Source of the DNA: Mantamonas sphyraenae STR306
Taxonomy: Eukaryota; Protista; CRuMs
DNA: 64,000 bases
Direction: 5' to 3'
NCBI GenBank assembly: GCA_026936335.1
Contig: JAPMXV010000022.1
Span: forward strand, 124,001-188,000
Position numbers and translations under genes: made by a program. Under the pieces are notes generated by a model. The model made no database searches. It worked only from the letters and a program-made list of their open reading frames with translations, and was not told where the DNA came from. Shown here one piece after another: positions 1-64,000 of the stretch (position 1 is the stretch's first letter; each line of letters begins with the position of its first letter).

Positions 1-3000
1 ATACCCGGAAGCCCAACCGGCCTACGCCATGCCCATGGCCAACAGCCCCTACCACCAAACACCCCAACCGCAGCATCCATACATGCAGCAGCAGTACATG
101 ACCTCGCCTGCAGTCCAAGTGGAGCAGCAGCAGCTCGAAGCGCTGAAGAAGATCAGTGAGATTCAAGCAAACGTACGTGGCCCACGCACCACGCACCACG
201 CACCACCCATCCACGCAGGAGCGCTCTCCATTTCCAATCATCCCCCTCATTCCTCATGGCTTGAAGCCACAACGTCACACACTCACACACTCACCCACAC
301 TGTACAACATCGTTCCACAGGCGCGCTCCATCGCGGCGTCAGCCAACTCTGCGGTGGAGGAGGCACAACGCAAGGCAGAAACGGAGCGACTGAAGCGGAA
401 GCTGGAGGACGCAGAGCGGGAAAAGTTTGAATGCGAATCGCGCTTGTCATTGCAGGTGCAGGAGCTGCAGGGCAAGAACAAGATGCTGAGCAAGCAGAAT
501 CACTGGTTGGAGCAGGAGTTGCAGGAAAAGAGCCACCAGGCGGACCAGCACCTGGGTCAGGTGGACATGCTGGAGAGCAACATTGCCCAATTGCAGAAGG
601 AACTGGAGCAGCGCAAGGAACACGTGGACACGCTGCGCAACAAGGTGCAGGAGTTGCAACTGGCCAAGCAGGCAGAGGTGGGCCAGAGCAGCAGTGCACG
701 CGAGGCATACCAGGAAATGGAACGCAAACTGAGCGAGGAGACGCGGAAGCGGTTTGAGGCGGAGGAAAAGGTGCATCGGGCGTCCATTGAGCTGGACCAA
801 AAGGTGCAGGAGTTGAACCGGGCCACGGGACACAACAAGGACCTGGAACACGCGGCGATGCAGCACGAGAGTGCGCTCAACAGGCTCAAGTACGAGTTGC
901 AACAAAAGACGAACGAGCTGGAGCGAGTGCAGATGACTGCCAACGAGCAGGCGCAACGCCTGGTCCAGTTTGAGGGCGTGCAGGCCACGGCGGAACGCAC
1001 ACGCTTGGAACTGGACGAAATGAGCAAACGGTTCCGTTTGGCGGACCGTGAGAGGTCGCAACTGGAGGCAACGTTGCAGGAGGTGCAGCGGGATTTGGAG
1101 CAGGCGCGCGGCAGCGGCAAGAACACGCTGGCCAAGCTGAAGGCCAAGGAGCGTGCACACGAAACGGAGGTGAAGGAGCTGCAGCGTGAGCTGGAGCAGA
1201 CGCGCACGGACGGCGAGGCGGCGCTGCGGGAAAAGAGCGCAGATTTGAACCGTGCCACCGAGCGTCTGCGGGTGCTGGAAAAGAAGGTGGACACGCTGAC
1301 TGCGGAAAAGGTGCAGATGGAGCGGGAGATGATTGTGATGCACAACGGCAAGAGCGATGCAGAGCGACAGCGGCAGGAGATGGAGCGCAAGCTGCGCGAG
1401 GCTGTGCAGAAGCGCGAAAAGGCGGAGCAGAACCAGCGCATGGCCGAAGAGCAGCTGAGGCAGAAGGGCACTGCGTTGCAAGAGTTGCAGATGCAGCTGA
1501 GCAAGGCAGGGGTGGCGTCGAAGCAGAGTGAACGGGACGCAGCCAACAAGTTGGAGAAGCTGACGCAGGAGGCTGCACGTGTGCGCAAGGAGATGGAGAG
1601 CAAGCTGTTGGGACGCAGCCAGGAGGTGGATCAGCTCACCGCCAGCGTGGCGCAGCTCACACGGCAGCGTCAGCAGGAACGTGAACGCCTGGCCAAGCTG
1701 GAACAGGACAACCGCGTGTTGAAGGAACGTGCCCAACAGGAAGAAGGCAACGCGTCGCAGCTGGCCGACGTGGTTGCCCAGCTGGACGCACAGCTCAAGG
1801 CCAAGGAGGGCGAGCTGGCACGCGTCAGCAACACGGTGAACGAACTGGTGCTTGTCAGGCAGCAGGAGGCGGCCCAGCGATGGCAGCTGCAGGAGGAGCT
1901 GAACAACAGCAGCACGCGGCTGGACAGCGAGGAGAGTGCGCGCCGCGAGGCGCAGGAGGCTGTGGAGGAGGCACGTCGTGAGACCACGCGTGTCACAGAC
2001 GCACTGGCACGTGCGGACAAGGAAAAGGCGGCACTGCAGGCTCAGGTTGATGAGAAGCAGGCAGAGTTGGAAAGCGAACAGCAGGCGCTGAGTGCAGCGA
2101 ATGCCAAGCTGAGCAAGGCGGCCAAGGATCTGAAAAAGGCAAAGAAGCTGATCAACAACCTGAAGACGGCGCACGAAGAGCTGCGCACGGAGCGCGACGA
2201 GGCGCACGCGCGTGCGGAGCAGCATGCAGAGCACAAGGAGCGCAGCCAGACGGAAGTGGAGTCGTTGAACCGCAAGCTGGAATCGTTGGAGGACACCATG
2301 CAGATGCGAGAGAGGGCCATGAGTGTTATGAGTGCTTTTGATGGCATGTCACAGTTTGGCGACGACATGCCAGGGTCGCCGAGTGCGTTTGTGCGCACGC
2401 TGCCGACGAGCAGCAGCCAGGCGAGTGGCATCAGCGCACAGCAGCACCGTGCGCTGGAGGAGGAGCTGCGGACAAAGGAGGACGAGGTGGAGGCGCTGGA
2501 ACGCAAGGTGCGCACCTTGGAGGAGGAGGTGCGCAAAGCCAAGGCGAGCGCTGCGGATGCGGCGAGTGAGATCGAGCGCATGGAGCAGGAGCATGCGGCG
2601 GCGGTGCAGAACAAGCGCAGGGAGGTGGAGAAGCTGCGCAAGGCGTTGCAGGACAGGGAGGAGAAGCTGTCGAAGCACAAGGAGAAGCACACGCAGCAGT
2701 TGCAGTTGGTGCGTCAGCAATCGGAGTTGGAACTGAACCAGACGCGTGACTCGCTGGAGCAGCAGATCCAACGGGTCAAGGGCGAGCACGAGACGGCGCA
2801 CGGACACGCGACGTCGCTCAAGGGTCAACTGGAAGAGTTGCAGAAGGAGCTGGCTCGCGAGCGAAAGGAGCACGAGCGTGCGAGCAAGGCCTTGGAAAAG
2901 GAGTGGAAGGGCAAGGTGGAGGCGGTGGAGGAACAGCTGAAGAACGCAAACAAGGCTCGCATGGAACTGGAGCTGGAGGTCAAGTCGCACCAAAGCACAA

Positions 3001-6000
3001 TTGGCGAGAAGGAAAAGGCTGTGGGCGAGCTGGAAAAGTCGCTGCATCGCAAGGTGCAAGAGTTTGACCTGCACCGCACAGAGAGCAAACAGAGCATCGA
3101 CTCGCTGGCGGAGAAGCTGGGCGAGGTGGACCGAGAGCGTGCAGAGAAGGAGCAGGCGATGAAGAACATGCACGAAAGCCACGGTGAGGCACTGCGCAAG
3201 ATGAAGAGCATCCAGCAGATGCGACAGAACAAGCTGAAGAAAGAGCACGAACGGGCCATGGAAGAACTCAAGTCCAGCCTGCAGAGTCAGCTGGAGGAGG
3301 AAAAGGCGCGTGCGCGACGCGGCGAGGACGAGGCGGCACGTCTCAAGGCTCGCTTGGAAGAAAGCGAGTCGGCGCTGGCCAAGGAGACGGAAACACTGCG
3401 TCGCGAGGTGGAAAAAGCGGAGCAGGATCTGGAAAAGGCGCGTGGGGCAAACGCACAGGCGCTGAAGGCACACAAGGAGGACGTGACACGACGCAACGAG
3501 GACCTGAAGAAGGAGCGCGAAAAGGTGGCCGAGCTGGAGAAGCTGCTGAAACAGCAGGAGAATCGCATTTCGTCGCTGCGCGTGTCGTCGAGCGAAGAAA
3601 AGCAGAAGTTGAAGGCGACGATGGAGAGTGTGGAGAAGGAGAAGAAGGAGCTGATCACGCGACAGAACACAGAGGTGGAGAAGCTGAACACACGCATCAA
3701 CCGGCTGCGCGACGAACACTCGCGCGAGCGGCAGCTGCAAAGGTCCAACTCGCAGATGGAGATGGACCGGCTGAAGCAAGACATCGAGTCGCAAAAGGCG
3801 CAGGTGTCAAAGGAGATGAACAAAGCGGTGCGGGAGAAGGAAAAGGAGCTGGTGGCAGCAAACAAGAAGCTGCTGGAGACGAAGCAGCAGCTGTCGCGCA
3901 AGAAGAAGGAAATGGTGGCTGCAGCGAAGCAGGCGGAGCTGGAGCAGCTGGAACTGCAGCGTGCGCTGGAGGAGCAACACCTGGAGTCGCAGGAGCGAGG
4001 CAAGCTGCTGGAGGAGCTGGCGGGTCTTGTGGAGGAGATGAAGCAGAAACACGAGGCGTTGAAGGCGCGTATGGACTCGACGGTGGAAAAGAGCTCTGCG
4101 GACGTGGCCAAGGCGGTGGAAGCACATCAGCGCTCGCAAATGGAAATGCACAAACAGCTGGAATCGATGCAGAAGGAGCACGAGCGCAAGACGACGTCGA
4201 TGACGGCGAACCTCAAGGCGGAGCTGATGGAAAAGGGAGTGGAGGAGCGCAACCAACTGCTGCAGGAGCACCAGGCGGAGTTGAGGGAGGTGGAGGCACG
4301 CGTGGAAGCGGCTCGTGCGGAAACAGAGGCGGCACGTGCCGAGAAGGAGGAGGCGCTGAAGGCACAGGCGGCGCTGATGCGTCAAGAAGTGGAGGCAGCC
4401 AAGGCACAGTTGGAAGCACGCAAGGGAGAGGTGGCAGCAATGGAGAGAAAGATGGAGGAGACAGAACGCAGGTCGCAGGCGGCAGTGAGCAAGCTGGAGA
4501 GTGCTCTGGAAACAGTGCGTGCAGAGGGAGAGCGTAAGCTGGAGGAAAAGAGCAACGAGGTGTTTGCGCTGATGAAGCGGCTGAACAAAGTGGAGGCGGA
4601 CGGCCTTCAGGAAAACCGAAAGCACCAGGACTCGCTGAGTCGCACAAAGCTGGAGATCGAACAGATGGTGTCGCTGAAGGACGACGAGATCCAGGAGCTG
4701 AAGATGCGCGAGGCACACCTTACGCAGAAGCTGGAGTACGAGACGCGCAACTTCCACGAGGAGGAAGGGCGGATCAAGGAGACTCTGGGGGAGCGACTGC
4801 GCACCAAGGAGGAGGAGGTGGCAGAACTGAAGAGCAAGGTGCGTGAGCTGGAGCAACGTCAGACGCAGATGTTGCATTCGGATTCACAGCGTGTGCAGGA
4901 GGTGAAGCAGGAGAACGAGGGCAAGATGCGTGAGCTGAACTTTGTGGTGGAGGATTTGCGCAAGCAGGTGTCTGGGCTGGAGCGGCAGCGTGCAGAGGAT
5001 GCACGTGAGGCAGCGACGGCGATGGCCAAGGCGACGCAGGATCTGGAGTTGAAATTGCGTGAGAAGGGCTTTGAGGAGCGCAGCCAAGCGCAGAGGATCA
5101 ACGAATTGGAAAACCAGCTGCGACGCCAGGAGAGCGAACACGGAGAAGCCGAGGCGCGGCTGGCGGGCAAGCACGCGGTGGAGCTGAAGGAGAAGAGCAT
5201 TGCGTTGGAGAATGTGGAACGACGTCTGCAGGAAGCGCGTGAGAAGCACAGCACGGAGGTGCGCGAGCTGACGGTGGCGCTGGAGCGGGCAAAGGAGGAA
5301 GGGGAAGTGAGCAGGAACGCACACCGACGTGAGGCGGAGAGTGCACAGGCGCAGCTGCGAGAGTTGGAAATGGCGATGGCAGTGGAGAAGCAAAAGGCGG
5401 CGTCGGTGTTGGAAAAGACTGCGAATCAGCTGCAGAGCCGTGTGGATGCAAAGGAGCATGAGTTGGAGCGTGTGCGCAGCAAGCTGGAAGACGAAGCGAA
5501 GCTGGTGGCCAAGGAGCACGAGCGACGCGTGGAGGAGCTGGAGAAGCAGATTGCTGGGTTGGAGCGACAGGTGCGTGAGAGCGGCGACCGCAACGAGGTG
5601 TTGGCACGTGAGAGTGCAGCCGAGAGCAAGGCGTTGGAGGGCCAGGTGCAACGACTGGTGGAGGAGAAGAAGGCGAGCGAGGCACGCGTGGCAGACATGA
5701 TGCGGGACATCCAGGATTTGCACCTTGCTCTGAGCGAGGTGGGCAAGGCCCGGGAAATGGAGGGACGGGAGGCGGCGTGGGCGCTGGAGTCGCTGCGCAA
5801 GGATCTGGAATCGCAGCTGGAGAGCAAGGCAAACGAAACGAGCATGCTGAGCGACCAGGTGAAGAGCATCGGGGCACGCAGCGAGGCAGAGTTGGAGAAG
5901 CGTGCGCGAGAGGCAGGGGCGGCGACGGAAAAGGCGGAGCGTGCGTTGGAGGAGTGTCGTCGCGAGCTGACGTTTGTGAAGGAGCAGAGCGCACGTGTGG

Positions 6001-9000
6001 AGAGCGGCCTGAAGGAGGAGGTGCGTGTGCTCAACGACAAACTGGACAGCAACGCACGCGATTTCGTGGCACGGCTGGAGGCGAAGCAAAACGAACTGCT
6101 CAAGGTGTATGCACAGGTGGCAGAGGCGGAAAAGGCGCACGGGGAAGAGATGCAAGCGCTGTCAAAGGAGCACAGCGAGGCGCTGGCAGAGGCGGAAGAA
6201 CGCCTGCGGGCCAAGGTGCAAACAGTGAATCAGCTGGCGGAACGCGTGCAGGCGGCGCAGCGCAAGGCAGCGCAGGATGCGGCGGCGGCTGTGGAACTGA
6301 ACAAGGCGCTGCGTGAGAAGGAGGCTCTGGTGCTGGAAAAGGACATGGCCATGCAGGCTGCGGCTACGGCGGCACAGTCGGCGCAGGCGGAGCACGAGCG
6401 AGAGGTGCGACGGCTGATGGAGGAGCGAGAGCGTGCACGCGGGGAGGCACAGGCACGCGAGGTGCGTGCGCGACAGGAGGCTGCAGAGGCGGCGATGCGT
6501 GGGGACGAGGCGGCACGTGCCAAGGCGGAAGAGATGCGTGCGGCGGCAGCGGAGGCGGAGCGTGTGCGGCGTGAACTTGCGCGTGAGTTGGCAGAGACGC
6601 AGAAGGAGCTGCAGGCGGTGCAGCTGAAGTTGGACGAAACCAAGATGCGCTACGAGGTGGAGGTGAGTGCGAAGAAGGAGGCGCTGGTGAACCGGGAGCA
6701 GCAGAGCGAGTGGGAGTCGGCACGCAAGCGGGAGGAGTTGGAACGTGCGGTGGCGGCGGTGGAGGAGAGGGAGCGTGCGGCGCGGGAAGAGGTGCGTGCA
6801 CGTGAAGCGGCTCTGGAGCGGATGCAGGAGAAGCTGGAAGAGCAGCGTGTGGAGGCGTCGCGTGTGGAGGCAGGGCTGCGAGAGGAGATTGGGCGTGAGC
6901 GACTGCGTGTGATGGAGGTGGAAAAGAGCAAGCTGGCGGAGGTGGCGGAGGTGAAGGAGAAGCTGATGGCGCAGCAGCGTGCGCAGGAGGCACAGCTGGA
7001 GGCGTCTGCGGAGCGTGTGGTGGAGGAGAAGCAGAGGCAGTTGAAGGCGATGGAGGTGGCACAGGGCCAGTTTGAACGGGAGGTGAGCAAGCTGGAGGTT
7101 GCGTTGGCACGCAAGGAAGAGGAGCAGAACGCCATGTTGGCCAAGGTGCAGGAGTTGCGGGAGGTGATGCAGAGCATGGAGAGGGAACACCGGGAAGAGG
7201 TGGCGGAACTGCGTGCACAGATGGAGCGTGTGCGTGGGGAGATGGGCGCACGTGTGGCAGCCGCGGAGGAGGCGCGTGCGAACGCTGTGCGGGAGGTGAA
7301 GGAAACGATGGGCCAGCTGGTGGGTCAGAAGGAAGGGGAGGTGGACAGCCTCAAGGCGTTGCTGGCGGCCATGCGTGAGGAGAAGGAGGGACTGAACAGG
7401 ACGACAGACTCGCTGCTGGCCAACGTGGAGTCGTCACAGAGCGTGCGGCAGGCGGAGGTTGCGGAGGTGCGCAGCCGACTGCGGGAGACGGAGGAGAAGC
7501 GTGCGTCGGAGGTTGCGGCGCTGCGTGCACAGATGCAGGAGGCAAAGGAGCGTGCAGAGAGTTTGTTGAGCGACAAGACACGGGAGGTGGTGAGTGCACA
7601 CCGCAAGATGGCCAAGATGGAGTCGGAACGGAACAGGGAGCGTGCAGAGGCGGAGAGCAGGTTTGCCAGCGTGGTGGGCGAGCTGGAACGCAAGCTGGAA
7701 GAGGCAAAGGAGAAGGTGGCGGAGGAAAGAGCGCGTGTGCAGGAAGCAAAGGAGAACGGAGCACGGGAGGCGGAGCGTGTGCGTGCGAGCATGGAAGAAC
7801 ACGCACGAGAGCTGGAACGAGAGGTGGCACGTGAGCAGCGTGCGGCGTTTGTGCTGGAACAGAAGCTGGAGCAGGCCAAGGTGGCGCACGGACAGGAGTT
7901 GCGGCTGGCGGAGGAGCGTGTGGAGAACGTGAAGCGGGCGTACGAAAAGGAGCTGGAAAGCAGGGGCCACGAAACGGAACGGCTGCAGGGACGGCTGGCG
8001 GCGGCGGCGTCGGAGGCAGACAAACACCTGCGTGAGCAGCAGGAGGCGTGGGCGGAGGCACGACACATGCTGGAAGAGGAGGTGGACACGCTGAAGCGGC
8101 AGTACGCGGAGCAAGTGGGCCTTGTGCGTGCGGCAGAGGAAAAGGGGCGACAGAGCGAACGGGAGCTGCGACACGAGATGGATGTGCTGCGTGGGGAGAT
8201 GGAAAAGCGTGTGGAGGAAGCGAAACGGGAGGCGGAGAGACTGCGTGAGGAGGTGGCAGCGGCACGGAATGAGGCAGAGATGGTGCGCAAGGAGAGTGAG
8301 TTCCAACTGCGTGGCCTGCAGGAGGGCAGGGATGCGCTGGCAGCGCAGGCTGCGGCTGAGGCGGAGCGACTGCGGGAGGAGATTGGCAAGGCGCGGGCAG
8401 AGACGGCGCGTGCGGAGGAACGAGGGCGCAAGGAGGTGGAAGCGGTGGAAAAGGCGCTTCGGAAGGAGGTGGAGCGTGAGGAGCGACGGGTGACAGAGGT
8501 GAAGAGTGAACTGGCGGGGCTGGAGCGACGTACGCGGGAGGAGGCGGAGCGCGCGGAGCGAGCGGCGGAGGAGGCACGACGAGAGTGGGAAAAGCGACTG
8601 GAGACGAGGAGCAGCGAGTTGGCGAGTGTGCAGGCGCGTCTGGAGGCGGTGCAGGCGGAGTATGCGCGTGAGGCACGCCGTGTGTCGTTGGAGGCGTCGA
8701 GTACGGCCAGCGGGCGAGAGGAGCGGGAGAAGGAGAGGAGTGGGGAGATGCGACGCATGGAGGCGGAGGTGAGACGGTTGGAAAAGGCGTTGCAGGAGGC
8801 ACAGGAGAAGCGAGAACGCGGGGAGTGGCAGGCAAAGCAGGAGTTGGAATTGAAGGCAAGCGAGGTGCGCGCGTTGCAGGCGCAGCTGGCAAGTGTGCAG
8901 ACGAGGTTGGTTGAGGCGGAGCGGGAGGCAGAGACGGAGAGTGGAAGGGTGCGTGAGCTGACGCAGCGGCTGGATGCACAGGTGAGGCGGGAGGCGGAGG

Positions 9001-9557
9001 AGAAGAAGCGTACGCACACACAGCTGGAGGAGCTGCAGAGGAGGGCGGACGCAGAGGTGGAGGCGCTGAAACGAGAGCGGGAGGCAAGCACACAGGAATG
9101 GGCAGGCGCAAGTGTGGTGCTGGAGCGTGAAATCCGTGCGCTGGAACAGGCGCGGCAGGTGCTTGTGGAGAAGCATGCGACGGAGCTGACGATGGTGCGC
9201 AACGAACATGCGACGGTGGTGGCACGGATGGAGGCGGAACACGAGCGTGCACTGCGTGTGGCGCAGGAAAAGGGAGTGGCTGCGGTGGAGGCGGCCAAGG
9301 CAGAGTGTGCGACGAGACAGAAGGAAACGAAGGAGGAACACAGACAGGCGGTGAAGGAGCTGGAGGAGAGGCTGGGTGAGATGCGCATGGAACACGAGGA
9401 GAGGCTGCTGGAGGAGCGGCGTGCGCATGACAGGGACCTTCGCGAACAGGAGGAGGCATTGGAGCGGAAGTTGCGGGAGGTGCAAAGGGCCCACGAGGTG
9501 CAGGTTGCGGCATTGGAAGCCAGGGTGGGTGGTGGTGGTGGTGGTGGTGCAGAGTGA
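1..9557 (+). CDS. Giant coiled-coil protein A (>=3,135 aa, possibly 5'-partial); exons <1-172, 321-9557
   Basis: The Q/P-rich frame (ORF 29..430) is open to the window edge. A phase-0 intron 173-320 (GTACGT...CCACAG, CA-rich) joins it to ORF 156..9557. The rod is E/K/Q/R/A/L-rich, with prolines essentially confined to one hinge (~2319-2435). No motor or globular domain is visible. Confidence 0.85.
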
Positions 9558-9634
9558 TGAGGAGATGGTACAGGAAGGGAGGAAGGGTTGCGTGCGCCCA
9601 TCAATGCAAGACATCTTTAGTGACGAGCATTTCG

Positions 9635-12600
9635 ATGTCGTCGTCAAGTCCTTTCGCCAAGTCGGTTCCCCCGAGGCGGACGACACAAGAAGGCAGTACC
9701 AACAGCAGCAGCGGTGGTGGCAACGTCGGAAGCGACGGAGCTGGCAACGTGAGCAGCACAAACACAAACACAAGCACATTGAACACAACAACAACGGGCC
9801 GAGGGCTGAGCGTGGGGATTCCCGCGAGCAGCTCGACGCCACGACGCACGTACTCGAACAGCAGAGTGACGTCGACGCCACAGTTTAGCCTGGCATCTCC
9901 ACAGACACCGCGGGTAAGGGATGAGGGAGGCGAGAGGGCATGTGTGTGGGCAGGGGCCAACGGGGGCCGTGGAACGCGAGAGGCTGACGCGGGAAACCCT
10001 CAGCGCGACACGCAATCGCTGCAGCGGGCGCTCTCAGAGACGCGCAAGGCGCTGGGCCGGTATCGAGAACAGCAGAACAACGGCAATGGGAGCGGAATGG
10101 GCCTGGGGTTGAACCTCGGGACAGGATTGTCCCTGCGCGAAGGCCTGGGCGAGGGCCGAAGCCCGACACCGCCGACGCGGGAAAGCGATGTGGATGGCGG
10201 CGTGCGAGGAGGAACGGGCCGTGGGACACCGGTGCGAGTGGGAAGCAACCTGAGCACGTCGTCGCTGATGGCAGAGCGCGTGAGCGAAGAGCTGGCGAGC
10301 AGCAACAAGAAGGCGCTGCTGGAGAAGGAGGCCGAGGTGGAGCGCATGAAACGCGCTCTGCGCACCTCCGAGCGGCAGCTGGTGAGGGAGAAGAGCACTT
10401 CGGAGCACGAATTGTCCCAACTGGACGCCAAGGTGTCCTACCTGACCGAGAAGAACAAGGCAGCGGCGGCGGAGCTGGAACGCGTGCTGGAGAGCCACGT
10501 ACGTGCCTTTTCCCTTGAAAGCCCACCAATCTGCAGAGAGATAGAGAAGAGGCATGCGGCTAACACGGGCAAACGCGGCCATGGTCCCATGCCACACCCC
10601 ACTTCCCCGCACCACCACACACATACGCACATGTACACACAGGATGCGGAGCTGAGCGAGGTGCACAGCCAATTGCGTTCGGTCAAGGGCCAGCTGAAGA
10701 GCGTGCAGGCGAGCGAACGTAGCCAACGTCAAGAAATTGACAAGCTGACAAAGCGGCAACAGAGCCTGAGCAGCAAGCTGGAACGGGAGAGGCTTGTGAC
10801 AGCCAACCAAACAAGCGAAATTGGACGTCTGGAGAAGGCGCTGAGCGAAGTGACAAACGCAGGCAAGCGTGAGCAGAGCGAATTCAAAACGCGTGTGCGG
10901 CAGCTTGAACAGCAGCTGTCCAGTGAGCAGCAGGACGTGGTAAGTGCAGCAAAAAATGTGGAGCCCGTTGCGAGGATGGGCATGGGCAATGTCCAATGAT
11001 AGGGGAAGGGGGAGATGGGACATTGACACGGGGAATGTCACCAAACACGGCAGCTTGCGCTGAAAACACAGTTGGCGGAGGCAGAAGCGGTGCGTGTCAA
11101 GTACCACGAGCTGCAGACAGAGTACAGCCAATCGCTGGTGGCCATCACACGGCTGAAGGAGAACAACAGTGCGCTGAACGAACAGGTGGAGGCGCTGGAG
11201 AGGCAGCTGCGACGGGCGCAAGACGAGTCGCGGCTGCACGCAAGTGCGCTGGAACGATCGCGTGTGGAGCTGGGCAACGAGTCGTTGCTGCGCTCGCGTG
11301 CGCAAGAGTCGGAGAGCAACAGCCAGAGTGCATACATTGCGCAGCTGGAGAGCGAACTTGGCACGCTGCGCAAGAACAAGGCGCAGGTGCTGAACGAACG
11401 CGACGAAGCGGAACGCATGCATCACAACGCAAGCATGGAGGTGACACTGTTGCAGAAGCAGCTGCAGGAGCTGGAGGCCAAGTTTGTGGAGTGCTCCAAG
11501 GCCAAGGGCAAGGCGGAGAGCAGCTGTGCCGAGCTGGAACGGCGTCTGTCGGTGCGCAACGAAGAGGTGCAAGGCTACCTGGAGAACATCAGCGCACTGA
11601 AGCAACGTCTCAAGGACCAAGCTTTCGCGGCGGAGATGGAGCTGAAAAAGACGACGAGCAAGCTGACGGCAGAGGTGCAGACGGCAGAGAAGATGGCTGC
11701 GCAGCACAGGTCGGAACACAAGACGGTCAGTGCGGCGATGGCCGAGCTTGAAATCCGTCTGCACGACACAAAGACGGTGTTGAGCAAGGCGGAACGCAGC
11801 AACCGAGACCTGCAGTCGCGGCTGGAGCAGGAGGCGGGGACGAAGGAGCAGCTGACGTCGCTGACCAAGGAGCTGGAGTTTGAGGTGACGAGCAAGAACG
11901 CAGAGGTGATGCGTCTGACCCAGACGGTGAACGAGCTGGTGATGGCGCGCCAACACGACAACAACAGTCTGGCGTCTGTGGTGGGCGAGCGCGAGGATCT
12001 GGAGCAGGCGTTGCACGACGAGCGGCTGAAGAGCGAACGGCTCCAGTCGGCGCTGAAGGAGTACGACATGAAGCTGGGCGCAGGAGCGGTGGATGCGGCC
12101 GTTGCAGATCTGACCACTCTCAAGACAGACCTGCAGCTGAGGCTGGAGGCGGCGGAGCGGTCTGCGGAACAGTTGCGCAGCTCGAACGAAACGCTCGCGC
12201 AGGAGACCCGCAGCCGCGCAGACGACTTGCAAGAGTTGCGCGAGGACTACGAGGCGTTGCGCACGGAACACGCGCAGACAAAGCATGAGCTGGAGATGCT
12301 GGAGCAGAGGTACAAGGAGACGGCTGACAAGGCCGAGACACTGGAGCGCGAAAACAGCCAGCACACCGAGTTGATTGAGCGCATGCGAGACTCCAAGGCG
12401 GAGCTGGAAAAGAACTTTTACCTGGAGCAGCAGTTGCGCAAGGCAAGCGAGAACGAGCGCACAAACGCAGAGCAGGCGCTTGTGGGGCGACAGGACGAAA
12501 TCGAGTCGCTGAACCGCAAGATTGCCACGCTGGAGATGTCGCGATCGCAGGGTGAGCTGCAACAGACGAGCATGCTGGACAAGATGCAGGCAGAGACGCA

Positions 12601-15600
12601 AACGAAGCTGATGCGCAAGGAGGATGAGCTGCAGCACGCACGACAGATGCTGGAGCGCGAAGAGAACATGGTGCGAGAGGTGCAGGGTCAGCTGCGTACG
12701 CTGCAAGAGACCAACGAGCAGCTGCGAGACAAACTGAGCACGAGCGAAACGGCACTGCGCGAAGCGAAGCACGAGGTGGCACAGCTGACGACGCGCGTGC
12801 ACTACACGACAGGCGAGAAGGAGCGCAGCACACGAGACCAAGAGCAGATGGAAAGGCTGCTGGCAGACAGGGAGAGCAATGTGACCAAGCTTGAAGCAAA
12901 GCTGGCCGAAGCCAACGAGGCGCTGCAGGCTGCACGAGGCGAGATTGCGACGTGCAACGAGCAGCTGCGCGGCCTGGAGGCGACGCGCAAGTCGCTGGAA
13001 GAACGTGTGGGCGACCACTCGAGCGGCATGACGCAGCTGCAGGCCAACCTGGAAAAGGCGCAGGAGGAAGTGCGTGCGCAGCGGGAGCAGGCGCAGAACG
13101 AGGTGCGTGTGCTGCGCGAGAAACAGGCCGACGAGCTGAAGATGGCCAAACAGGAGTTTGCCAACAAGCTGAGCGAACAGAGTCGCATCCACAGCAACGA
13201 GCTGAACTTGGCGAACGAAACCCACCGGAGCAAGGTGGCAGAGATGAACGGACGCATCGAGCGGCTGACAGAGCAGCTGGAGGGCATGCAAAAGAGCCAC
13301 CAGGTGGAGCTGAAGCGTGAGGAGAGCAAGTACGAGACGCACGTGAAGGAGTCGCGTCTGACAATCGACGAGCTGAAGAGCAGCAACGCCGAGCTACAGG
13401 CGACAGTGAAGGAATTGGAAAAGGAGCTCAACGAAGAGCGTCTGCGCTGGCACACGACAGAGATGAAACTGTCGCAGGAGAGTGAGTCGCGTGCCCAGAA
13501 CGTAAAGATGCTGGAGACACGCATCAAGGACCTTCGGGAGCAGTTTGAGCGGGAACGCAACATGATGGCGGCGGAGAGTGATCGCGTGCAAGAGGAGCTG
13601 CGCAACCGCATGAGCGAGAAGGACAGCGCGATCAAGGACCATCTGCACCGCATCCGGGACCTGGAACAGGAGCGCGCGAACGACAAGAAGTACCACGACG
13701 ACCAGATGAGCTCGATGCGAGACAGGTACGACAACACGCTGTCGCACAAGGACGAAGAAGTGATGTCGCTGAGCAAGCAGGTGGTTGAGCTGGAGGCACG
13801 CGCGAGCGTTGGCGAGCACAACAGCGACCAGGCGATGGAGAATCTGAAGAAGGCGCACCAGGACATGGCAGACACGCTGAAGATGCGCCTGGAAGCGGCA
13901 AACAGCACGATTGCGGAGCTGAAGATGGCGGCAAAGGACAACGAAAAGGAACTGTCCAGCGATTACGAGAAACAGCTGACGAAGCTGGAGCATGCAATCA
14001 CGGACAAGGACAGGAAGATCGAAGAGTTGCAAAAGACGGTGCGGGATCTGGAGCTGCAGCTGGTGAAGCAGCAGCAGCACTTTGCAGAGGAAACGCGGGA
14101 CTCGCGATCCGCAGCAGAGATGGCACACCGAGAGAAGGAGATGGAGGCGATGGAACTGGGCCGCAAGGTGAAGGAGATGGAGCAGCGCATGAACGAAAAG
14201 GCGGCCGAGGCACAGCGGGAGCGCGAGGCTCTGCGCAACGAGATGGAGCGCAAGCTGGTGGAGAAGCAGGGCGAGGTGGACCGCATGGCCGAACGTGTGG
14301 ACGGCAAGGCGAGAGAGGTGGAACATGCACAGCGTCGCACGGAAGACGAGCTGCGACGCGCACAAGCAGAGCACGAGCAGGCGATGCGAGAAGAGCAGGC
14401 GCGCAGTGCAGCTGTGGCCGCGAGTGTGAAGGACAAGGAGATTGAACACACAAAGGCGGTGGGCGCACTGGAGCGACGCATGGACAACCTGGAGTTGCAG
14501 CTGGAAGGCAAACGGCAAGAGGTGAATGCGCTGGAAACCAAGGTGCAGGACATACGCACGGCACATGTGGCGGAACTGAAGCGCATGGAAGACAGGCTGC
14601 TGGAGAAGAACAACGCGCTGGAGAAGCTTGCGCGCAAATTGCAGCGTGCCGAAGCGGCGGCTGTGCAGAGCAAAGAGGAGCACCGGGAGGCGATGAGTGC
14701 GTTGCGCACCGAGCTGCAAGGGGTCGTTGGTGAACGCGACGGTGAGATTGGGGAGCTGAGGCAGAGGCTGGCAGAGATGCAGGAAGAGGCAAACATGCAA
14801 CACGAGTCACACACCGAGACGCTGGGTTCGATGCAGAACGAGTACGAGCGGCAGCTGAGCGAACAGCAGCAGGAGTTGCTTGCAGTGAACCAGCAGGTGG
14901 CATTCATGATGGCGGAGCGTGAGCGGGATGCAGAGGCACGTGAGCGAGAGCGTGAGTCGTTTGCAAACGAGCACGAGACGAGCATGGCGCAGGCGGACGA
15001 CGAGGCGATGCGTCTGCGTGGCGAACTGCAAGAGGCACAGCGTGCACTGGCCGACGCCAAGAGCAGGCACGAGATGGAAATGGACAAGACGAGGCGAGAG
15101 CACGAGGCGGCCATGCACATCAAGACGCTGGACATTGAAAACGCACAGCAGCGTGCGGCCGAAGCCGAAAGGCAGCGCGAACAGGCCATGTTGGACAGGG
15201 AGCGGCAGGTGGAGGCGCTGAAGAGACAGGCGGACCAGGAAGGCGGCGAGGCAGCCAAGCTTGCGGAGCGTCTGCACACGGCGATGCAGGAGCAGGAAGT
15301 GCGACTGGGCGGCCAGCTGCGAGAGGCAGAAGTGCGCGTACAAGAGGCAGCCAACCAGCGCAACACGCTGCAGGAGGAGATTGCCTACCTGAAGGAACGG
15401 CTGGAGGCGCAGTCGGGCGAAGCGCGTGCCGAGCTGGGCAGGCGCGAGGCGGAGCACGAGAAGAAGGTGGCCTCTCTGGAGGCACAGGTGGAGAGTGCAC
15501 GCCGTGCAGAGAGCGAGGCTGCAGAGAAGCTTGTTGCGCTGGAAGGAAGCAAAAACAGCGAACTGGCCCAGTTGCGGGAGCAGCTGAGCGGGATGCGGCA

Positions 15601-18600
15601 CGAGGCCGAGTCAAAGCTTGCACAGGCAGGGCAGCACGTGCAATTTTGCGAGGACAAGATTGCAGAGCTGCAGGCAGGGGCCAACGAGGAGAGGCTGATG
15701 GCGAGCGCACAGATGGAGGAGGAGAGGCGGCGAGCCGGGGAGATGGTGCGGGACAAGGAGCGAGAGCTGGAGGCTGCACGAGGACGCATGAGCGAGCTGC
15801 AGAGGCAGCATGCAGAGGAGACGTCGCGTCTGCAGCAACTTGTGCGTGAAGCAAACGCACAGGTGGGGATGAAGGAGGAGAGCATCGGGGAGCTGCGACG
15901 CAAGCTGGCGGAAGCGTCGGAGGAGAAGCGCAGTGTACAGCGAGAGATGAACGAGAAGATGGAGATGCGCGTGCAAGAGGTGGCGATGCAACTGAGCAAG
16001 CGAGAGAGCGAGGTGGCGGAGCTGACAAAGGAGATTGCAAACATGCAGAGGTCGCATGCGCAGGAGACACGCGCTCTGGCAGAGGATGCACAGCGTGCAG
16101 AGCTGAACCAGTCGACGAGCCTGGAGAAGAAAGAGTCGGAGTACCAGGAGCTGCTGCGCAAGGCACGAGAGTTTGAAAAGATGGTGTCGAACGAACACAC
16201 GCGGTACAACGCAGCGATGGAACAGATCCGCACGCTGCAGGCGACGGTGGCAGAGCGCAACCGGGAGAACCGGGAGCTGACCGAGCGTCTGCAGGAGCGA
16301 GAGGCGGCAAGCGCCAAGGAAATCAGCAAGATTTCGGAACAGATGGAGGCGGCGCGACGCAGTACCGAGGAGACGACGAGCAAGCAGGGCAAAGAGATCA
16401 TGGCACTGTACAAACAAATCTCGGAGCTGGAGTCGAAGCACTCGCTGGAGACGCAGAGGCTGTCGTTTGAAAAGTCGCAGGCGGAGCGAGACAACGAGAG
16501 CGCACGTGTGCTCCAGCAACGAGAGGCGGAAACGCTGCAAGCGGCGGTGAGCGAACTGCGCGAACAGCTGGCCAACACCAAGCATGAACTGAAGCGCAGC
16601 GAGAGCGAGGTGAGCGAACTGCAGGAGAAGGTCAAGGCTGCGGAGGAGTTGCGACGTGACCACGAAGCACTTGTCCTTGCACAGGCAGCGGCGGAGCGCA
16701 AGCATGAGCGTGCCACAAACCAGCTGCAGCTAGCGTGCGAAAAGGCGGAACTCAAGGCGTCGGAAGCGCAGAGGCGCGCAAACCAGGAGACCCAGTCGTT
16801 GCAGGGACAAGTGCACGAGCTGGAGCTGGAGCTTGCGTCGCAGAGGCAGACGCTGCACAGGGAGTATGAAGAGGCACGCAACGCGCTGCAGGCACAGCTG
16901 CAGGAAGCGGAAACGGAGGCGGAGATGGTGTCGCGCAAGGCCAAGGAGCTGGAGGGACGACTGGAACGCGAAGCACAGCGCGAATCGGAGGAGATGCAGG
17001 CGATGAAACATGCGCACGAGATGGAGATGCAGGAAAAGAACTTTGAGCTTGCGACGCTGCGCACGAAGCTGGAGGAGCGTCGCGGAGGTGTGCAGGCACA
17101 CAGTACGGTGAACGGAAGCAGCAGCGTGGCGCTGGACGGAAGCAGCATGCTGGAGGAGAGCCGTGTGGTGCGTGAGTACGAACACAAGCTGTTTGAAAAG
17201 CAGGCCGAGGCACAGGCGGCTGCGTTGCGCGTGCAAGGGTTGGAACAGGCGCTGAAGCAGGCCGAGCGACAGCTGGAGGACAAGGTGGACAGTGTACGCA
17301 GCGAATTGGGCAGCAAACTGGAAGCGAAGCAGGCGGAAATCGAAGCACTGAAGGAGCGCGTCAGCGAAACAAGGAATGCCAGCGAGGCGGAGAGGCGTAA
17401 GATGCAGGTGGACGCCGAGGCGTGGGTGGCACAGGCACAGGAGCAAGTGGACAAGGTGGAAGCAGAGCTACAGCGTGCACGCGAGCGTGTGCGGGATCTG
17501 GAAATGAGCCAGGCAACGAGTGGCGAGGAGTCGAAGCACGCGGTGCAATCGCTGCAGCTGCAGTTCCAGCAGCAGCTGGCAGAGAAGGACACGGAGCTTG
17601 AGCGCATGCAGGGACGTCTGCGCGAGACACAGGTGCAGGCAAGCAGGCTGGAGGAGCGGCTGGAGAACGAGCTGCAGCGGAACCAGGAAGCCGGTGCAGC
17701 CAAGCTGAATGCGTCGGAGCGCCAAGCGGCACAGTTGACGGCACAGGTGGTGAAGCTTCAAGGGCAGCTGGAAAGCCTGCAGGAGCGTGCCGAGCACGAG
17801 GTGCACACATTGCAGGAGCATCTTGCTGGGATGGAGCGTGAGGCACGGGAGGCGGTGCACATGAAAGAGCTGGAGCTGATGGGGCTTCATGAGCAGGTGC
17901 GAGCGATGCAGGAAGGAACGGATGGTGCATCGCGACGCAGGGAGCGGGATGTGGAGCGTGAACGCAGTGTGCTGGCAGGCAAGTTGGCAGACGCACAGCA
18001 GGTGAACGCGGATCTGAGGCGCGAGGTTGGTCAACTGCAGGAGAAGTTGGCGGCCGCAGACGGGCGTGCGGAGGAGCAGATGCGCGAGTGGAAACGGGGC
18101 CAGGAGCGAGAACAGATGGACTTGCGTCTGGCGAAGGAACAGCTGCGTGCAGATCTGGAGCGTGTGCAAAAGGAACTGCAGGAGACGCGTGTGCGGTTTG
18201 AGGAGCGCGAGAGCGAGAGCAAGGTGGCACACGAAAAGGCGTTGAGCGAACAGCAGAAGCGCATCCACGGCCTGGAGATGGAAGTGAGCCAGTTGCGGCT
18301 GGAAAAGGAGGGCGCGGTGGCAGCAAAGGAAACGGAGCTGCAGCGTGTCAAGGCTGAGCTGAACGGGGTGGTGCACGAGAAGCAACTGCGCGTGGAGCAT
18401 CTGGAGATGCGCCTTGAAGAGGCGGGGCGCCAAGCAAGCGAGGAGCGCAAACGATTCGTACGCGATCTGGAAGCAAACAAGGATGCGTTTGTGACGCGTG
18501 TGAACGAGAAGGACCGCGAAGTGGCTGCGGTTCAGGCACGCCTCGCCGAGATGCAGGCAGCTGCTGCCGAGGCGAGCGACAGGCAAGCAGACGACATGGA

Positions 18601-21600
18601 AAACACGCGCAATGACTACGACGTGGCTCTGGAGCGTTTGGAGAGGGAGGTGGAGGCACGCGAAGCACAACTGGTGAACCTGGAGCGTGAGCGTTCGAAC
18701 GAACTGGTGGCACACACACAGGCTCTGGCAGATCAGCAGGCGAAGCACGACACGGAAATGGAGCGCCTCGCAAAGCAATTGGAGGCTGCACGCGCGCAAG
18801 TGAGTGCGCAGGAGACAGCGATGTCCGAGGCCAAACGTGCGCACGAGCACGCGGTCGAACAGGTGCGACGCGAAGGCCAGGCAGCAGTGCAAGGTGTGCA
18901 AAGCGAGCTGGCCAACGTCAAGGCCATGTTGAAGGAGAGCCAATCGCGAGCGACGATGGAGATGGAGCGCGGAGCGGCTGCAGTGGCACAGGCGAAGCAA
19001 GAGCAGGAAATCCGTGTGCTGAGCCTGCAGTCGCAGATCGAACACCTGCGTTCACACCAAGCAGACAGCGAGGCACGACACTACGGCGAGCTGCGACGAG
19101 CACAGGAAGAGGTGGAGAGGAACCGCATGCAACACGAGGAGCAGGAACTGCGCATGGCACAGGAGATGGAGGATGTGCGACGCGAAATGAGCGAGGTGGA
19201 GAAGAGGCATCGCATGGAGATGCAGAAGCAGATGCACAGCGCCGAGCTGGAGCGCAACGAACTGCAGAGCAAGGTGGCGTCGCAGAAGGTGCAGGTGGAG
19301 AGCCTGAACGGGCTTCTGCTGGAGATGGAGGCCAAGGTGGAGAAGGAGGTGAAGCACGGCCTGGACGAGGTGGCACGCACACGGGAAAAGTACACGGGCA
19401 AGGTGAAGAACCTGAAGGAAGAGGTGGAGAACCTGCGACGTGCACTGGCGCTTGCAGAGCGCGACCGCAAAGCAGCCAACCTGAGCATGAGCGCAAGCGG
19501 CCTGGTGGCATTGAACGGAAGCAGCAGCAGCAGCAGCAGCACGCTGAACGGAAGTGGGTTGATGGACGAGAGCAGCATGCTGAACATGAGCCAGGGGGCA
19601 GCAGGCAATGTGAGCCAGGTGGCGTCGGGAGCGGCTGTGGCGCAATTGCAAAAGGAGCACGAGCGCAAGGTACACACTCTGAACATGGAAATCGAGGCAC
19701 TGCACCGCAAGCAGGCAGAGTCGGTGTTCCGCCAAGAGATGGAAGTGCACCGCGTGCAGGCGGCGGCGGAGAAGGAGCGTGTGGAATGCGACGCGGCGCT
19801 GCAGAGCAAGGAGACAGAGCTGCAGAACGTGAGCAAGCAACTTGCGTACGCGCAACAGGTGAACGACGAACTGAAGCAGGATGTGTTGCAGGAGAAGCAG
19901 GCACGTGAAGAGACGGCCAACACGCTGCACGCAAAGCTGCAGGAGATCTCGCAACTGAACGCACGCATGAACCAGATGGACCATGAGGCCAGACAGCGGG
20001 TGGGTCAACTGGAGCGACAGATGGCAGCCAGTACACAGGAGCACGAGAACAAGGTGGAGAAGCTGAACGCAACTGTGCAAAAGCTGCGCGCAAGCGTGCA
20101 GGACGGCGTACAGGCTCTGGAACAGGCGCAGCGTGACCACAACGAAGAGGTGAACCGCGTGAAGCGAGAGGAGCGAGGCAAGCGCCAGGCACTGCAGACC
20201 GAGTTGGAAGCCGCTGCAACGAAGCTTGCCACGGCCAAAACGGAGCTCGAGGTGGCCAGCGGACGCTTCAAGAGCCAATTGGAGCAGCTGGAGCGAGACG
20301 AAGAGTCGAAGCTGCGGGAGAAGAACAACGAGCTGGAGAAGGCGATGGATGCGCTGAAGGAAGCGAAGCACCAGCACGCGCTGGAGGTGCAAAAGTTGAA
20401 GAGTGACAGCGGCATGGCGAAGCGTATGCATACGGTGGAGATGGAGCAGCGTGCCGAGGAGCTGCGCAGCGTGCACGAGAAGCTGGCGATGCAGGAACAG
20501 GCAATGCACCAACAACGGCGGGCTCTGGAGCAGCAGGTGACGCAGGCACAAAACCAAACATCGGCCGTGATTCTGGAGAAGGACGCCGAGATCCAAAGCC
20601 TGCAGAATGCACTGGCGGCGACCGAGGCCAAGTACAGCGAGCAGGTGGCGAGGTACTCGAGTGCCATCGAGAAGCGAGAGAGCGACGACATGGTGCGCCT
20701 GCAGGTCAAGAACCAGGAGATCCAAGGGCTGGAGGACAAGGTGCAGAACATCCACCAGCAGCATGCGAGCGAAAACAGGCGTCTGCAGAGTGAGCTTGTG
20801 ACGGCGCGCAAGGAACTGGAAAGCAAGAGCCAGCAGGTGCTGAACCTGGAGGCACACGTGAGCGAACTGAGCGCACAGAGCAAGTCGCAATTGGAGAACC
20901 TTGAGCGAGAGCTGCGAGAGGCGGAGCATCGTGTGTCGACACGCACGGCAGAGCTGGAAGGCGCCAAAGGCAAAATTGCGGAGCTGGAGGCGCTGCGAGA
21001 GGAGGATAGCAGGCGGGCAGACGAGGTTGCAGAGAAGTGGCACCGCGTGAGCGAAGGCGTTCTGAAGGAGCGCAACACGGAAATCCAGGGGCTGAAGAGC
21101 AAGGTGGAGCGGCTGGAAACGGAGATGAGCTCGCGGGAACGCGAGTTTATGGAGGAGATGGACAGGCAGCGACGTGAACACCAGCGTAGCAACCAGGAGC
21201 GCAACACAGAGGTACAGAAGCTGCGCAACCAGATTGCGTCATTGAAGGCACAGCGGGAGCGGGAGACGGAGATGCAAGGGCGCAACGCGGACAAGCTGCG
21301 CATCGAATCGGAGGGCAAGGTGAAGGGTCTCCAGGGACGCGTGAACGACCTTGTGGTGCGACTGCGCGAAGCAGAAACGAGCAAGGGGATCATGCAACAG
21401 ACGGCGGAGGAACGACGCAAGGATTACGAAGCGCAAATTGCGGAGCTGAACAACGAAATCAGCTCGCTGCAACGCAAGGTGGGCGACACACGTGCAAGCG
21501 AAGAGCGCAAGGTGGCACGGCTGGGTGAGACGATCAACCGTCTGCGTGCAGAGAACGAAGAGCTGAACAAGATGCGGAACGCAGAGGTGCAGGAGATGCG

Positions 21601-24600
21601 CGAGCGTCTGCGGGAGGCGGAAATCACGCATTTGGACCAAAAGACGCAGCTGAAACACGGACTGGAGGAGCGCATCCGCAGCCAGGAGATGCAACTGAAC
21701 GACAGGGCACACCAGCTGGAGACGTTGAACAGGACGCTGATGCAGCAAGAGGAGGCGCACCGCACACGCCTGCAGCAGATGCACCAAGAGCACGAGCTGC
21801 AACTGACAACGGCCTTGCGCGACGTGGACACTCTGCACACAACCATGGGCGAACTGGAGTCGCAGAAGGAGGTGGAGAACGAAAAGCTGACCGCGCAGTT
21901 GGCAAGCATGCGTCGCGAGTTTGAGGCGGCGTTGCAGCAGAAGGAAATGGAGCTGAACGCAAGCCGGGAGCGACTTGAGGCAGCACGCACGAATGCAGAG
22001 GAACAGCAAAAGCGACTGGAGAGCGAACTTGCACGCGAACGCAGTGCAAGCAAGGAAGAGCTCGGGCGCAAAGAAACCGCACTGGCGCACGCCAACCGAC
22101 GCGTGGAGGAGTTGGAGAAACAGCGCGTGTTGGAGTCGAAGGAACTTGCAGAGCAGATGCGTGCGATGGCCGAGAGCAGCCAGAGCGAGGTGAGCGACAA
22201 GATGCGCGAGCTGATGGATGTTGGCTCGCGTCTGCAACAGCTGGAGAACGAACACCGCAACGCACTGGCAGCCCACGAACGGGAGCATGAAGAAACGGTG
22301 AAACAGTGGGAGCTCAAGGTACAACTGGCGGAGGAGGCCGGCGCCAAGGAGTTGGCGAGCCAACAGCGTGTGATGGACAAGAAGCTGAAGCAGGCACGTA
22401 AGGATGTGGAAGAGGCACGACAGGCCCACGAAGCATTGCGTGCAGAGAGCAAGGAGCGCATCGATGCGTTGGAGGCGTCGTTGCTTGCGTCACAGCAAGC
22501 GCACAGCGCAGCAGAGCGGGAGGCGCGCGACAAGGCGGAGCAGGCGCGCCAGGAGAGCAACGCCACCCAACTGGCACTAAAGATGGAATTGAAGGACGTG
22601 AGCAGACAGCTGGAGGCGGCACAGGAGAAGATGGAGGCGATGGAGACGCGTCACCGGGAGACGAACGAGCGCACGGTGAGGGAGAACGAACAGGTGCAGG
22701 CGGACCAGCGTGCAGAGATCGAGCGTCTGCGGGAACAGGTGTCGGATCTGCAAACGGAGCTTGCTGTGGAGCGTGAGCGAAGGACTGGGGATTTGGAACA
22801 CGCGCGTGCAGAGGCAAAGGAGAAGTTGGAAGGCAAGGTGGAGCAGATCCAGTCGATGAACGCAACACTGGTGGAGATGGAATCGAACGCAGGCACTCTG
22901 AAGCAGGTCATCGAGGAACGGAGCAAGGAGGTGGAGCGGCTGCAGGGCGAGGTGGCCAAGGCAAAGGAGAGTCAGAAGCGCAGTGCAAGCGAAGTGAAGA
23001 GCCTGCAGCGTGCGATGAAACAGGCGGAAGAGATGCACCAGGCGCAACTGAACGAACTGCACGGGGAAAAGCAGCGCGCCGAGGAACGCGCACAGAGCGT
23101 CCAGGCGGCGTTGCAAGAGGCACAGCGCAAGGCAGAGCTGGAGAACCGAGAGTATGCGGACGCACGCGAACAGCTGCGTCAAAGCTACGAGGGCCGTCTG
23201 GCACAAAAGAGCGAGGAAATCCTGGAGATGACGCGTGCTGTGAGCGCGGCAGAAGCAGAAGCGGAGCGGCTGCGGCAGGAGCAGGAGCTGCGTCTGAGCC
23301 AGGCGCGATCGCACGCGGACGAGCTTGCACGCACACACACGGCACAGATGGCACAAGCACAACAGAGCCACCAGGTGGAGATGCGACACCAGACACGCGC
23401 GTTGGAGGAGTTGAAGGAGCGCGTGGACGAGATGAAGGAGCGCCACGAAGCAGAGCTGCGCGGTACACAGGAAAGCCTGGGAAGGCAACTGGAACAGGAG
23501 GCGCAGAGGGCACAGGCCTTGGCACAGCAATGTGCACAGCTGGAGCGACAGGTGGAGGCCCTGGAGAGGCGAGAGGGCGAGATGAAGCGCGCTCACGAAG
23601 GTAGGCTTGCAGCACAGCAAGCGGATTTCGAGCGTGTGATGGAACGCACGCACGAGCAGCACAGCTATCTGCAGCAGCGCCTGGGCGAGTACGAGGAGCG
23701 ACTGGCAGGCGGCGAGGCCGAGGCACCGCTGCGTGAGCTGAGCAGCAAGATGGACGCAATGCTGGCAGAGACCAACACGCGCATCCGGGACCTGAACGGA
23801 ACGATGCACGAGATGGAGGTGAGCCACGCGGAGGAGAGCACGAAGCTGGAGCTGGAGAACCGCAACCTTGCGTCGCGACTGCAGGAAAAGACAGAGAGCC
23901 ACGCAGCGCTTGCGGAACGCGTGAGTGCGCTGGAGCAGAAGCTTGAGGCGGAACGATTGGAACACGCACGCATGATGAGCGACCTGGCGTCGGACAAGGA
24001 GGGCGAGGTGGAGGATTTGAAGAGGGTGCTGTTTGAAGCCGAGGCAGCGCACTCATCGCAGAGCCGACAGCGCTCGGAGGAGATGAGCCGTATGCGGGAC
24101 GAGCTGCAGGAGCAATTGCGTGCCAAGAACGAAGAGGTGAACCGACTGGTACGCGAGCTGGGCAGCAAAGACGTGGCCATTGCACAGGTGAAGCACGAGG
24201 CGGAAGAGATGCTGAGGAAGCAGGAAACGGCCACCGAGCGTGCGTTGGACGCGATGAAGAAGGAAATGCGCGAGGCGGAAAAGGCGGCGCAGGCACAGCT
24301 TGCCGCGCGGCCGTGGGCAAGAAGGAGGACGAAATGGAGGCGTTGGCAAAGGAGCTGAGCGACGAGTTGCACACGCGCGAACGCGACATCCAACAGCTGA
24401 CGGTGGAGCTGGGCAAGCAGGTGACACGTGCGGAGTTTGAGGCACAGCGTGCTGCGGACCAGCTGAACCAGTCGCGCAAGGAGTCGGAGTTGTTTGCTTC
24501 GCTGCAGGCGTCGGAAGCAGACAAGCTGAACAAGAGCGTGGCGAGTGTGCAGAAGCAGCTGAGTGCAGAGGCAGCGCGTCGCAACGCTATGGTGCGCGAC

Positions 24601-27600
24601 TTTGAGGGCAAACTGGCGAGCAAGGGCAAGGAGGTGGAACAGCTGCAGCGACGCAACAACGAACAGCGGGTGGCGGCAGAGGAGCGGGAGAGGAGGCACG
24701 CAGACGAAGTGGCTCAGGTGCGTCGCGAACGCGAACGTGACCTGGAGGTGAAGGAGAAGGAGATGGACAAGATGCGTGCGGAGCTGAGCCAGCTTGCAAG
24801 CAAGCACGAGAAGGACATGGAGCGCGTGGAAGCACACCACGGCAGCGTGGTGGCACGCATGCAGCAGGAAGCTGAGGCTGTGAAGAAGGAGCTGCGGGAG
24901 GTGCAGGCGGCGCTGGGCAAGGCAGAACAGGCAGTGGCCGAGGAGAAGCGTGTCACCATGCGTGAGCGACACGCAGCCGAGCTGGAGAAGGAAGCGGCAG
25001 TGAGAGAGCAGGAAAGCGTGGCGGATGCGTTGCGCGAACGCATCGCCGAGCTGGAAACACGCTTCAGCGAACAGTGGAACGAGGCGAGTCTCAAGTCGGA
25101 CAGCATGATTGAGCAGATGCGAGGCGATTACGAGCGCAAGAGTGCCGAGGTGGTGCAGCTGTACGCACGCGTGAGCGAGCTGGAGAAGCAGGTTGCGTCG
25201 GGCAAGCAGAGTGCAGGGCGCAAGCTGCAAGAGGAGGCGGCCAAGGCGGAACGAGAGCAGCGCGAGTTGCGCGACCAACTGGAAGCGGCCAAGCAGAGTG
25301 CAGCCGAAGCCAAACAGGGCGCAGAGACACAGGTGCGCGAAGCCAAACAAGCCGCAGAACGTGCAGCGAGCGAGGCGGAGCGTGCGGCGGACAAACGTGT
25401 GATGGAAGTGGAGCGTGCGCTGGGCGAACAGGTGAGCGCGCTGGAGATGCGACTGTTCCAGAGCGAAGAAGCGGCGAAGAATGCAGCGACGGCAAGTGAC
25501 AGTGCACGCGTGGCGGCGGAGAAGAAGGTGGAAGAGTTGAGTGGGGAGTGCGAGCGACTGCGTGAACGTGTGCAGAGCGTACAGGCGACGGCCGAGGAGG
25601 CACGACGCGGGTACGAATCGGCGATTGAGGAAAGCAAGCGCAGCGCAGACGCGAGTGTGGAGAAACTGCGCAGCCGTGTGGAAACACTGGAGGCCGAGGT
25701 GGAAGCGCATCAGAAGACGCGCACCGAGGCGGAACGGAGGGTGGAAGAGGCGACAGCGGCGGCACAGGCGCGTGTGGAGGAAGTGTACACACTGAAGAGA
25801 CAGCTTCAGGAGGCGTCGACGGCACACAAGATGCAAACGCAGCAGGAGAAGCACGAGCGAGAGCGAGAGCTGAACAAGCTGGAGGCGAAGCTGGAGGCAC
25901 GCGAAAACGAGGTGGCAGGGCTGCAAAAGGCGCTGCAGGAACAGCGTGTGCGCTTCGACGAAGAGCAAAGCAGGCTGGAAAAGAGCATGGACGAGATGAA
26001 GCGTGAACACGTGCAACAACTGCGCGTGAAGAACGCAGAGCTGGAGCGCGCGCGCAGCGAGGCCTCTGCAGAACTGAGCAAGGCCGAAGAGAACCAACGG
26101 GAGCTGGCCATGGAGATGCAGAGCAGCCGCAGCCTGATGGAACAGAAACTGGCCAGCAAGGATTCGGAGATCTTTACGCTGAACGGAGAAATCACACGGT
26201 TGCGCTCGAGCACGAGCGAAGAGCTGCGCAACATGAGCCAGGACCTGAGCAGCAAGGAGACAGCGCTGCAGCAGATCATCGACAGCAAGCAGCAGCAGAT
26301 CACAGAGCTGCGTGAACGCGTGTTGGGCCTGGAAAAGAGCATGGAGAACGAGCACGAGCGACGCGAACGTGCAGTAGACAGCGTCAAGCGCGACCACGAG
26401 CGTGCATTGGGCGAAAAGGCAGAGGCCATCCGCGAGCTGGAAAGGCGCCTGGAGTCGGAGAAGCAACGATTGAGTGCCGATGCTGAACGTGCAGCACGGG
26501 AGGCGGCGCTGGAGAAGCAGCAGCTGACGAAACAGGTGGCGGATCTGGAGGCTGCACACAAGCAGACAGAAGGCCACGCAAAGACTCTGCAGGAGAAGCT
26601 GCTGGAGAAGGAGGCGACGTTCCGGGAGACGGTGGCCAGCGAGGGCAAGACGCACGAGAGTGCGGTGAATGCGTTGCGCCAGGAGGTGTCCACGCTGCAG
26701 GAGCAGTTGAACGGCGTGCGTAGCGCGCTGGAGAAGAAGGACAACGAACTGGCGTTGCAGGTGGAGCGATCGGCGAGGCAGCTTGCGGCGGAACTGAACG
26801 CAAAGCAGGCCGAGGTGGAGGCGGCTCAGAAGGCGCTTGCAGACGCGACGGGGGCGGCGGAACGAGAGCGCAAGAGCATGGAACGAGAGGTGGCAGACAT
26901 GAAGCACAAGGTGGCCAACGCAGAAAAGGCTGCGTTTGAGCAGGCGAGCAAGGCCAAGGAGAAGCTGGACAACGCAGAGAGGCGATTTGCAGAGGAGATG
27001 ATGCGCGTGCGTGAGGATGCGAAACGCAGCAAATCGATGCTGAACCAGAGGGTGGCACATCTGGAAGAGAAGAACGAGATGAAGAACAGGGAGATGATGG
27101 AACTGCACGAGCGCATCCGGGAGATTGCGGCGGACCACCAGTCGGAGCTGTCGAACAGGGACGAGGAGGTGCGACGATTGAACCGATCGCAGATGGACGA
27201 CGTGCAGAGCAAGCAGAGTGAGGTGGACGCACTCAAGGCACAGCTGACTGAGAAGGACATCAAGCACGCGGCTGAGCTGAAGGCGCTTCAGGGAGAGCTG
27301 GAACGCAAACACGAGAGCCAGCACATGCAGATGGAGCGGCTGGAAATGGAGAAGAGGGAGTGGGACAGGCAGCGCGGAGAGATACAAGCGCGTCTGGACA
27401 GGAGCAAAGACCACCTGGATGCACAGATCAACGCGTTGAAGAACGAACACGTGTTGATTGTGCGACAGAAGGAGGACGCACTGCGAGACATGCAACGCAA
27501 GCGAGAAGAGGAAACAGCGCTGGGCGAGCTTGCGCTGCAGCGTGCAGGAGACCAGTTGGAGCGTGTGAAGCAGGACCACGTGGCGGAACTGAAGATCCGC

Positions 27601-30600
27601 GAGTCGGAAATGCGCCTTGCGCAGGAGGCGATCGTGCGCAAGGAGAAGCAGGCGAGCAGTCTGGCAGAGCGTGTGAGCGAGCTGCAGGCGAAGCTGAATG
27701 GAGTGGAGGAGCGACTGCGCAGCAAGGAGGCCGAGTTGAACGCACGCATGAACGAAATGGCCAGCAACGAGGCGAGGGAGCAGATGGAGAGGCAGAACAT
27801 GCAACACGAGCTGGAGATGACGAGGCAAAAGATGGAAGCGGAACTGATGGCACGCAACACGGAAATGGAGCGGCTGCAGGGCGTTCTGCGTGACGCAGAG
27901 AGCAGGCACGACGACGAGGTACGTCGTGTGGAACGCGAACTGGAAACGTACAAGGTGGAGATGCGTGGCGAGCTGGATGCACGCGGCGCGGAGGTGCGGG
28001 AGCTGGAACAGCGGCTGGAGGAGGCGCAGGGCAGGGTGTTGGCCGAACGAGAGGCCAAGACCAGGGAACTGGCGGCACAGGCACGCGAGTATGAAGAGCG
28101 ACTGGAGGCCAAGGAGGCAGACGTGAGCCGTTTGCACGAACGGTTTGAAGAGGTGTCGCAGAGGCATGCGGGCGATTTGCAGAATGTGTCGCGGGAGGGC
28201 CAGACGCAGGTGAAGGAGTTGACGACGAAACTGATGGCGGTGCAATCGATGCACGACATCCAAAAGACAAAGCTGGAGGAGGCTGCGACGACGCTGGAGC
28301 AGCGGGAGGGACGCATTGCGACGCTGGAGCGTCTGTTGAAGGAGGGCGAAGACCAAGCACGCAGCCTGGAGGCGAGCGTGAGTGTGGCCGAACGTGAAGG
28401 AGCGTCAGAGAAGAACAGGCTGGAGGAGGAACTGAAGCGGGTGCGTGTGGCGCACGAGCGACAGGTGAATGGCCTGGAGGGGACGCTGCGCGAGCGTGGA
28501 GTACGCATCCGCGAGCTGGAGGACCAGGTGAAGGCGTTGCAAAAGGCAGGCGTGCTGGAGAAGCAGGAGGCAGCGGCCGAAGTGTCGCGTGCAGAGGAGG
28601 CAGCACGCATTGTGGGGGAGGAGCTGGCACGCGTGCAGAGGCGTCTGGAAGAGGTGCAAGCCAAGGCCGAGGCGGAACATGCCAAGATGCGCGAGGAGAA
28701 CGAGCGTGCGGCAAGCGAAGCAGCGGATGCGGTGCGCATGAAGAACCTGGAAATTGAGAATGTGAAGCGGATGCTGGAGGAGAGCGAGAAGCAAAGTGCG
28801 CGTGCGGTGCAGGCGGCAGAGATGAACGAGGAGGCGAGCAAGGCGCAGGTGGAACACCTGAAGGCACAGGTGCGCGAGTTGCGCATGAGTGCAAACGAGC
28901 AGGCGGAGCAGATGGAGGTGGAGTTGAACGAAACGATGCGTGTGTTTGAGGCGTCGCAGGGCATGTTCAACGAACAGTTGAGCGAAGCCAACGCACGCTC
29001 GCGCTACCTGGAAGAGGAAAACGCAGGGCTGCGTGGAGAGATGGCGCGTGGAGAGGCCGAGCTGCGTGCAGAGCTGCGCGAAACGCGTGCTCGTCTGGAC
29101 AGCGAGTTGGCAGAGAAGAACGAGGCGCTGGCGAGTGTCAAGAGTGAGCTGGCGGAGGTGCGCTTCGAGTTGCGTGGCACGCAGAAGGAGCACGCCATGG
29201 CGGTGGCTCACATGGAACGCGAATGGGAGAACAAGCTGCGTGCAGCCACAATGGAACGCGATCAGGCGCGGCATGAGGCGGCGGAGGCGGCAACACGCAA
29301 CGAGGCACTGCTGCAGGACACAAAGAGCAGCCACAGCAACGAGGTGGAAGAGTTGACGGCGGCCCTGCTTGCGGCAGAGGGGGAGAAGAGGCGAGCCGAG
29401 GCCGAGGTGGAACGATTGCGCAAGGAACGCAAAGCGGCAGCGGCGGCAGAGGCAGCAGGCGCGGAGGAGAATGCCAAACAGGTAGAAGTGGCACAGGAGG
29501 GTGCTCGCGAGAGACATGCGCTTGAAGAGGCGGTAAAACGAGCGCAGCGTGAAACAGAGATGGAACGGGAGAGGAAGGAGGATGCAGAGGCGGCCATGCG
29601 TGAGGCACAGGGCAAAGCAGAGGCGGCGGTGGCACAGGTGCGTGAGCTGGAACGTGCGGTGCACGAGGCGCAAACACAGCTGAAGATTGCGGAGCAGAGC
29701 AATGCGCACGAGTTGGAACGGGTGCGTGGACAGGCGGAGATGGAGCGAAAGACGTTGGAGATGGAAATGGCGCAGGTGCGTCACCAGCTGGACGAGGAAA
29801 AGAGGCGACGGGAGGCAGATGCGGTGAGTGCAGGCGAACGGCTGGAGGCTGCCAGGGCGGAGATGGGCAAGCAGCTGGGGGCGAAACAGACAGACGTGGA
29901 ACGTCTGGAAGCGAAGCTGGAGCGGGTGGCAGAGAAGCACAGGCAGGAACTGGGCAGGAGGGAGACGAGCATGGAGAGCGAGCGGTTGAGTCTGAAGGAG
30001 CAGGTGCGCGAGAAGGAGACGGAAATCCGAGAGCTGCTGGCACGCATTGCGTCCATGGAAGAGGCGCGCGTGCGTGTGGCGGATGAACGAACAACGAAGG
30101 AGGGCGAATTGCGTCGTGAGTGTGAGGCCAAGGTGCGTGAGGCGTCGCTGGAGCTGGAGCAGGGGATGAATCAGTTGCGTGAGGCAAGACGTGCGGCGGA
30201 GGAGACGCGAGAGAGGGCGCGTGTGAGCGAAGAGCGTGCAGACACGCTGGCAGAGAAGCTTGCGGCGAGGACGGTGGAGTTGGAAGAGGCACGCAAGGCG
30301 GTGGAGACGACGCGTGGGGACGCACGTGTGGCAGCGCTTGCGGCAGAACAGGTGCAGAAGAACATGGCACGCGAACACGCGGGCGAGGTGGAACGTCTGC
30401 AGATGGCGGTGACGCAACACAAGGCGACCATCGAGTCGTTGGAACGACAGGTGGGCAAACAGGTGGAGGAGAGGCAGCGTGAGGTGGGCGAGCTGCGCAA
30501 GTCCATGGAGACAAGCGAGGAGCGACACGCGCGTGTGGTTGCGGAAATGAGCCGTGCCAGCAGCGAGGTGGAAGCCAAACGCGACGCGGAGCTGCAAAAG

Positions 30601-32770
30601 TTCCTGGAGGAGAGTCGTGAGCGTGGGGAGGCGGCGACGCGGGAGACGGTGGCGTTGCGCGAGGCGATGGGACGTGTGGAGAGCGAAGCAAAGGAGCACG
30701 TGCGTGAGGCGGAACGTGCGGCGGAGGAGTGGAAGGCAGAGGTGGCACGCGTGCGAGAGGAGGCGGAAGGGATTGTGGCCGAGTGGCAAACGCGCATGGA
30801 GGCAGAGCGTGTGACGATGGAGGGAGACAAGAGGGAGGCTGTGGAGAGGGCGATGCGGGAGGTGGAAATGATGCGGATGGAGTTTGAGAGCGAACTGGGC
30901 ATGCGCAACAACGAGATTGGGCAGTTGAAGGAGCGCATCAAGGTGGAAGAGCATCGTGCGAGCAGCGAGATGCGACACGCACGTGAAGAGACACGCAAGT
31001 TGCAGGAGAGCAACCTGGGTCTGAAGAAGCGTGTGGGCGAGCTGGAACGCAGCGTGGGCGAACTGAGCAGCAGGTTGGAACAGAGGCGCAAGGAGCACGA
31101 GCGCCTGCAAGCGGAAATGGAGGCTCGCAAGCAGGCGGCGCTGGAAACGAAGCAGAAAGAGGTGGAGAGCGCACAATCGCAGGTGGCGATGCTGAAGATG
31201 CAACTGTCGCAGGATCTGGAGACAGAGAGGCGACGCAGCGTGGACCAGGTGCGACAGGCGCAGCGTGCGGCTGAGCTGGAGGTGGGTGCCAAGGAGAAGA
31301 AGGTGGCGGAGTTGGAGGAGGAGCTGAGCAAGGTGGTGGAGGCACACGAGGAGGCACTGCGTGTGGCGGCGGAGGAACGCGCAGAACTGTTGCGACAGAA
31401 GCAGGGCGAGGTGGCAGAGTTGGAGGCAAAGGTGGAAGACAAGGAACGATGGGTGGAAGAGGAGCGGGTCAAGATGGAGCGCAACGTGGCCAAGGTACGC
31501 AAGGAGTGGAAGGCAGAAGTGGAGGCCAAGGAGGCGGAGATTGTACGTGTGCACGAGGAGATGGAACAGTTGGAGACGATGCACAAGGCGGCGAGTGACA
31601 AGATGCGACGTGCACATGGCGAGGAAATCGAACGGCTGAAGGCCATGCTTGGGGAGCGGGAGGAGCAGCTGAAGGCACTCGGGGCGCAGATGACGGCCAA
31701 CGAGCAGGAGAGGCGTGCGGAAGAGGAACGCATGCGACGGACACACGACGAGGCATTGGCCACATTGCGTGGGGAGCTGGAGGAGAAGCGTGAGACGGCG
31801 GTGGCGGCGGTAAAGAGGGAGATGGGAGCAGCGGCGACGGCGTTGCGACGGCAATTGGAGAGTGCGCGTGCGAGCGAGGAACGCAGCCAGCGTGAGGTGG
31901 AGGAGGTGAAGCGGGAGATGGCGTACGAGAGGGAACGATCGCGGGATGTGAAGGAGGAAGTGGAGCGTGTGCGACGCGAGTGGAGGGAGGAAGTGGAGCG
32001 AGTGCGGGGAGAGTGGCGTGCCGAAACGGAACGGCTGCGAGAGACGGTGGAAAAGAAGGAGCAGGCGTTGCGACGAGCAGAGGAGGAGGCGATGCAAGAG
32101 AACCATGCACACGTGATGGCAATGGCAACGGCGCAGAGGGAGAGCGAAGAGAGGGTGCACGCGGCCAAGCAGGAGACAGTGGATGTGCAGAGGGAACTGG
32201 GAGAGGTGCGTAGCAAGAGCGAGGTGCGTGTGGCGCAGCTGGAGAAGCAGGTGCGCAGCTTGCAGGATCAGCTGGACGGAGTGCGACGCAGCAAGGAGCA
32301 GGAAGTGACACGTATGCGTGAGGCGATGCAGCAGGCAGAGGTGGCAAGTGCACAGAAGCTGCAGATGGTGCGTGGGCAGCATGCAGAGGAGAAGAAGGCT
32401 CTGGAGGCAGGGGTTGCGGAGAAGGAGAGGCAGATGCGTGCGGTGGAGAAGGAGATGGAAGTGGAGGTGGCACGGCAGAAGGAACAGGTGCGTGCGATGA
32501 AGAGGGAGGTGGAGACCGCACAGAGGCAGGTGAGCCAGAGTGCACGGGAGGCACAGGAAGCCAATAGCATGGTGCGTACGGTGCGCAAGCAGCTGGAGGC
32601 AAAGGAGAAGGAGTACAACAAGCTGCAGGGACAGATGGAGGCAACAAGCGCCCAACTCAAGGAGATGGAGGCCAAGCATGCGGCCTGCGTGGAGAGAGAA
32701 GAAGCGTGTGGAGACCGAGTTGCGTGAGGTGCGAGCACGACTGGATGGGTTGCAAGGCGGCAGCGGATGA
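9635..32770 (+). CDS. Giant coiled-coil protein B (~7,600 aa); exons 9635-9913, 10004-10498, 10643-10939, 11054-32770, with two apparent indel frameshifts (~24308, ~32695)
   Basis: S/T/G-rich head (MSSSSPF...). Phase-0 introns 9914-10003 (GTAAGG, branch GCTGAC, CAG), 10499-10642 (GTACGT...ACAG) and 10940-11053 (GTAAGT...CAG; 11071 is also in frame). ORFs 11072..24358, 24313..32727 and the tail of 32540..32770 give continuous coiled-coil sequence across the two frame changes. The start codon is inferred. Confidence 0.8.
14606..15121 (+). repeat. Four consecutive units of a degenerate 43-aa (129-bp) protein repeat; representative stretch in protein B
   Basis: Units start K-NNAL, R-DGEI, Q-QQEL and A-DDEA, and the next starts K-TLDI. 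Counted spacing is 43 aa each (14606 to 15122 = 516 nt). His recurs at position 26 and E-[HYL] at 36-37. Confidence 0.75.
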
Positions 32771-32820
32771 TGAGTGAGTGAGGGAGGGAGGAGAGGGAGG
32801 GATTGTGAATCGGACAAGCT

Positions 32821-34440
32821 CTACGTGGATTGCTTCTTCAGCCACTTGTCGTGGGCCTTTTGGTGGGCCTTGAGCAGCTTGGTGAGCTTCTTGAGACGGC
32901 TCTTTGTGAGTTCGTTGCCGTCTGCGTCGTGGGTGGGGAAGCCCGAGTCGTCAAAGGCGGAAAACTCGGGGTCGTCGCGGAAGAGCTGGTCGGGTGGAAT
33001 GGCGGCTTTGGCATCCTTCTCGGCCTGGGCAGCGTCTGCGGCAGCCTTGCGTTCGGCCTTGATGCGTTCGGCCTCCTGGGCTTGTGCTTGCTCGGCGGCA
33101 AGCTGTTCCTGGATGGCCTTCTTGTCCATGATCTTCCACTGGGTGGCGCCGTCTCGATCCTCAAAGATGACGCCTGTGGGCGGGAGCTGGTTGTCGCGCA
33201 CGTCGTCGCAGAGCTGGAGCAGTTGCTGGGTCAGACTGCTGCTCTCGGCGGCAAGGGCAAGGTTGCGGACCTGTGTGCGGAAGGAGGAAAACACATCGAG
33301 GACGGGCTCCATGGCGCTGCTGTCTGCGTCGCCCTCTGCGGCGGCAAAGCCCATGAGGTCGCGGCCGTTGAGGCCAAACACGTCAAAGAGGCGCGCAATG
33401 TACTTGGCAATGGAGGCCAGGAGCTGTGCGCGCACAGGGTGTGCTGCCTCCTCCACGTCGCGCAGGTACAGGTTGACATCCTTGATGAGCTGCTGAAGGG
33501 CAAGCATGGCGGTGGGCGTGTCGATGTTGTCCAGCAGGGCCGCGTGGACGTCGGCCTTGGCCTGAGCAAACTTTGCCTGAAGGGTGTGCTCGTGGCTGCC
33601 CCACTTCTCCGGACCTCCCTGTGTGCCCTTGCTGCTCTGTGCGTACCTTCGCATTTCCACGCTGACATTGGCGAAAAAGTCGACAAAGGCCTTTTCCACG
33701 GCCTGGGCCGTGTTGAGGCTGTCGGTGCTGTACTGCATCTGTGCGCCGTAGCGGTGCTGGAGAAAGAGGATGCGGATCTGGCGTGCGGTGTAGGTGTCCA
33801 GCACCTCACGGATGGTAATGAAGTTCTTGAGACTCTTGCTCATCTTGCGGCCGTGGATGTGCAGGTGACCCGAGTGGAGGAAGTAGTTGATCCACTGCTG
33901 GTGGCCGTAGTATGCCTCGGCCTGGGCCAACTCGTTGTCGTGGTGGGGAAAGGTCAGGTCCACGCCGCCGCTGTGGATGTCGATAGTCTTGCCCAGGATG
34001 GCAGAGGCCATGACGGAGCACTCGATGTGCCAGCCGGGCCTTCCGTTGCCCCATGGCGACGTCCAGAAGGGTTCTCCCTCTTTGCTGGCCTTCCACAGAG
34101 CAAAGTCGCTGGCGTGCTTCTTGTCGTCGGCGGTGGTGCCCAGCTTGCCCTCGCCTTCGGCCAGGAGCTCGGAGTTGCCCCATGCACCGGGGACCAATTT
34201 CGGATAATTGTGCACTTCGGCGAACGCGTGCGTGTCAAAGTACACACTGTTGTTGCTCTCGTATGCAAATCCATTGGCAATGATCTGTTCGATGTAGGCG
34301 ACAATTTCGGGGACGTATTCGCTGACACGTGTGACGGTGTCGGGTCGTTCGATGCCCAGGGCGTCGAGGTCCTCAAAGAACTCGTTCTCAAAGCGGCGGC
34401 TGATGTCCGTGAAGGGCACATTCTGCTCGTTGGACGCAAT

Positions 34441-34476
<36 letters not shown>

Positions 34477-34794
34477 CAGGTGGATGTCGTAGCGGAAGTA
34501 ATCGCGCAGGATGCGTCGCAGGATGTCGAAACTCAGGTAGGTGCGTGCGTGGCCCAGGTGTGCGTGCGAATAGACGGTGGGACCGCAGGTGTACCACGTC
34601 AGCGTGTTGGGTGCCCCATCCACCGCAGAGGCAGTGATGAAAGGCACCTGAGAGTTGGTGAGGGAGTTGTGCAGCTGCAACGGCACGAATTGCTCCCCTT
34701 CCGGCTGGTCCCACGGCGGCCTGCTTGTCGTGTCATCGTCCAGCGACGTCACCAACGATTGGTCTTTCACTTGCTGAGGTTCCGTGGTGGTCAT
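32821..34794 (-). CDS. CARS1: Cysteinyl-tRNA synthetase, cytosolic eukaryotic type (657 aa, intronless)
   Basis: WYTCGPTVY..HLGHAR (HIGH), MNITDVDDKII, DFALWK, PWGNGRPGWHIECS, HSGGVDLTFPHHDNE and KMSKS motifs, plus the eukaryotic C-terminal ...D..G.PTHD..G.EL.KS tail. ATG at 34794. Confidence 0.97.
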
Positions 34795-34876
34795 TCCTTT
34801 TCTGAAAGGGGGGAGGGTGTTGAGGTGGGCGACCCCGCGCAACTGGGGTTCCCTGTGTTTGCATGTCGAGAGAGGG

Positions 34877-34908
34877 TGTGGTGTGTGTGTGTGTGTGTGT
34901 GTGTGTGT
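34877..34908. repeat. (GT)n/(CA)n microsatellite; similar tracts at ~35609-35632, 37614-37640, 41141-41158, 58144-58181, 59745-59760
   Basis: Dinucleotide runs read directly; they lie in introns and intergenic spacers. Confidence 0.9.
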
Positions 34909-34956
34909 GCAAGGGACGAAAGCAATGGGGAAGTGGGAGGAGGGAGAGGAGGGAGT

Positions 34957-36016
34957 TTAGGAGGTTTGTTCGAGCAGGTCGACAACCATCTGCTCCAGTT
35001 GCTTGCTGGCAAAGTATTCCATGCGTGCCTGCTGAAGCTCATCCTCAGAGCTGGGCTGTGTGGTGTCTGCGGACGGGCTGTTTGATTCCGTAGAGGAGGA
35101 GGAGGAGGAGGAGGTGGTGGTGGTGGTGTTTGCGTTGGTGGTTGGAGAAAGCGCGTCGAGATCCATGCCATCGTCCGAGGAGGTGGATGTGGTGGGTGTG
35201 ACGTGGTCAGCGTTGGATTGGAGGGTGATGGAGGATGCGTGTTGCAGGCTTGTGTGAAGTTGGTCCTTGACGGAGGCAACGGTGGTCATGAGTTCTTGGG
35301 TGGTGTCTAGGTGGCGCTGGATCTGTGTCTGCAGCATCTCCTTGACCTCGTGGAAGGCCTGGCGGCGGCGGAAGGCGTTGAGGAGGTGGTTCATGTTGAA
35401 GAGGAGAAACTGAACCGCTTGGAGGCGTTCGTCGGCCTTTTCCGGATGATCCACCAGCACCTGGAGCAGCTCCACAAAGTTGAACATGGCACTGTGGCTG
35501 AGCTTGCGTAGTTTCACAATGGCTTCTTGCACGTCGTCACTTTCCAACTCGTACAGCTGGATCATACCTGCGTCGTCTAGCGAGATCTGCTCCTCCTTCA
35601 GCTGAGAGGTGTGTGCGTGTGTGTGTGTGTGTGCAGGGCAGGGATTGTAAGAGGCAATGCATGAAGAAGAAGTGGATGGTGGGGCACAATTGGGGGGAGG
35701 AAGGGGCTGTGCGTGGTAAGGGTTGCTTCCATACCTTGTGAGGCACCTGAAAGGCGGTCCAGCCTGCGTCGTCGTCTGGCAGTGGCGGCGGCGACGGCGC
35801 CCTGTACACGACATGACGTCCCTGCTCGTCAATGACGGGGATTTCCTGCTCTGTCGATGTGTCTTCTTCGTGTGTGCGTGTGTCCTGCTGCTCATCCTCG
35901 GCATACAGCGACGAGGAGCGTGCATGAGTGGCTTCGGCCTCCACAAACGCCTCAGGATCCACGTTCTTGTCCCCATACAGCTCAAAGTAGACCGGAGGCG
36001 CTGGAAATGTGTTCAT
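34957..36016 (-). CDS. MED7: Mediator subunit 7 (308 aa); exons 36016-35735, 35601-34957
   Basis: N-terminal FPAPPVYFELY and core LRKLSHSAMFNFVELL...NMNHLLNAFRRRQA match MED7. Phase-0 intron 35602-35734 (GTATGG...CTCAG); exon lengths 282+645 keep frame. Confidence 0.9.
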
Positions 36017-36240
36017 GGCGGGACGAAGTGTGTGGATGAGAAGTGGGATGGGAGAGGGAGGAGAAGGTGGGATGGGGTTGGAGTGTGGGTTTGAGTGGGT
36101 GTTGCAACGGGGTGGGGATTCACCAAGCACACACATGGTGGTGCAAATGGGCGATTCAACGGTAATGTGGAGGTTGGGAGGTGGGGTGGGGTGGGTTGGT
36201 GGTGGAGCAAAGCAGGAGGTCGGGGCAAGGCGTGTGCATC

Positions 36241-36984
36241 CTACGTGGTTTCCAAATCCATGCTGTCGGTGACAGCCCCAGTCTGCTGCTCTTCATCGTG
36301 GTGTTGTTGGTCGAGGATCTGCTGCTGGTACTCCTCGTATGTGTACATGGTGTATCCTTTGATGTCCTTGACGGACTGTGCGTTCTTGGGCCCGCGGGGA
36401 CGGAGGATGGCAACGAATCCGGTCTGCTGCGGGTCCACAACGAGACTCTGACGCAACTGGTGCCAGTCGTCGCCCGGGTGAAGGTGACCCAAGGCTTGGA
36501 CGCCCGTGAGACGCCAATTGAACTCCAGGATATTTGCAGAGAGGCAGGCGTAGATGTCGTGGGTGTCCCCTTGCTCCGTTTGCACTGTACACAACACGGT
36601 GTTGCTCTGACACGACGGGCTTCCGTGTTTGTTCTTGCCCGTGTTCTTGAACGACGCACCGTCCTTGTTGGATTTGGAAAAGTCCACGCTTGCGACGAGG
36701 GTGGTGAGCGATGATGGCTCCTCCTCCTCCTCCTCCTCCTGCTTGTCCTGACGCTGCTGACGTTGCTCCTCCTGATACGTCTCCACGAGTGGGTGTGTGT
36801 CTGCCAATCCCACCACCACGAGACCGTTGGTGTGTTCGTGCACGTACTGCCACGCGCCGTCCTTGTTGCGGCAATAGTACCGCGTGTAGTACCGTTCCAG
36901 TACGCTTGCCGGCTTGGCAGATGCGGTGGCATCCTCCTTGGTGGGTGTGGATGATGATGATGACGATGATGATGACGATGACAT
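36241..36984 (-). CDS. ABITRAM: Actin-binding transcription modulator (ABITRAM/FAM206A/Simiate family, 247 aa)
   Basis: SVLERYYTRYY, H.NGLVVVGLA.THP, V..VDF, GK.KHG, LC.V, ILEFN.RL and GFVAIL motifs match the family as remembered. In-frame ATG at 36984. Confidence 0.82.
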   Translation of the reverse strand: MSSSSSSSSSSSTPTKEDATASAKPASVLERYYTRYYCRNKDGAWQYVHEHTNGLVVVGLADTHPLVETYQEEQRQQRQDKQEEEEEEEPSSLTTLVASVDFSKSNKDGASFKNTGKNKHGSPSCQSNTVLCTVQTEQGDTHDIYACLSANILEFNWRLTGVQALGHLHPGDDWHQLRQSLVVDPQQTGFVAILRPRGPKNAQSVKDIKGYTMYTYEEYQQQILDQQHHDEEQQTGAVTDSMDLETT

Positions 36985-37042
36985 TGGTGGCAGGGTGGTG
37001 CGGCGAGCGCAGAGCGCGCAAACCAAACACAAGAACCACCCC
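36985..37042. promoter_or_regulatory. Putative bidirectional promoter/5'UTR region (58 bp)
   Basis: Lies between the divergent start codons of ABITRAM (36984) and the LRR gene (37043); inferred from geometry only. Confidence 0.5.
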
Positions 37043-39549
37043 ATGTCCGCGGAACGCAAGAAACCGCTGTCGTTGGCACTGGCGAGCTGGTCGAGTCCCG
37101 GGTCGTCGCCACGTGGCGAAGTGGTCAAAGTGACGGAGGGAAAGAGTGGAGGAGGGAAAAGCAGTGGCAAAAAGTCCAGGCGGCGGCCTTCTTCATCATC
37201 CACCTCGGGCAAGGCGGCTACAAACTCGGCAGGGGCTCCCCTGAGCATGGGCGACGTCTCGCTGTCCATTGGATTGGGCACCATCACACACCGCAACCGT
37301 GGCCTCACCTCCTTCCAAGGTCTCGGCGTGCAGGCGGATCTGAAGCAGCTGTTTCTGCAGAACAACGCCATCGATTCGTTTGTGGGCCTCGAATCGCAGC
37401 CTCGTCTCGAGGAGCTGAACATGCTCAACAACAACATTCGCACCTTTAAAGGCTTCAAACGACAAAACAAACTGCAGGTAAGGAACGGCCCTCCCCCGAC
37501 CCCGGAGTGTGCTTGTGTGGGAGAACCCACACAGAGTGGCCGTTTGGCGTTTGAATGTCAGATTTCCCCCGCGGGCGGACAACACTCACACAGGCAGGAC
37601 CACCCTCCCCCTTACCACACACACACACACACACACACACATTTGTTGTGTGCGCACAGAGGCTGGTGCTCAAGGGCAACCCTGTGTGCAAGCATGCGCT
37701 GTACCGTGTGATGTGCCTGCTTGCGGCGGGGCCGACGCTGAAGCGGATTGACGACGAGCGTGAGTTTGCCCCGAAAACATGCGCGCAAAGGAGGGCCAAG
37801 AGGGGGGCGAGCGTTGTCATGTGGACTAACACAGGCTTGAACGACGGTATCATGGCACGGGCGTGTGTGCACACAGCGGTATCAAATGCAGAGCGAGCAC
37901 TTGCGAAATCGGTGGGCAACAAGGCGGCGGATGCGGTGCGGCGCGGATGGCTGCTGGATTACAAAGAGGTTGGCTCGGATGAGCTCACGTGGCAGGTGGG
38001 AGAGTACAAAGAGGAGCGCACACGTGCATCGGACTATCTGAGCCTGCGTAGTGGGGAGGGTGGCAGTAGCAGCAGTCGTAGCAGTGGTGGGGGCGGCAGC
38101 AAAGGTGGGGATGGGGGAGGGAAAGGCGTGTCGCGGGTGCTGCTGGAGGACCTGGATGCATACATGGAGAAGGAGGGTGCGTATGGGGAGGGGGAAGGGA
38201 ATGGGAATGGGGAGAGTGGAATGAGTGTGGCAGGGACGCCTGAGCAGAGCAGGGGTGGAGGCAACCACAACAAACGGTACGCGAAGAAGGGAGGAACGCG
38301 GCTGGGGCCGAAACCGCCGACGCCGCTGGCGGGCAAGACGAGCACGGATCTGAAAATGAGCGGAAGCAATTCGCCGCTGGTGAAGCGAGTGTACGAGTTG
38401 GAGGCGAGTGTGAAGAGTGCACATGTGTTGCGGGAGGTGTTGGAGTCGACCATCCGGGAGCAAGAAGAGGCGCTGGACAGGGTCAAGGAGGAGTATGAGG
38501 CTCAGGTGCAGGATCTGGTGCTGACCAATGCCCTGTTGGAGGAGCAGGTGGAGCGTGCGAAGCGAGGCAAGGCAGTGTCGGCTGCGGAGAAGGAGGAGGA
38601 GTTGCAGGCGTCCAGGGCACGGATGCAGGAGAGGGAAGAGGCAAGTGAGGAGTTGATGGGTGCGTTGGTGGCGTTGCAAAACAAGGTGAGCTACTTTGAG
38701 AGGCGATGTGTGGAGGAGGAGCTTGCCACAAAGCGTGTGGAGGGCCAGGTGAGAGATCGGGAACGGGAGGTGCGTTCGTTGCGTACGCGGATGAGCATGA
38801 TGGAGCAGCGACACATGGGCCAGCTGGCGTCCATGGAGACGGAATGGCGTCAGATGGTGTTGGAACACGAGGCGGTGTTGCGGGACAAGTCGATGGAGTG
38901 CGACAGGCTGCGACAGGAGTTGGAGGCGGAGAAGGAGGCAAGGGCAGCCTTGTGGAATCGTGGCGCCGGCAATGTCAGCATCGGTTCCTTGGACGGCACG
39001 GGTAACTTATCATCATCATCATCATCATCATCACCATTGGCATCGCCGTCGTCACCAGGACATGCATCGTTGTCGTCGTCATCGCCGGAGCAGGCGGTGG
39101 TGTTGAGCAGGGTGGTGCGTGAACAGACGCTGGGCAAGCAGCAGGAGCGTGCCTTGCGCATGGAAGTGGAGCAGCAGCTGGCCGAGTCGAGAAGGGGCAA
39201 CAGCGAGCTTGCACAGCGTGTGATGCTCATGCAACAGCGCATCGCGGAACAGGAAGCAACCATCGACCAGCTTGCGTTCAAGTTGCGTGCAGCACAGGCA
39301 GCAGGAGGCAATGGAAGTCCGCGTGTGGCCAAGGGAGCAGCTGGCGGCGGTGTGGTGGAAACGGACTGTCGCCCAGCAGGAAGGACGCAGATCTCCTGTC
39401 GGAGCCAGCACGAAGCGGAAGGATTGGTGGCTGCAGCAGAATCTGCACCAGTGGTGTCGCCGATCAAGACGAGGATGTGGCCGAGTCACGAGGATGCGGA
39501 TTTGGAGATGATGCGAATGTGGCGTGTCAAAGAGTATCGAGCAGTGTGA
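37043..39549 (+). CDS. Leucine-rich-repeat + coiled-coil protein with AIR9-like LRR cap (~735 aa); exons 37043-37477, 37660-37759, 37877-39549
   Basis: Basic Ser-rich N-terminus; SDS22-like LRRs (LKQLFLQNNAIDSF, LEELNMLNNNIRTF, LVLKGNPV). Splicing 37478-37659 and 37760-37876 restores the cap LKRIDDEPVSNAER. Coiled coil spans ~38390-39290. The C-terminal end is uncertain. Confidence 0.78.
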
Positions 39550-39650
39550 AAGTGGAGATCGAATGCACGAGCGGACGGAATGGGACAGTTGCACGAATGG
39601 GCAGTGAACAGCAGGGTGGGAGGCGCCGCATCAAGACGAGGATGAGGCCG

Positions 39651-40166
39651 AGCACCACAGGCAGCTGAACATGAGGATTGACCTCAGGCAGATGATGCGA
39701 AGGTCAGGCAGCTGAGCAGGCGAATGGCACCACAGAGCTGAGCAGCGATGGCAGGCAGCTGGATGGCACCACAGGCAGCTGAGCAGCTGGTGACAAGTGA
39801 GAGCAGGGAATGGCACCACAGGCAGCTGAGCAGCAGGGAATGGCACCACAGGCAGCTGAGCAGCAGGGAATGGCACCACAGGCAGCTGAACCAGCAGGGC
39901 AATGGCACCACAGGCAGCTGAACAGCAGGGAATGGCACCACAGGCAGCTGAGCAGCAGGGAATGGCACCACAGGCAGCTGAACAGCAGGGAATGGCACCA
40001 CAGGCAGCTGAACAGCAGGGAATGGCACCACAGGCAGCTGAACAGCAGGGAATGCACCCACAGCAGCTGAACAGCAGGGAATGGCACCACAGGCAGCCGA
40101 GCAGCAGGGAATGGCAGCGAATGGCACACAGGCCTGAACAGCTGAATGGCAACAACAGCAGGGAAT
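39651..40166 (+). repeat. 30-bp minisatellite (AATGGCACCACAGGCAGCTGARCAGCAGGG), ~10 good units at 39809-40110 with degenerate flanks
   Basis: Direct tandem units start at 39809, 39839, 39869, 39901, 39931, 39961, 39991, 40021, 40051 and 40080, with no spacers. One + frame reads (MAPQAAEQQG)n. Confidence 0.93.
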
Positions 40167-40300
40167 GACCGCACAGCTGGCCGAACACTGAGCAATGAGC
40201 AGCACAGCGCAGCCGATGATTTCCCAATGAAACAACCTGCGCTCCCCAGCCCAATTCTGATTCCCTTTCTTTCGACTTCCCTGCACACACTGCACTGTCA

Positions 40301-40997
40301 ATGAGCCGAGTGGGAGGCGATGATGAGGGTCTCACAGACAGCGAGGGCGAGCTGCAGGAGCTGCCCGAGCAAGGAGCCAGCAATCAAGACGGGGACACAA
40401 ACAAGGACAGCATGACCCTGGACGAGGAATCATCCAGCACACACGGTACGCTTGCCTGCACACATTTTCACTGGTCTGCCCACACACCCACTGCCTCCCC
40501 TCCGTTTCGACGGCCCCTCTCTCTCCCTCCAACCTCCAACACGCACGAAACATCGCAAGTCAGCGACGTGCCACGAGTTCAGGCCCGTTTCCACACTCCC
40601 TACGCCCCACTGGGCCTGCCACACCATCGCACACACTCTCCACTGTACACACACATCCCACACTCTGCGATTCTCGTGCTGCCTGTGTCTCCTGCCCCGT
40701 GTCTGCACCCTACCCCGCAGTGTAAGCTCGTGCATTTGGCCCAGCCTCTCCATCGCTCACCTCGCCACCCGCACGCGCCCCGCAGGCCTCGCCTTTTGGG
40801 AAAAGACAAGGGAGGAGTGGACGAGGCGTCCAGACAGCAGCGACGGCGAACGCAAGATCAGGTTGTCCAACGTCGATCTGGACGACCTGTGGGACGAGCT
40901 ACGTGGCTCCAAGTGTGTTCTCCCAGAGAACGTCCCCCTGCCCGAAATGATCAGCATCCTCACAGAGATTTGGGAGTCCGATGGACTGTATGACTAA
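40301..40997 (+). CDS. DUF4050-family small protein (~118 aa); exons 40301-40445, 40786-40997
   Basis: GLAFWEKTREEW and VPLPEMISILTEIWESDGLYD* match the DUF4050 pattern. Phase-1 intron 40446-40785 (GTACGC...GCTCAC...CGCAG) keeps frame. Confidence 0.75.
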
Positions 40998-41199
40998 GCA
41001 TGGTGCGACACAACTCCCTCCACCCAACAGCCAAAACAATCGTCGTCGTGGCACCCCTCCTCCAATCGCCCGGCTTCCGCAACTCTGGCCAGGACAATGG
41101 AAATCCACATCTCACCTTCTCCACAACCTTCTTCATGCCTTGTGTGTGTGTGTGTGTGTATGTGGTTGCATTGCATTCCATCTCCTCCCTCTGTGCCCC

Positions 41200-42131
41200 T
41201 TAGGCCAAATTGGCCAGGTGGTCGTTGATCTCATCCTCACTCAGCACCTTGAACTGCTGGGTTTCCTCGTCAACAACACCAATCTCCACATTGTCACTCG
41301 TCAGCTCGCCACTGACGTTCTCCTTGAGGGCAAGCAGGGCCGTGTCGACAGCATCGGCCACATCCATGTCGTCCTGGTACCACTTGTCCAGAAAGGTCTT
41401 GGCACTCTCTGCACCCTTGCCAATGGCCGTGGCCTTCCATGCAATGTACGCCCCGCTGGGATCCACCTGGTACAGCTGGGCCTCACGCACCTCGTCGTAG
41501 CCAGCCACCAAGAGGGACACTCCAAACGGCCGCACGCCACCCGATTGCGTAAACTCCTGCATCACCTTGGCCAGCTGGCGTGTGCTGTGCAACGAAGGCA
41601 CCTGGTCCTGGTACACCAGCGAGTACTCCTCCGTCTGCTTGCGGCCCTTCTTCACCAGCACCCGAAAATCGGGGCCCATCCCAGAGTACACCATCCCTGT
41701 GTTGTCCGAAATCCCACACACCTTGGCAATCGAGTCGCCCACCATCAGCGACGACTGCAGCTTCTTCTCCGTGGCGATCACAACCCCGTTTGCCGCTGTG
41801 TGTCCCAAAACCGCGTTCGAGAGGGTCAGATTCCGGCCTCTTCGCTCCACCGTCCCTTTTCCGCCTCGCTCCACACACCCCCCGTCCTGCCCTCCCAACG
41901 TGTGCTTCCCTGCCCTCTGCATGCACGTATGCCTACCCCTCCCACCACCCACACCCTCCCATCGTCCTCTCCAATGCCCACGCAGCAACAAGGCCTCTGC
42001 CGCAACCCTCGACATCACTCACCCTTGATGCCAACGCTCATCGGCGCTTTGGCCACCGCGGCCATGGCGTGCTCGATCTGGCCCAGCTTTCCCGTGCTCG
42101 AGAACGTCGTCAGTGCAAAGTTGTTGCTCAT
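41200..42131 (-). CDS. PSMA2: 20S proteasome subunit alpha type-2 (234 aa); exons 42131-42023, 41795-41200
   Basis: LTTFS.TGKL.QIEHA, GIKAANGVVIATEKK, YSGMGPDFRVLV, QEFTQSGGVRPFGVSLL and QVDPSG.Y.AWKATAIG. Phase-1 intron 41796-42022 (GTGAGT...CACAG). Confidence 0.97.
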
Positions 42132-42302
42132 CCTCGTTGTGGTCTGTTGACGTGGTGGTGGTGAGGAGGGGTCCTGAAAAACAAGTTGCCGCTGGGCCGA
42201 CTGGCGCCCAATCAACACGTGTGTACTGTGCAAATGTTCCATTTTCCTTTCACCTTGAGCTCAAGTCCATCTCTTCCTCTCTCTCCATCTCTCTCTTGCT
42301 CT

Positions 42303-43700
42303 TCACAGGCCAAATTGGTCCCCCGACTGCACCACAGGCGCCAGATCACTAAACTGTCCTGCGTTCTTGTGTGCCACACACAGCTCCTTGAAACTGTTGA
42401 AATCTGCAAAACTCAGCAGGATGTCAAACACGTCGCCCTGGATCTGGTCTTCCCGGGGTCTTTTGTTGCGTGGGTGTGTCAGTCTCCCCAGGTCGGTTTC
42501 AAAGGTGGTGTGTGATCCTTCTTTTGCCAACCCTGCCTTTCCCTTCCCCACCAAACCCTCACACAACCACACTCCCTTCTCTTTTTGCTTTCTCCGTTCA
42601 CCTCCCTCCCCATTCCACACATGAGCCTCCAGCAACTTACTCCAACAGCTCAAAGAACTCTTCCATGCTGAAGCCGTCCACCTCTTGCTTCAAGCGCTCC
42701 TCCAGGATCTTCTCCACCAGCTCCACATACTTCCCGTGGATCTCTGTGTAAATCAACTTGTTCTCCTCGCTGTCCTCAAACTCGTCTGCGTACTTGTCCA
42801 GGAATGCCTCCTGCTGTTCGTCTGTGCGATGTGTGTGCAGCCGAAAGCGAAAGCCCGGCAGGAGCACGGCCACCAAAAGCCGGAAATGAGAAAAAACGCC
42901 CGCAGTTGGTGTCAACATGCGTCCAAATCTCACGATCTCTCTGTATGTGTGTGTGCCTGTGAGGCGCGTGTGCTGCTTGTGCCACCTACTGAACTCGGGA
43001 TCCATAATAATCTCTTCCATGGCGCCCACGATGAGGTCGAAGCGGTCGTCGTTTTCGTCCACACCACCGTGGCTCACAAACGCAAACTCTTCCTCCTCCC
43101 CAAAGTCCTCCATCATGTCCAGGTACTCTGCAGACATCTCTGTCACATGCCACCCAGCCGCCGTTTGCCGTGTCAGTCTCCTCCCGTCGTCACACGCCTT
43201 TCTTTCACCTTGGCGCCAAATCTCAAAAACGGTTGTTCGGACTACACAAGCCCAACTTACCCACGACGCGCGAGCCTCCCTTGCTGCCTCCCTTGCCCGA
43301 CGACGAGGAGGATGACGATGATGATGTTGATGATGATGATGTTGATGACGATGATGATGTCTGCATGTCATGTGTGTTGTCCTCCTCCTCTTCCTCATCG
43401 TTGTTCGAATCCAACGACAACGCCGAGTGTTCGCTCGCATCCGAACCCGGCGTCGGCATCCCACTCCCTTCTGTGCTTGCACTCAGCATCGGGTCGCTTC
43501 CCCTGTTTCCACGATGCTGTGTGTCCACTTCCAGCGATGCCATTCGTCCAGACAGATCATCCTGCAGCCAGGTGTTGTACACCACCGCACATACACAATG
43601 TGAGCCACTGCACGCACGCACACACACGGTCACTTCTACCCTCGCTACCCATGTCTTCATTTCCCATGTCTTCATTTCTCCATACCATGTCTCTGCTCAT
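42303..43700 (-). CDS. ARL2BP: ARL2-binding protein (BART domain) with acidic/Ser-rich N-terminal extension (~267 aa); exons 43700-43686, 43561-43261, 43139-42990, 42821-42641, 42459-42303
   Basis: FDLIVGAMEEIIMDPEF, FEDSEENKLIYT and GDVFDILLSFADFNSFKE match BART. All four introns have GT...AG ends and the exons total 804 nt in frame. The two 5' exons are less certain than the core. Confidence 0.85.
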
Positions 43701-44346
43701 CTGACCAAGAATTGTGTTGTTGGTGGCAGCGGGCTGTGCACTGCGTGTGGTCAAGCACATGCGTGCTGCATTGGATGCAGGGTGGGGGGTGAGTGTGGGT
43801 GTGGATGTGGGTGAGGCCGCACACGGGAGCAAGCAAACAAACCGAACGAGTTTGCACACCGGATGTCCACAGCAGTTTGGGATGTGAGTTTTGAAGTGCG
43901 GTGTGGAGAGGGAAGGGAGAGGGAAGGGGTAGGGATGGGGGTTGGGGGTGGGATTGTGGTTGTGGTTGTTCATGGAGGGTGGGATGGTCGTAGGGCAGTG
44001 TGCTGTGGTGGCTTTGTTGCAACACGAGCTGTGGAGGGTGGTGGGCGAACAGAGACGGGATGGTTGGGGAGGTGGCTGACTCGTGGATGGCACATGGGCA
44101 ATGATGGGGTTGGATGTGGACGATGGATGGGTCCAATAGGTGTTTGGGGAGAGGGAAAGGGGAAAGGCGTTGGCGGGAAGGAAGAAGGCAGCCGCGCCTG
44201 GAGAGATGCAGAGGATGGAGGGACAATGGTGGTGGGATGGGGACACAGAGAAGGAGAACCATGTGTGGATGCATGTGGACAAGCAACTGGATGTCGTAGA
44301 CTGCGAGGATGCCCCCTCGCAACCACACCAATCCGGCTTGCCGATC

Positions 44347-46908
44347 ATGTCCACCAACGACAAAGCAGTCCTGGTCTATGAGGAGTTGATGGAAGCACAG
44401 TCATCCTATGATTCCCTGAGGGTGCTGGAAAGGCTGTCGGAAGCCGACTACGGATTATTCCATGCAGCATTGTCGAAGTTGTCGGACGAAGAGAAAGCAA
44501 ACTCAGACAGCTTCCACAAGGCCATGGCAGAGAAGGTGGCGGCCTGTGCTGCAAGTCTGTACACCGATGGAGCGGAATCGTTGTGGTTTGAAGCCGTGGA
44601 ACAGTACTGTGAGTGATGGGGCGGGGGATGCGATGAATCAGGAATTTTCCTTGACACTCGTTCCTGATGACTCACACAGAACGCGCGGGCTCTTCCACAG
44701 CGCCACCGCAGGACGGAGACAACGAGGGAGGGGTTGCACACGATGGTAAGTGTACACTGGAGAGTGGTCTCGGGGCTGATTGCTGTGGCGAGTGGGGGAA
44801 CATGGATTGGGGCTGACACACAGTGCTCGTTGGCTGGCAGTCACTGGCAAAGAGCTGGTGGAGCTGCTGTGTCTGCGCTACATGCCTACCAAGGACAAGA
44901 AGGGCACTTTTGAAAGCATTGTGGAGGATTGGAAGACAACAGCCGAGCTGGTGTTGGAGGGCAGGATCGAGGAGGGTGACACACTCATCGATGTCTCTGT
45001 TGAATCGATGTTGCAGATGCTGATCGACGTGGACAAGGGCAGGGGACGTGTGCACGGCAGCGGCAGCAGCAGCAGCAGCAGCAGCGATGACGATGGCGGT
45101 GAACACGGTGAGCAACCGCCTCAGTACGAGGTCTCTGCTCTCTCGTACTTGCGCACAGTGTACTTGCGGATGATCGGTGATGAGCAGTACGCAGTGGAAG
45201 CACTTAAAGCACTTAAAGCACTTGAAGCACTTGACACACTTGAGGTCAACCCCAGCAATGCCGTGTTCAGTCTGAACACTCGCATGCCAACGGTGCGTGA
45301 GCAGGACGAGTGTACAGCACAGTGCGAGTTTCACAGCCTCACGGGCCAAGTGGCACGAGTGTACAATCAAAAGGCCACAACATCAACGTGAGTGGTGCGG
45401 AGGGGTGTGGGGTGTGGGGGAGTGTACAGGTAGAGTGGAGGGAATGTTGATGGTGCCGATGCTGACGCCCACTGTCCGAGTGGTGTTACAGGATGCAGAA
45501 CTACCTGAGATGTGGCGGAGGCATATGGTGCAAGCATGGCGACTGGGAGATGACCACGTATGAGTTCAAGGGTACCAAGCCGGACACGGAAACGGGCGTG
45601 GATGTCCATGGAGTGAACATCCCCTTGGCGTTGATTGAGGGCAAGAAGAAGCACGGTGGTGATCAACATATGGATTTAGTGCTTGCGGAAGGGATTACAA
45701 GCATCCTGTATGTGCAGGCGATGCTTGACTGGACGGATGAGGAGAAGGAGCCACCGAAGATCCCATTGCTGCTGCGGTGTTTCTCGGGACCCCAGGTCGT
45801 GGTGGGTGTGATGTGGTACACACTGGGCAAGCCCGGCCAAGGAGCAGAGTCGTTGTGGATGACAAACGCAGTGGACGTGAGCAAGGACTCGCGAGACGCA
45901 CGCGCGTTGCTTCTGGTCGAGGAGGTGCTCTTCCAGCACATGAACGACGTTTTGGAGACACTGGAGAGCAAGACCAAGAGGAGGAGACAGTGTGTGCGAG
46001 CTCTACACTCGCTGGTGGGCTCTGGGCGTCGGACGATCCCGCGGTCAGGTGTTTACACCGTAAAGGGCCGCTCACTGTTGCCACCACCACCAAAGAGAGG
46101 GAGCGGGGGCGGAGGCAGCATGGGAAGCCAGGGAAGCTCGGATGGAGGTGACAGCCAGGACAGCGGGTGGAGTGAGGAGATGTCGGCTCTTTACAACGAG
46201 ATGTCGAGGGAAGGTGCGCGTGTTCTGGGTCAAGCGGGGGTGGAGACGGGTCCGCCGTTGCTGTATGGCGACTTGGGGCTGTCGCGAGGGCAAGGCAGAT
46301 TTGAAGAACGGCCGGTTTTCTGGAAAGTGATGATGAAAGAGAGCGCGGAGTTTGTGGCCAACGAGGAACTGATGGAGAGCAAGGAGCGGTGGGGTCTGTG
46401 CCCTGTGGTTGTGAAGAGTGGAAGGGTGGTGGGTGGAAGGGCTGTGGGTGCTGTGGCACTGCCGTTGTGTCACGTGCTGGAGAATGGACTGCCTGAAGGG
46501 GTGACGCTGCACAGGGTGATGGAGGAGGTGAAGATGTGTGTGGATGCACTGCATGGAGCTGGAAAGTGGCACATGGACATCAAACCGGGGAACATGGTGT
46601 GGTTTGAAGGAGGAGTACGGCTGGTGGACCTGGAGAACATTGGGGTGGAATTGCAGGATGCGGGTGTGTCGCTGCGGATGACGGAGGAGTACACGGCACC
46701 GGAAGTGTTTGGAGAGAACGGGATGGTGCTGGACAAGACAGGGTTGCAGCAGGCGGATCTGTGGAGCACGGGGGCTGTGGTGAGGGATTTGGCAAGGATG
46801 GCACGTGACGCAGGAGTGTGCGATGTGGAGGAGGAGGTGGTGGAGCGGGTGGTGAGGGCACTGCAGGCGGAGGAGCCTGGGGAGCGTGGATGGTTGGATG
46901 GGTGGTGA
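44347..46908 (+). CDS. Putative PD-(D/E)xK nuclease + protein kinase fusion (Crinkler/CR-effector-like), copy 1 (~756 aa); exons 44347-44608, 44701-44745, 44841-45387, 45492-46908
   Basis: Kinase motifs VFWK, HMDIKPGNMV, LVDLE, TEEYTAPE and ADLWSTG. Upstream is KPD-x17-EGK, preceded by helix DECTAQCEF. The three introns (44609-44700, 44746-44840, 45388-45491) have the same boundaries in the paralog. The kinase call is strong; the nuclease call and start codon are inference. Confidence 0.75.
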
Positions 46909-46940
46909 GAAGGTGAGTTGGGGAAGAAGCGAGGTAGGCA
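44422..46940 (+). repeat. Inverted duplication, left arm (>=2.5 kb, matches 61560-64000 reverse complement)
   Basis: Exons and introns are near-identical to the reverse complement of the window end. Similarity fades ~30 bp after the stop codon. The outer boundary lies beyond the window in the right arm. Confidence 0.95.
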
Positions 46941-47040
46941 TGTTGATTGGAATTCGATGTTGCCCGATCCCATTTTTTGGTGAGGTTCGGTCTGTTGGTG
47001 GCGTTGTGCATGGGAGGTCGCACAGCACACCTCCAGAATT

Positions 47041-47646
47041 CTACCGCTTGCGCAGGCTGCGTTCCAGCGCTCGCATCCCTTCGCTCTTGAACCTGCTGCT
47101 GCTGCTACTGCTACTGCTGTACACGTGACCCCTCCCCCCTCCCAATTTCTTTGCTCGTCGTTGTGCTCGGCGCACTTCGGGATCCATGGCGAGCATCCGT
47201 GCGCTGGGTGTGATGACCTCGCTTTGGCGCAGCTTCTGCTCCGCCGCAGATGCCTCGTAGGCACTACGAACGGCCGCACGCACGGCCTCTTTCTTATCAA
47301 TCTCCTTTTTCAATGCCTTCTGGAGCACCCTGAGCCAGTTGGTGTCTTGCAGCGCCGCGTGCCGCCGATACTCCAGAGGAAAGTCCTTTTCGACACAAGC
47401 CTGGCACACGCGCATGACTTCGTGCTTGTCCAGCCTCACCTTGCTTTCCTTTACTGCGTCAATGATCCGTTCGGGCTTGAGTTTGGCCAGCACCTTGCCA
47501 AACGCAGCCGGAGGCAAGGGCACCGTCGTCACCAACGCGTACGCCGTCCCTGCGTCCAGGTGAAGCATCAGCGTGCGTAACGACAGGTCAAACAGCGACC
47601 GTAGCTTCACTTGCGCCTTGTGACGCGATCCCAGGAGCATGGACAT
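47041..47646 (-). CDS. Elongin A-like protein, short form without TFIIS-N domain (~201 aa)
   Basis: BC-box-like LRSLFDLSLRTL, then VP.P...VL.KL.PE.I, C.KDF...W, and a helical R..Y......K..R tail, in the order seen in the Elongin A (SIII A3) domain. Confidence 0.62.
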   Translation of the reverse strand: MSMLLGSRHKAQVKLRSLFDLSLRTLMLHLDAGTAYALVTTVPLPPAAFGKVLAKLKPERIIDAVKESKVRLDKHEVMRVCQACVEKDFPLEYRRHAALQDTNWLRVLQKALKKEIDKKEAVRAAVRSAYEASAAEQKLRQSEVITPSARMLAMDPEVRRAQRRAKKLGGGRGHVYSSSSSSSSRFKSEGMRALERSLRKR

Positions 47647-47923
47647 CTCCTTGACCACACTAAGGAGCACACACGCTCAACACTTTTCGTCTGAATTGTG
47701 CCCGTCTGCGCGACCATCATTCACCCACGAAGGAGCAATGGACGTGCAACTGCAACTCCATGCCCGCCACACACACAATGTATGGGCTGTGTGGGGTGTG
47801 CACGAGGTGGGATGCAACACAAACTCGGGACGTCGACACACATCACACATGCCAAGGGGAAAGGACAAACACAAGGTTGATCCGAGGATGGGCACGTCGT
47901 CCCATTCGCCGTTTGCCCTGCAC

Positions 47924-49090
47924 ATGCACGGCAGCGGGTTGGATGACGACGCGGCCTGGTTGCGAGACCATGCCTCTCTCGCCGACCCGCTTGTGGTCCA
48001 GAGCCTGCTGGAGGAACGTGAGAGCTCCTCCTCTTCCTCTTCCTCTTCCTCTTCCTCTTCCTCTTCCTCCTCCACGTCTCCTACACACATCGCCACTGAG
48101 GAGGTCGTTGAAGACATTTGCCGTGTCTGCCACGAGGGCGTACGTGTTCGCCGCGCCCCAGGTTCCCCTTGCTCCCCACTCCGTTTCTCCTTACTCACAC
48201 GTCTCACCCTCCACTCCCTCATTCCACGTCCAAATCATCTCTTTCCTCCCATCACTCACCGTCCCATGATCCCATGCAGCGCAACGCCGGCGAGTTGTTT
48301 CATCCTGTGTGTTTCCCACTTCTCCTTCCCCCACCCCCCGACGGCGGCCCGTCCCTCCCCCACACACTCTCTGACACGTCCACACCCGTCCACCCGTACT
48401 CGCTCGTTTCATTGTTGCAGTGCAATTGCAGCGGATCCATCAAATACGTCCACGCAGAGTGTCTGTCGTCGTGGCTTGAGCACAGCCGCAAACAGCCTCG
48501 CTGCGACATCTGCAACCGCGACTTTACCTTTCAAGACGTGTATGCAGACGGTGCGCCACAGCGCCTTCCCTGGGCCGAAGTGTTTGCCGGTGGCGTGCAG
48601 CGTGTGGGCTCTGCTGTGAGCACCCTGTTCAAGAGCATGGTCGTCTATGTGCTTTGGTTTGTGGCCATGCCCTACGCCACCGCCCTCTCTGCCCGTCTCT
48701 GCCTCCTTCAGTCGCACCAGGACATGTGGACGTTTGTCTTTCACAAGGGCAATTGGCACCTGATTGTCCTCGATCTGTTTCTCGGTTTCAACGTCTGCCT
48801 GGGCTTCATCGCCTGCGTTTGGGGGCTCTCTTCCCTCATCGAGTACCTTCACACACACGCCCAGATGCTTGCTATCCACGCAGAGGCCGGTTTGCCCCAG
48901 GAACTCGTGGCCGAGGAACTCATCCTTGACGGCACAGAGCCCCCCCCACGCGACGTTCAGGAATTGCTCGACGCCATCGCTCACCCACACAACGACCCGC
49001 TCTTCTTCCTCCTCAACGACCACCCGCACGCAAACAACAACAACGCTGCGGCAGACGTCGATGCCCACGTTGGTCCTGCACACCCCAATC

Positions 49091-49122
<32 letters not shown>

Positions 49123-51396
49123 CACGATGGCAACCAGCCAGCACAGGCAGTTGGAGCAAACGGCGGAGGAGATCAGGAATTGCCGCACCCGCCTCTTCAA
49201 GGCGACGGCGAGGAAGACGTGCGCGCCGCAGGCGGACAAGAGGTGCAACGGCCACAGGCACAGGTGGCTGAGGAGCGTGGTGCAAGACGACAAAGGCGAC
49301 CAGACAGGCCAAACAACTTGCGCGGGATCCTGGAGCTGGAGGGGCCCGTCAGCGAAACGGTGTTGAACATACTTGGGTTTTGGTTTGCCGAGTCGCTGGT
49401 GCTTGTGTTTGCCCTGCTGCTTCCGTTTACGCTTGGGCGCATCCTGCAGTTCCTGTTGGACGTGTACATGCCTCTGTCTCCCAGCGTGGCCATTGGCACC
49501 GCCCCTGTGCGTCTGCGCGACCACCCTGCACACCTGTTGTGGCTTGCTGGCTCCGTGCTCCTCTTTCTCCTGATTTCCCTCTGGCTCAGCGCACACCGCG
49601 CTCTGCGCACACGTTATGGATGGGCGGTGGACCACACCCAGCAAGCTGGTAGGCTATTGCGATTCACATACACTCTCCTGTACGTGCGCATTTTCATCAA
49701 GGCAGGCGTGGTGTTTGCCACCTCGCTGGTGCTGATCCCCTTGGCTGTGGGCTATGCCGTCACTCGCCTTGGGGCAGACCTGTTTCTCAAGGGCGGTTAC
49801 TACGGCATGGATCCAATTGTCTGGGACGCACCCGTCATCCTGGGCTTCCTGCAATGGGGCATGGGGTTTGTCTTTTTGTTCAGTTTTGTGCAGGTCATGC
49901 AGACGCTGCGTGCCATGCTGCGCAAGCCCGTGATGTGGTTTGTGCGCGATCCGGACGCCGGTGACAACATTGTGCGCGAGGCCCTCATGCTTCCCTTTAC
50001 ACGCCACCTGCGTCGCATTCTGTTTATGGCAGCGGCCTACACAGTGTCACTTGCCCTGACTCTGCACTACCCGATTGCTCTTTGGCGTGTTGCGCTGCCC
50101 GGGTTGATCCCCTTGCGCTTTCACAGCACCGCCCCGATGGACTTTATCCTGTGGGACCAGGTCACGCTGCAGCTCACCTACCACGTCGTTTCCTACTGTC
50201 TCCGTGGCATCAGTCTTTACAATGTCATCTACGCCTGGATGGACGCCATGGGAGAGACTCTGCGTTTGCGTTCCTTCCTGTTTGGCGGCCATCTGCACAA
50301 CGAGGAGTACGAGGACGAAGACCAACGCGAGCTGGAGGATGACAGCAGGAACGACGAATCACGGGAAGATGCAGCCGATCTGCTGGGTGTGGGTGTGGGT
50401 GTGGGTGTGGGTGCAGCTGCTGCAGAGGAGGAGCAGGAGGTGGATCCGGCGACGATTGACCCCACCCATGGAGACACGATTGTGATGGCAGAGGACGGGT
50501 GGGTGCGTTACCCCAACCTTTTTGTGCCGCGTGTGCTCCTCCTGCTTGTTGCCATGTATGTGACGTGGCTGACTGTGCAGAGTGTAGTGGTGATTGGCAG
50601 CGTGTTGCTGGGCCGCGGGGTGTTGGCCTACGTGCGTGACTCGTCGTACGATCTACAGGCTTTCCAGGTGGGCTTCGCCCTGCAGTGTCTCGTGTACAAA
50701 CTTCTGCAGGTGTTGTGGCCACGGGCCAACGAGAACCCGGACGGAACGGGTCGGGTTTCAACGTCGCACTCACTGGCAGCCTCTGCGTGGGAATGGTGCA
50801 CACGGGTCGTGCGTGAACTGACCCAATGGGTAGTTTTGGGAACCAAGTGGCTGGCGGTGGTGACTGTGTTCTACGGCATCCTGGCACCCACCCTCGGTGC
50901 GCTGATGTTGCTCGTGCAAGCTCCATTGCACTATCCCATCACAGAAACAGCCACACCCACAACCATGATGACACTTCGTTCCATCTGGTTCTTGGGCATC
51001 GTGGGTGTCCACATCTGGCTTCGCTGTACGCAGCTGTGGGCGAGGATGCCATTCCACCAACAAGTTGTTCGTGCTGCGCGCCACGACGCTCTGGACAATC
51101 CCAACCTGTACATACTGCTGGGCCAGGTGCTCCTTCCCGTCACTGCTGCGGCTCTGTTTTACCTCTGTGTGCCAATGGTGCTGGCGCACGTGGTACTGCC
51201 CGCTCTCGGAGCGTCACTGCTTCTGTGCGAGGCCGTGTACCGCTACGCATACGCCCTGGTGTTTGTCCTGGCTGCAACGGTGCTATTAACCACCACTCTC
51301 ATGCGTCAGTGGGCGTGGCTCCACGACGCCGTACGCGACGACAAGTACCTCAGCGGCAGGGCGCTCGTCAACCGTGTCGCAGCGCCGGGGAGGTAA
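47924..51396 (+). CDS. MARCHF6: ERAD E3 ubiquitin ligase MARCH6/Doa10 (~1,070 aa); exons 47924-48139, 48280-48306, 48421-51396
   Basis: Splicing restores the RING-CH domain CRVCHEG|RNAGELFHP|CNCSGSIKYVHAECLSSWL...CDIC. Many hydrophobic TM segments follow, then the TD-like LRK.VMWFVRDPD and the C-terminal element VRDDKYLSGRALVN. The start codon is uncertain (in-frame upstream ATGs at 47888 and 47829). Confidence 0.92.
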
Positions 51397-51530
51397 GAGG
51401 TGTGTGCCAACGTGTGTGACATCACATGTGTGATGTTGGATGTGTGAGTGTGAGTGTGGGAATTGATGAACGAATGGGTTGAGCTGCACACGATGATGAA
51501 CAAGCTTGGTGGATGTGTCTCTGTGGCGTT

Positions 51531-52607
51531 TCATTTGGTGTAGCAGTAGTATGTGTCGAGGTTGCCGACCATATCGGTGAGGTTGTGCAGAAGGGTGCCG
51601 ACAATGGGCAAGGCAGAGCCGAGGTCGAGCAATGCCTTTGCCGGTCTGCTGGTGGCATTGTGCATGGGTGGCCGCACGAGGTAAAACAACCAAAAGAACA
51701 TGCGCAGACGTAGTTCCTGGGTCTCTTCGTCGGACAGGTGGTCACCGGTGCCCGTGCACAGGCGGCTGCCAACGTCGAGTACCAACGACGTGACCCATGG
51801 CGTCCATGCGTTCTTGCGACATACAGCCACGGCGGTCAGATGGACCAAAGGGCGCAGTATGTACAGGACTTCACCCAGCACCTGCGTCTGCCTGGTCTGG
51901 TTGGTCAGGAACCGCTGAGAAAGTTCGAGCAAACCCGACCGTGCCTCCGTCTTTGCTTTCTGCGCCTCCTGCATGCGTGCTTGCATGCGAGAGCCCACCA
52001 TGGGTTGCACATCGCCCATCTTCGAAGCCACCGACGCGTTCACATTGGCCATGGCAGCCTCCATGTCCTCCATCTGCTGCTGTTTGCGGGAACGCTCGTG
52101 CTCCGCAGCGCCGAGTCGTCGCAGGGGCGGATACGTGGCGTGCATGAAAAGGGTGGGTCGCATGGTGGATGCCACCTGCTGCTTGCTCTGCTGCTGTTCC
52201 CGGTGCGACAGCAGGAGCAACTTGAGCGAGACCTGAGCGGCCTCGGTGAGGATGGCCACCAGGAGTTGGAGCGAGGGGCCGCCGAGGCGACGGGCGAGCA
52301 GTTCCAGAAGCAGCTCGGAGTTGGTCAGCGCCGTGAGGGCGGTACGGTATTCCCACTGCTCATGGTACTGTTCCGGAATGGCAATGCCTCGTTCGCGTGC
52401 CTGGAGGGGATTGAGCAGAAAGACGAGATCGTGAGCCTGTCCCAACAGCGCCAGGGCGGTGTACACCGCCTCTGTGGCGAGCTGGGACTCGCGAAAGCGG
52501 CCGGGCACAAACATAATCACCTGACGCAGCAGGGCCTCTGCGTTTGCCACCTTGTCGGCGTTGTCCAGCACCCACTGGCTGTACGAGTCGCTGGAACGGG
52601 TGCTCAT
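51531..52607 (-). CDS. PEX16: Peroxisomal membrane biogenesis factor PEX16 (358 aa, intronless)
   Basis: Y..WV..N...V...E..LR, PGRF..S.L..EAVY, GEVLYILRPLVH, W.PW..SL..D, E..EL..R, and YLVRPP motifs. Confidence 0.93.
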   Translation of the reverse strand: MSTRSSDSYSQWVLDNADKVANAEALLRQVIMFVPGRFRESQLATEAVYTALALLGQAHDLVFLLNPLQARERGIAIPEQYHEQWEYRTALTALTNSELLLELLARRLGGPSLQLLVAILTEAAQVSLKLLLLSHREQQQSKQQVASTMRPTLFMHATYPPLRRLGAAEHERSRKQQQMEDMEAAMANVNASVASKMGDVQPMVGSRMQARMQEAQKAKTEARSGLLELSQRFLTNQTRQTQVLGEVLYILRPLVHLTAVAVCRKNAWTPWVTSLVLDVGSRLCTGTGDHLSDEETQELRLRMFFWLFYLVRPPMHNATSRPAKALLDLGSALPIVGTLLHNLTDMVGNLDTYYCYTK

Positions 52608-52687
52608 CGTGGTGGCGGCCTCGACGCGGCTGCAACCACAGCAAACAAGGCGGCGGTGGTTCTCTGGGGTTGTAGTATCGTGTGGTG
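52608..52687. promoter_or_regulatory. Putative bidirectional promoter/5'UTR region (80 bp)
   Basis: Lies between the divergent ATGs of PEX16 (52607) and the ZFC3H1-like gene (52688); geometry only. Confidence 0.45.
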
Positions 52688-54425
52688 ATGAAGCTACCCA
52701 AATCGGCCAAGTTGAAAAAGGGCCAAAAGGTAAAGGTGGAGGTGCAGGACGAGGAGGGACGCAAGGTGAGCGATGAGGCGCTGGCGGAGTTGATCACACG
52801 CGTCGGTGGACAGGGCAAGTGGGACGAGTTGACCAAAAAGATGCATCGGGTGCATGTGCTGGACCGACGCACCGAAGTAAATGACCGTGCCAAGCTGGTG
52901 GGCCAGATGCTGGCACTGGACGAGGACGGCGAAGGAGTGGAAGGCGGAGGCAGAGGCGACGGCAACAACAGCCGTCCAACACGCAACCAGATGCGAATGA
53001 CAAAGAAAAAGGTTGGTGCAGGTGGCAAAGAGGATACGCGGAGTGGGTTGCAACGAGCGGTGGACAAGTATAACAAGAAGATTGGCCAGGTGTACCACAA
53101 CAGGGAGGCGCTTGCAAAACTGCTGGCCACTCACCGACTGCGCTGGACCATGCCTCCGCCACCCATGGATTACGGCGAGCTGGTGTCCATGAAGCGACCC
53201 GCCCAAATGGCCCTGGTGGCACAGAAACGATTTCATCCGGGGCCCATGCCGCCCCTGGTGGTGGCCGACGGCTTGGGCAGCGGAGGCGAGAGCAGCAGCA
53301 GCACGAATGCGGCCACCAAGGACGGCGACGACGCGCAAGGGAGGGAACAGGAGGGAGAAGACAGCGCAATGGGTGCATACAAGGCCAAGGGGCACGAGGG
53401 GCAGAAGGAAGAGGAGCAACAGGGTGTGAATGCAACGCAGGGGCCAGAGGAAGAATCAAGGAGGCAGCGGGAGGCGGAAGTTCAGCGCCAAACGCAAGAG
53501 GCACTGCGTGCCGCTCAGGAGAGGCTACTGCAGAAGTGGCAGAGTGGTGGGACGAGTGCCGGTATGACTGCTGCTGGTAGTGTGCCGACGGTGCATGACA
53601 TGGACATGTCTGTGCCATGGTCGGGGTATGGGATGGGGATGGGCGCGGGCGGATTGTGGCCTGCCGCGATGTTGCATGGGATGCAACATGGATCACCACA
53701 GCGGGTGGGTGCAGGGAGGACGAGTGGAGGGTTGTTCAAGGGTACCCTGGGTGGTGGTGGTGGTGGTGGTTTGATGCCCATGCCAAGCGAGGAGGAAATG
53801 GGACAGAGGCGGATGCGGCAGGCGCAGGAGCTTGCAACGGCCAAATCGCCAAGCAAGAGGAATCGGAACAGGGGTACAAACAAGGGTGGAGTACACGTGA
53901 CAAGCACAGAGGGACAGGGTGAGATGGAGGTTGATGGGAACCGCGGCGGCGGAGGAGGAGACGATGGTGGGAACAACAACAGCAGCAACATGGCAGAGCA
54001 TGCACAGCGCGTGGCAGACGAGTTTCTTGCCGAGCTGAATCGATTGACGGATGTGAGCAGTCGCATGCAGGAGAAGCTGGCACAAAGTGAACAGGAGGAG
54101 GGCCGTGTTGATGGAACTGAGGAAACCGGGGTGGTGGGGCTGAAGAGCCGCCGAGCAAGTGATCCGCGGTATGTGGTGACGCTTGACGACGACAGTGAGA
54201 GCGAGAGCGAGAGTGAGAGCGACCCTGAAGAGGGAGAGGACGGGGAAACGGAACGACAGCGAAGAATGGCGGTGGCAGCGGCAGCGGCGGCGGCTCGGGC
54301 CAAGGCCAAACGGGAGGAGAAACGACGCATGGAAAAAAAGGCGTTGCTGGAGATGCAACGGACACTGGAGGCGACCATCCGCGTTCAGAAGGAGAAGCTG
54401 CAAAAGACAACAACAACGGGCAGCG

Positions 54426-54462
<37 letters not shown>

Positions 54463-57400
54463 CCGCCACAGGGAGAAGCGTAAGATGGATGATGCGATGA
54501 AAGAGGAGGTTGGAATTAACGACGGAAGGGACAGGGGACACAAATGAGAGTGAAAGGGGACGGGCTGTGGATGGCATGGCGGGCGTCGAGGGAACAGCGG
54601 AACAGCGCAACAGCAGCAACAGCAGCAGCAGCAGCAGCCCGCACACAAACGACAGCGTGTGGGACGTGTCGTGGCAGAGAACAAACCCGGGTCGAAACAG
54701 GCGGCGCGAGAACAGGCGAACAAGGGTGGGTCGAGCAAAACGCTGGGCATCGGGGCAGCAAACCGGCAGTTTCTGCGTGCGTGGACGCAGCTGCAGGAAA
54801 AGGTGGCGGACAACGCACGCACACAACGGCTGGTCAAGCAAAAGATGGAAAAGCTGGCCAGGGAACAGGAAAAGATGCAGGAGATGCTCATGCGTGCGAA
54901 GGAGGAGGAGAAGAAGCTGATGCGAGCCATGATCCATCTCAAACGGCCGACTGTGGGGCGAGACGAAGGTGCAAGGACAACGGCTGACAACACAGCATCA
55001 CACCAACATACACCGGAGTCACATATGCATGTGGAGGACAGTGTGTCTGGAGCAGCAGGGTCTGGAACAGGTTCAGTGATGGATGTGGAGGAAGGAGGAA
55101 GACAAGATGGGGCTGGGGGTGGCGTACGTGGACACCGTGGAAGGCACAGACTGGAAGAGGTGGTTGGAGCCCATCAGCAGGTGTTGCTGCAGTTCCGCTC
55201 GTACCGTCTGAGCCCGCTGTTTGTTGAGCGCTGGGGCTGTGGGTTTGAGGAGGAGCGATTCAGCAGCAAGATCGACATCATGAGACCGCTGTGTCCGTAT
55301 GAGCTAGCAGGGGTGTGCAACGATCGTGCGTGTGGCTATCAACACGCGGCAGACATGCGCATGAGCACAGCGGAGGTGGTGCGCGATCTGGTGGACTACG
55401 TGCCTGCGGAGCAGCGCGATGCCCTTCTTGCCCAACTGGGTGGTGCCACCAAGGTGTCGCCGGCCACAGCTGCTCGGCACGTGGCATCGATCCTGTCGCC
55501 GCATGGCATGCAGCACGTGAACTGGGCCAAGTGCAAGGACAAGGCGTATGCATACGGCATGCAGGGAGCGGCGGCGGCAGCAGCGGCAGCGGCAAAGGAC
55601 AATGTCAATAGCACGCGTGTGGTGTCACTGCGAGGTGACATTGAACGGCGGCACCTGCATGAGCAGGAGCAGGAGCAGAGTAGGACGGGAGGCCCCGTAC
55701 GCCTGAGTGTGGCACCTGTGGCTCGTGCGCTGGAGACGTTGGATTCAATGGAGGGAGACGGCACGGTGGGTGCTGGTGTTGGTGCTGGTGTTGGTGCTGG
55801 TGCTGGTGCAGCTCCATGGGGCGAGGACGCGTTTGTGCTGTTGGATCGGGGATCGGAGAGTGTGAACGACGACGACAACGGCGGCAACAACGACAACGCG
55901 GGTCATGGCAGCGGTGATGATGGTGATGCGTTGGATGAGACGCAGGAGCACATGCGATACTTTGATCTGGGCAAGAGTGTGCAGCAGTACACGGAGGAAC
56001 TGGAGGAGGAGCCGTACAACGTGGCATTGTGGTTGGAGTATGCAGCGCAGTATGTGGTGGCCACGGGGACGGGGCGACACGCAGAGGCCGGGTTTGTACG
56101 ATCGGACGCACGTGCGGCACACGTGCTGAGCCTTGCGCTGGAAGCCAACCCGGAAAACGAATCATTGTGGCTGGTGTACCTACAGATGGTGAGCCGCATG
56201 GCCAGCACAGAGGTGCTGTTGGACGTGCTGCAGGATGCGTTGGACATGCTGCCTGTGTCGGTGGCGGTGTTGCAGTTGGCGGTGGATGTGGAGCCCAGCG
56301 TGGATGGCAAGCTGGCCCTGCTGCGCAAGCGACGTCACACTCACCAACTCCTCATCAACAATGCACCGGTTTACTGGGCATGGAGTGTGGCCATGGAAGC
56401 GTGGGTGGTGTGCATGCTGGCGGGTCAGGTGGACGATGCCATCGATGTGTTGCAGCAGGCGCTGGACGAGGCAGCGGACCAACTGCAGCTTGGACGCGCA
56501 GAAGAGCAGCAGCAGCAGCGACAACAGGCTCTTCAAGTGGAGGCAGCACAGCAGACAGCTTGGCTTTGGGCGACCATGGTGTGCGTTGTGGCGCACGGGA
56601 CGATGCCACGGCAGCTGGTGCTGTACGAGGAGGAAACTCGGGGGCACGTCGACGTGGAGGTGGATTGGGACAGAGTGATGCAAAGGGGCGTGGGCGACGC
56701 AGTGATGTCGGTGTTGAACCAGGCCATGGGGTTGTTGCAGACGTGTGGCGTGTCACCCAACCACACGGTGCACCTGTGGTTGGCACACCAGCGTGTGATG
56801 TTGCGCATGCATCAGGGCCACATGGACAGTGCTGTGGCCCTGTGCAAGGAGCACGACGCACCGGAGGCTGCCCTGTGGCTGCACGAGGTCGCATGGCAGA
56901 TGGGCCAGCACGAGATGGCCGAACAAGCGGTTCAGGCAGTGATTGATGCAAAGCAAGCACGCAAGGAATCGCCATGGAGATGGGTGTATGCACACACACG
57001 GGCAGTGGTGGAGGCTCAGCGCCAGTCATCCGCTGTGGCCTCGTTGCTGATGGAAATGGACGCCGAGGGGAGGGACCATCTTCAGGACGAGAGGCAAACG
57101 TCGCAACGAGTGCAACAGATGAAAGCACAGTCATTGGAGCTGCAGAACGACGACGAGGGTGAGAAGGAGGATGATTCGGAGCTCGTGGCACTGTTTGTAG
57201 CCACTGCCGGCTCGGAAATCCTACGCTGGTGTGGCAAGCCTGCGCATGCACGCAGCATGCGACGACTGAACACGGCCAGCAGCAACAGCAGCAGTGGGTA
57301 TGGTACTTTGGGCGGCGATGGGAGTGAAGAAGGACGAGGAGGAGGAGGAGGAGGAACACGACGGAGTGTGAGGTTGCATCTGCAGTGGACGCAACACTGC

Positions 57401-58356
57401 TTGTGTCATCTGTTGGGATTGCCATCGCGTGGTAGCACGCCCCAGTTGGATGCAGGGGTGTCGCGGTGCAACGATCCGGCGCTGTGGCAGCTGTATCTGC
57501 TGTTGGGCAGCCTCGTGGAGCGAAGGCGAGGCGCAGCAGACACACGACGACGCATGTTCCAGCAGGCCATGAGTGCAATGACGGTGTGGCCATTGGAAGA
57601 GGGCCTGTGGGTGCGTGAGGCCATGCGTGCAGTTTGGCGCGAGTATGTGGAGGCAGACGAGGACACAGAGCGTGCGTTGAATGCCTGCATGACCCAAATG
57701 GGCCTGTGTAGCAACCAAAGCGCACGATCGCACGCATACCTGTGTGTGACGCGTGCACAAATGCAGGCAGAGGCTGCGTCGGTGCTAATCATGGCCAATG
57801 CAGAGCGGGCGTGGGAGAGGCATGTGTTGTACCGCAACTGGGCTGTGCATCGCGAGTGGAGCGATGAGGTGCAGGCGGAATTGATGAGTCTGCACGTTCA
57901 CAGGGTACTCCAACACAGGCAGCATCGTCTCATGCTCGATGCTCTTCAACACAACATCCACAACGTGCCTCTGGCCTTGGCGTGCGTCGAGCGCGAACTG
58001 CAGCAGGGTCAACCCCTTGCCGCTCGTCAAATGCTGTTTGTGGCGTTGCGCAACAATCCGCACACGGTGGAGCTGTGGTCGAGGTGGGTGTGACGTAGAG
58101 AGCGGGGAAGGGGGTGGGGTGGCACGCTGTGCATGTGTGTGGTGGTCGTGTGTGTGTGTTGTTGTGTGTGTGTGTGTGTGTGCCTGGATGGCTGACACCA
58201 GATGTGCGTTCTTGTTGTGTGTTTCTGTGCAGTGCGTTGGATGCTGTGCATGAGGACCCTGAGCAGGTGAGGGTGTTGAAAGAAGCAGCCACTCGCGTGT
58301 TGCCTGAATTGGAGTGGGACGACGATGACGTGCGGGAGGTTGATGTGCATGCGTGA
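52688..58356 (+). CDS. ZFC3H1: ZFC3H1/Red1-like zf-C3H1 + HAT/TPR protein, PAXT/MTREC exosome-adaptor-like (~1,800 aa); exons 52688-54479, 54606-58083, 58233-58356
   Basis: FRSYRLSP...SSKID..RPLCPYELAGVCND.ACGYQH zinc finger and HAT-like P.NVALWLEYA / LSLALEANPENESLWLVYL. ORFs 52682 and 54659 share a frame and are joined by a proposed intron 54480-54605 (GTAAGA...CAG, boundaries uncertain). The last intron is 58084-58232 (GTGGGT, GCTGAC, TGCAG). Confidence 0.78.
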
Positions 58357-58406
58357 GTAAGAGGAGTGAGTGAGTGAGTGCTGTGACGGAGTGTGTGTGA
58401 GAAGGA

Positions 58407-60174
58407 TCAAAGACCTGCATTGAATTCTGCAAGTGCTGCATCCAGGTCCACCTCTCCCTCGTCCCCTGTCTTGCTGCGCTTGCTGTCGTGCTCATCCGTG
58501 CTCGAGGTGGTGGTGGTGGACGATGCAGTGGCCTTGCGTTTCCTCAATGAAGCGGGAACCATTGCAGCCATGGATGCAGGCAGCTTGACACGTCCTTTCT
58601 CCTTGGGAGGTGGTCGTTGTTGAACTTGAGCCTGAGCCTGAGTCTGTGGGACCTGCATCTGTTCCAGTGTTTTCTGTGGCACCACTGCCTGCTCTTGATC
58701 TTGAACCTGTTCCCTCCTTGCTTGCTCTGCTTTGACGCTGTTGTACACTTCCAACATGGGGTCCTGCTGGTTGTTGTCGTGCTTGCCCGCATATTGTCTG
58801 CGAAGCCGCTCTTGCATCCTCTGTTTCGCCACCATGGCCTGTTGCTGCTTCTGCTGTTGTTGCATGCGCATCTGCATAGCGTACTGCTGGTGCTGCATTT
58901 GTTGTTGTGCCTGTTGCTGTTGCCTCATCATCATCATTTGCTGTTGCTGTGGCGTTGGCATCATCATCTGCATCTGCATCTGCTGTGCCGTCTGTGGCTG
59001 TGGTGCCTGTGGGTGTACCTGTGGCTGTGATCGCGTGGGTGGCTTCCCGTTCCCCTGCAACATTTTCAACCGCGCCAACACGTCCTCGTCAAGCTCCTCA
59101 TCCTCGTCCTCGGCCCCAGAGTTGTGTTTCCGTGTGCTTTGCTGCTCAGCCTTCTGCTGTCCTTCGTCTTGCTCATCCATATCCATGTCAAACTCGAATT
59201 CGAGGTCGTCCGCCGTGTCCTCCTCCTCCCCTGCCTCGACCTGTTTGGGCACAAAGAACAACACTGCCTCATGAGGCGGCTCCCCCTCTGGCAGAGGCGG
59301 TGCCTCACCAGCCTGTCTGCAGAAAGGCGGTGCTGCACTGGGCATCACCACAGGCTTTACCTCCTCGGCAACCGCCTGCTTCGCCCTCCGCTGTTTCTCC
59401 ACAGGAGGCTTATTCTGTGTCGTCGTACCCATTGCTTCGTCACTCTTCTGCTGTCGACTCTCTGCTTCTGCAGCCATTTGTGACTTGAGAATGAGCCGTT
59501 GGCCAGGGGGCGGGGCGCCCAGTGGGTTGAACAGTGGGTGGAAGAAGATCGAGTCTTCCGGTTCGTAATCCAGATCCTCACGCGTCTGGACCTTGGTCAT
59601 ATGTGCTCTGGTGTGTGTGTGGGCGTTGTGTGTATGCCCGGTGATTTGGGTGTCAGTGCACCTGCTCAGCTGGGTGGGGTTGAACGCACAACTCACTTGC
59701 TGGTGCTTCCCTGTGGCTGCGAGCTGTCCTCCTCCTCCTCGTCCTGTGTGTGTGTGTGTGAATGACCACGCAACCAACAATGACTCCGTGCATGCAACCG
59801 TTGCGCACTCACCATGCCCAGTTCCTTCCGCTTGGCCTCCACTTTGGGCAGCATCTCTTCCAACTCCCTCAGCTTGCTCTGTGTCACCTTGTCACCCGGG
59901 TTGCGCTTGACTGGCTCACACAAGAGTCACGTGGGTGCGTGTATGTGTTAGCACCCCCTTCCCCCTTTGCTTTGCTCCCATGCATGCGGTTAGCGGCCGT
60001 ATGCACACAAAACAACAATCACTCACCGAGGGTCTTTAGGTGAGCGATCTCCGCTCGCATCTCCTTCGGATTCCGCCTTGCCAAGGCAAGCTCCCGCTGT
60101 CTCTTCCTATCTTCTGCATTCTTCTTAGCCTGCTTCTTCTTCTGCTGGCGATGATACGCCTGCACGCTGCTCAT
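58407..60174 (-). CDS. WBP11: WW-domain-binding protein 11 / Saf1-like splicing factor (497 aa); exons 60174-60027, 59910-59813, 59743-59697, 59607-58407
   Basis: N-terminal AYHRQQKKKQAKKN..DRK..R...L.RRNP helix, SIFFHPLFNPLGAPPPG motif and C-terminal AMVPASLR...D.DAALAEF. Three GTGAGT...CAG introns give 1,494 nt in frame. Confidence 0.8.
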
Positions 60175-60239
60175 GCCCACCCAACACGATTTGCCTTGGA
60201 TGAGCCAGCGAACGTACACCTCGCCTTTCGACCAACCCA

Positions 60240-60283
<44 letters not shown>

Positions 60284-61420
60284 TACTACGAATGGCTGTA
60301 CACAGCAGCAGCGGTGTTGGGTGTGGGCGCTCTGGGTTACGTGTGGTGGAGTGCCAGCAGTGGTGCGGAGGAGGAGGACAGTGAAGAGGAGGATGAGGAC
60401 GACGGCAGCAGCAGCGTCAAGTCGAGGCTGAGTGGTCGTGCCAACAGCGATGCGGGAAGCGGTGGTGGTGGTGGTAAGGCCAAGAAGGGGAAGAGTAAGG
60501 ATAAGAACAAGATCAAGGGCAAGGAACGCAAAGGAGACGCAGCCAAGGCGCGGGAAGAAGGGACGGTGGATTTGAGCCGGGACATGAAGGGACTCATGCA
60601 GCAGTTCCGCAAGCTGCGACAGACGCACAAACAACGATTGGTGCGGCGGGTGGTGGCTGAGGCGGAGAAAAGGACACCGGAGGATGGGTTGGACAAGTTG
60701 GATAGGTTGGCCATGATGGCAGACGAGCAGTGGCGGTATCCAAACACCAAGGCGCAGTCCATGACCACGGCGGAGGACGGGGTGGCTGTGTGGGAGACTC
60801 TGAGCGAAGAGGAACAGGGCACAGAAAGAGCCAACTACGCATACTACCTGTGTATCAAGGTGCAAGGCGTCCATTATCTCCACAAGGGGCTGCACGCGCG
60901 TTCCATCCAGAAGCAGCGGCAGGTTGCGGAAAATGCTCGGGATCCGTTCCTGGCCGCTTCCGCCTACGTCAATTGGGCCCACCGATTGGACTATGCCAAG
61001 GACGAACGTGTACAGTTGCTGGAAAAGGCAGCCGAGCTATGTCCCAACAACGGCCAGGTGTTGTGCCAGCTGGCCGCAGGGTACAGCCGTGCCAATCGCC
61101 ACGCTGCCGCCGTCCGCACGTACCGTCGTGCCATCGAGGTTGATCCCGAGTTCTCGTCCGCCTACGAGTTCTTGGCCACCACACTGGCCATGAAACCAGA
61201 AGAGAATGACATGGAGGAGGTGAAGGATCTGCTGCGGCAGGCGGTGTCCAAGAACCACCACACACCTTCACCCTACTTCAACCTGGCTCGTTTGCTCATG
61301 GGCAACGAGGAGGACCACGAAGAGGCACGCGAGTTGTTGGAGATTGTTCTTGCTGACGAGTCATGGGCAGATTCACACCCCACTGCACAGCAGATGATCG
61401 ACTCGCTGGATTCGTTTTGA
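60173..61420 (+). CDS. TPR-repeat protein with N-terminal transmembrane anchor (start 60173 or 60200)
   Basis: Hydrophobic WLYTAAAVLGVGALGYVWW, an acidic/basic linker, then C-terminal TPRs (LEKAAELCPNN, YRRAIEVDPEFSSAY, SPYFNLARLL). Confidence 0.75.
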
Positions 61421-61590
61421 TCTCACGATCTCATCGTTTCCTTCACCTGCATTGCCACACAAGAACAACAAACACACACCACAGTCTCACTCTCACTCTA
61501 TCCTCAATCTTTCGCTGGCTGAGTGCCTTTTCCCATCCAGGAGTGCACCAGTCTTTTTTTGCCTGCCTCGCACCGTCCCCACACACCTTC

Positions 61591-64000
61591 TCACCACCCA
61601 TCCAACCATCCACGCTCCCCAGGCTCCTCCGCCTGCAGTGCCCTCACCACCTGCTCCACCACCACCTCCTCCACATCGCACACTCCTGCGTCACGTGCCA
61701 TCCTTGCCAGATCCCTCACCACAGCCCCCGTGCTCCACAGATCCGCCTGCTGCAACCCTGTCTTGTCCAGCACCATCCCGTTCTCTCCAAACACTTCCGG
61801 TGCCGTGTACTCCTCCGTCATCCGCAGCGACACACCCGCATCCTGCAATTCCACCCCAATGTTCTCCAGGTCCACCAGCCGTACTCCTCCTTCAAACCAC
61901 ACCATGTTCCCCGGTTTGATGTCCATGTGCCACTTTCCAGCTCCATGCAGTGCATCCACACACATCTTCACCTCCTCCATCACCCTGTGCAGCGTCACCC
62001 CTTCAGGCAGTCCATTCTCCAACACGTGACACAACGGCAGTGCCACAGCACCCACAGCCCTTCCACTCTTCACAACCACAGGGCACAGACCCCACCGCTC
62101 CTTGCTCTCCATCAGTTCCTCGTTGGCCACAAACTCCGCGCTCTCTTTCATCATCACTTTCCAGAAAACCGGCCGTTCCTCAAATCTGCCTTGCCCTCGC
62201 GACAGCCCCAAGTCGCCATACAGCAACAGCGGGCCCGTCTCCACCCCCGCTTGACCCAGAACACGCGCACCTTCCCTCGACATCTCGTTGTATACAGCCG
62301 ACATCTCCTCACTCCACCCGCTGTCCTGGCTGTCACCTCCACCCGAGCTTCCCTGGCTTCCCATGCTGCCTCCGCCCCCGCTCCCTCTCTTTGGTGGTGG
62401 TGGCAACAGTGAGCGGTCCTGAACGGTGTAAACACCTGACCGCGGGATCGTCCGACGCCCAGAGCCCACCAGCGAGCGTAGAGCTCGCACACACTGTCTC
62501 CTCCTCTTGGTCTTGCTCTCCAGTGTCTCCAAAACGCCGTTCATGTGCTGGAAGAGCACCTCCTCGACCAGAAGCAACGCGCGTGCGTCTCGCGAGTCCT
62601 TGCTCACGTCCACTGCGTTTGTCATCCACAACGACTCTGCTCCTTGGCCGGGCTTGCCCAGTGTGTACCACATCACACCCACCACGACCTGGGGTCCCGA
62701 GAAACACCGCAGCAGCAATGGGATCTTTGGTGGCTCCTTCTCCTCATCCGTCCACTCAAGCATCGCCTGCACATACAGGATGCTTGTAATCCCTTCCGCA
62801 AGCACCAAATCCATATGTTGATCACCACCGTGCTTCTTCTTGCCCTCCATCAACGCCACGGGGATGTTCACTCCATGGACATCCACGCCCGTTTCCTGGG
62901 CAGGCTTCGTTCCCTTGAACTCATACGTGGTCATCTCCCAGTCGCCATGCTTGCACCATATGCCTCCGCCACATCTCAGGTAGCTCTTCATCCTGCAACA
63001 GTCAGACAGTGGGCGTCAGCATCGGCACAATCAACATTCCCTCAACTCTACCTGTACACTCCCCCACACCCCACCCCCTCCGCACCACTCACGTTGATGT
63101 TGTGGCCTGCGGAATGTACACACGTGCCACTTGGCCCGTGAGACAGTGAAACTCGCGCAGTGCTGTACACTCGTCCTGCTCGCGCACCGTTGGCATGCGA
63201 GTGTTCAGACTGAACACGGCATTGCTGGGGTTGACCTCAAGTGTTTCCAGTGCTTCAAGTGTTTTAAGTGCTTCCACTGCGTACTGCTCCTTCCCGATCA
63301 TCCGCAAGTACAGCGTGCGCGTGTACGAGAGAGCAGAGAAACAGTACTGTTCTTGTTCACCGCCATCGTCGTCGCTGCTGCTGCTGCTGCCGCTGCCGTC
63401 CACACTTCCCTTGCCCTTGTCCACGTCGATCAGCATCTGCAACATCGATTCAACAGAGACATCGATGAGTGTGTCACCCTCCTCGATCCTGCCCTCCAAC
63501 ACCAGCTCGGCTGTTGTCTTCCAATCCTCCACAATGCGTTCAAAAGTGCCCTTCTTGTCCTTGGTAGGCATGTGGCGCAGACACAGCAGCTCCACCAGCT
63601 CTTTGCCAGTGACTGCCAGCCAAGGAGCATTGTGTCAGCCCCAATCCATGTTCCCCTCTCTCCAGTGTACACTTACCATCGTGTGCATCCCCTTCCTCGT
63701 TGTCTCCGTCCTGCGGTGGCGCTGTGGAAGAGCGCGCGCGTTTTGTGTGAGTCATCAGGAACGAATGTCAAGGACAATTCCTGATTACTCACATCTCCCG
63801 CCCCATCACTCACAGTACTGTTCCACGGCTTCGAACCACAACGATTCCGCTCCATCTGCGTACTCGATTGCAGCATAGGCCGCTACCTTCTCTGCCATGG
63901 CCTTGTGGAAGCTGTCCGAGTTTGCTTTCTCATCGTCCGACAATGTCGACAATGCTGCAAAGAACAATCCGCAGTCGGCTTCCGACAGCCTGCCCAGCAC
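61591..64000 (-). CDS. Putative PD-(D/E)xK nuclease + protein kinase fusion, copy 2 (5'-partial); exons >64000-63814, 63721-63677, 63612-63093, 62992-61591
   Basis: Near-identical paralog of 44347-46908 with the same intron positions (63722-63813, 63613-63676, 62993-63092). Kinase motifs are intact; KPD is replaced by KPA. Confidence 0.78.

Follow-up and report, generated by a model that had tools for sequence, protein, structure and literature searches.

The marine flagellate Mantamonas sphyraenae carries two tandem paralogous genes, A and B, that code for giant alpha-helical rod proteins of ~385 kDa and ~860 kDa (A, ~3,394 aa in a predicted model; B, ~7,580 aa with an apparent frame change bridged). 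Both lie on the forward strand of the window, a 64,000-nucleotide stretch of contig JAPMXV010000022.1, and together they account for 0.13% of the 25-Mb genome. A degenerate 43-residue rhythm spans ~9,000 residues over the two proteins, which are likely to form a structural fibre or spacer not described before. A sequence-only reading of this DNA, made before its source was known, had placed the rods in a flagellate, as the host indeed is.

Organization of the two genes

The sequence-only reading started A at position 321, but this is an exon start: the predicted ATG lies 1,038 nt upstream of the window. Its length of ~3,080 aa holds for the giant exon (321-9557; 3,078 codons plus stop, with an RNA-derived contig at 8000-9650) and not for the longer predicted full gene. 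Ahead of this exon are the end of predicted exon 3 (1-172, frame open upstream), encoding a Ser/Thr/Pro/Gln/Tyr-rich linker and the beginning of the coiled coil, and a 148-nt intron (173-320, GTACGT...CAG) predicted from splice consensus and frame continuity only. Upstream of the window, two more GT..AG introns, like the first predictions, hold the frame back to a Ser/Tyr/Gly/Arg-rich head. The giant exon opens with a canonical heptad coiled-coil domain (321-2318, protein residues 306-982, hydrophobic period 3.51), in which BLASTP finds a conserved block in common with B (1635-2018, containing a TVNELV motif). A Pro/Ser hinge (2319-2441) holds the sole prolines within the A rod and marks the point where the period changes from 3.50 to 3.58; it is followed by the 43/12-periodic rod (2442-9523, ~2,360-2,370 residues, ~55 units) and a (GGT)n microsatellite (9524-9545) encoding a poly-Gly tail.

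RNA-derived contigs over the locus contain four GT..AG joints. One removes a 76-nt segment of A (8904-8979); this shifts the frame into a stop one codon on, giving an A isoform without the last 190 residues. The other three keep the frame in B, whose boundary had been misjudged: B starts at 9635. Exon 1 (9635-9912; RNA-derived contig from 9627, joint 9912/10003) contains the probable start codon and a Ser/Thr/Gly-rich head. Exons 2 (10003-10498) and 3 (10643-10938) are placed by RNA-derived contig and by the spliced model, which is free of stops, and introns 1 (9913-10002, 90 nt), 2 (10499-10642, 144 nt) and 3 (10939-11052, 114 nt) by joints in RNA run X3. The 21.7-kb giant exon (11053-32727) is broken by one apparent frame change. 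The canonical heptad domain of B covers residues 188-1000 (10286-12982, a span that includes introns; period 3.53) and the block homologous to A 1635-2018 by BLASTP lies at 11726-12067. The 43/12-periodic rod (12983-32724, ~6,580 residues, ~153 units) has two Ser/Gly hinges, at 17081-17164 and 19469-19609.

The ~7,240-aa B of the sequence-only reading was taken as intact, but that reading crosses the apparent frame change at about 24305-24309, a GCGCG context across which the coiled coil is gapless on both sides. Neither an intron, which does not fit, nor a programmed frameshift, for which a slippery heptamer is absent, explains this site. The proposed end at 32770 would need a second frame change, as the open frame ends with a stop at 32725-32727. 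A plus-strand ORF at 32809-35082 was considered as a C-terminal domain of B; it resembles the antisense of a minus-strand gene. The RNA isoform shortening A, the apparent frame change in B and a possible second one near the B end count against reading the pair as structural rods.

A and B are two separate genes, because no joint spans 9524-9619, the RNA-derived contig depth is 28 versus 10, and no frame path leads from A to B. This disposes of a single ~10,700-aa gene: there is no splice from one to the other, and the frame path is absent with or without the 76-nt splice. A bacterial origin, suggested by abutting ORFs with 4-nt overlaps, is excluded by the introns, the eukaryotic neighbour genes and genome statistics.

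A and B are organised alike, in three parts: a Ser-rich head of low complexity (also rich in Tyr, Gly and Arg in A, and in Thr and Gly in B), a stretch of 680-810 residues with ordinary heptads (100-120 nm in each protein) and a 43/12 rod of ~0.35 micrometres in A and ~0.98 micrometres in B. That they are paralogues with a common unit, as first proposed, is borne out by leave-one-protein-out profiles and by the N-terminal block. A profile of B units alone detects A at E 2.6e-10 and leaves five control giant coiled coils of the same genome unmatched; across the 25-Mb genome, strong unit matches occur at this locus only. The N-terminal block is 30% identical over 128 aa (E 9e-8 in a small database, 1e-11 pairwise) and is all that BLASTP matches when A and B are compared with themselves and each other, the rod units being too diverged for pairwise detection. 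Spliced or frame-bridged proteins were used for periodicity statistics only, and database queries were single exons or single frames.

A sustained 43-residue period

BLOSUM-based autocorrelation of the three long reading frames peaks at an offset of 43 residues, with z of 8.8 in A and 20.2 and 10.1 in the first and second frames of B. Harmonics are present at 86 and 129 and side peaks at 7, 11, 18, 25, 32, 36 and 50; offsets of 28, 35 and 42 give no peaks (z at 28, 1.2-2.5). The Lys-initiated units that had been counted by hand at 4548, 4677 and 4806, and the four units in 14606-15121, are in the register that their coordinates imply. The periodicity also extends well beyond them: the sliding-window signal is unbroken from about residue 950 of A and 1000 of B to the ends.

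The hydrophobic period is 3.57-3.58 (=43/12) in all three rod frames, in keeping with the 3.58 residues per turn originally calculated. It has a power of 9-12 versus ~1 for noise and falls within the 3.5-3.67 or so that defines a coiled coil in general. Of five control giant coiled-coil ORFs from the same genome, four have a hydrophobic period of 3.50-3.52 and the fifth 3.46. An HMM of the unit finds 118 matches of at least 0 bits (7 in shuffled sequence) and 44 of at least 6 bits (none in shuffled sequence), with unit spacings of 32, 36, 39 and 50 that include the 32-residue variant noted earlier. As had been remarked, the repeat is invisible in the DNA, where Tandem Repeats Finder reports no 129-nt repeat.

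The division of 43 into three heptads and two hendecads agrees with core positions 5, 8, 12, 15, 19, 22/23, 26, 30, 33, 37 and 41. Column statistics on 70 units give a core spacing of 3-4-3-4-(3-4)-4-3-4-4, as in a composite of the two, in the order heptad-heptad-hendecad-heptad-hendecad, so that the hydrophobic stripe comes round 12 times per 43 residues. Alongside the core, polar positions are conserved (Lys1, Glu4, Glu16, Glu22, Arg34 and Glu36/38). Histidine faces the core: 59% of these residues are in phase with the hydrophobic stripe; the corresponding share is 39% in the controls, and among the other polar residues it is 20-29%. AlphaFold2 predicts an unbroken helix of 190 residues for six units (mean pLDDT 86). 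The rods are nearly proline-free, as claimed, with prolines confined to the heads, linkers, the one hinge in A and a lone residue in the B rod (4582). None occurs among the 2,805 residues of the second B frame, and, the A hinge aside, the rods have 1 per ~9,000 residues.

Searches for relatives

Sequence searches indicate that A and B have no detectable relatives in the libraries searched. In Pfam scans of every piece of both proteins, no domain at E 0.01 is above its cut-off, in line with the lack of a motor or enzyme domain noted from the sequence alone; a membrane domain is also absent. A weak Golgin_A5 match is seen in the N-terminal region of B (E 0.0034, 17 bits versus a cut-off of 31.7). 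Word-index searches with whole A, the first long frame of B and the N-terminal 700 residues of A found no relatives in libraries from which Mantamonas is absent, PDB sequence searches returned generic matches, and ESM Atlas look-alikes are generic coiled coils. Together with the profile searches, these results reveal no full-length orthology to a characterised family.

A search with the unit HMM, which the sequence-only reading had proposed for protist proteomes, was run on 1.84 billion proteins, Mantamonas again not among them, and yielded 14 weak matches and no relatives. The top match, an oomycete GOLD-domain protein, owes its score solely to a mediocre match repeated ~50 times with a period of 58; in the others the alignment is limited to the first, generic half of the unit, and the periods are 28-80. 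Against the PDB, the unit profile scores best, though weakly, with lamin A coil 1B (E 7e-4), aligning over unit positions 2-30 only. No paper on a coiled-coil repeat of 43 residues came up in a literature search. The absence of relatives from very large protein libraries, in which Mantamonas is missing and most of its kin probably are too, suggests that A and B are a lineage-specific invention.

Proposed structural role and comparison with known systems

The best explanation, to which we give about an even chance, is that A and B are structural elements of the cell, as a self-assembled fibre, a sub-membrane layer or micrometre-scale struts. The striated root, cortical fibre or molecular ruler of the sequence-only reading is likewise a hypothetical role. 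Judging from residue statistics only, the rods would be two-stranded coiled coils whose chains run parallel and in register; over its heptad half, the unit puts beta-branched Val/Ile at putative 'a' and Leu at putative 'd' positions, with potentially complementary charges at 4/9 and 11/16. A 43/12 period would lower their supercoiling about threefold relative to heptad rods (pitch ~40 nm versus ~14 nm), and therefore leave them straighter and more readily packed alongside one another. The disordered heads would control assembly, and the many core-facing histidines would render stability pH- or metal-sensitive. Because Mantamonas cells measure 3-5 micrometres, a rod of 1.1 micrometres is a large fraction of the cell. 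Charge autocorrelation of the rods gives no support for a preferred long-range stagger, and in particular for a strong attractive long stagger as in myosin or intermediate filaments; apart from the like-charge recurrence expected at 43, it picks up just short-range i+3/i+4 pairs, and the Fourier periodicities of charge at 43/5 and 43/4 are weak (power 2-3.6). A bolder version of this reading, which we consider rather unlikely, is a new cytoskeletal polymer class confined to mantamonads or CRuMs. Its members would be 43/12 coiled coils of micrometre length with almost no supercoil, histidines lining the core and pH- or metal-switchable assembly; in this deep-branching lineage they would form the sub-membrane pellicle or a root fibre, striated at multiples of ~6.4 nm.

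The charge analysis, which counts against the best explanation, gives no pattern for staggered self-assembly, as fits single-molecule spacers or rulers, which we hold to be a real but minor possibility. Like the giant helical spacers of other protists, non-polymerising dimers of A (~0.45 micrometre) and B (~1.1 micrometres) would bridge two structures at a set separation, for instance the basal body and the nucleus, an organelle or the cortex, or else fix the length of one structure. Rod length is the main difference between the proteins (~55 versus ~153 units), the distinct conserved N-terminal block in each could be a docking site, and the stiff anterior flagellum measures 0.5-1.0 micrometre, a coincidence of scale only. 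However, neither end has a recognisable anchoring domain, the C-termini are merely poly-Gly or a short tail, and the low-complexity heads resemble those of self-assembling filament proteins. The conserved polar positions of the unit, kept as well as the core, would also suit a tropomyosin- or nebulin-like docking scaffold along another polymer, with one binding site per unit (~6.4 nm). Offset 43 stands far above other multiples of 3.58 (autocorrelation 20.2 versus 7-10), and five units come to ~32 nm, or four tubulin dimers, by arithmetic from established lattice spacings. Yet neither actin (5.5 nm) nor tubulin (4/8 nm) has a spacing that 6.4 nm directly fits, and units that vary in length (32, 36, 50) and are mostly very degenerate (44 of ~210 score at least 6 bits) would make a poor strict vernier; we regard this role as improbable.

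A lineage-specific nucleoskeleton, comparable to lamins, plant NMCP/CRWN or trypanosome NUP-1, has in its favour the head-plus-rod layout, lamin A as the best, albeit weak and partial, PDB match, and the genome-wide absence of a Filament-family gene above the Pfam cut-off. It is hardly likely, however: intermediate-filament consensus motifs, a lamin-tail domain and a CaaX end are absent, weak basic clusters number only one or two in all ~11,000 residues, and the rods are 10-20 times the length of the lamin rod. Least probable by our estimate is a decaying or mis-assembled locus, with B a pseudogene and its periodicity a relic, as the frame changes at 24305-24309 and possibly near 32700 in a PacBio-based assembly might suggest, but no other rod frame has as strong a 3.58 signal as the 2,805 proline-free open codons downstream (power 12.2), the hydrophobic stripe stays in phase over the break given one residue there, transcripts cover the 5' part of B and are spliced correctly, and the other sense frames of this purine-rich sequence have frequent stops.

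Most of the sustained non-heptad periodicities that we know of come from small proteins or short stretches of sequence. In B, a composite 43/12 period is held over ~150 consecutive units, or ~1 micrometre, making this natural rod a test case for the effect of periodicity on supercoil, stiffness and packing. CRuMs are a supergroup near the base of Amorphea without molecular cytoskeleton data, and Mantamonas is without published ultrastructure, localisation or proteomics; A and B, which are transcribed, are first targets for what shapes its flat, plastic, gliding cell.

The five giant coiled-coil ORFs used as controls (contigs C5, C49 and C50 of this genome) are similar to A and B in size and composition but repeat at 14, 21, 28 or 42 in four cases and only at 7, 14 and 21 in the fifth; at offset 43 their z ranges from -4.2 to 2.4, and the unit profile has no significant match in them. 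Golgins, pericentrin and other giant tethers are likewise giant and mostly featureless coiled coils. GRIP, GRAB, PACT and a transmembrane end are absent from all pieces of A and B in Pfam, and we know of no sustained 43/12 period in such tethers. Rootletin, the large coiled-coil protein of the striated flagellar root, has ~2,000 residues; its domain (PF15035) is unmatched in A and B, and the best sub-threshold matches in the genome are on other contigs. Intermediate-filament proteins and lamins also combine a disordered Ser/Arg/Tyr/Gly-rich head with a rod that has a hendecad-containing part, but their rods are ~310-350 residues long, versus ~3,000-7,400 in A and B; Filament (PF00038) does not match A or B, an end-motif scan was negative, and the best genome matches lie elsewhere, below cut-off.

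The sequence-only reading had set the unit apart from the 28-residue repeat of myosin and the 29-residue repeat of SF-assemblin and beta-giardin, rightly so, as offset 28 gives no peak and 29 only a minor one. SF-assemblin and beta-giardin are coiled-coil fibre formers of protists; as in A and B, their period is a composite other than the heptad and their head is non-helical. Their 29-residue repeat corresponds to 29/8 = 3.63, versus 43/12 = 3.58 in A and B, which are 10-30 times longer; SF-assemblin (PF06705) has no match in A, B or the genome. Myosin II and paramyosin, like A and B, are long proline-free rods with a super-repeat over heptads, two-stranded by inference in A and B. A and B differ in having no motor and no Myosin_tail_1 match, and no charge stagger of the 98-residue type was seen in them. 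Myosin and paramyosin rods are built of 28-residue zones with occasional skip residues, one skip residue being equivalent to two hendecads. The myosin rod has four such extra residues, whereas A and B have one in each 43-residue unit, over a length of thousands of residues.

Periodicity of the A and B rods

Four long open reading frames lie on the + strand between 147 and 32724: 147-9554, 9431-10996 and 11027-24355 (these two in one common frame), and 24037-32724. In all of them Glu, Arg, Ala, Leu, Lys and Gln are abundant and proline is nearly absent, a composition that explains why the coding strand is so strongly skewed towards purines and why long antisense ORFs are so numerous. The first frame belongs to gene A and the others to gene B, which has a first and a second long frame separated by a frame change.

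The sequence-only reading had described giant coiled coils with a period of 43 residues, and autocorrelation, Fourier power and a unit HMM confirm and extend this description. BLOSUM autocorrelation against shuffles gives z values of 8.8, 20.2 and 10.1 at offset 43 in the frame of A and the first and second frames of B, respectively, with harmonics at offsets 86 and 129. Side peaks at 7, 11, 18, 25, 32, 36 and 50 are those close to integer multiples of 3.58; no peaks are observed at offsets 28, 35 or 42 in the three frames. The mean local Fourier power of a hydrophobic indicator identifies a period of 3.57-3.58 in each frame, with a power of 9-12. As controls, five giant coiled-coil ORFs were taken from other contigs of the same genome; they have periods of 3.46-3.52 and z values at 43 from -4.2 to 2.4. 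The period is 3.51-3.53 in residues 306-982 of A and 188-1000 of B, and 3.58 downstream of this heptad domain (2,371 residues in A, 6,580 in B). The change is sharp in both proteins, and in A it coincides with the sole Pro-containing hinge. Both rods are helical, amphipathic and proline-free, with a stripe of 12 core positions per 43 residues (43/12).

The unit HMM, grown from the seven units given by the sequence-only reading, has 118 matches at ≥0 bits, 44 of them at ≥6 bits; shuffled sequences give 7 and 0, respectively. A spacing of 43 is frequent among these units, and spacings of 32, 36, 39, 50 and multiples occur too. Core columns in 70 ungapped units are 5, 8, 12, 15, 19, 22/23, 26, 30, 33, 37 and 41, as predicted if 43 is composed of three heptads and two hendecads. 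In the first half of the unit, a clean heptad pair, columns 5 and 12 carry Val/Ile, 8 and 15 carry Leu, 4 and 16 carry Glu, and 1, 9 and 11 carry basic residues. Two hendecads with weaker cores make up the second half, with 11-20% His at columns 19, 26 and 37. By a measure independent of the HMM, 59% of His residues are on the hydrophobic stripe (mean cosine +0.33), compared to 14-29% of other polar residues and 39% of His in the controls. Offset 43 in B is approximately twofold above other near-integer multiples and the polar columns of the unit are conserved, so 43 residues is a true sequence unit atop the structural period. Consistent with the earlier claim that the repeat is invisible at the DNA level, no 129-nt repeat was seen by Tandem Repeats Finder; no internal duplication in A or B was found by BLASTP. 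The array is thus either old or fast-diverging.

Gene structure and frame changes

Locus DNA is present in four sequencing runs (X1-X4). X1 and X2 agree with the genome across the entire stretch compared, 8000-12500. X3 contains four GT..AG joints and is taken to be RNA-derived on that basis (the label assigned by the tool itself is a guess). Three of these joints (9913-10002, 10499-10642 and 10939-11052, + strand) connect a Ser/Thr-rich first exon, with an ATG at 9635, to the giant exon of B, producing a spliced frame of 4,774 codons without a stop, up to 24304. The stop codon of A (9555-9557) is crossed by no joint in X3, the contig over the 3' end of A extends unspliced to 9650 (depth 28), and the contig over the 5' end of B begins at 9627 (depth 10). 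As A and B are also in different frames that no observed splice can connect, they are two separate genes, 77 nt apart. This spacer, from the stop of A to the ATG of B, is similar to that between the stop of the upstream P450 gene and the predicted ATG of A (~90 nt); both spacers are very short. The RNA contigs overlap at 9627-9650, so the UTRs of these neighbouring genes probably overlap.

The gene boundaries originally proposed require correction at both starts: B begins at 9635 and has three introns, and the predicted start of A is an ATG 1,038 nt upstream of the window, in a model of 3,394 residues. Three + strand introns are predicted in the upstream part of A (the third at 173..320 in the window), with donors GTAGGT, GTGAGT and GTACGT, CAG acceptors and a preserved frame. 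The fourth X3 joint splices 76 nt (8904-8979, GT..AG) out of the coding exon of A, creating a stop one codon on and removing 190 residues. Its donor, GTTGGT, is unusual. A contig from run X4 terminates precisely at 8903, as expected where spliced and unspliced forms branch, and the 190 codons past the segment are open and retain the periodicity. We read this splice as an alternative isoform of A with a shorter C-terminus. All differences between the X3 contigs and the genome are G>A or C>T changes, at five sites (9029, 9615, 11476 and 11533-11534), each in one contig; they could be alleles, errors or editing.

B had been described as one protein, but its frame is interrupted by a frame change at 24305-24309: the coiled coil shifts to the next frame with no gap between 24299 and 24313, within a GCGCG run. 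The assembly has no second copy of this region, and the 43-residue signal is strong on either side. The hydrophobic stripe keeps its phase over the break with 0, 1 or 4 residues inserted and loses it with 2 (in a control with known answers, this test recovered the true value or an equivalent one in 80% of 200 trials). Because the phase allows one residue and disfavours two, a 2-nt surplus would fit better than a 1-nt loss. The frame change may stem from an error in the assembly, belong to one of the two alleles of a diploid or be a real lesion. The open frame of B stops at 32725-32727, ahead of the end first assigned to it (32770), and in the next frame the coiled coil can be followed further, up to 32770, where its end is Gly-rich; a second frame change may lie near 32700, close to the C-terminus. 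On the minus strand, a 711-codon ORF (32824-34956) is convergent with the 3' end of B. The 758-codon + strand ORF over it looks like its antisense, and had no Pfam match.

The M. sphyraenae assembly comprises 25,061,354 bases in 78 contigs (~59% G+C). The published assembly was produced from PacBio data using FALCON, with polishing by Racon and Pilon, and the longest contig of the published transcriptome is 32.28 kb (PMC10492846). The spliced length of A plus B (~33 kb) is near this value, and that contig may be the A/B locus assembled as one. A bacterial operon, an idea raised by the abutting ORFs, is ruled out by the eukaryotic genes around A and B (encoding a MARCHF6-like RING ligase, a protein kinase and a TPR protein), the GT..AG introns in RNA-derived contigs and the genome match to M. 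sphyraenae.

Rod geometry and cellular role

In coiled coils, beta-branched residues at 'a' with Leu at 'd' favour dimers, and g-e' charge pairs favour parallel, in-register pairing. With both features present, the A and B rods are predicted to be parallel two-stranded dimers. Assuming a relaxed helix of 3.63 residues per turn, a 3.583 stripe would need ~1.3 degrees/residue of left-handed compensation (versus 3.7 for heptads), and the estimated supercoil pitch would be ~40 nm for 43/12 rods versus ~14 nm for heptads, making A and B straighter. At 0.148 nm per residue, the unit is 6.4 nm long and the rods are ~0.45 (A) and 1.1 micrometres (B), in a cell of 3-5 micrometres.

The leading reading is that A and B form a structural fibre or layer; its main rival is that they are non-polymerising spacers. 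The rods have weak charge periodicity at both 43/5 and 43/4 and show no attractive long charge stagger, such that these charge analyses (periodicity and stagger) provide no support for lateral assembly. The role that we infer, be it fibre, layer or spacer, is directly testable, since the sub-membrane pellicle of other CRuMs is uncharacterised in its composition and no sections of Mantamonas have ever been made for ultrastructure.

Relatives of A and B

The proposal that A and B are paralogues is upheld by unit profiles, a common N-terminal block and domain order. A B-only unit profile matches A with an E value of 2.6e-10 (16 units at ≥5 bits) and has no significant match in the five controls; the smaller A-only profile identifies 14 units at ≥5 bits in the first frame of B, versus 0-2 in controls. 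The heptad domains share a non-repeat block with 30% identity over 128 residues (including TVNELV), and the order head, heptad, 43/12 is common to both proteins. Genome-wide, unit matches with E <1e-4 are confined to the A/B locus. Further giant coiled-coil ORFs are located on contigs C50 (~92-113 kb), C60 (~156 kb), C49 (~258-294 kb) and C5 (~158-168 kb) of the 25-Mb genome, with open frames of up to 6,825 and 8,233 aa. Periods are ordinary in those analysed, and a 14/42-residue repeat is very strong in the C50 ORF (z 37 at offset 14).

No rod piece had a Pfam match at E 0.01. Word-index searches of 5.8 billion proteins found no relatives, and an exhaustive unit-profile search of 1.84 billion representatives found 14 proteins at E ≤ 0.001, in libraries that both lack the M. 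sphyraenae proteome, as neither returned A or B. The best profile match, a Hyaloperonospora GOLD-domain protein, was rejected because a near-identical 58-residue repeat was matched ~50 times; the remainder have other periods, and their matches are confined to the first 20-25 columns, which are generic. PDB and Atlas matches are generic coiled coils. Rootletin, SF-assemblin and Filament models had no match above cut-off anywhere in the genome and none at the A/B locus, and the heads of A and B resemble intermediate-filament heads in composition only. A and B constitute a new family within a known kind of protein, in which their composite period is unusual and very regular.
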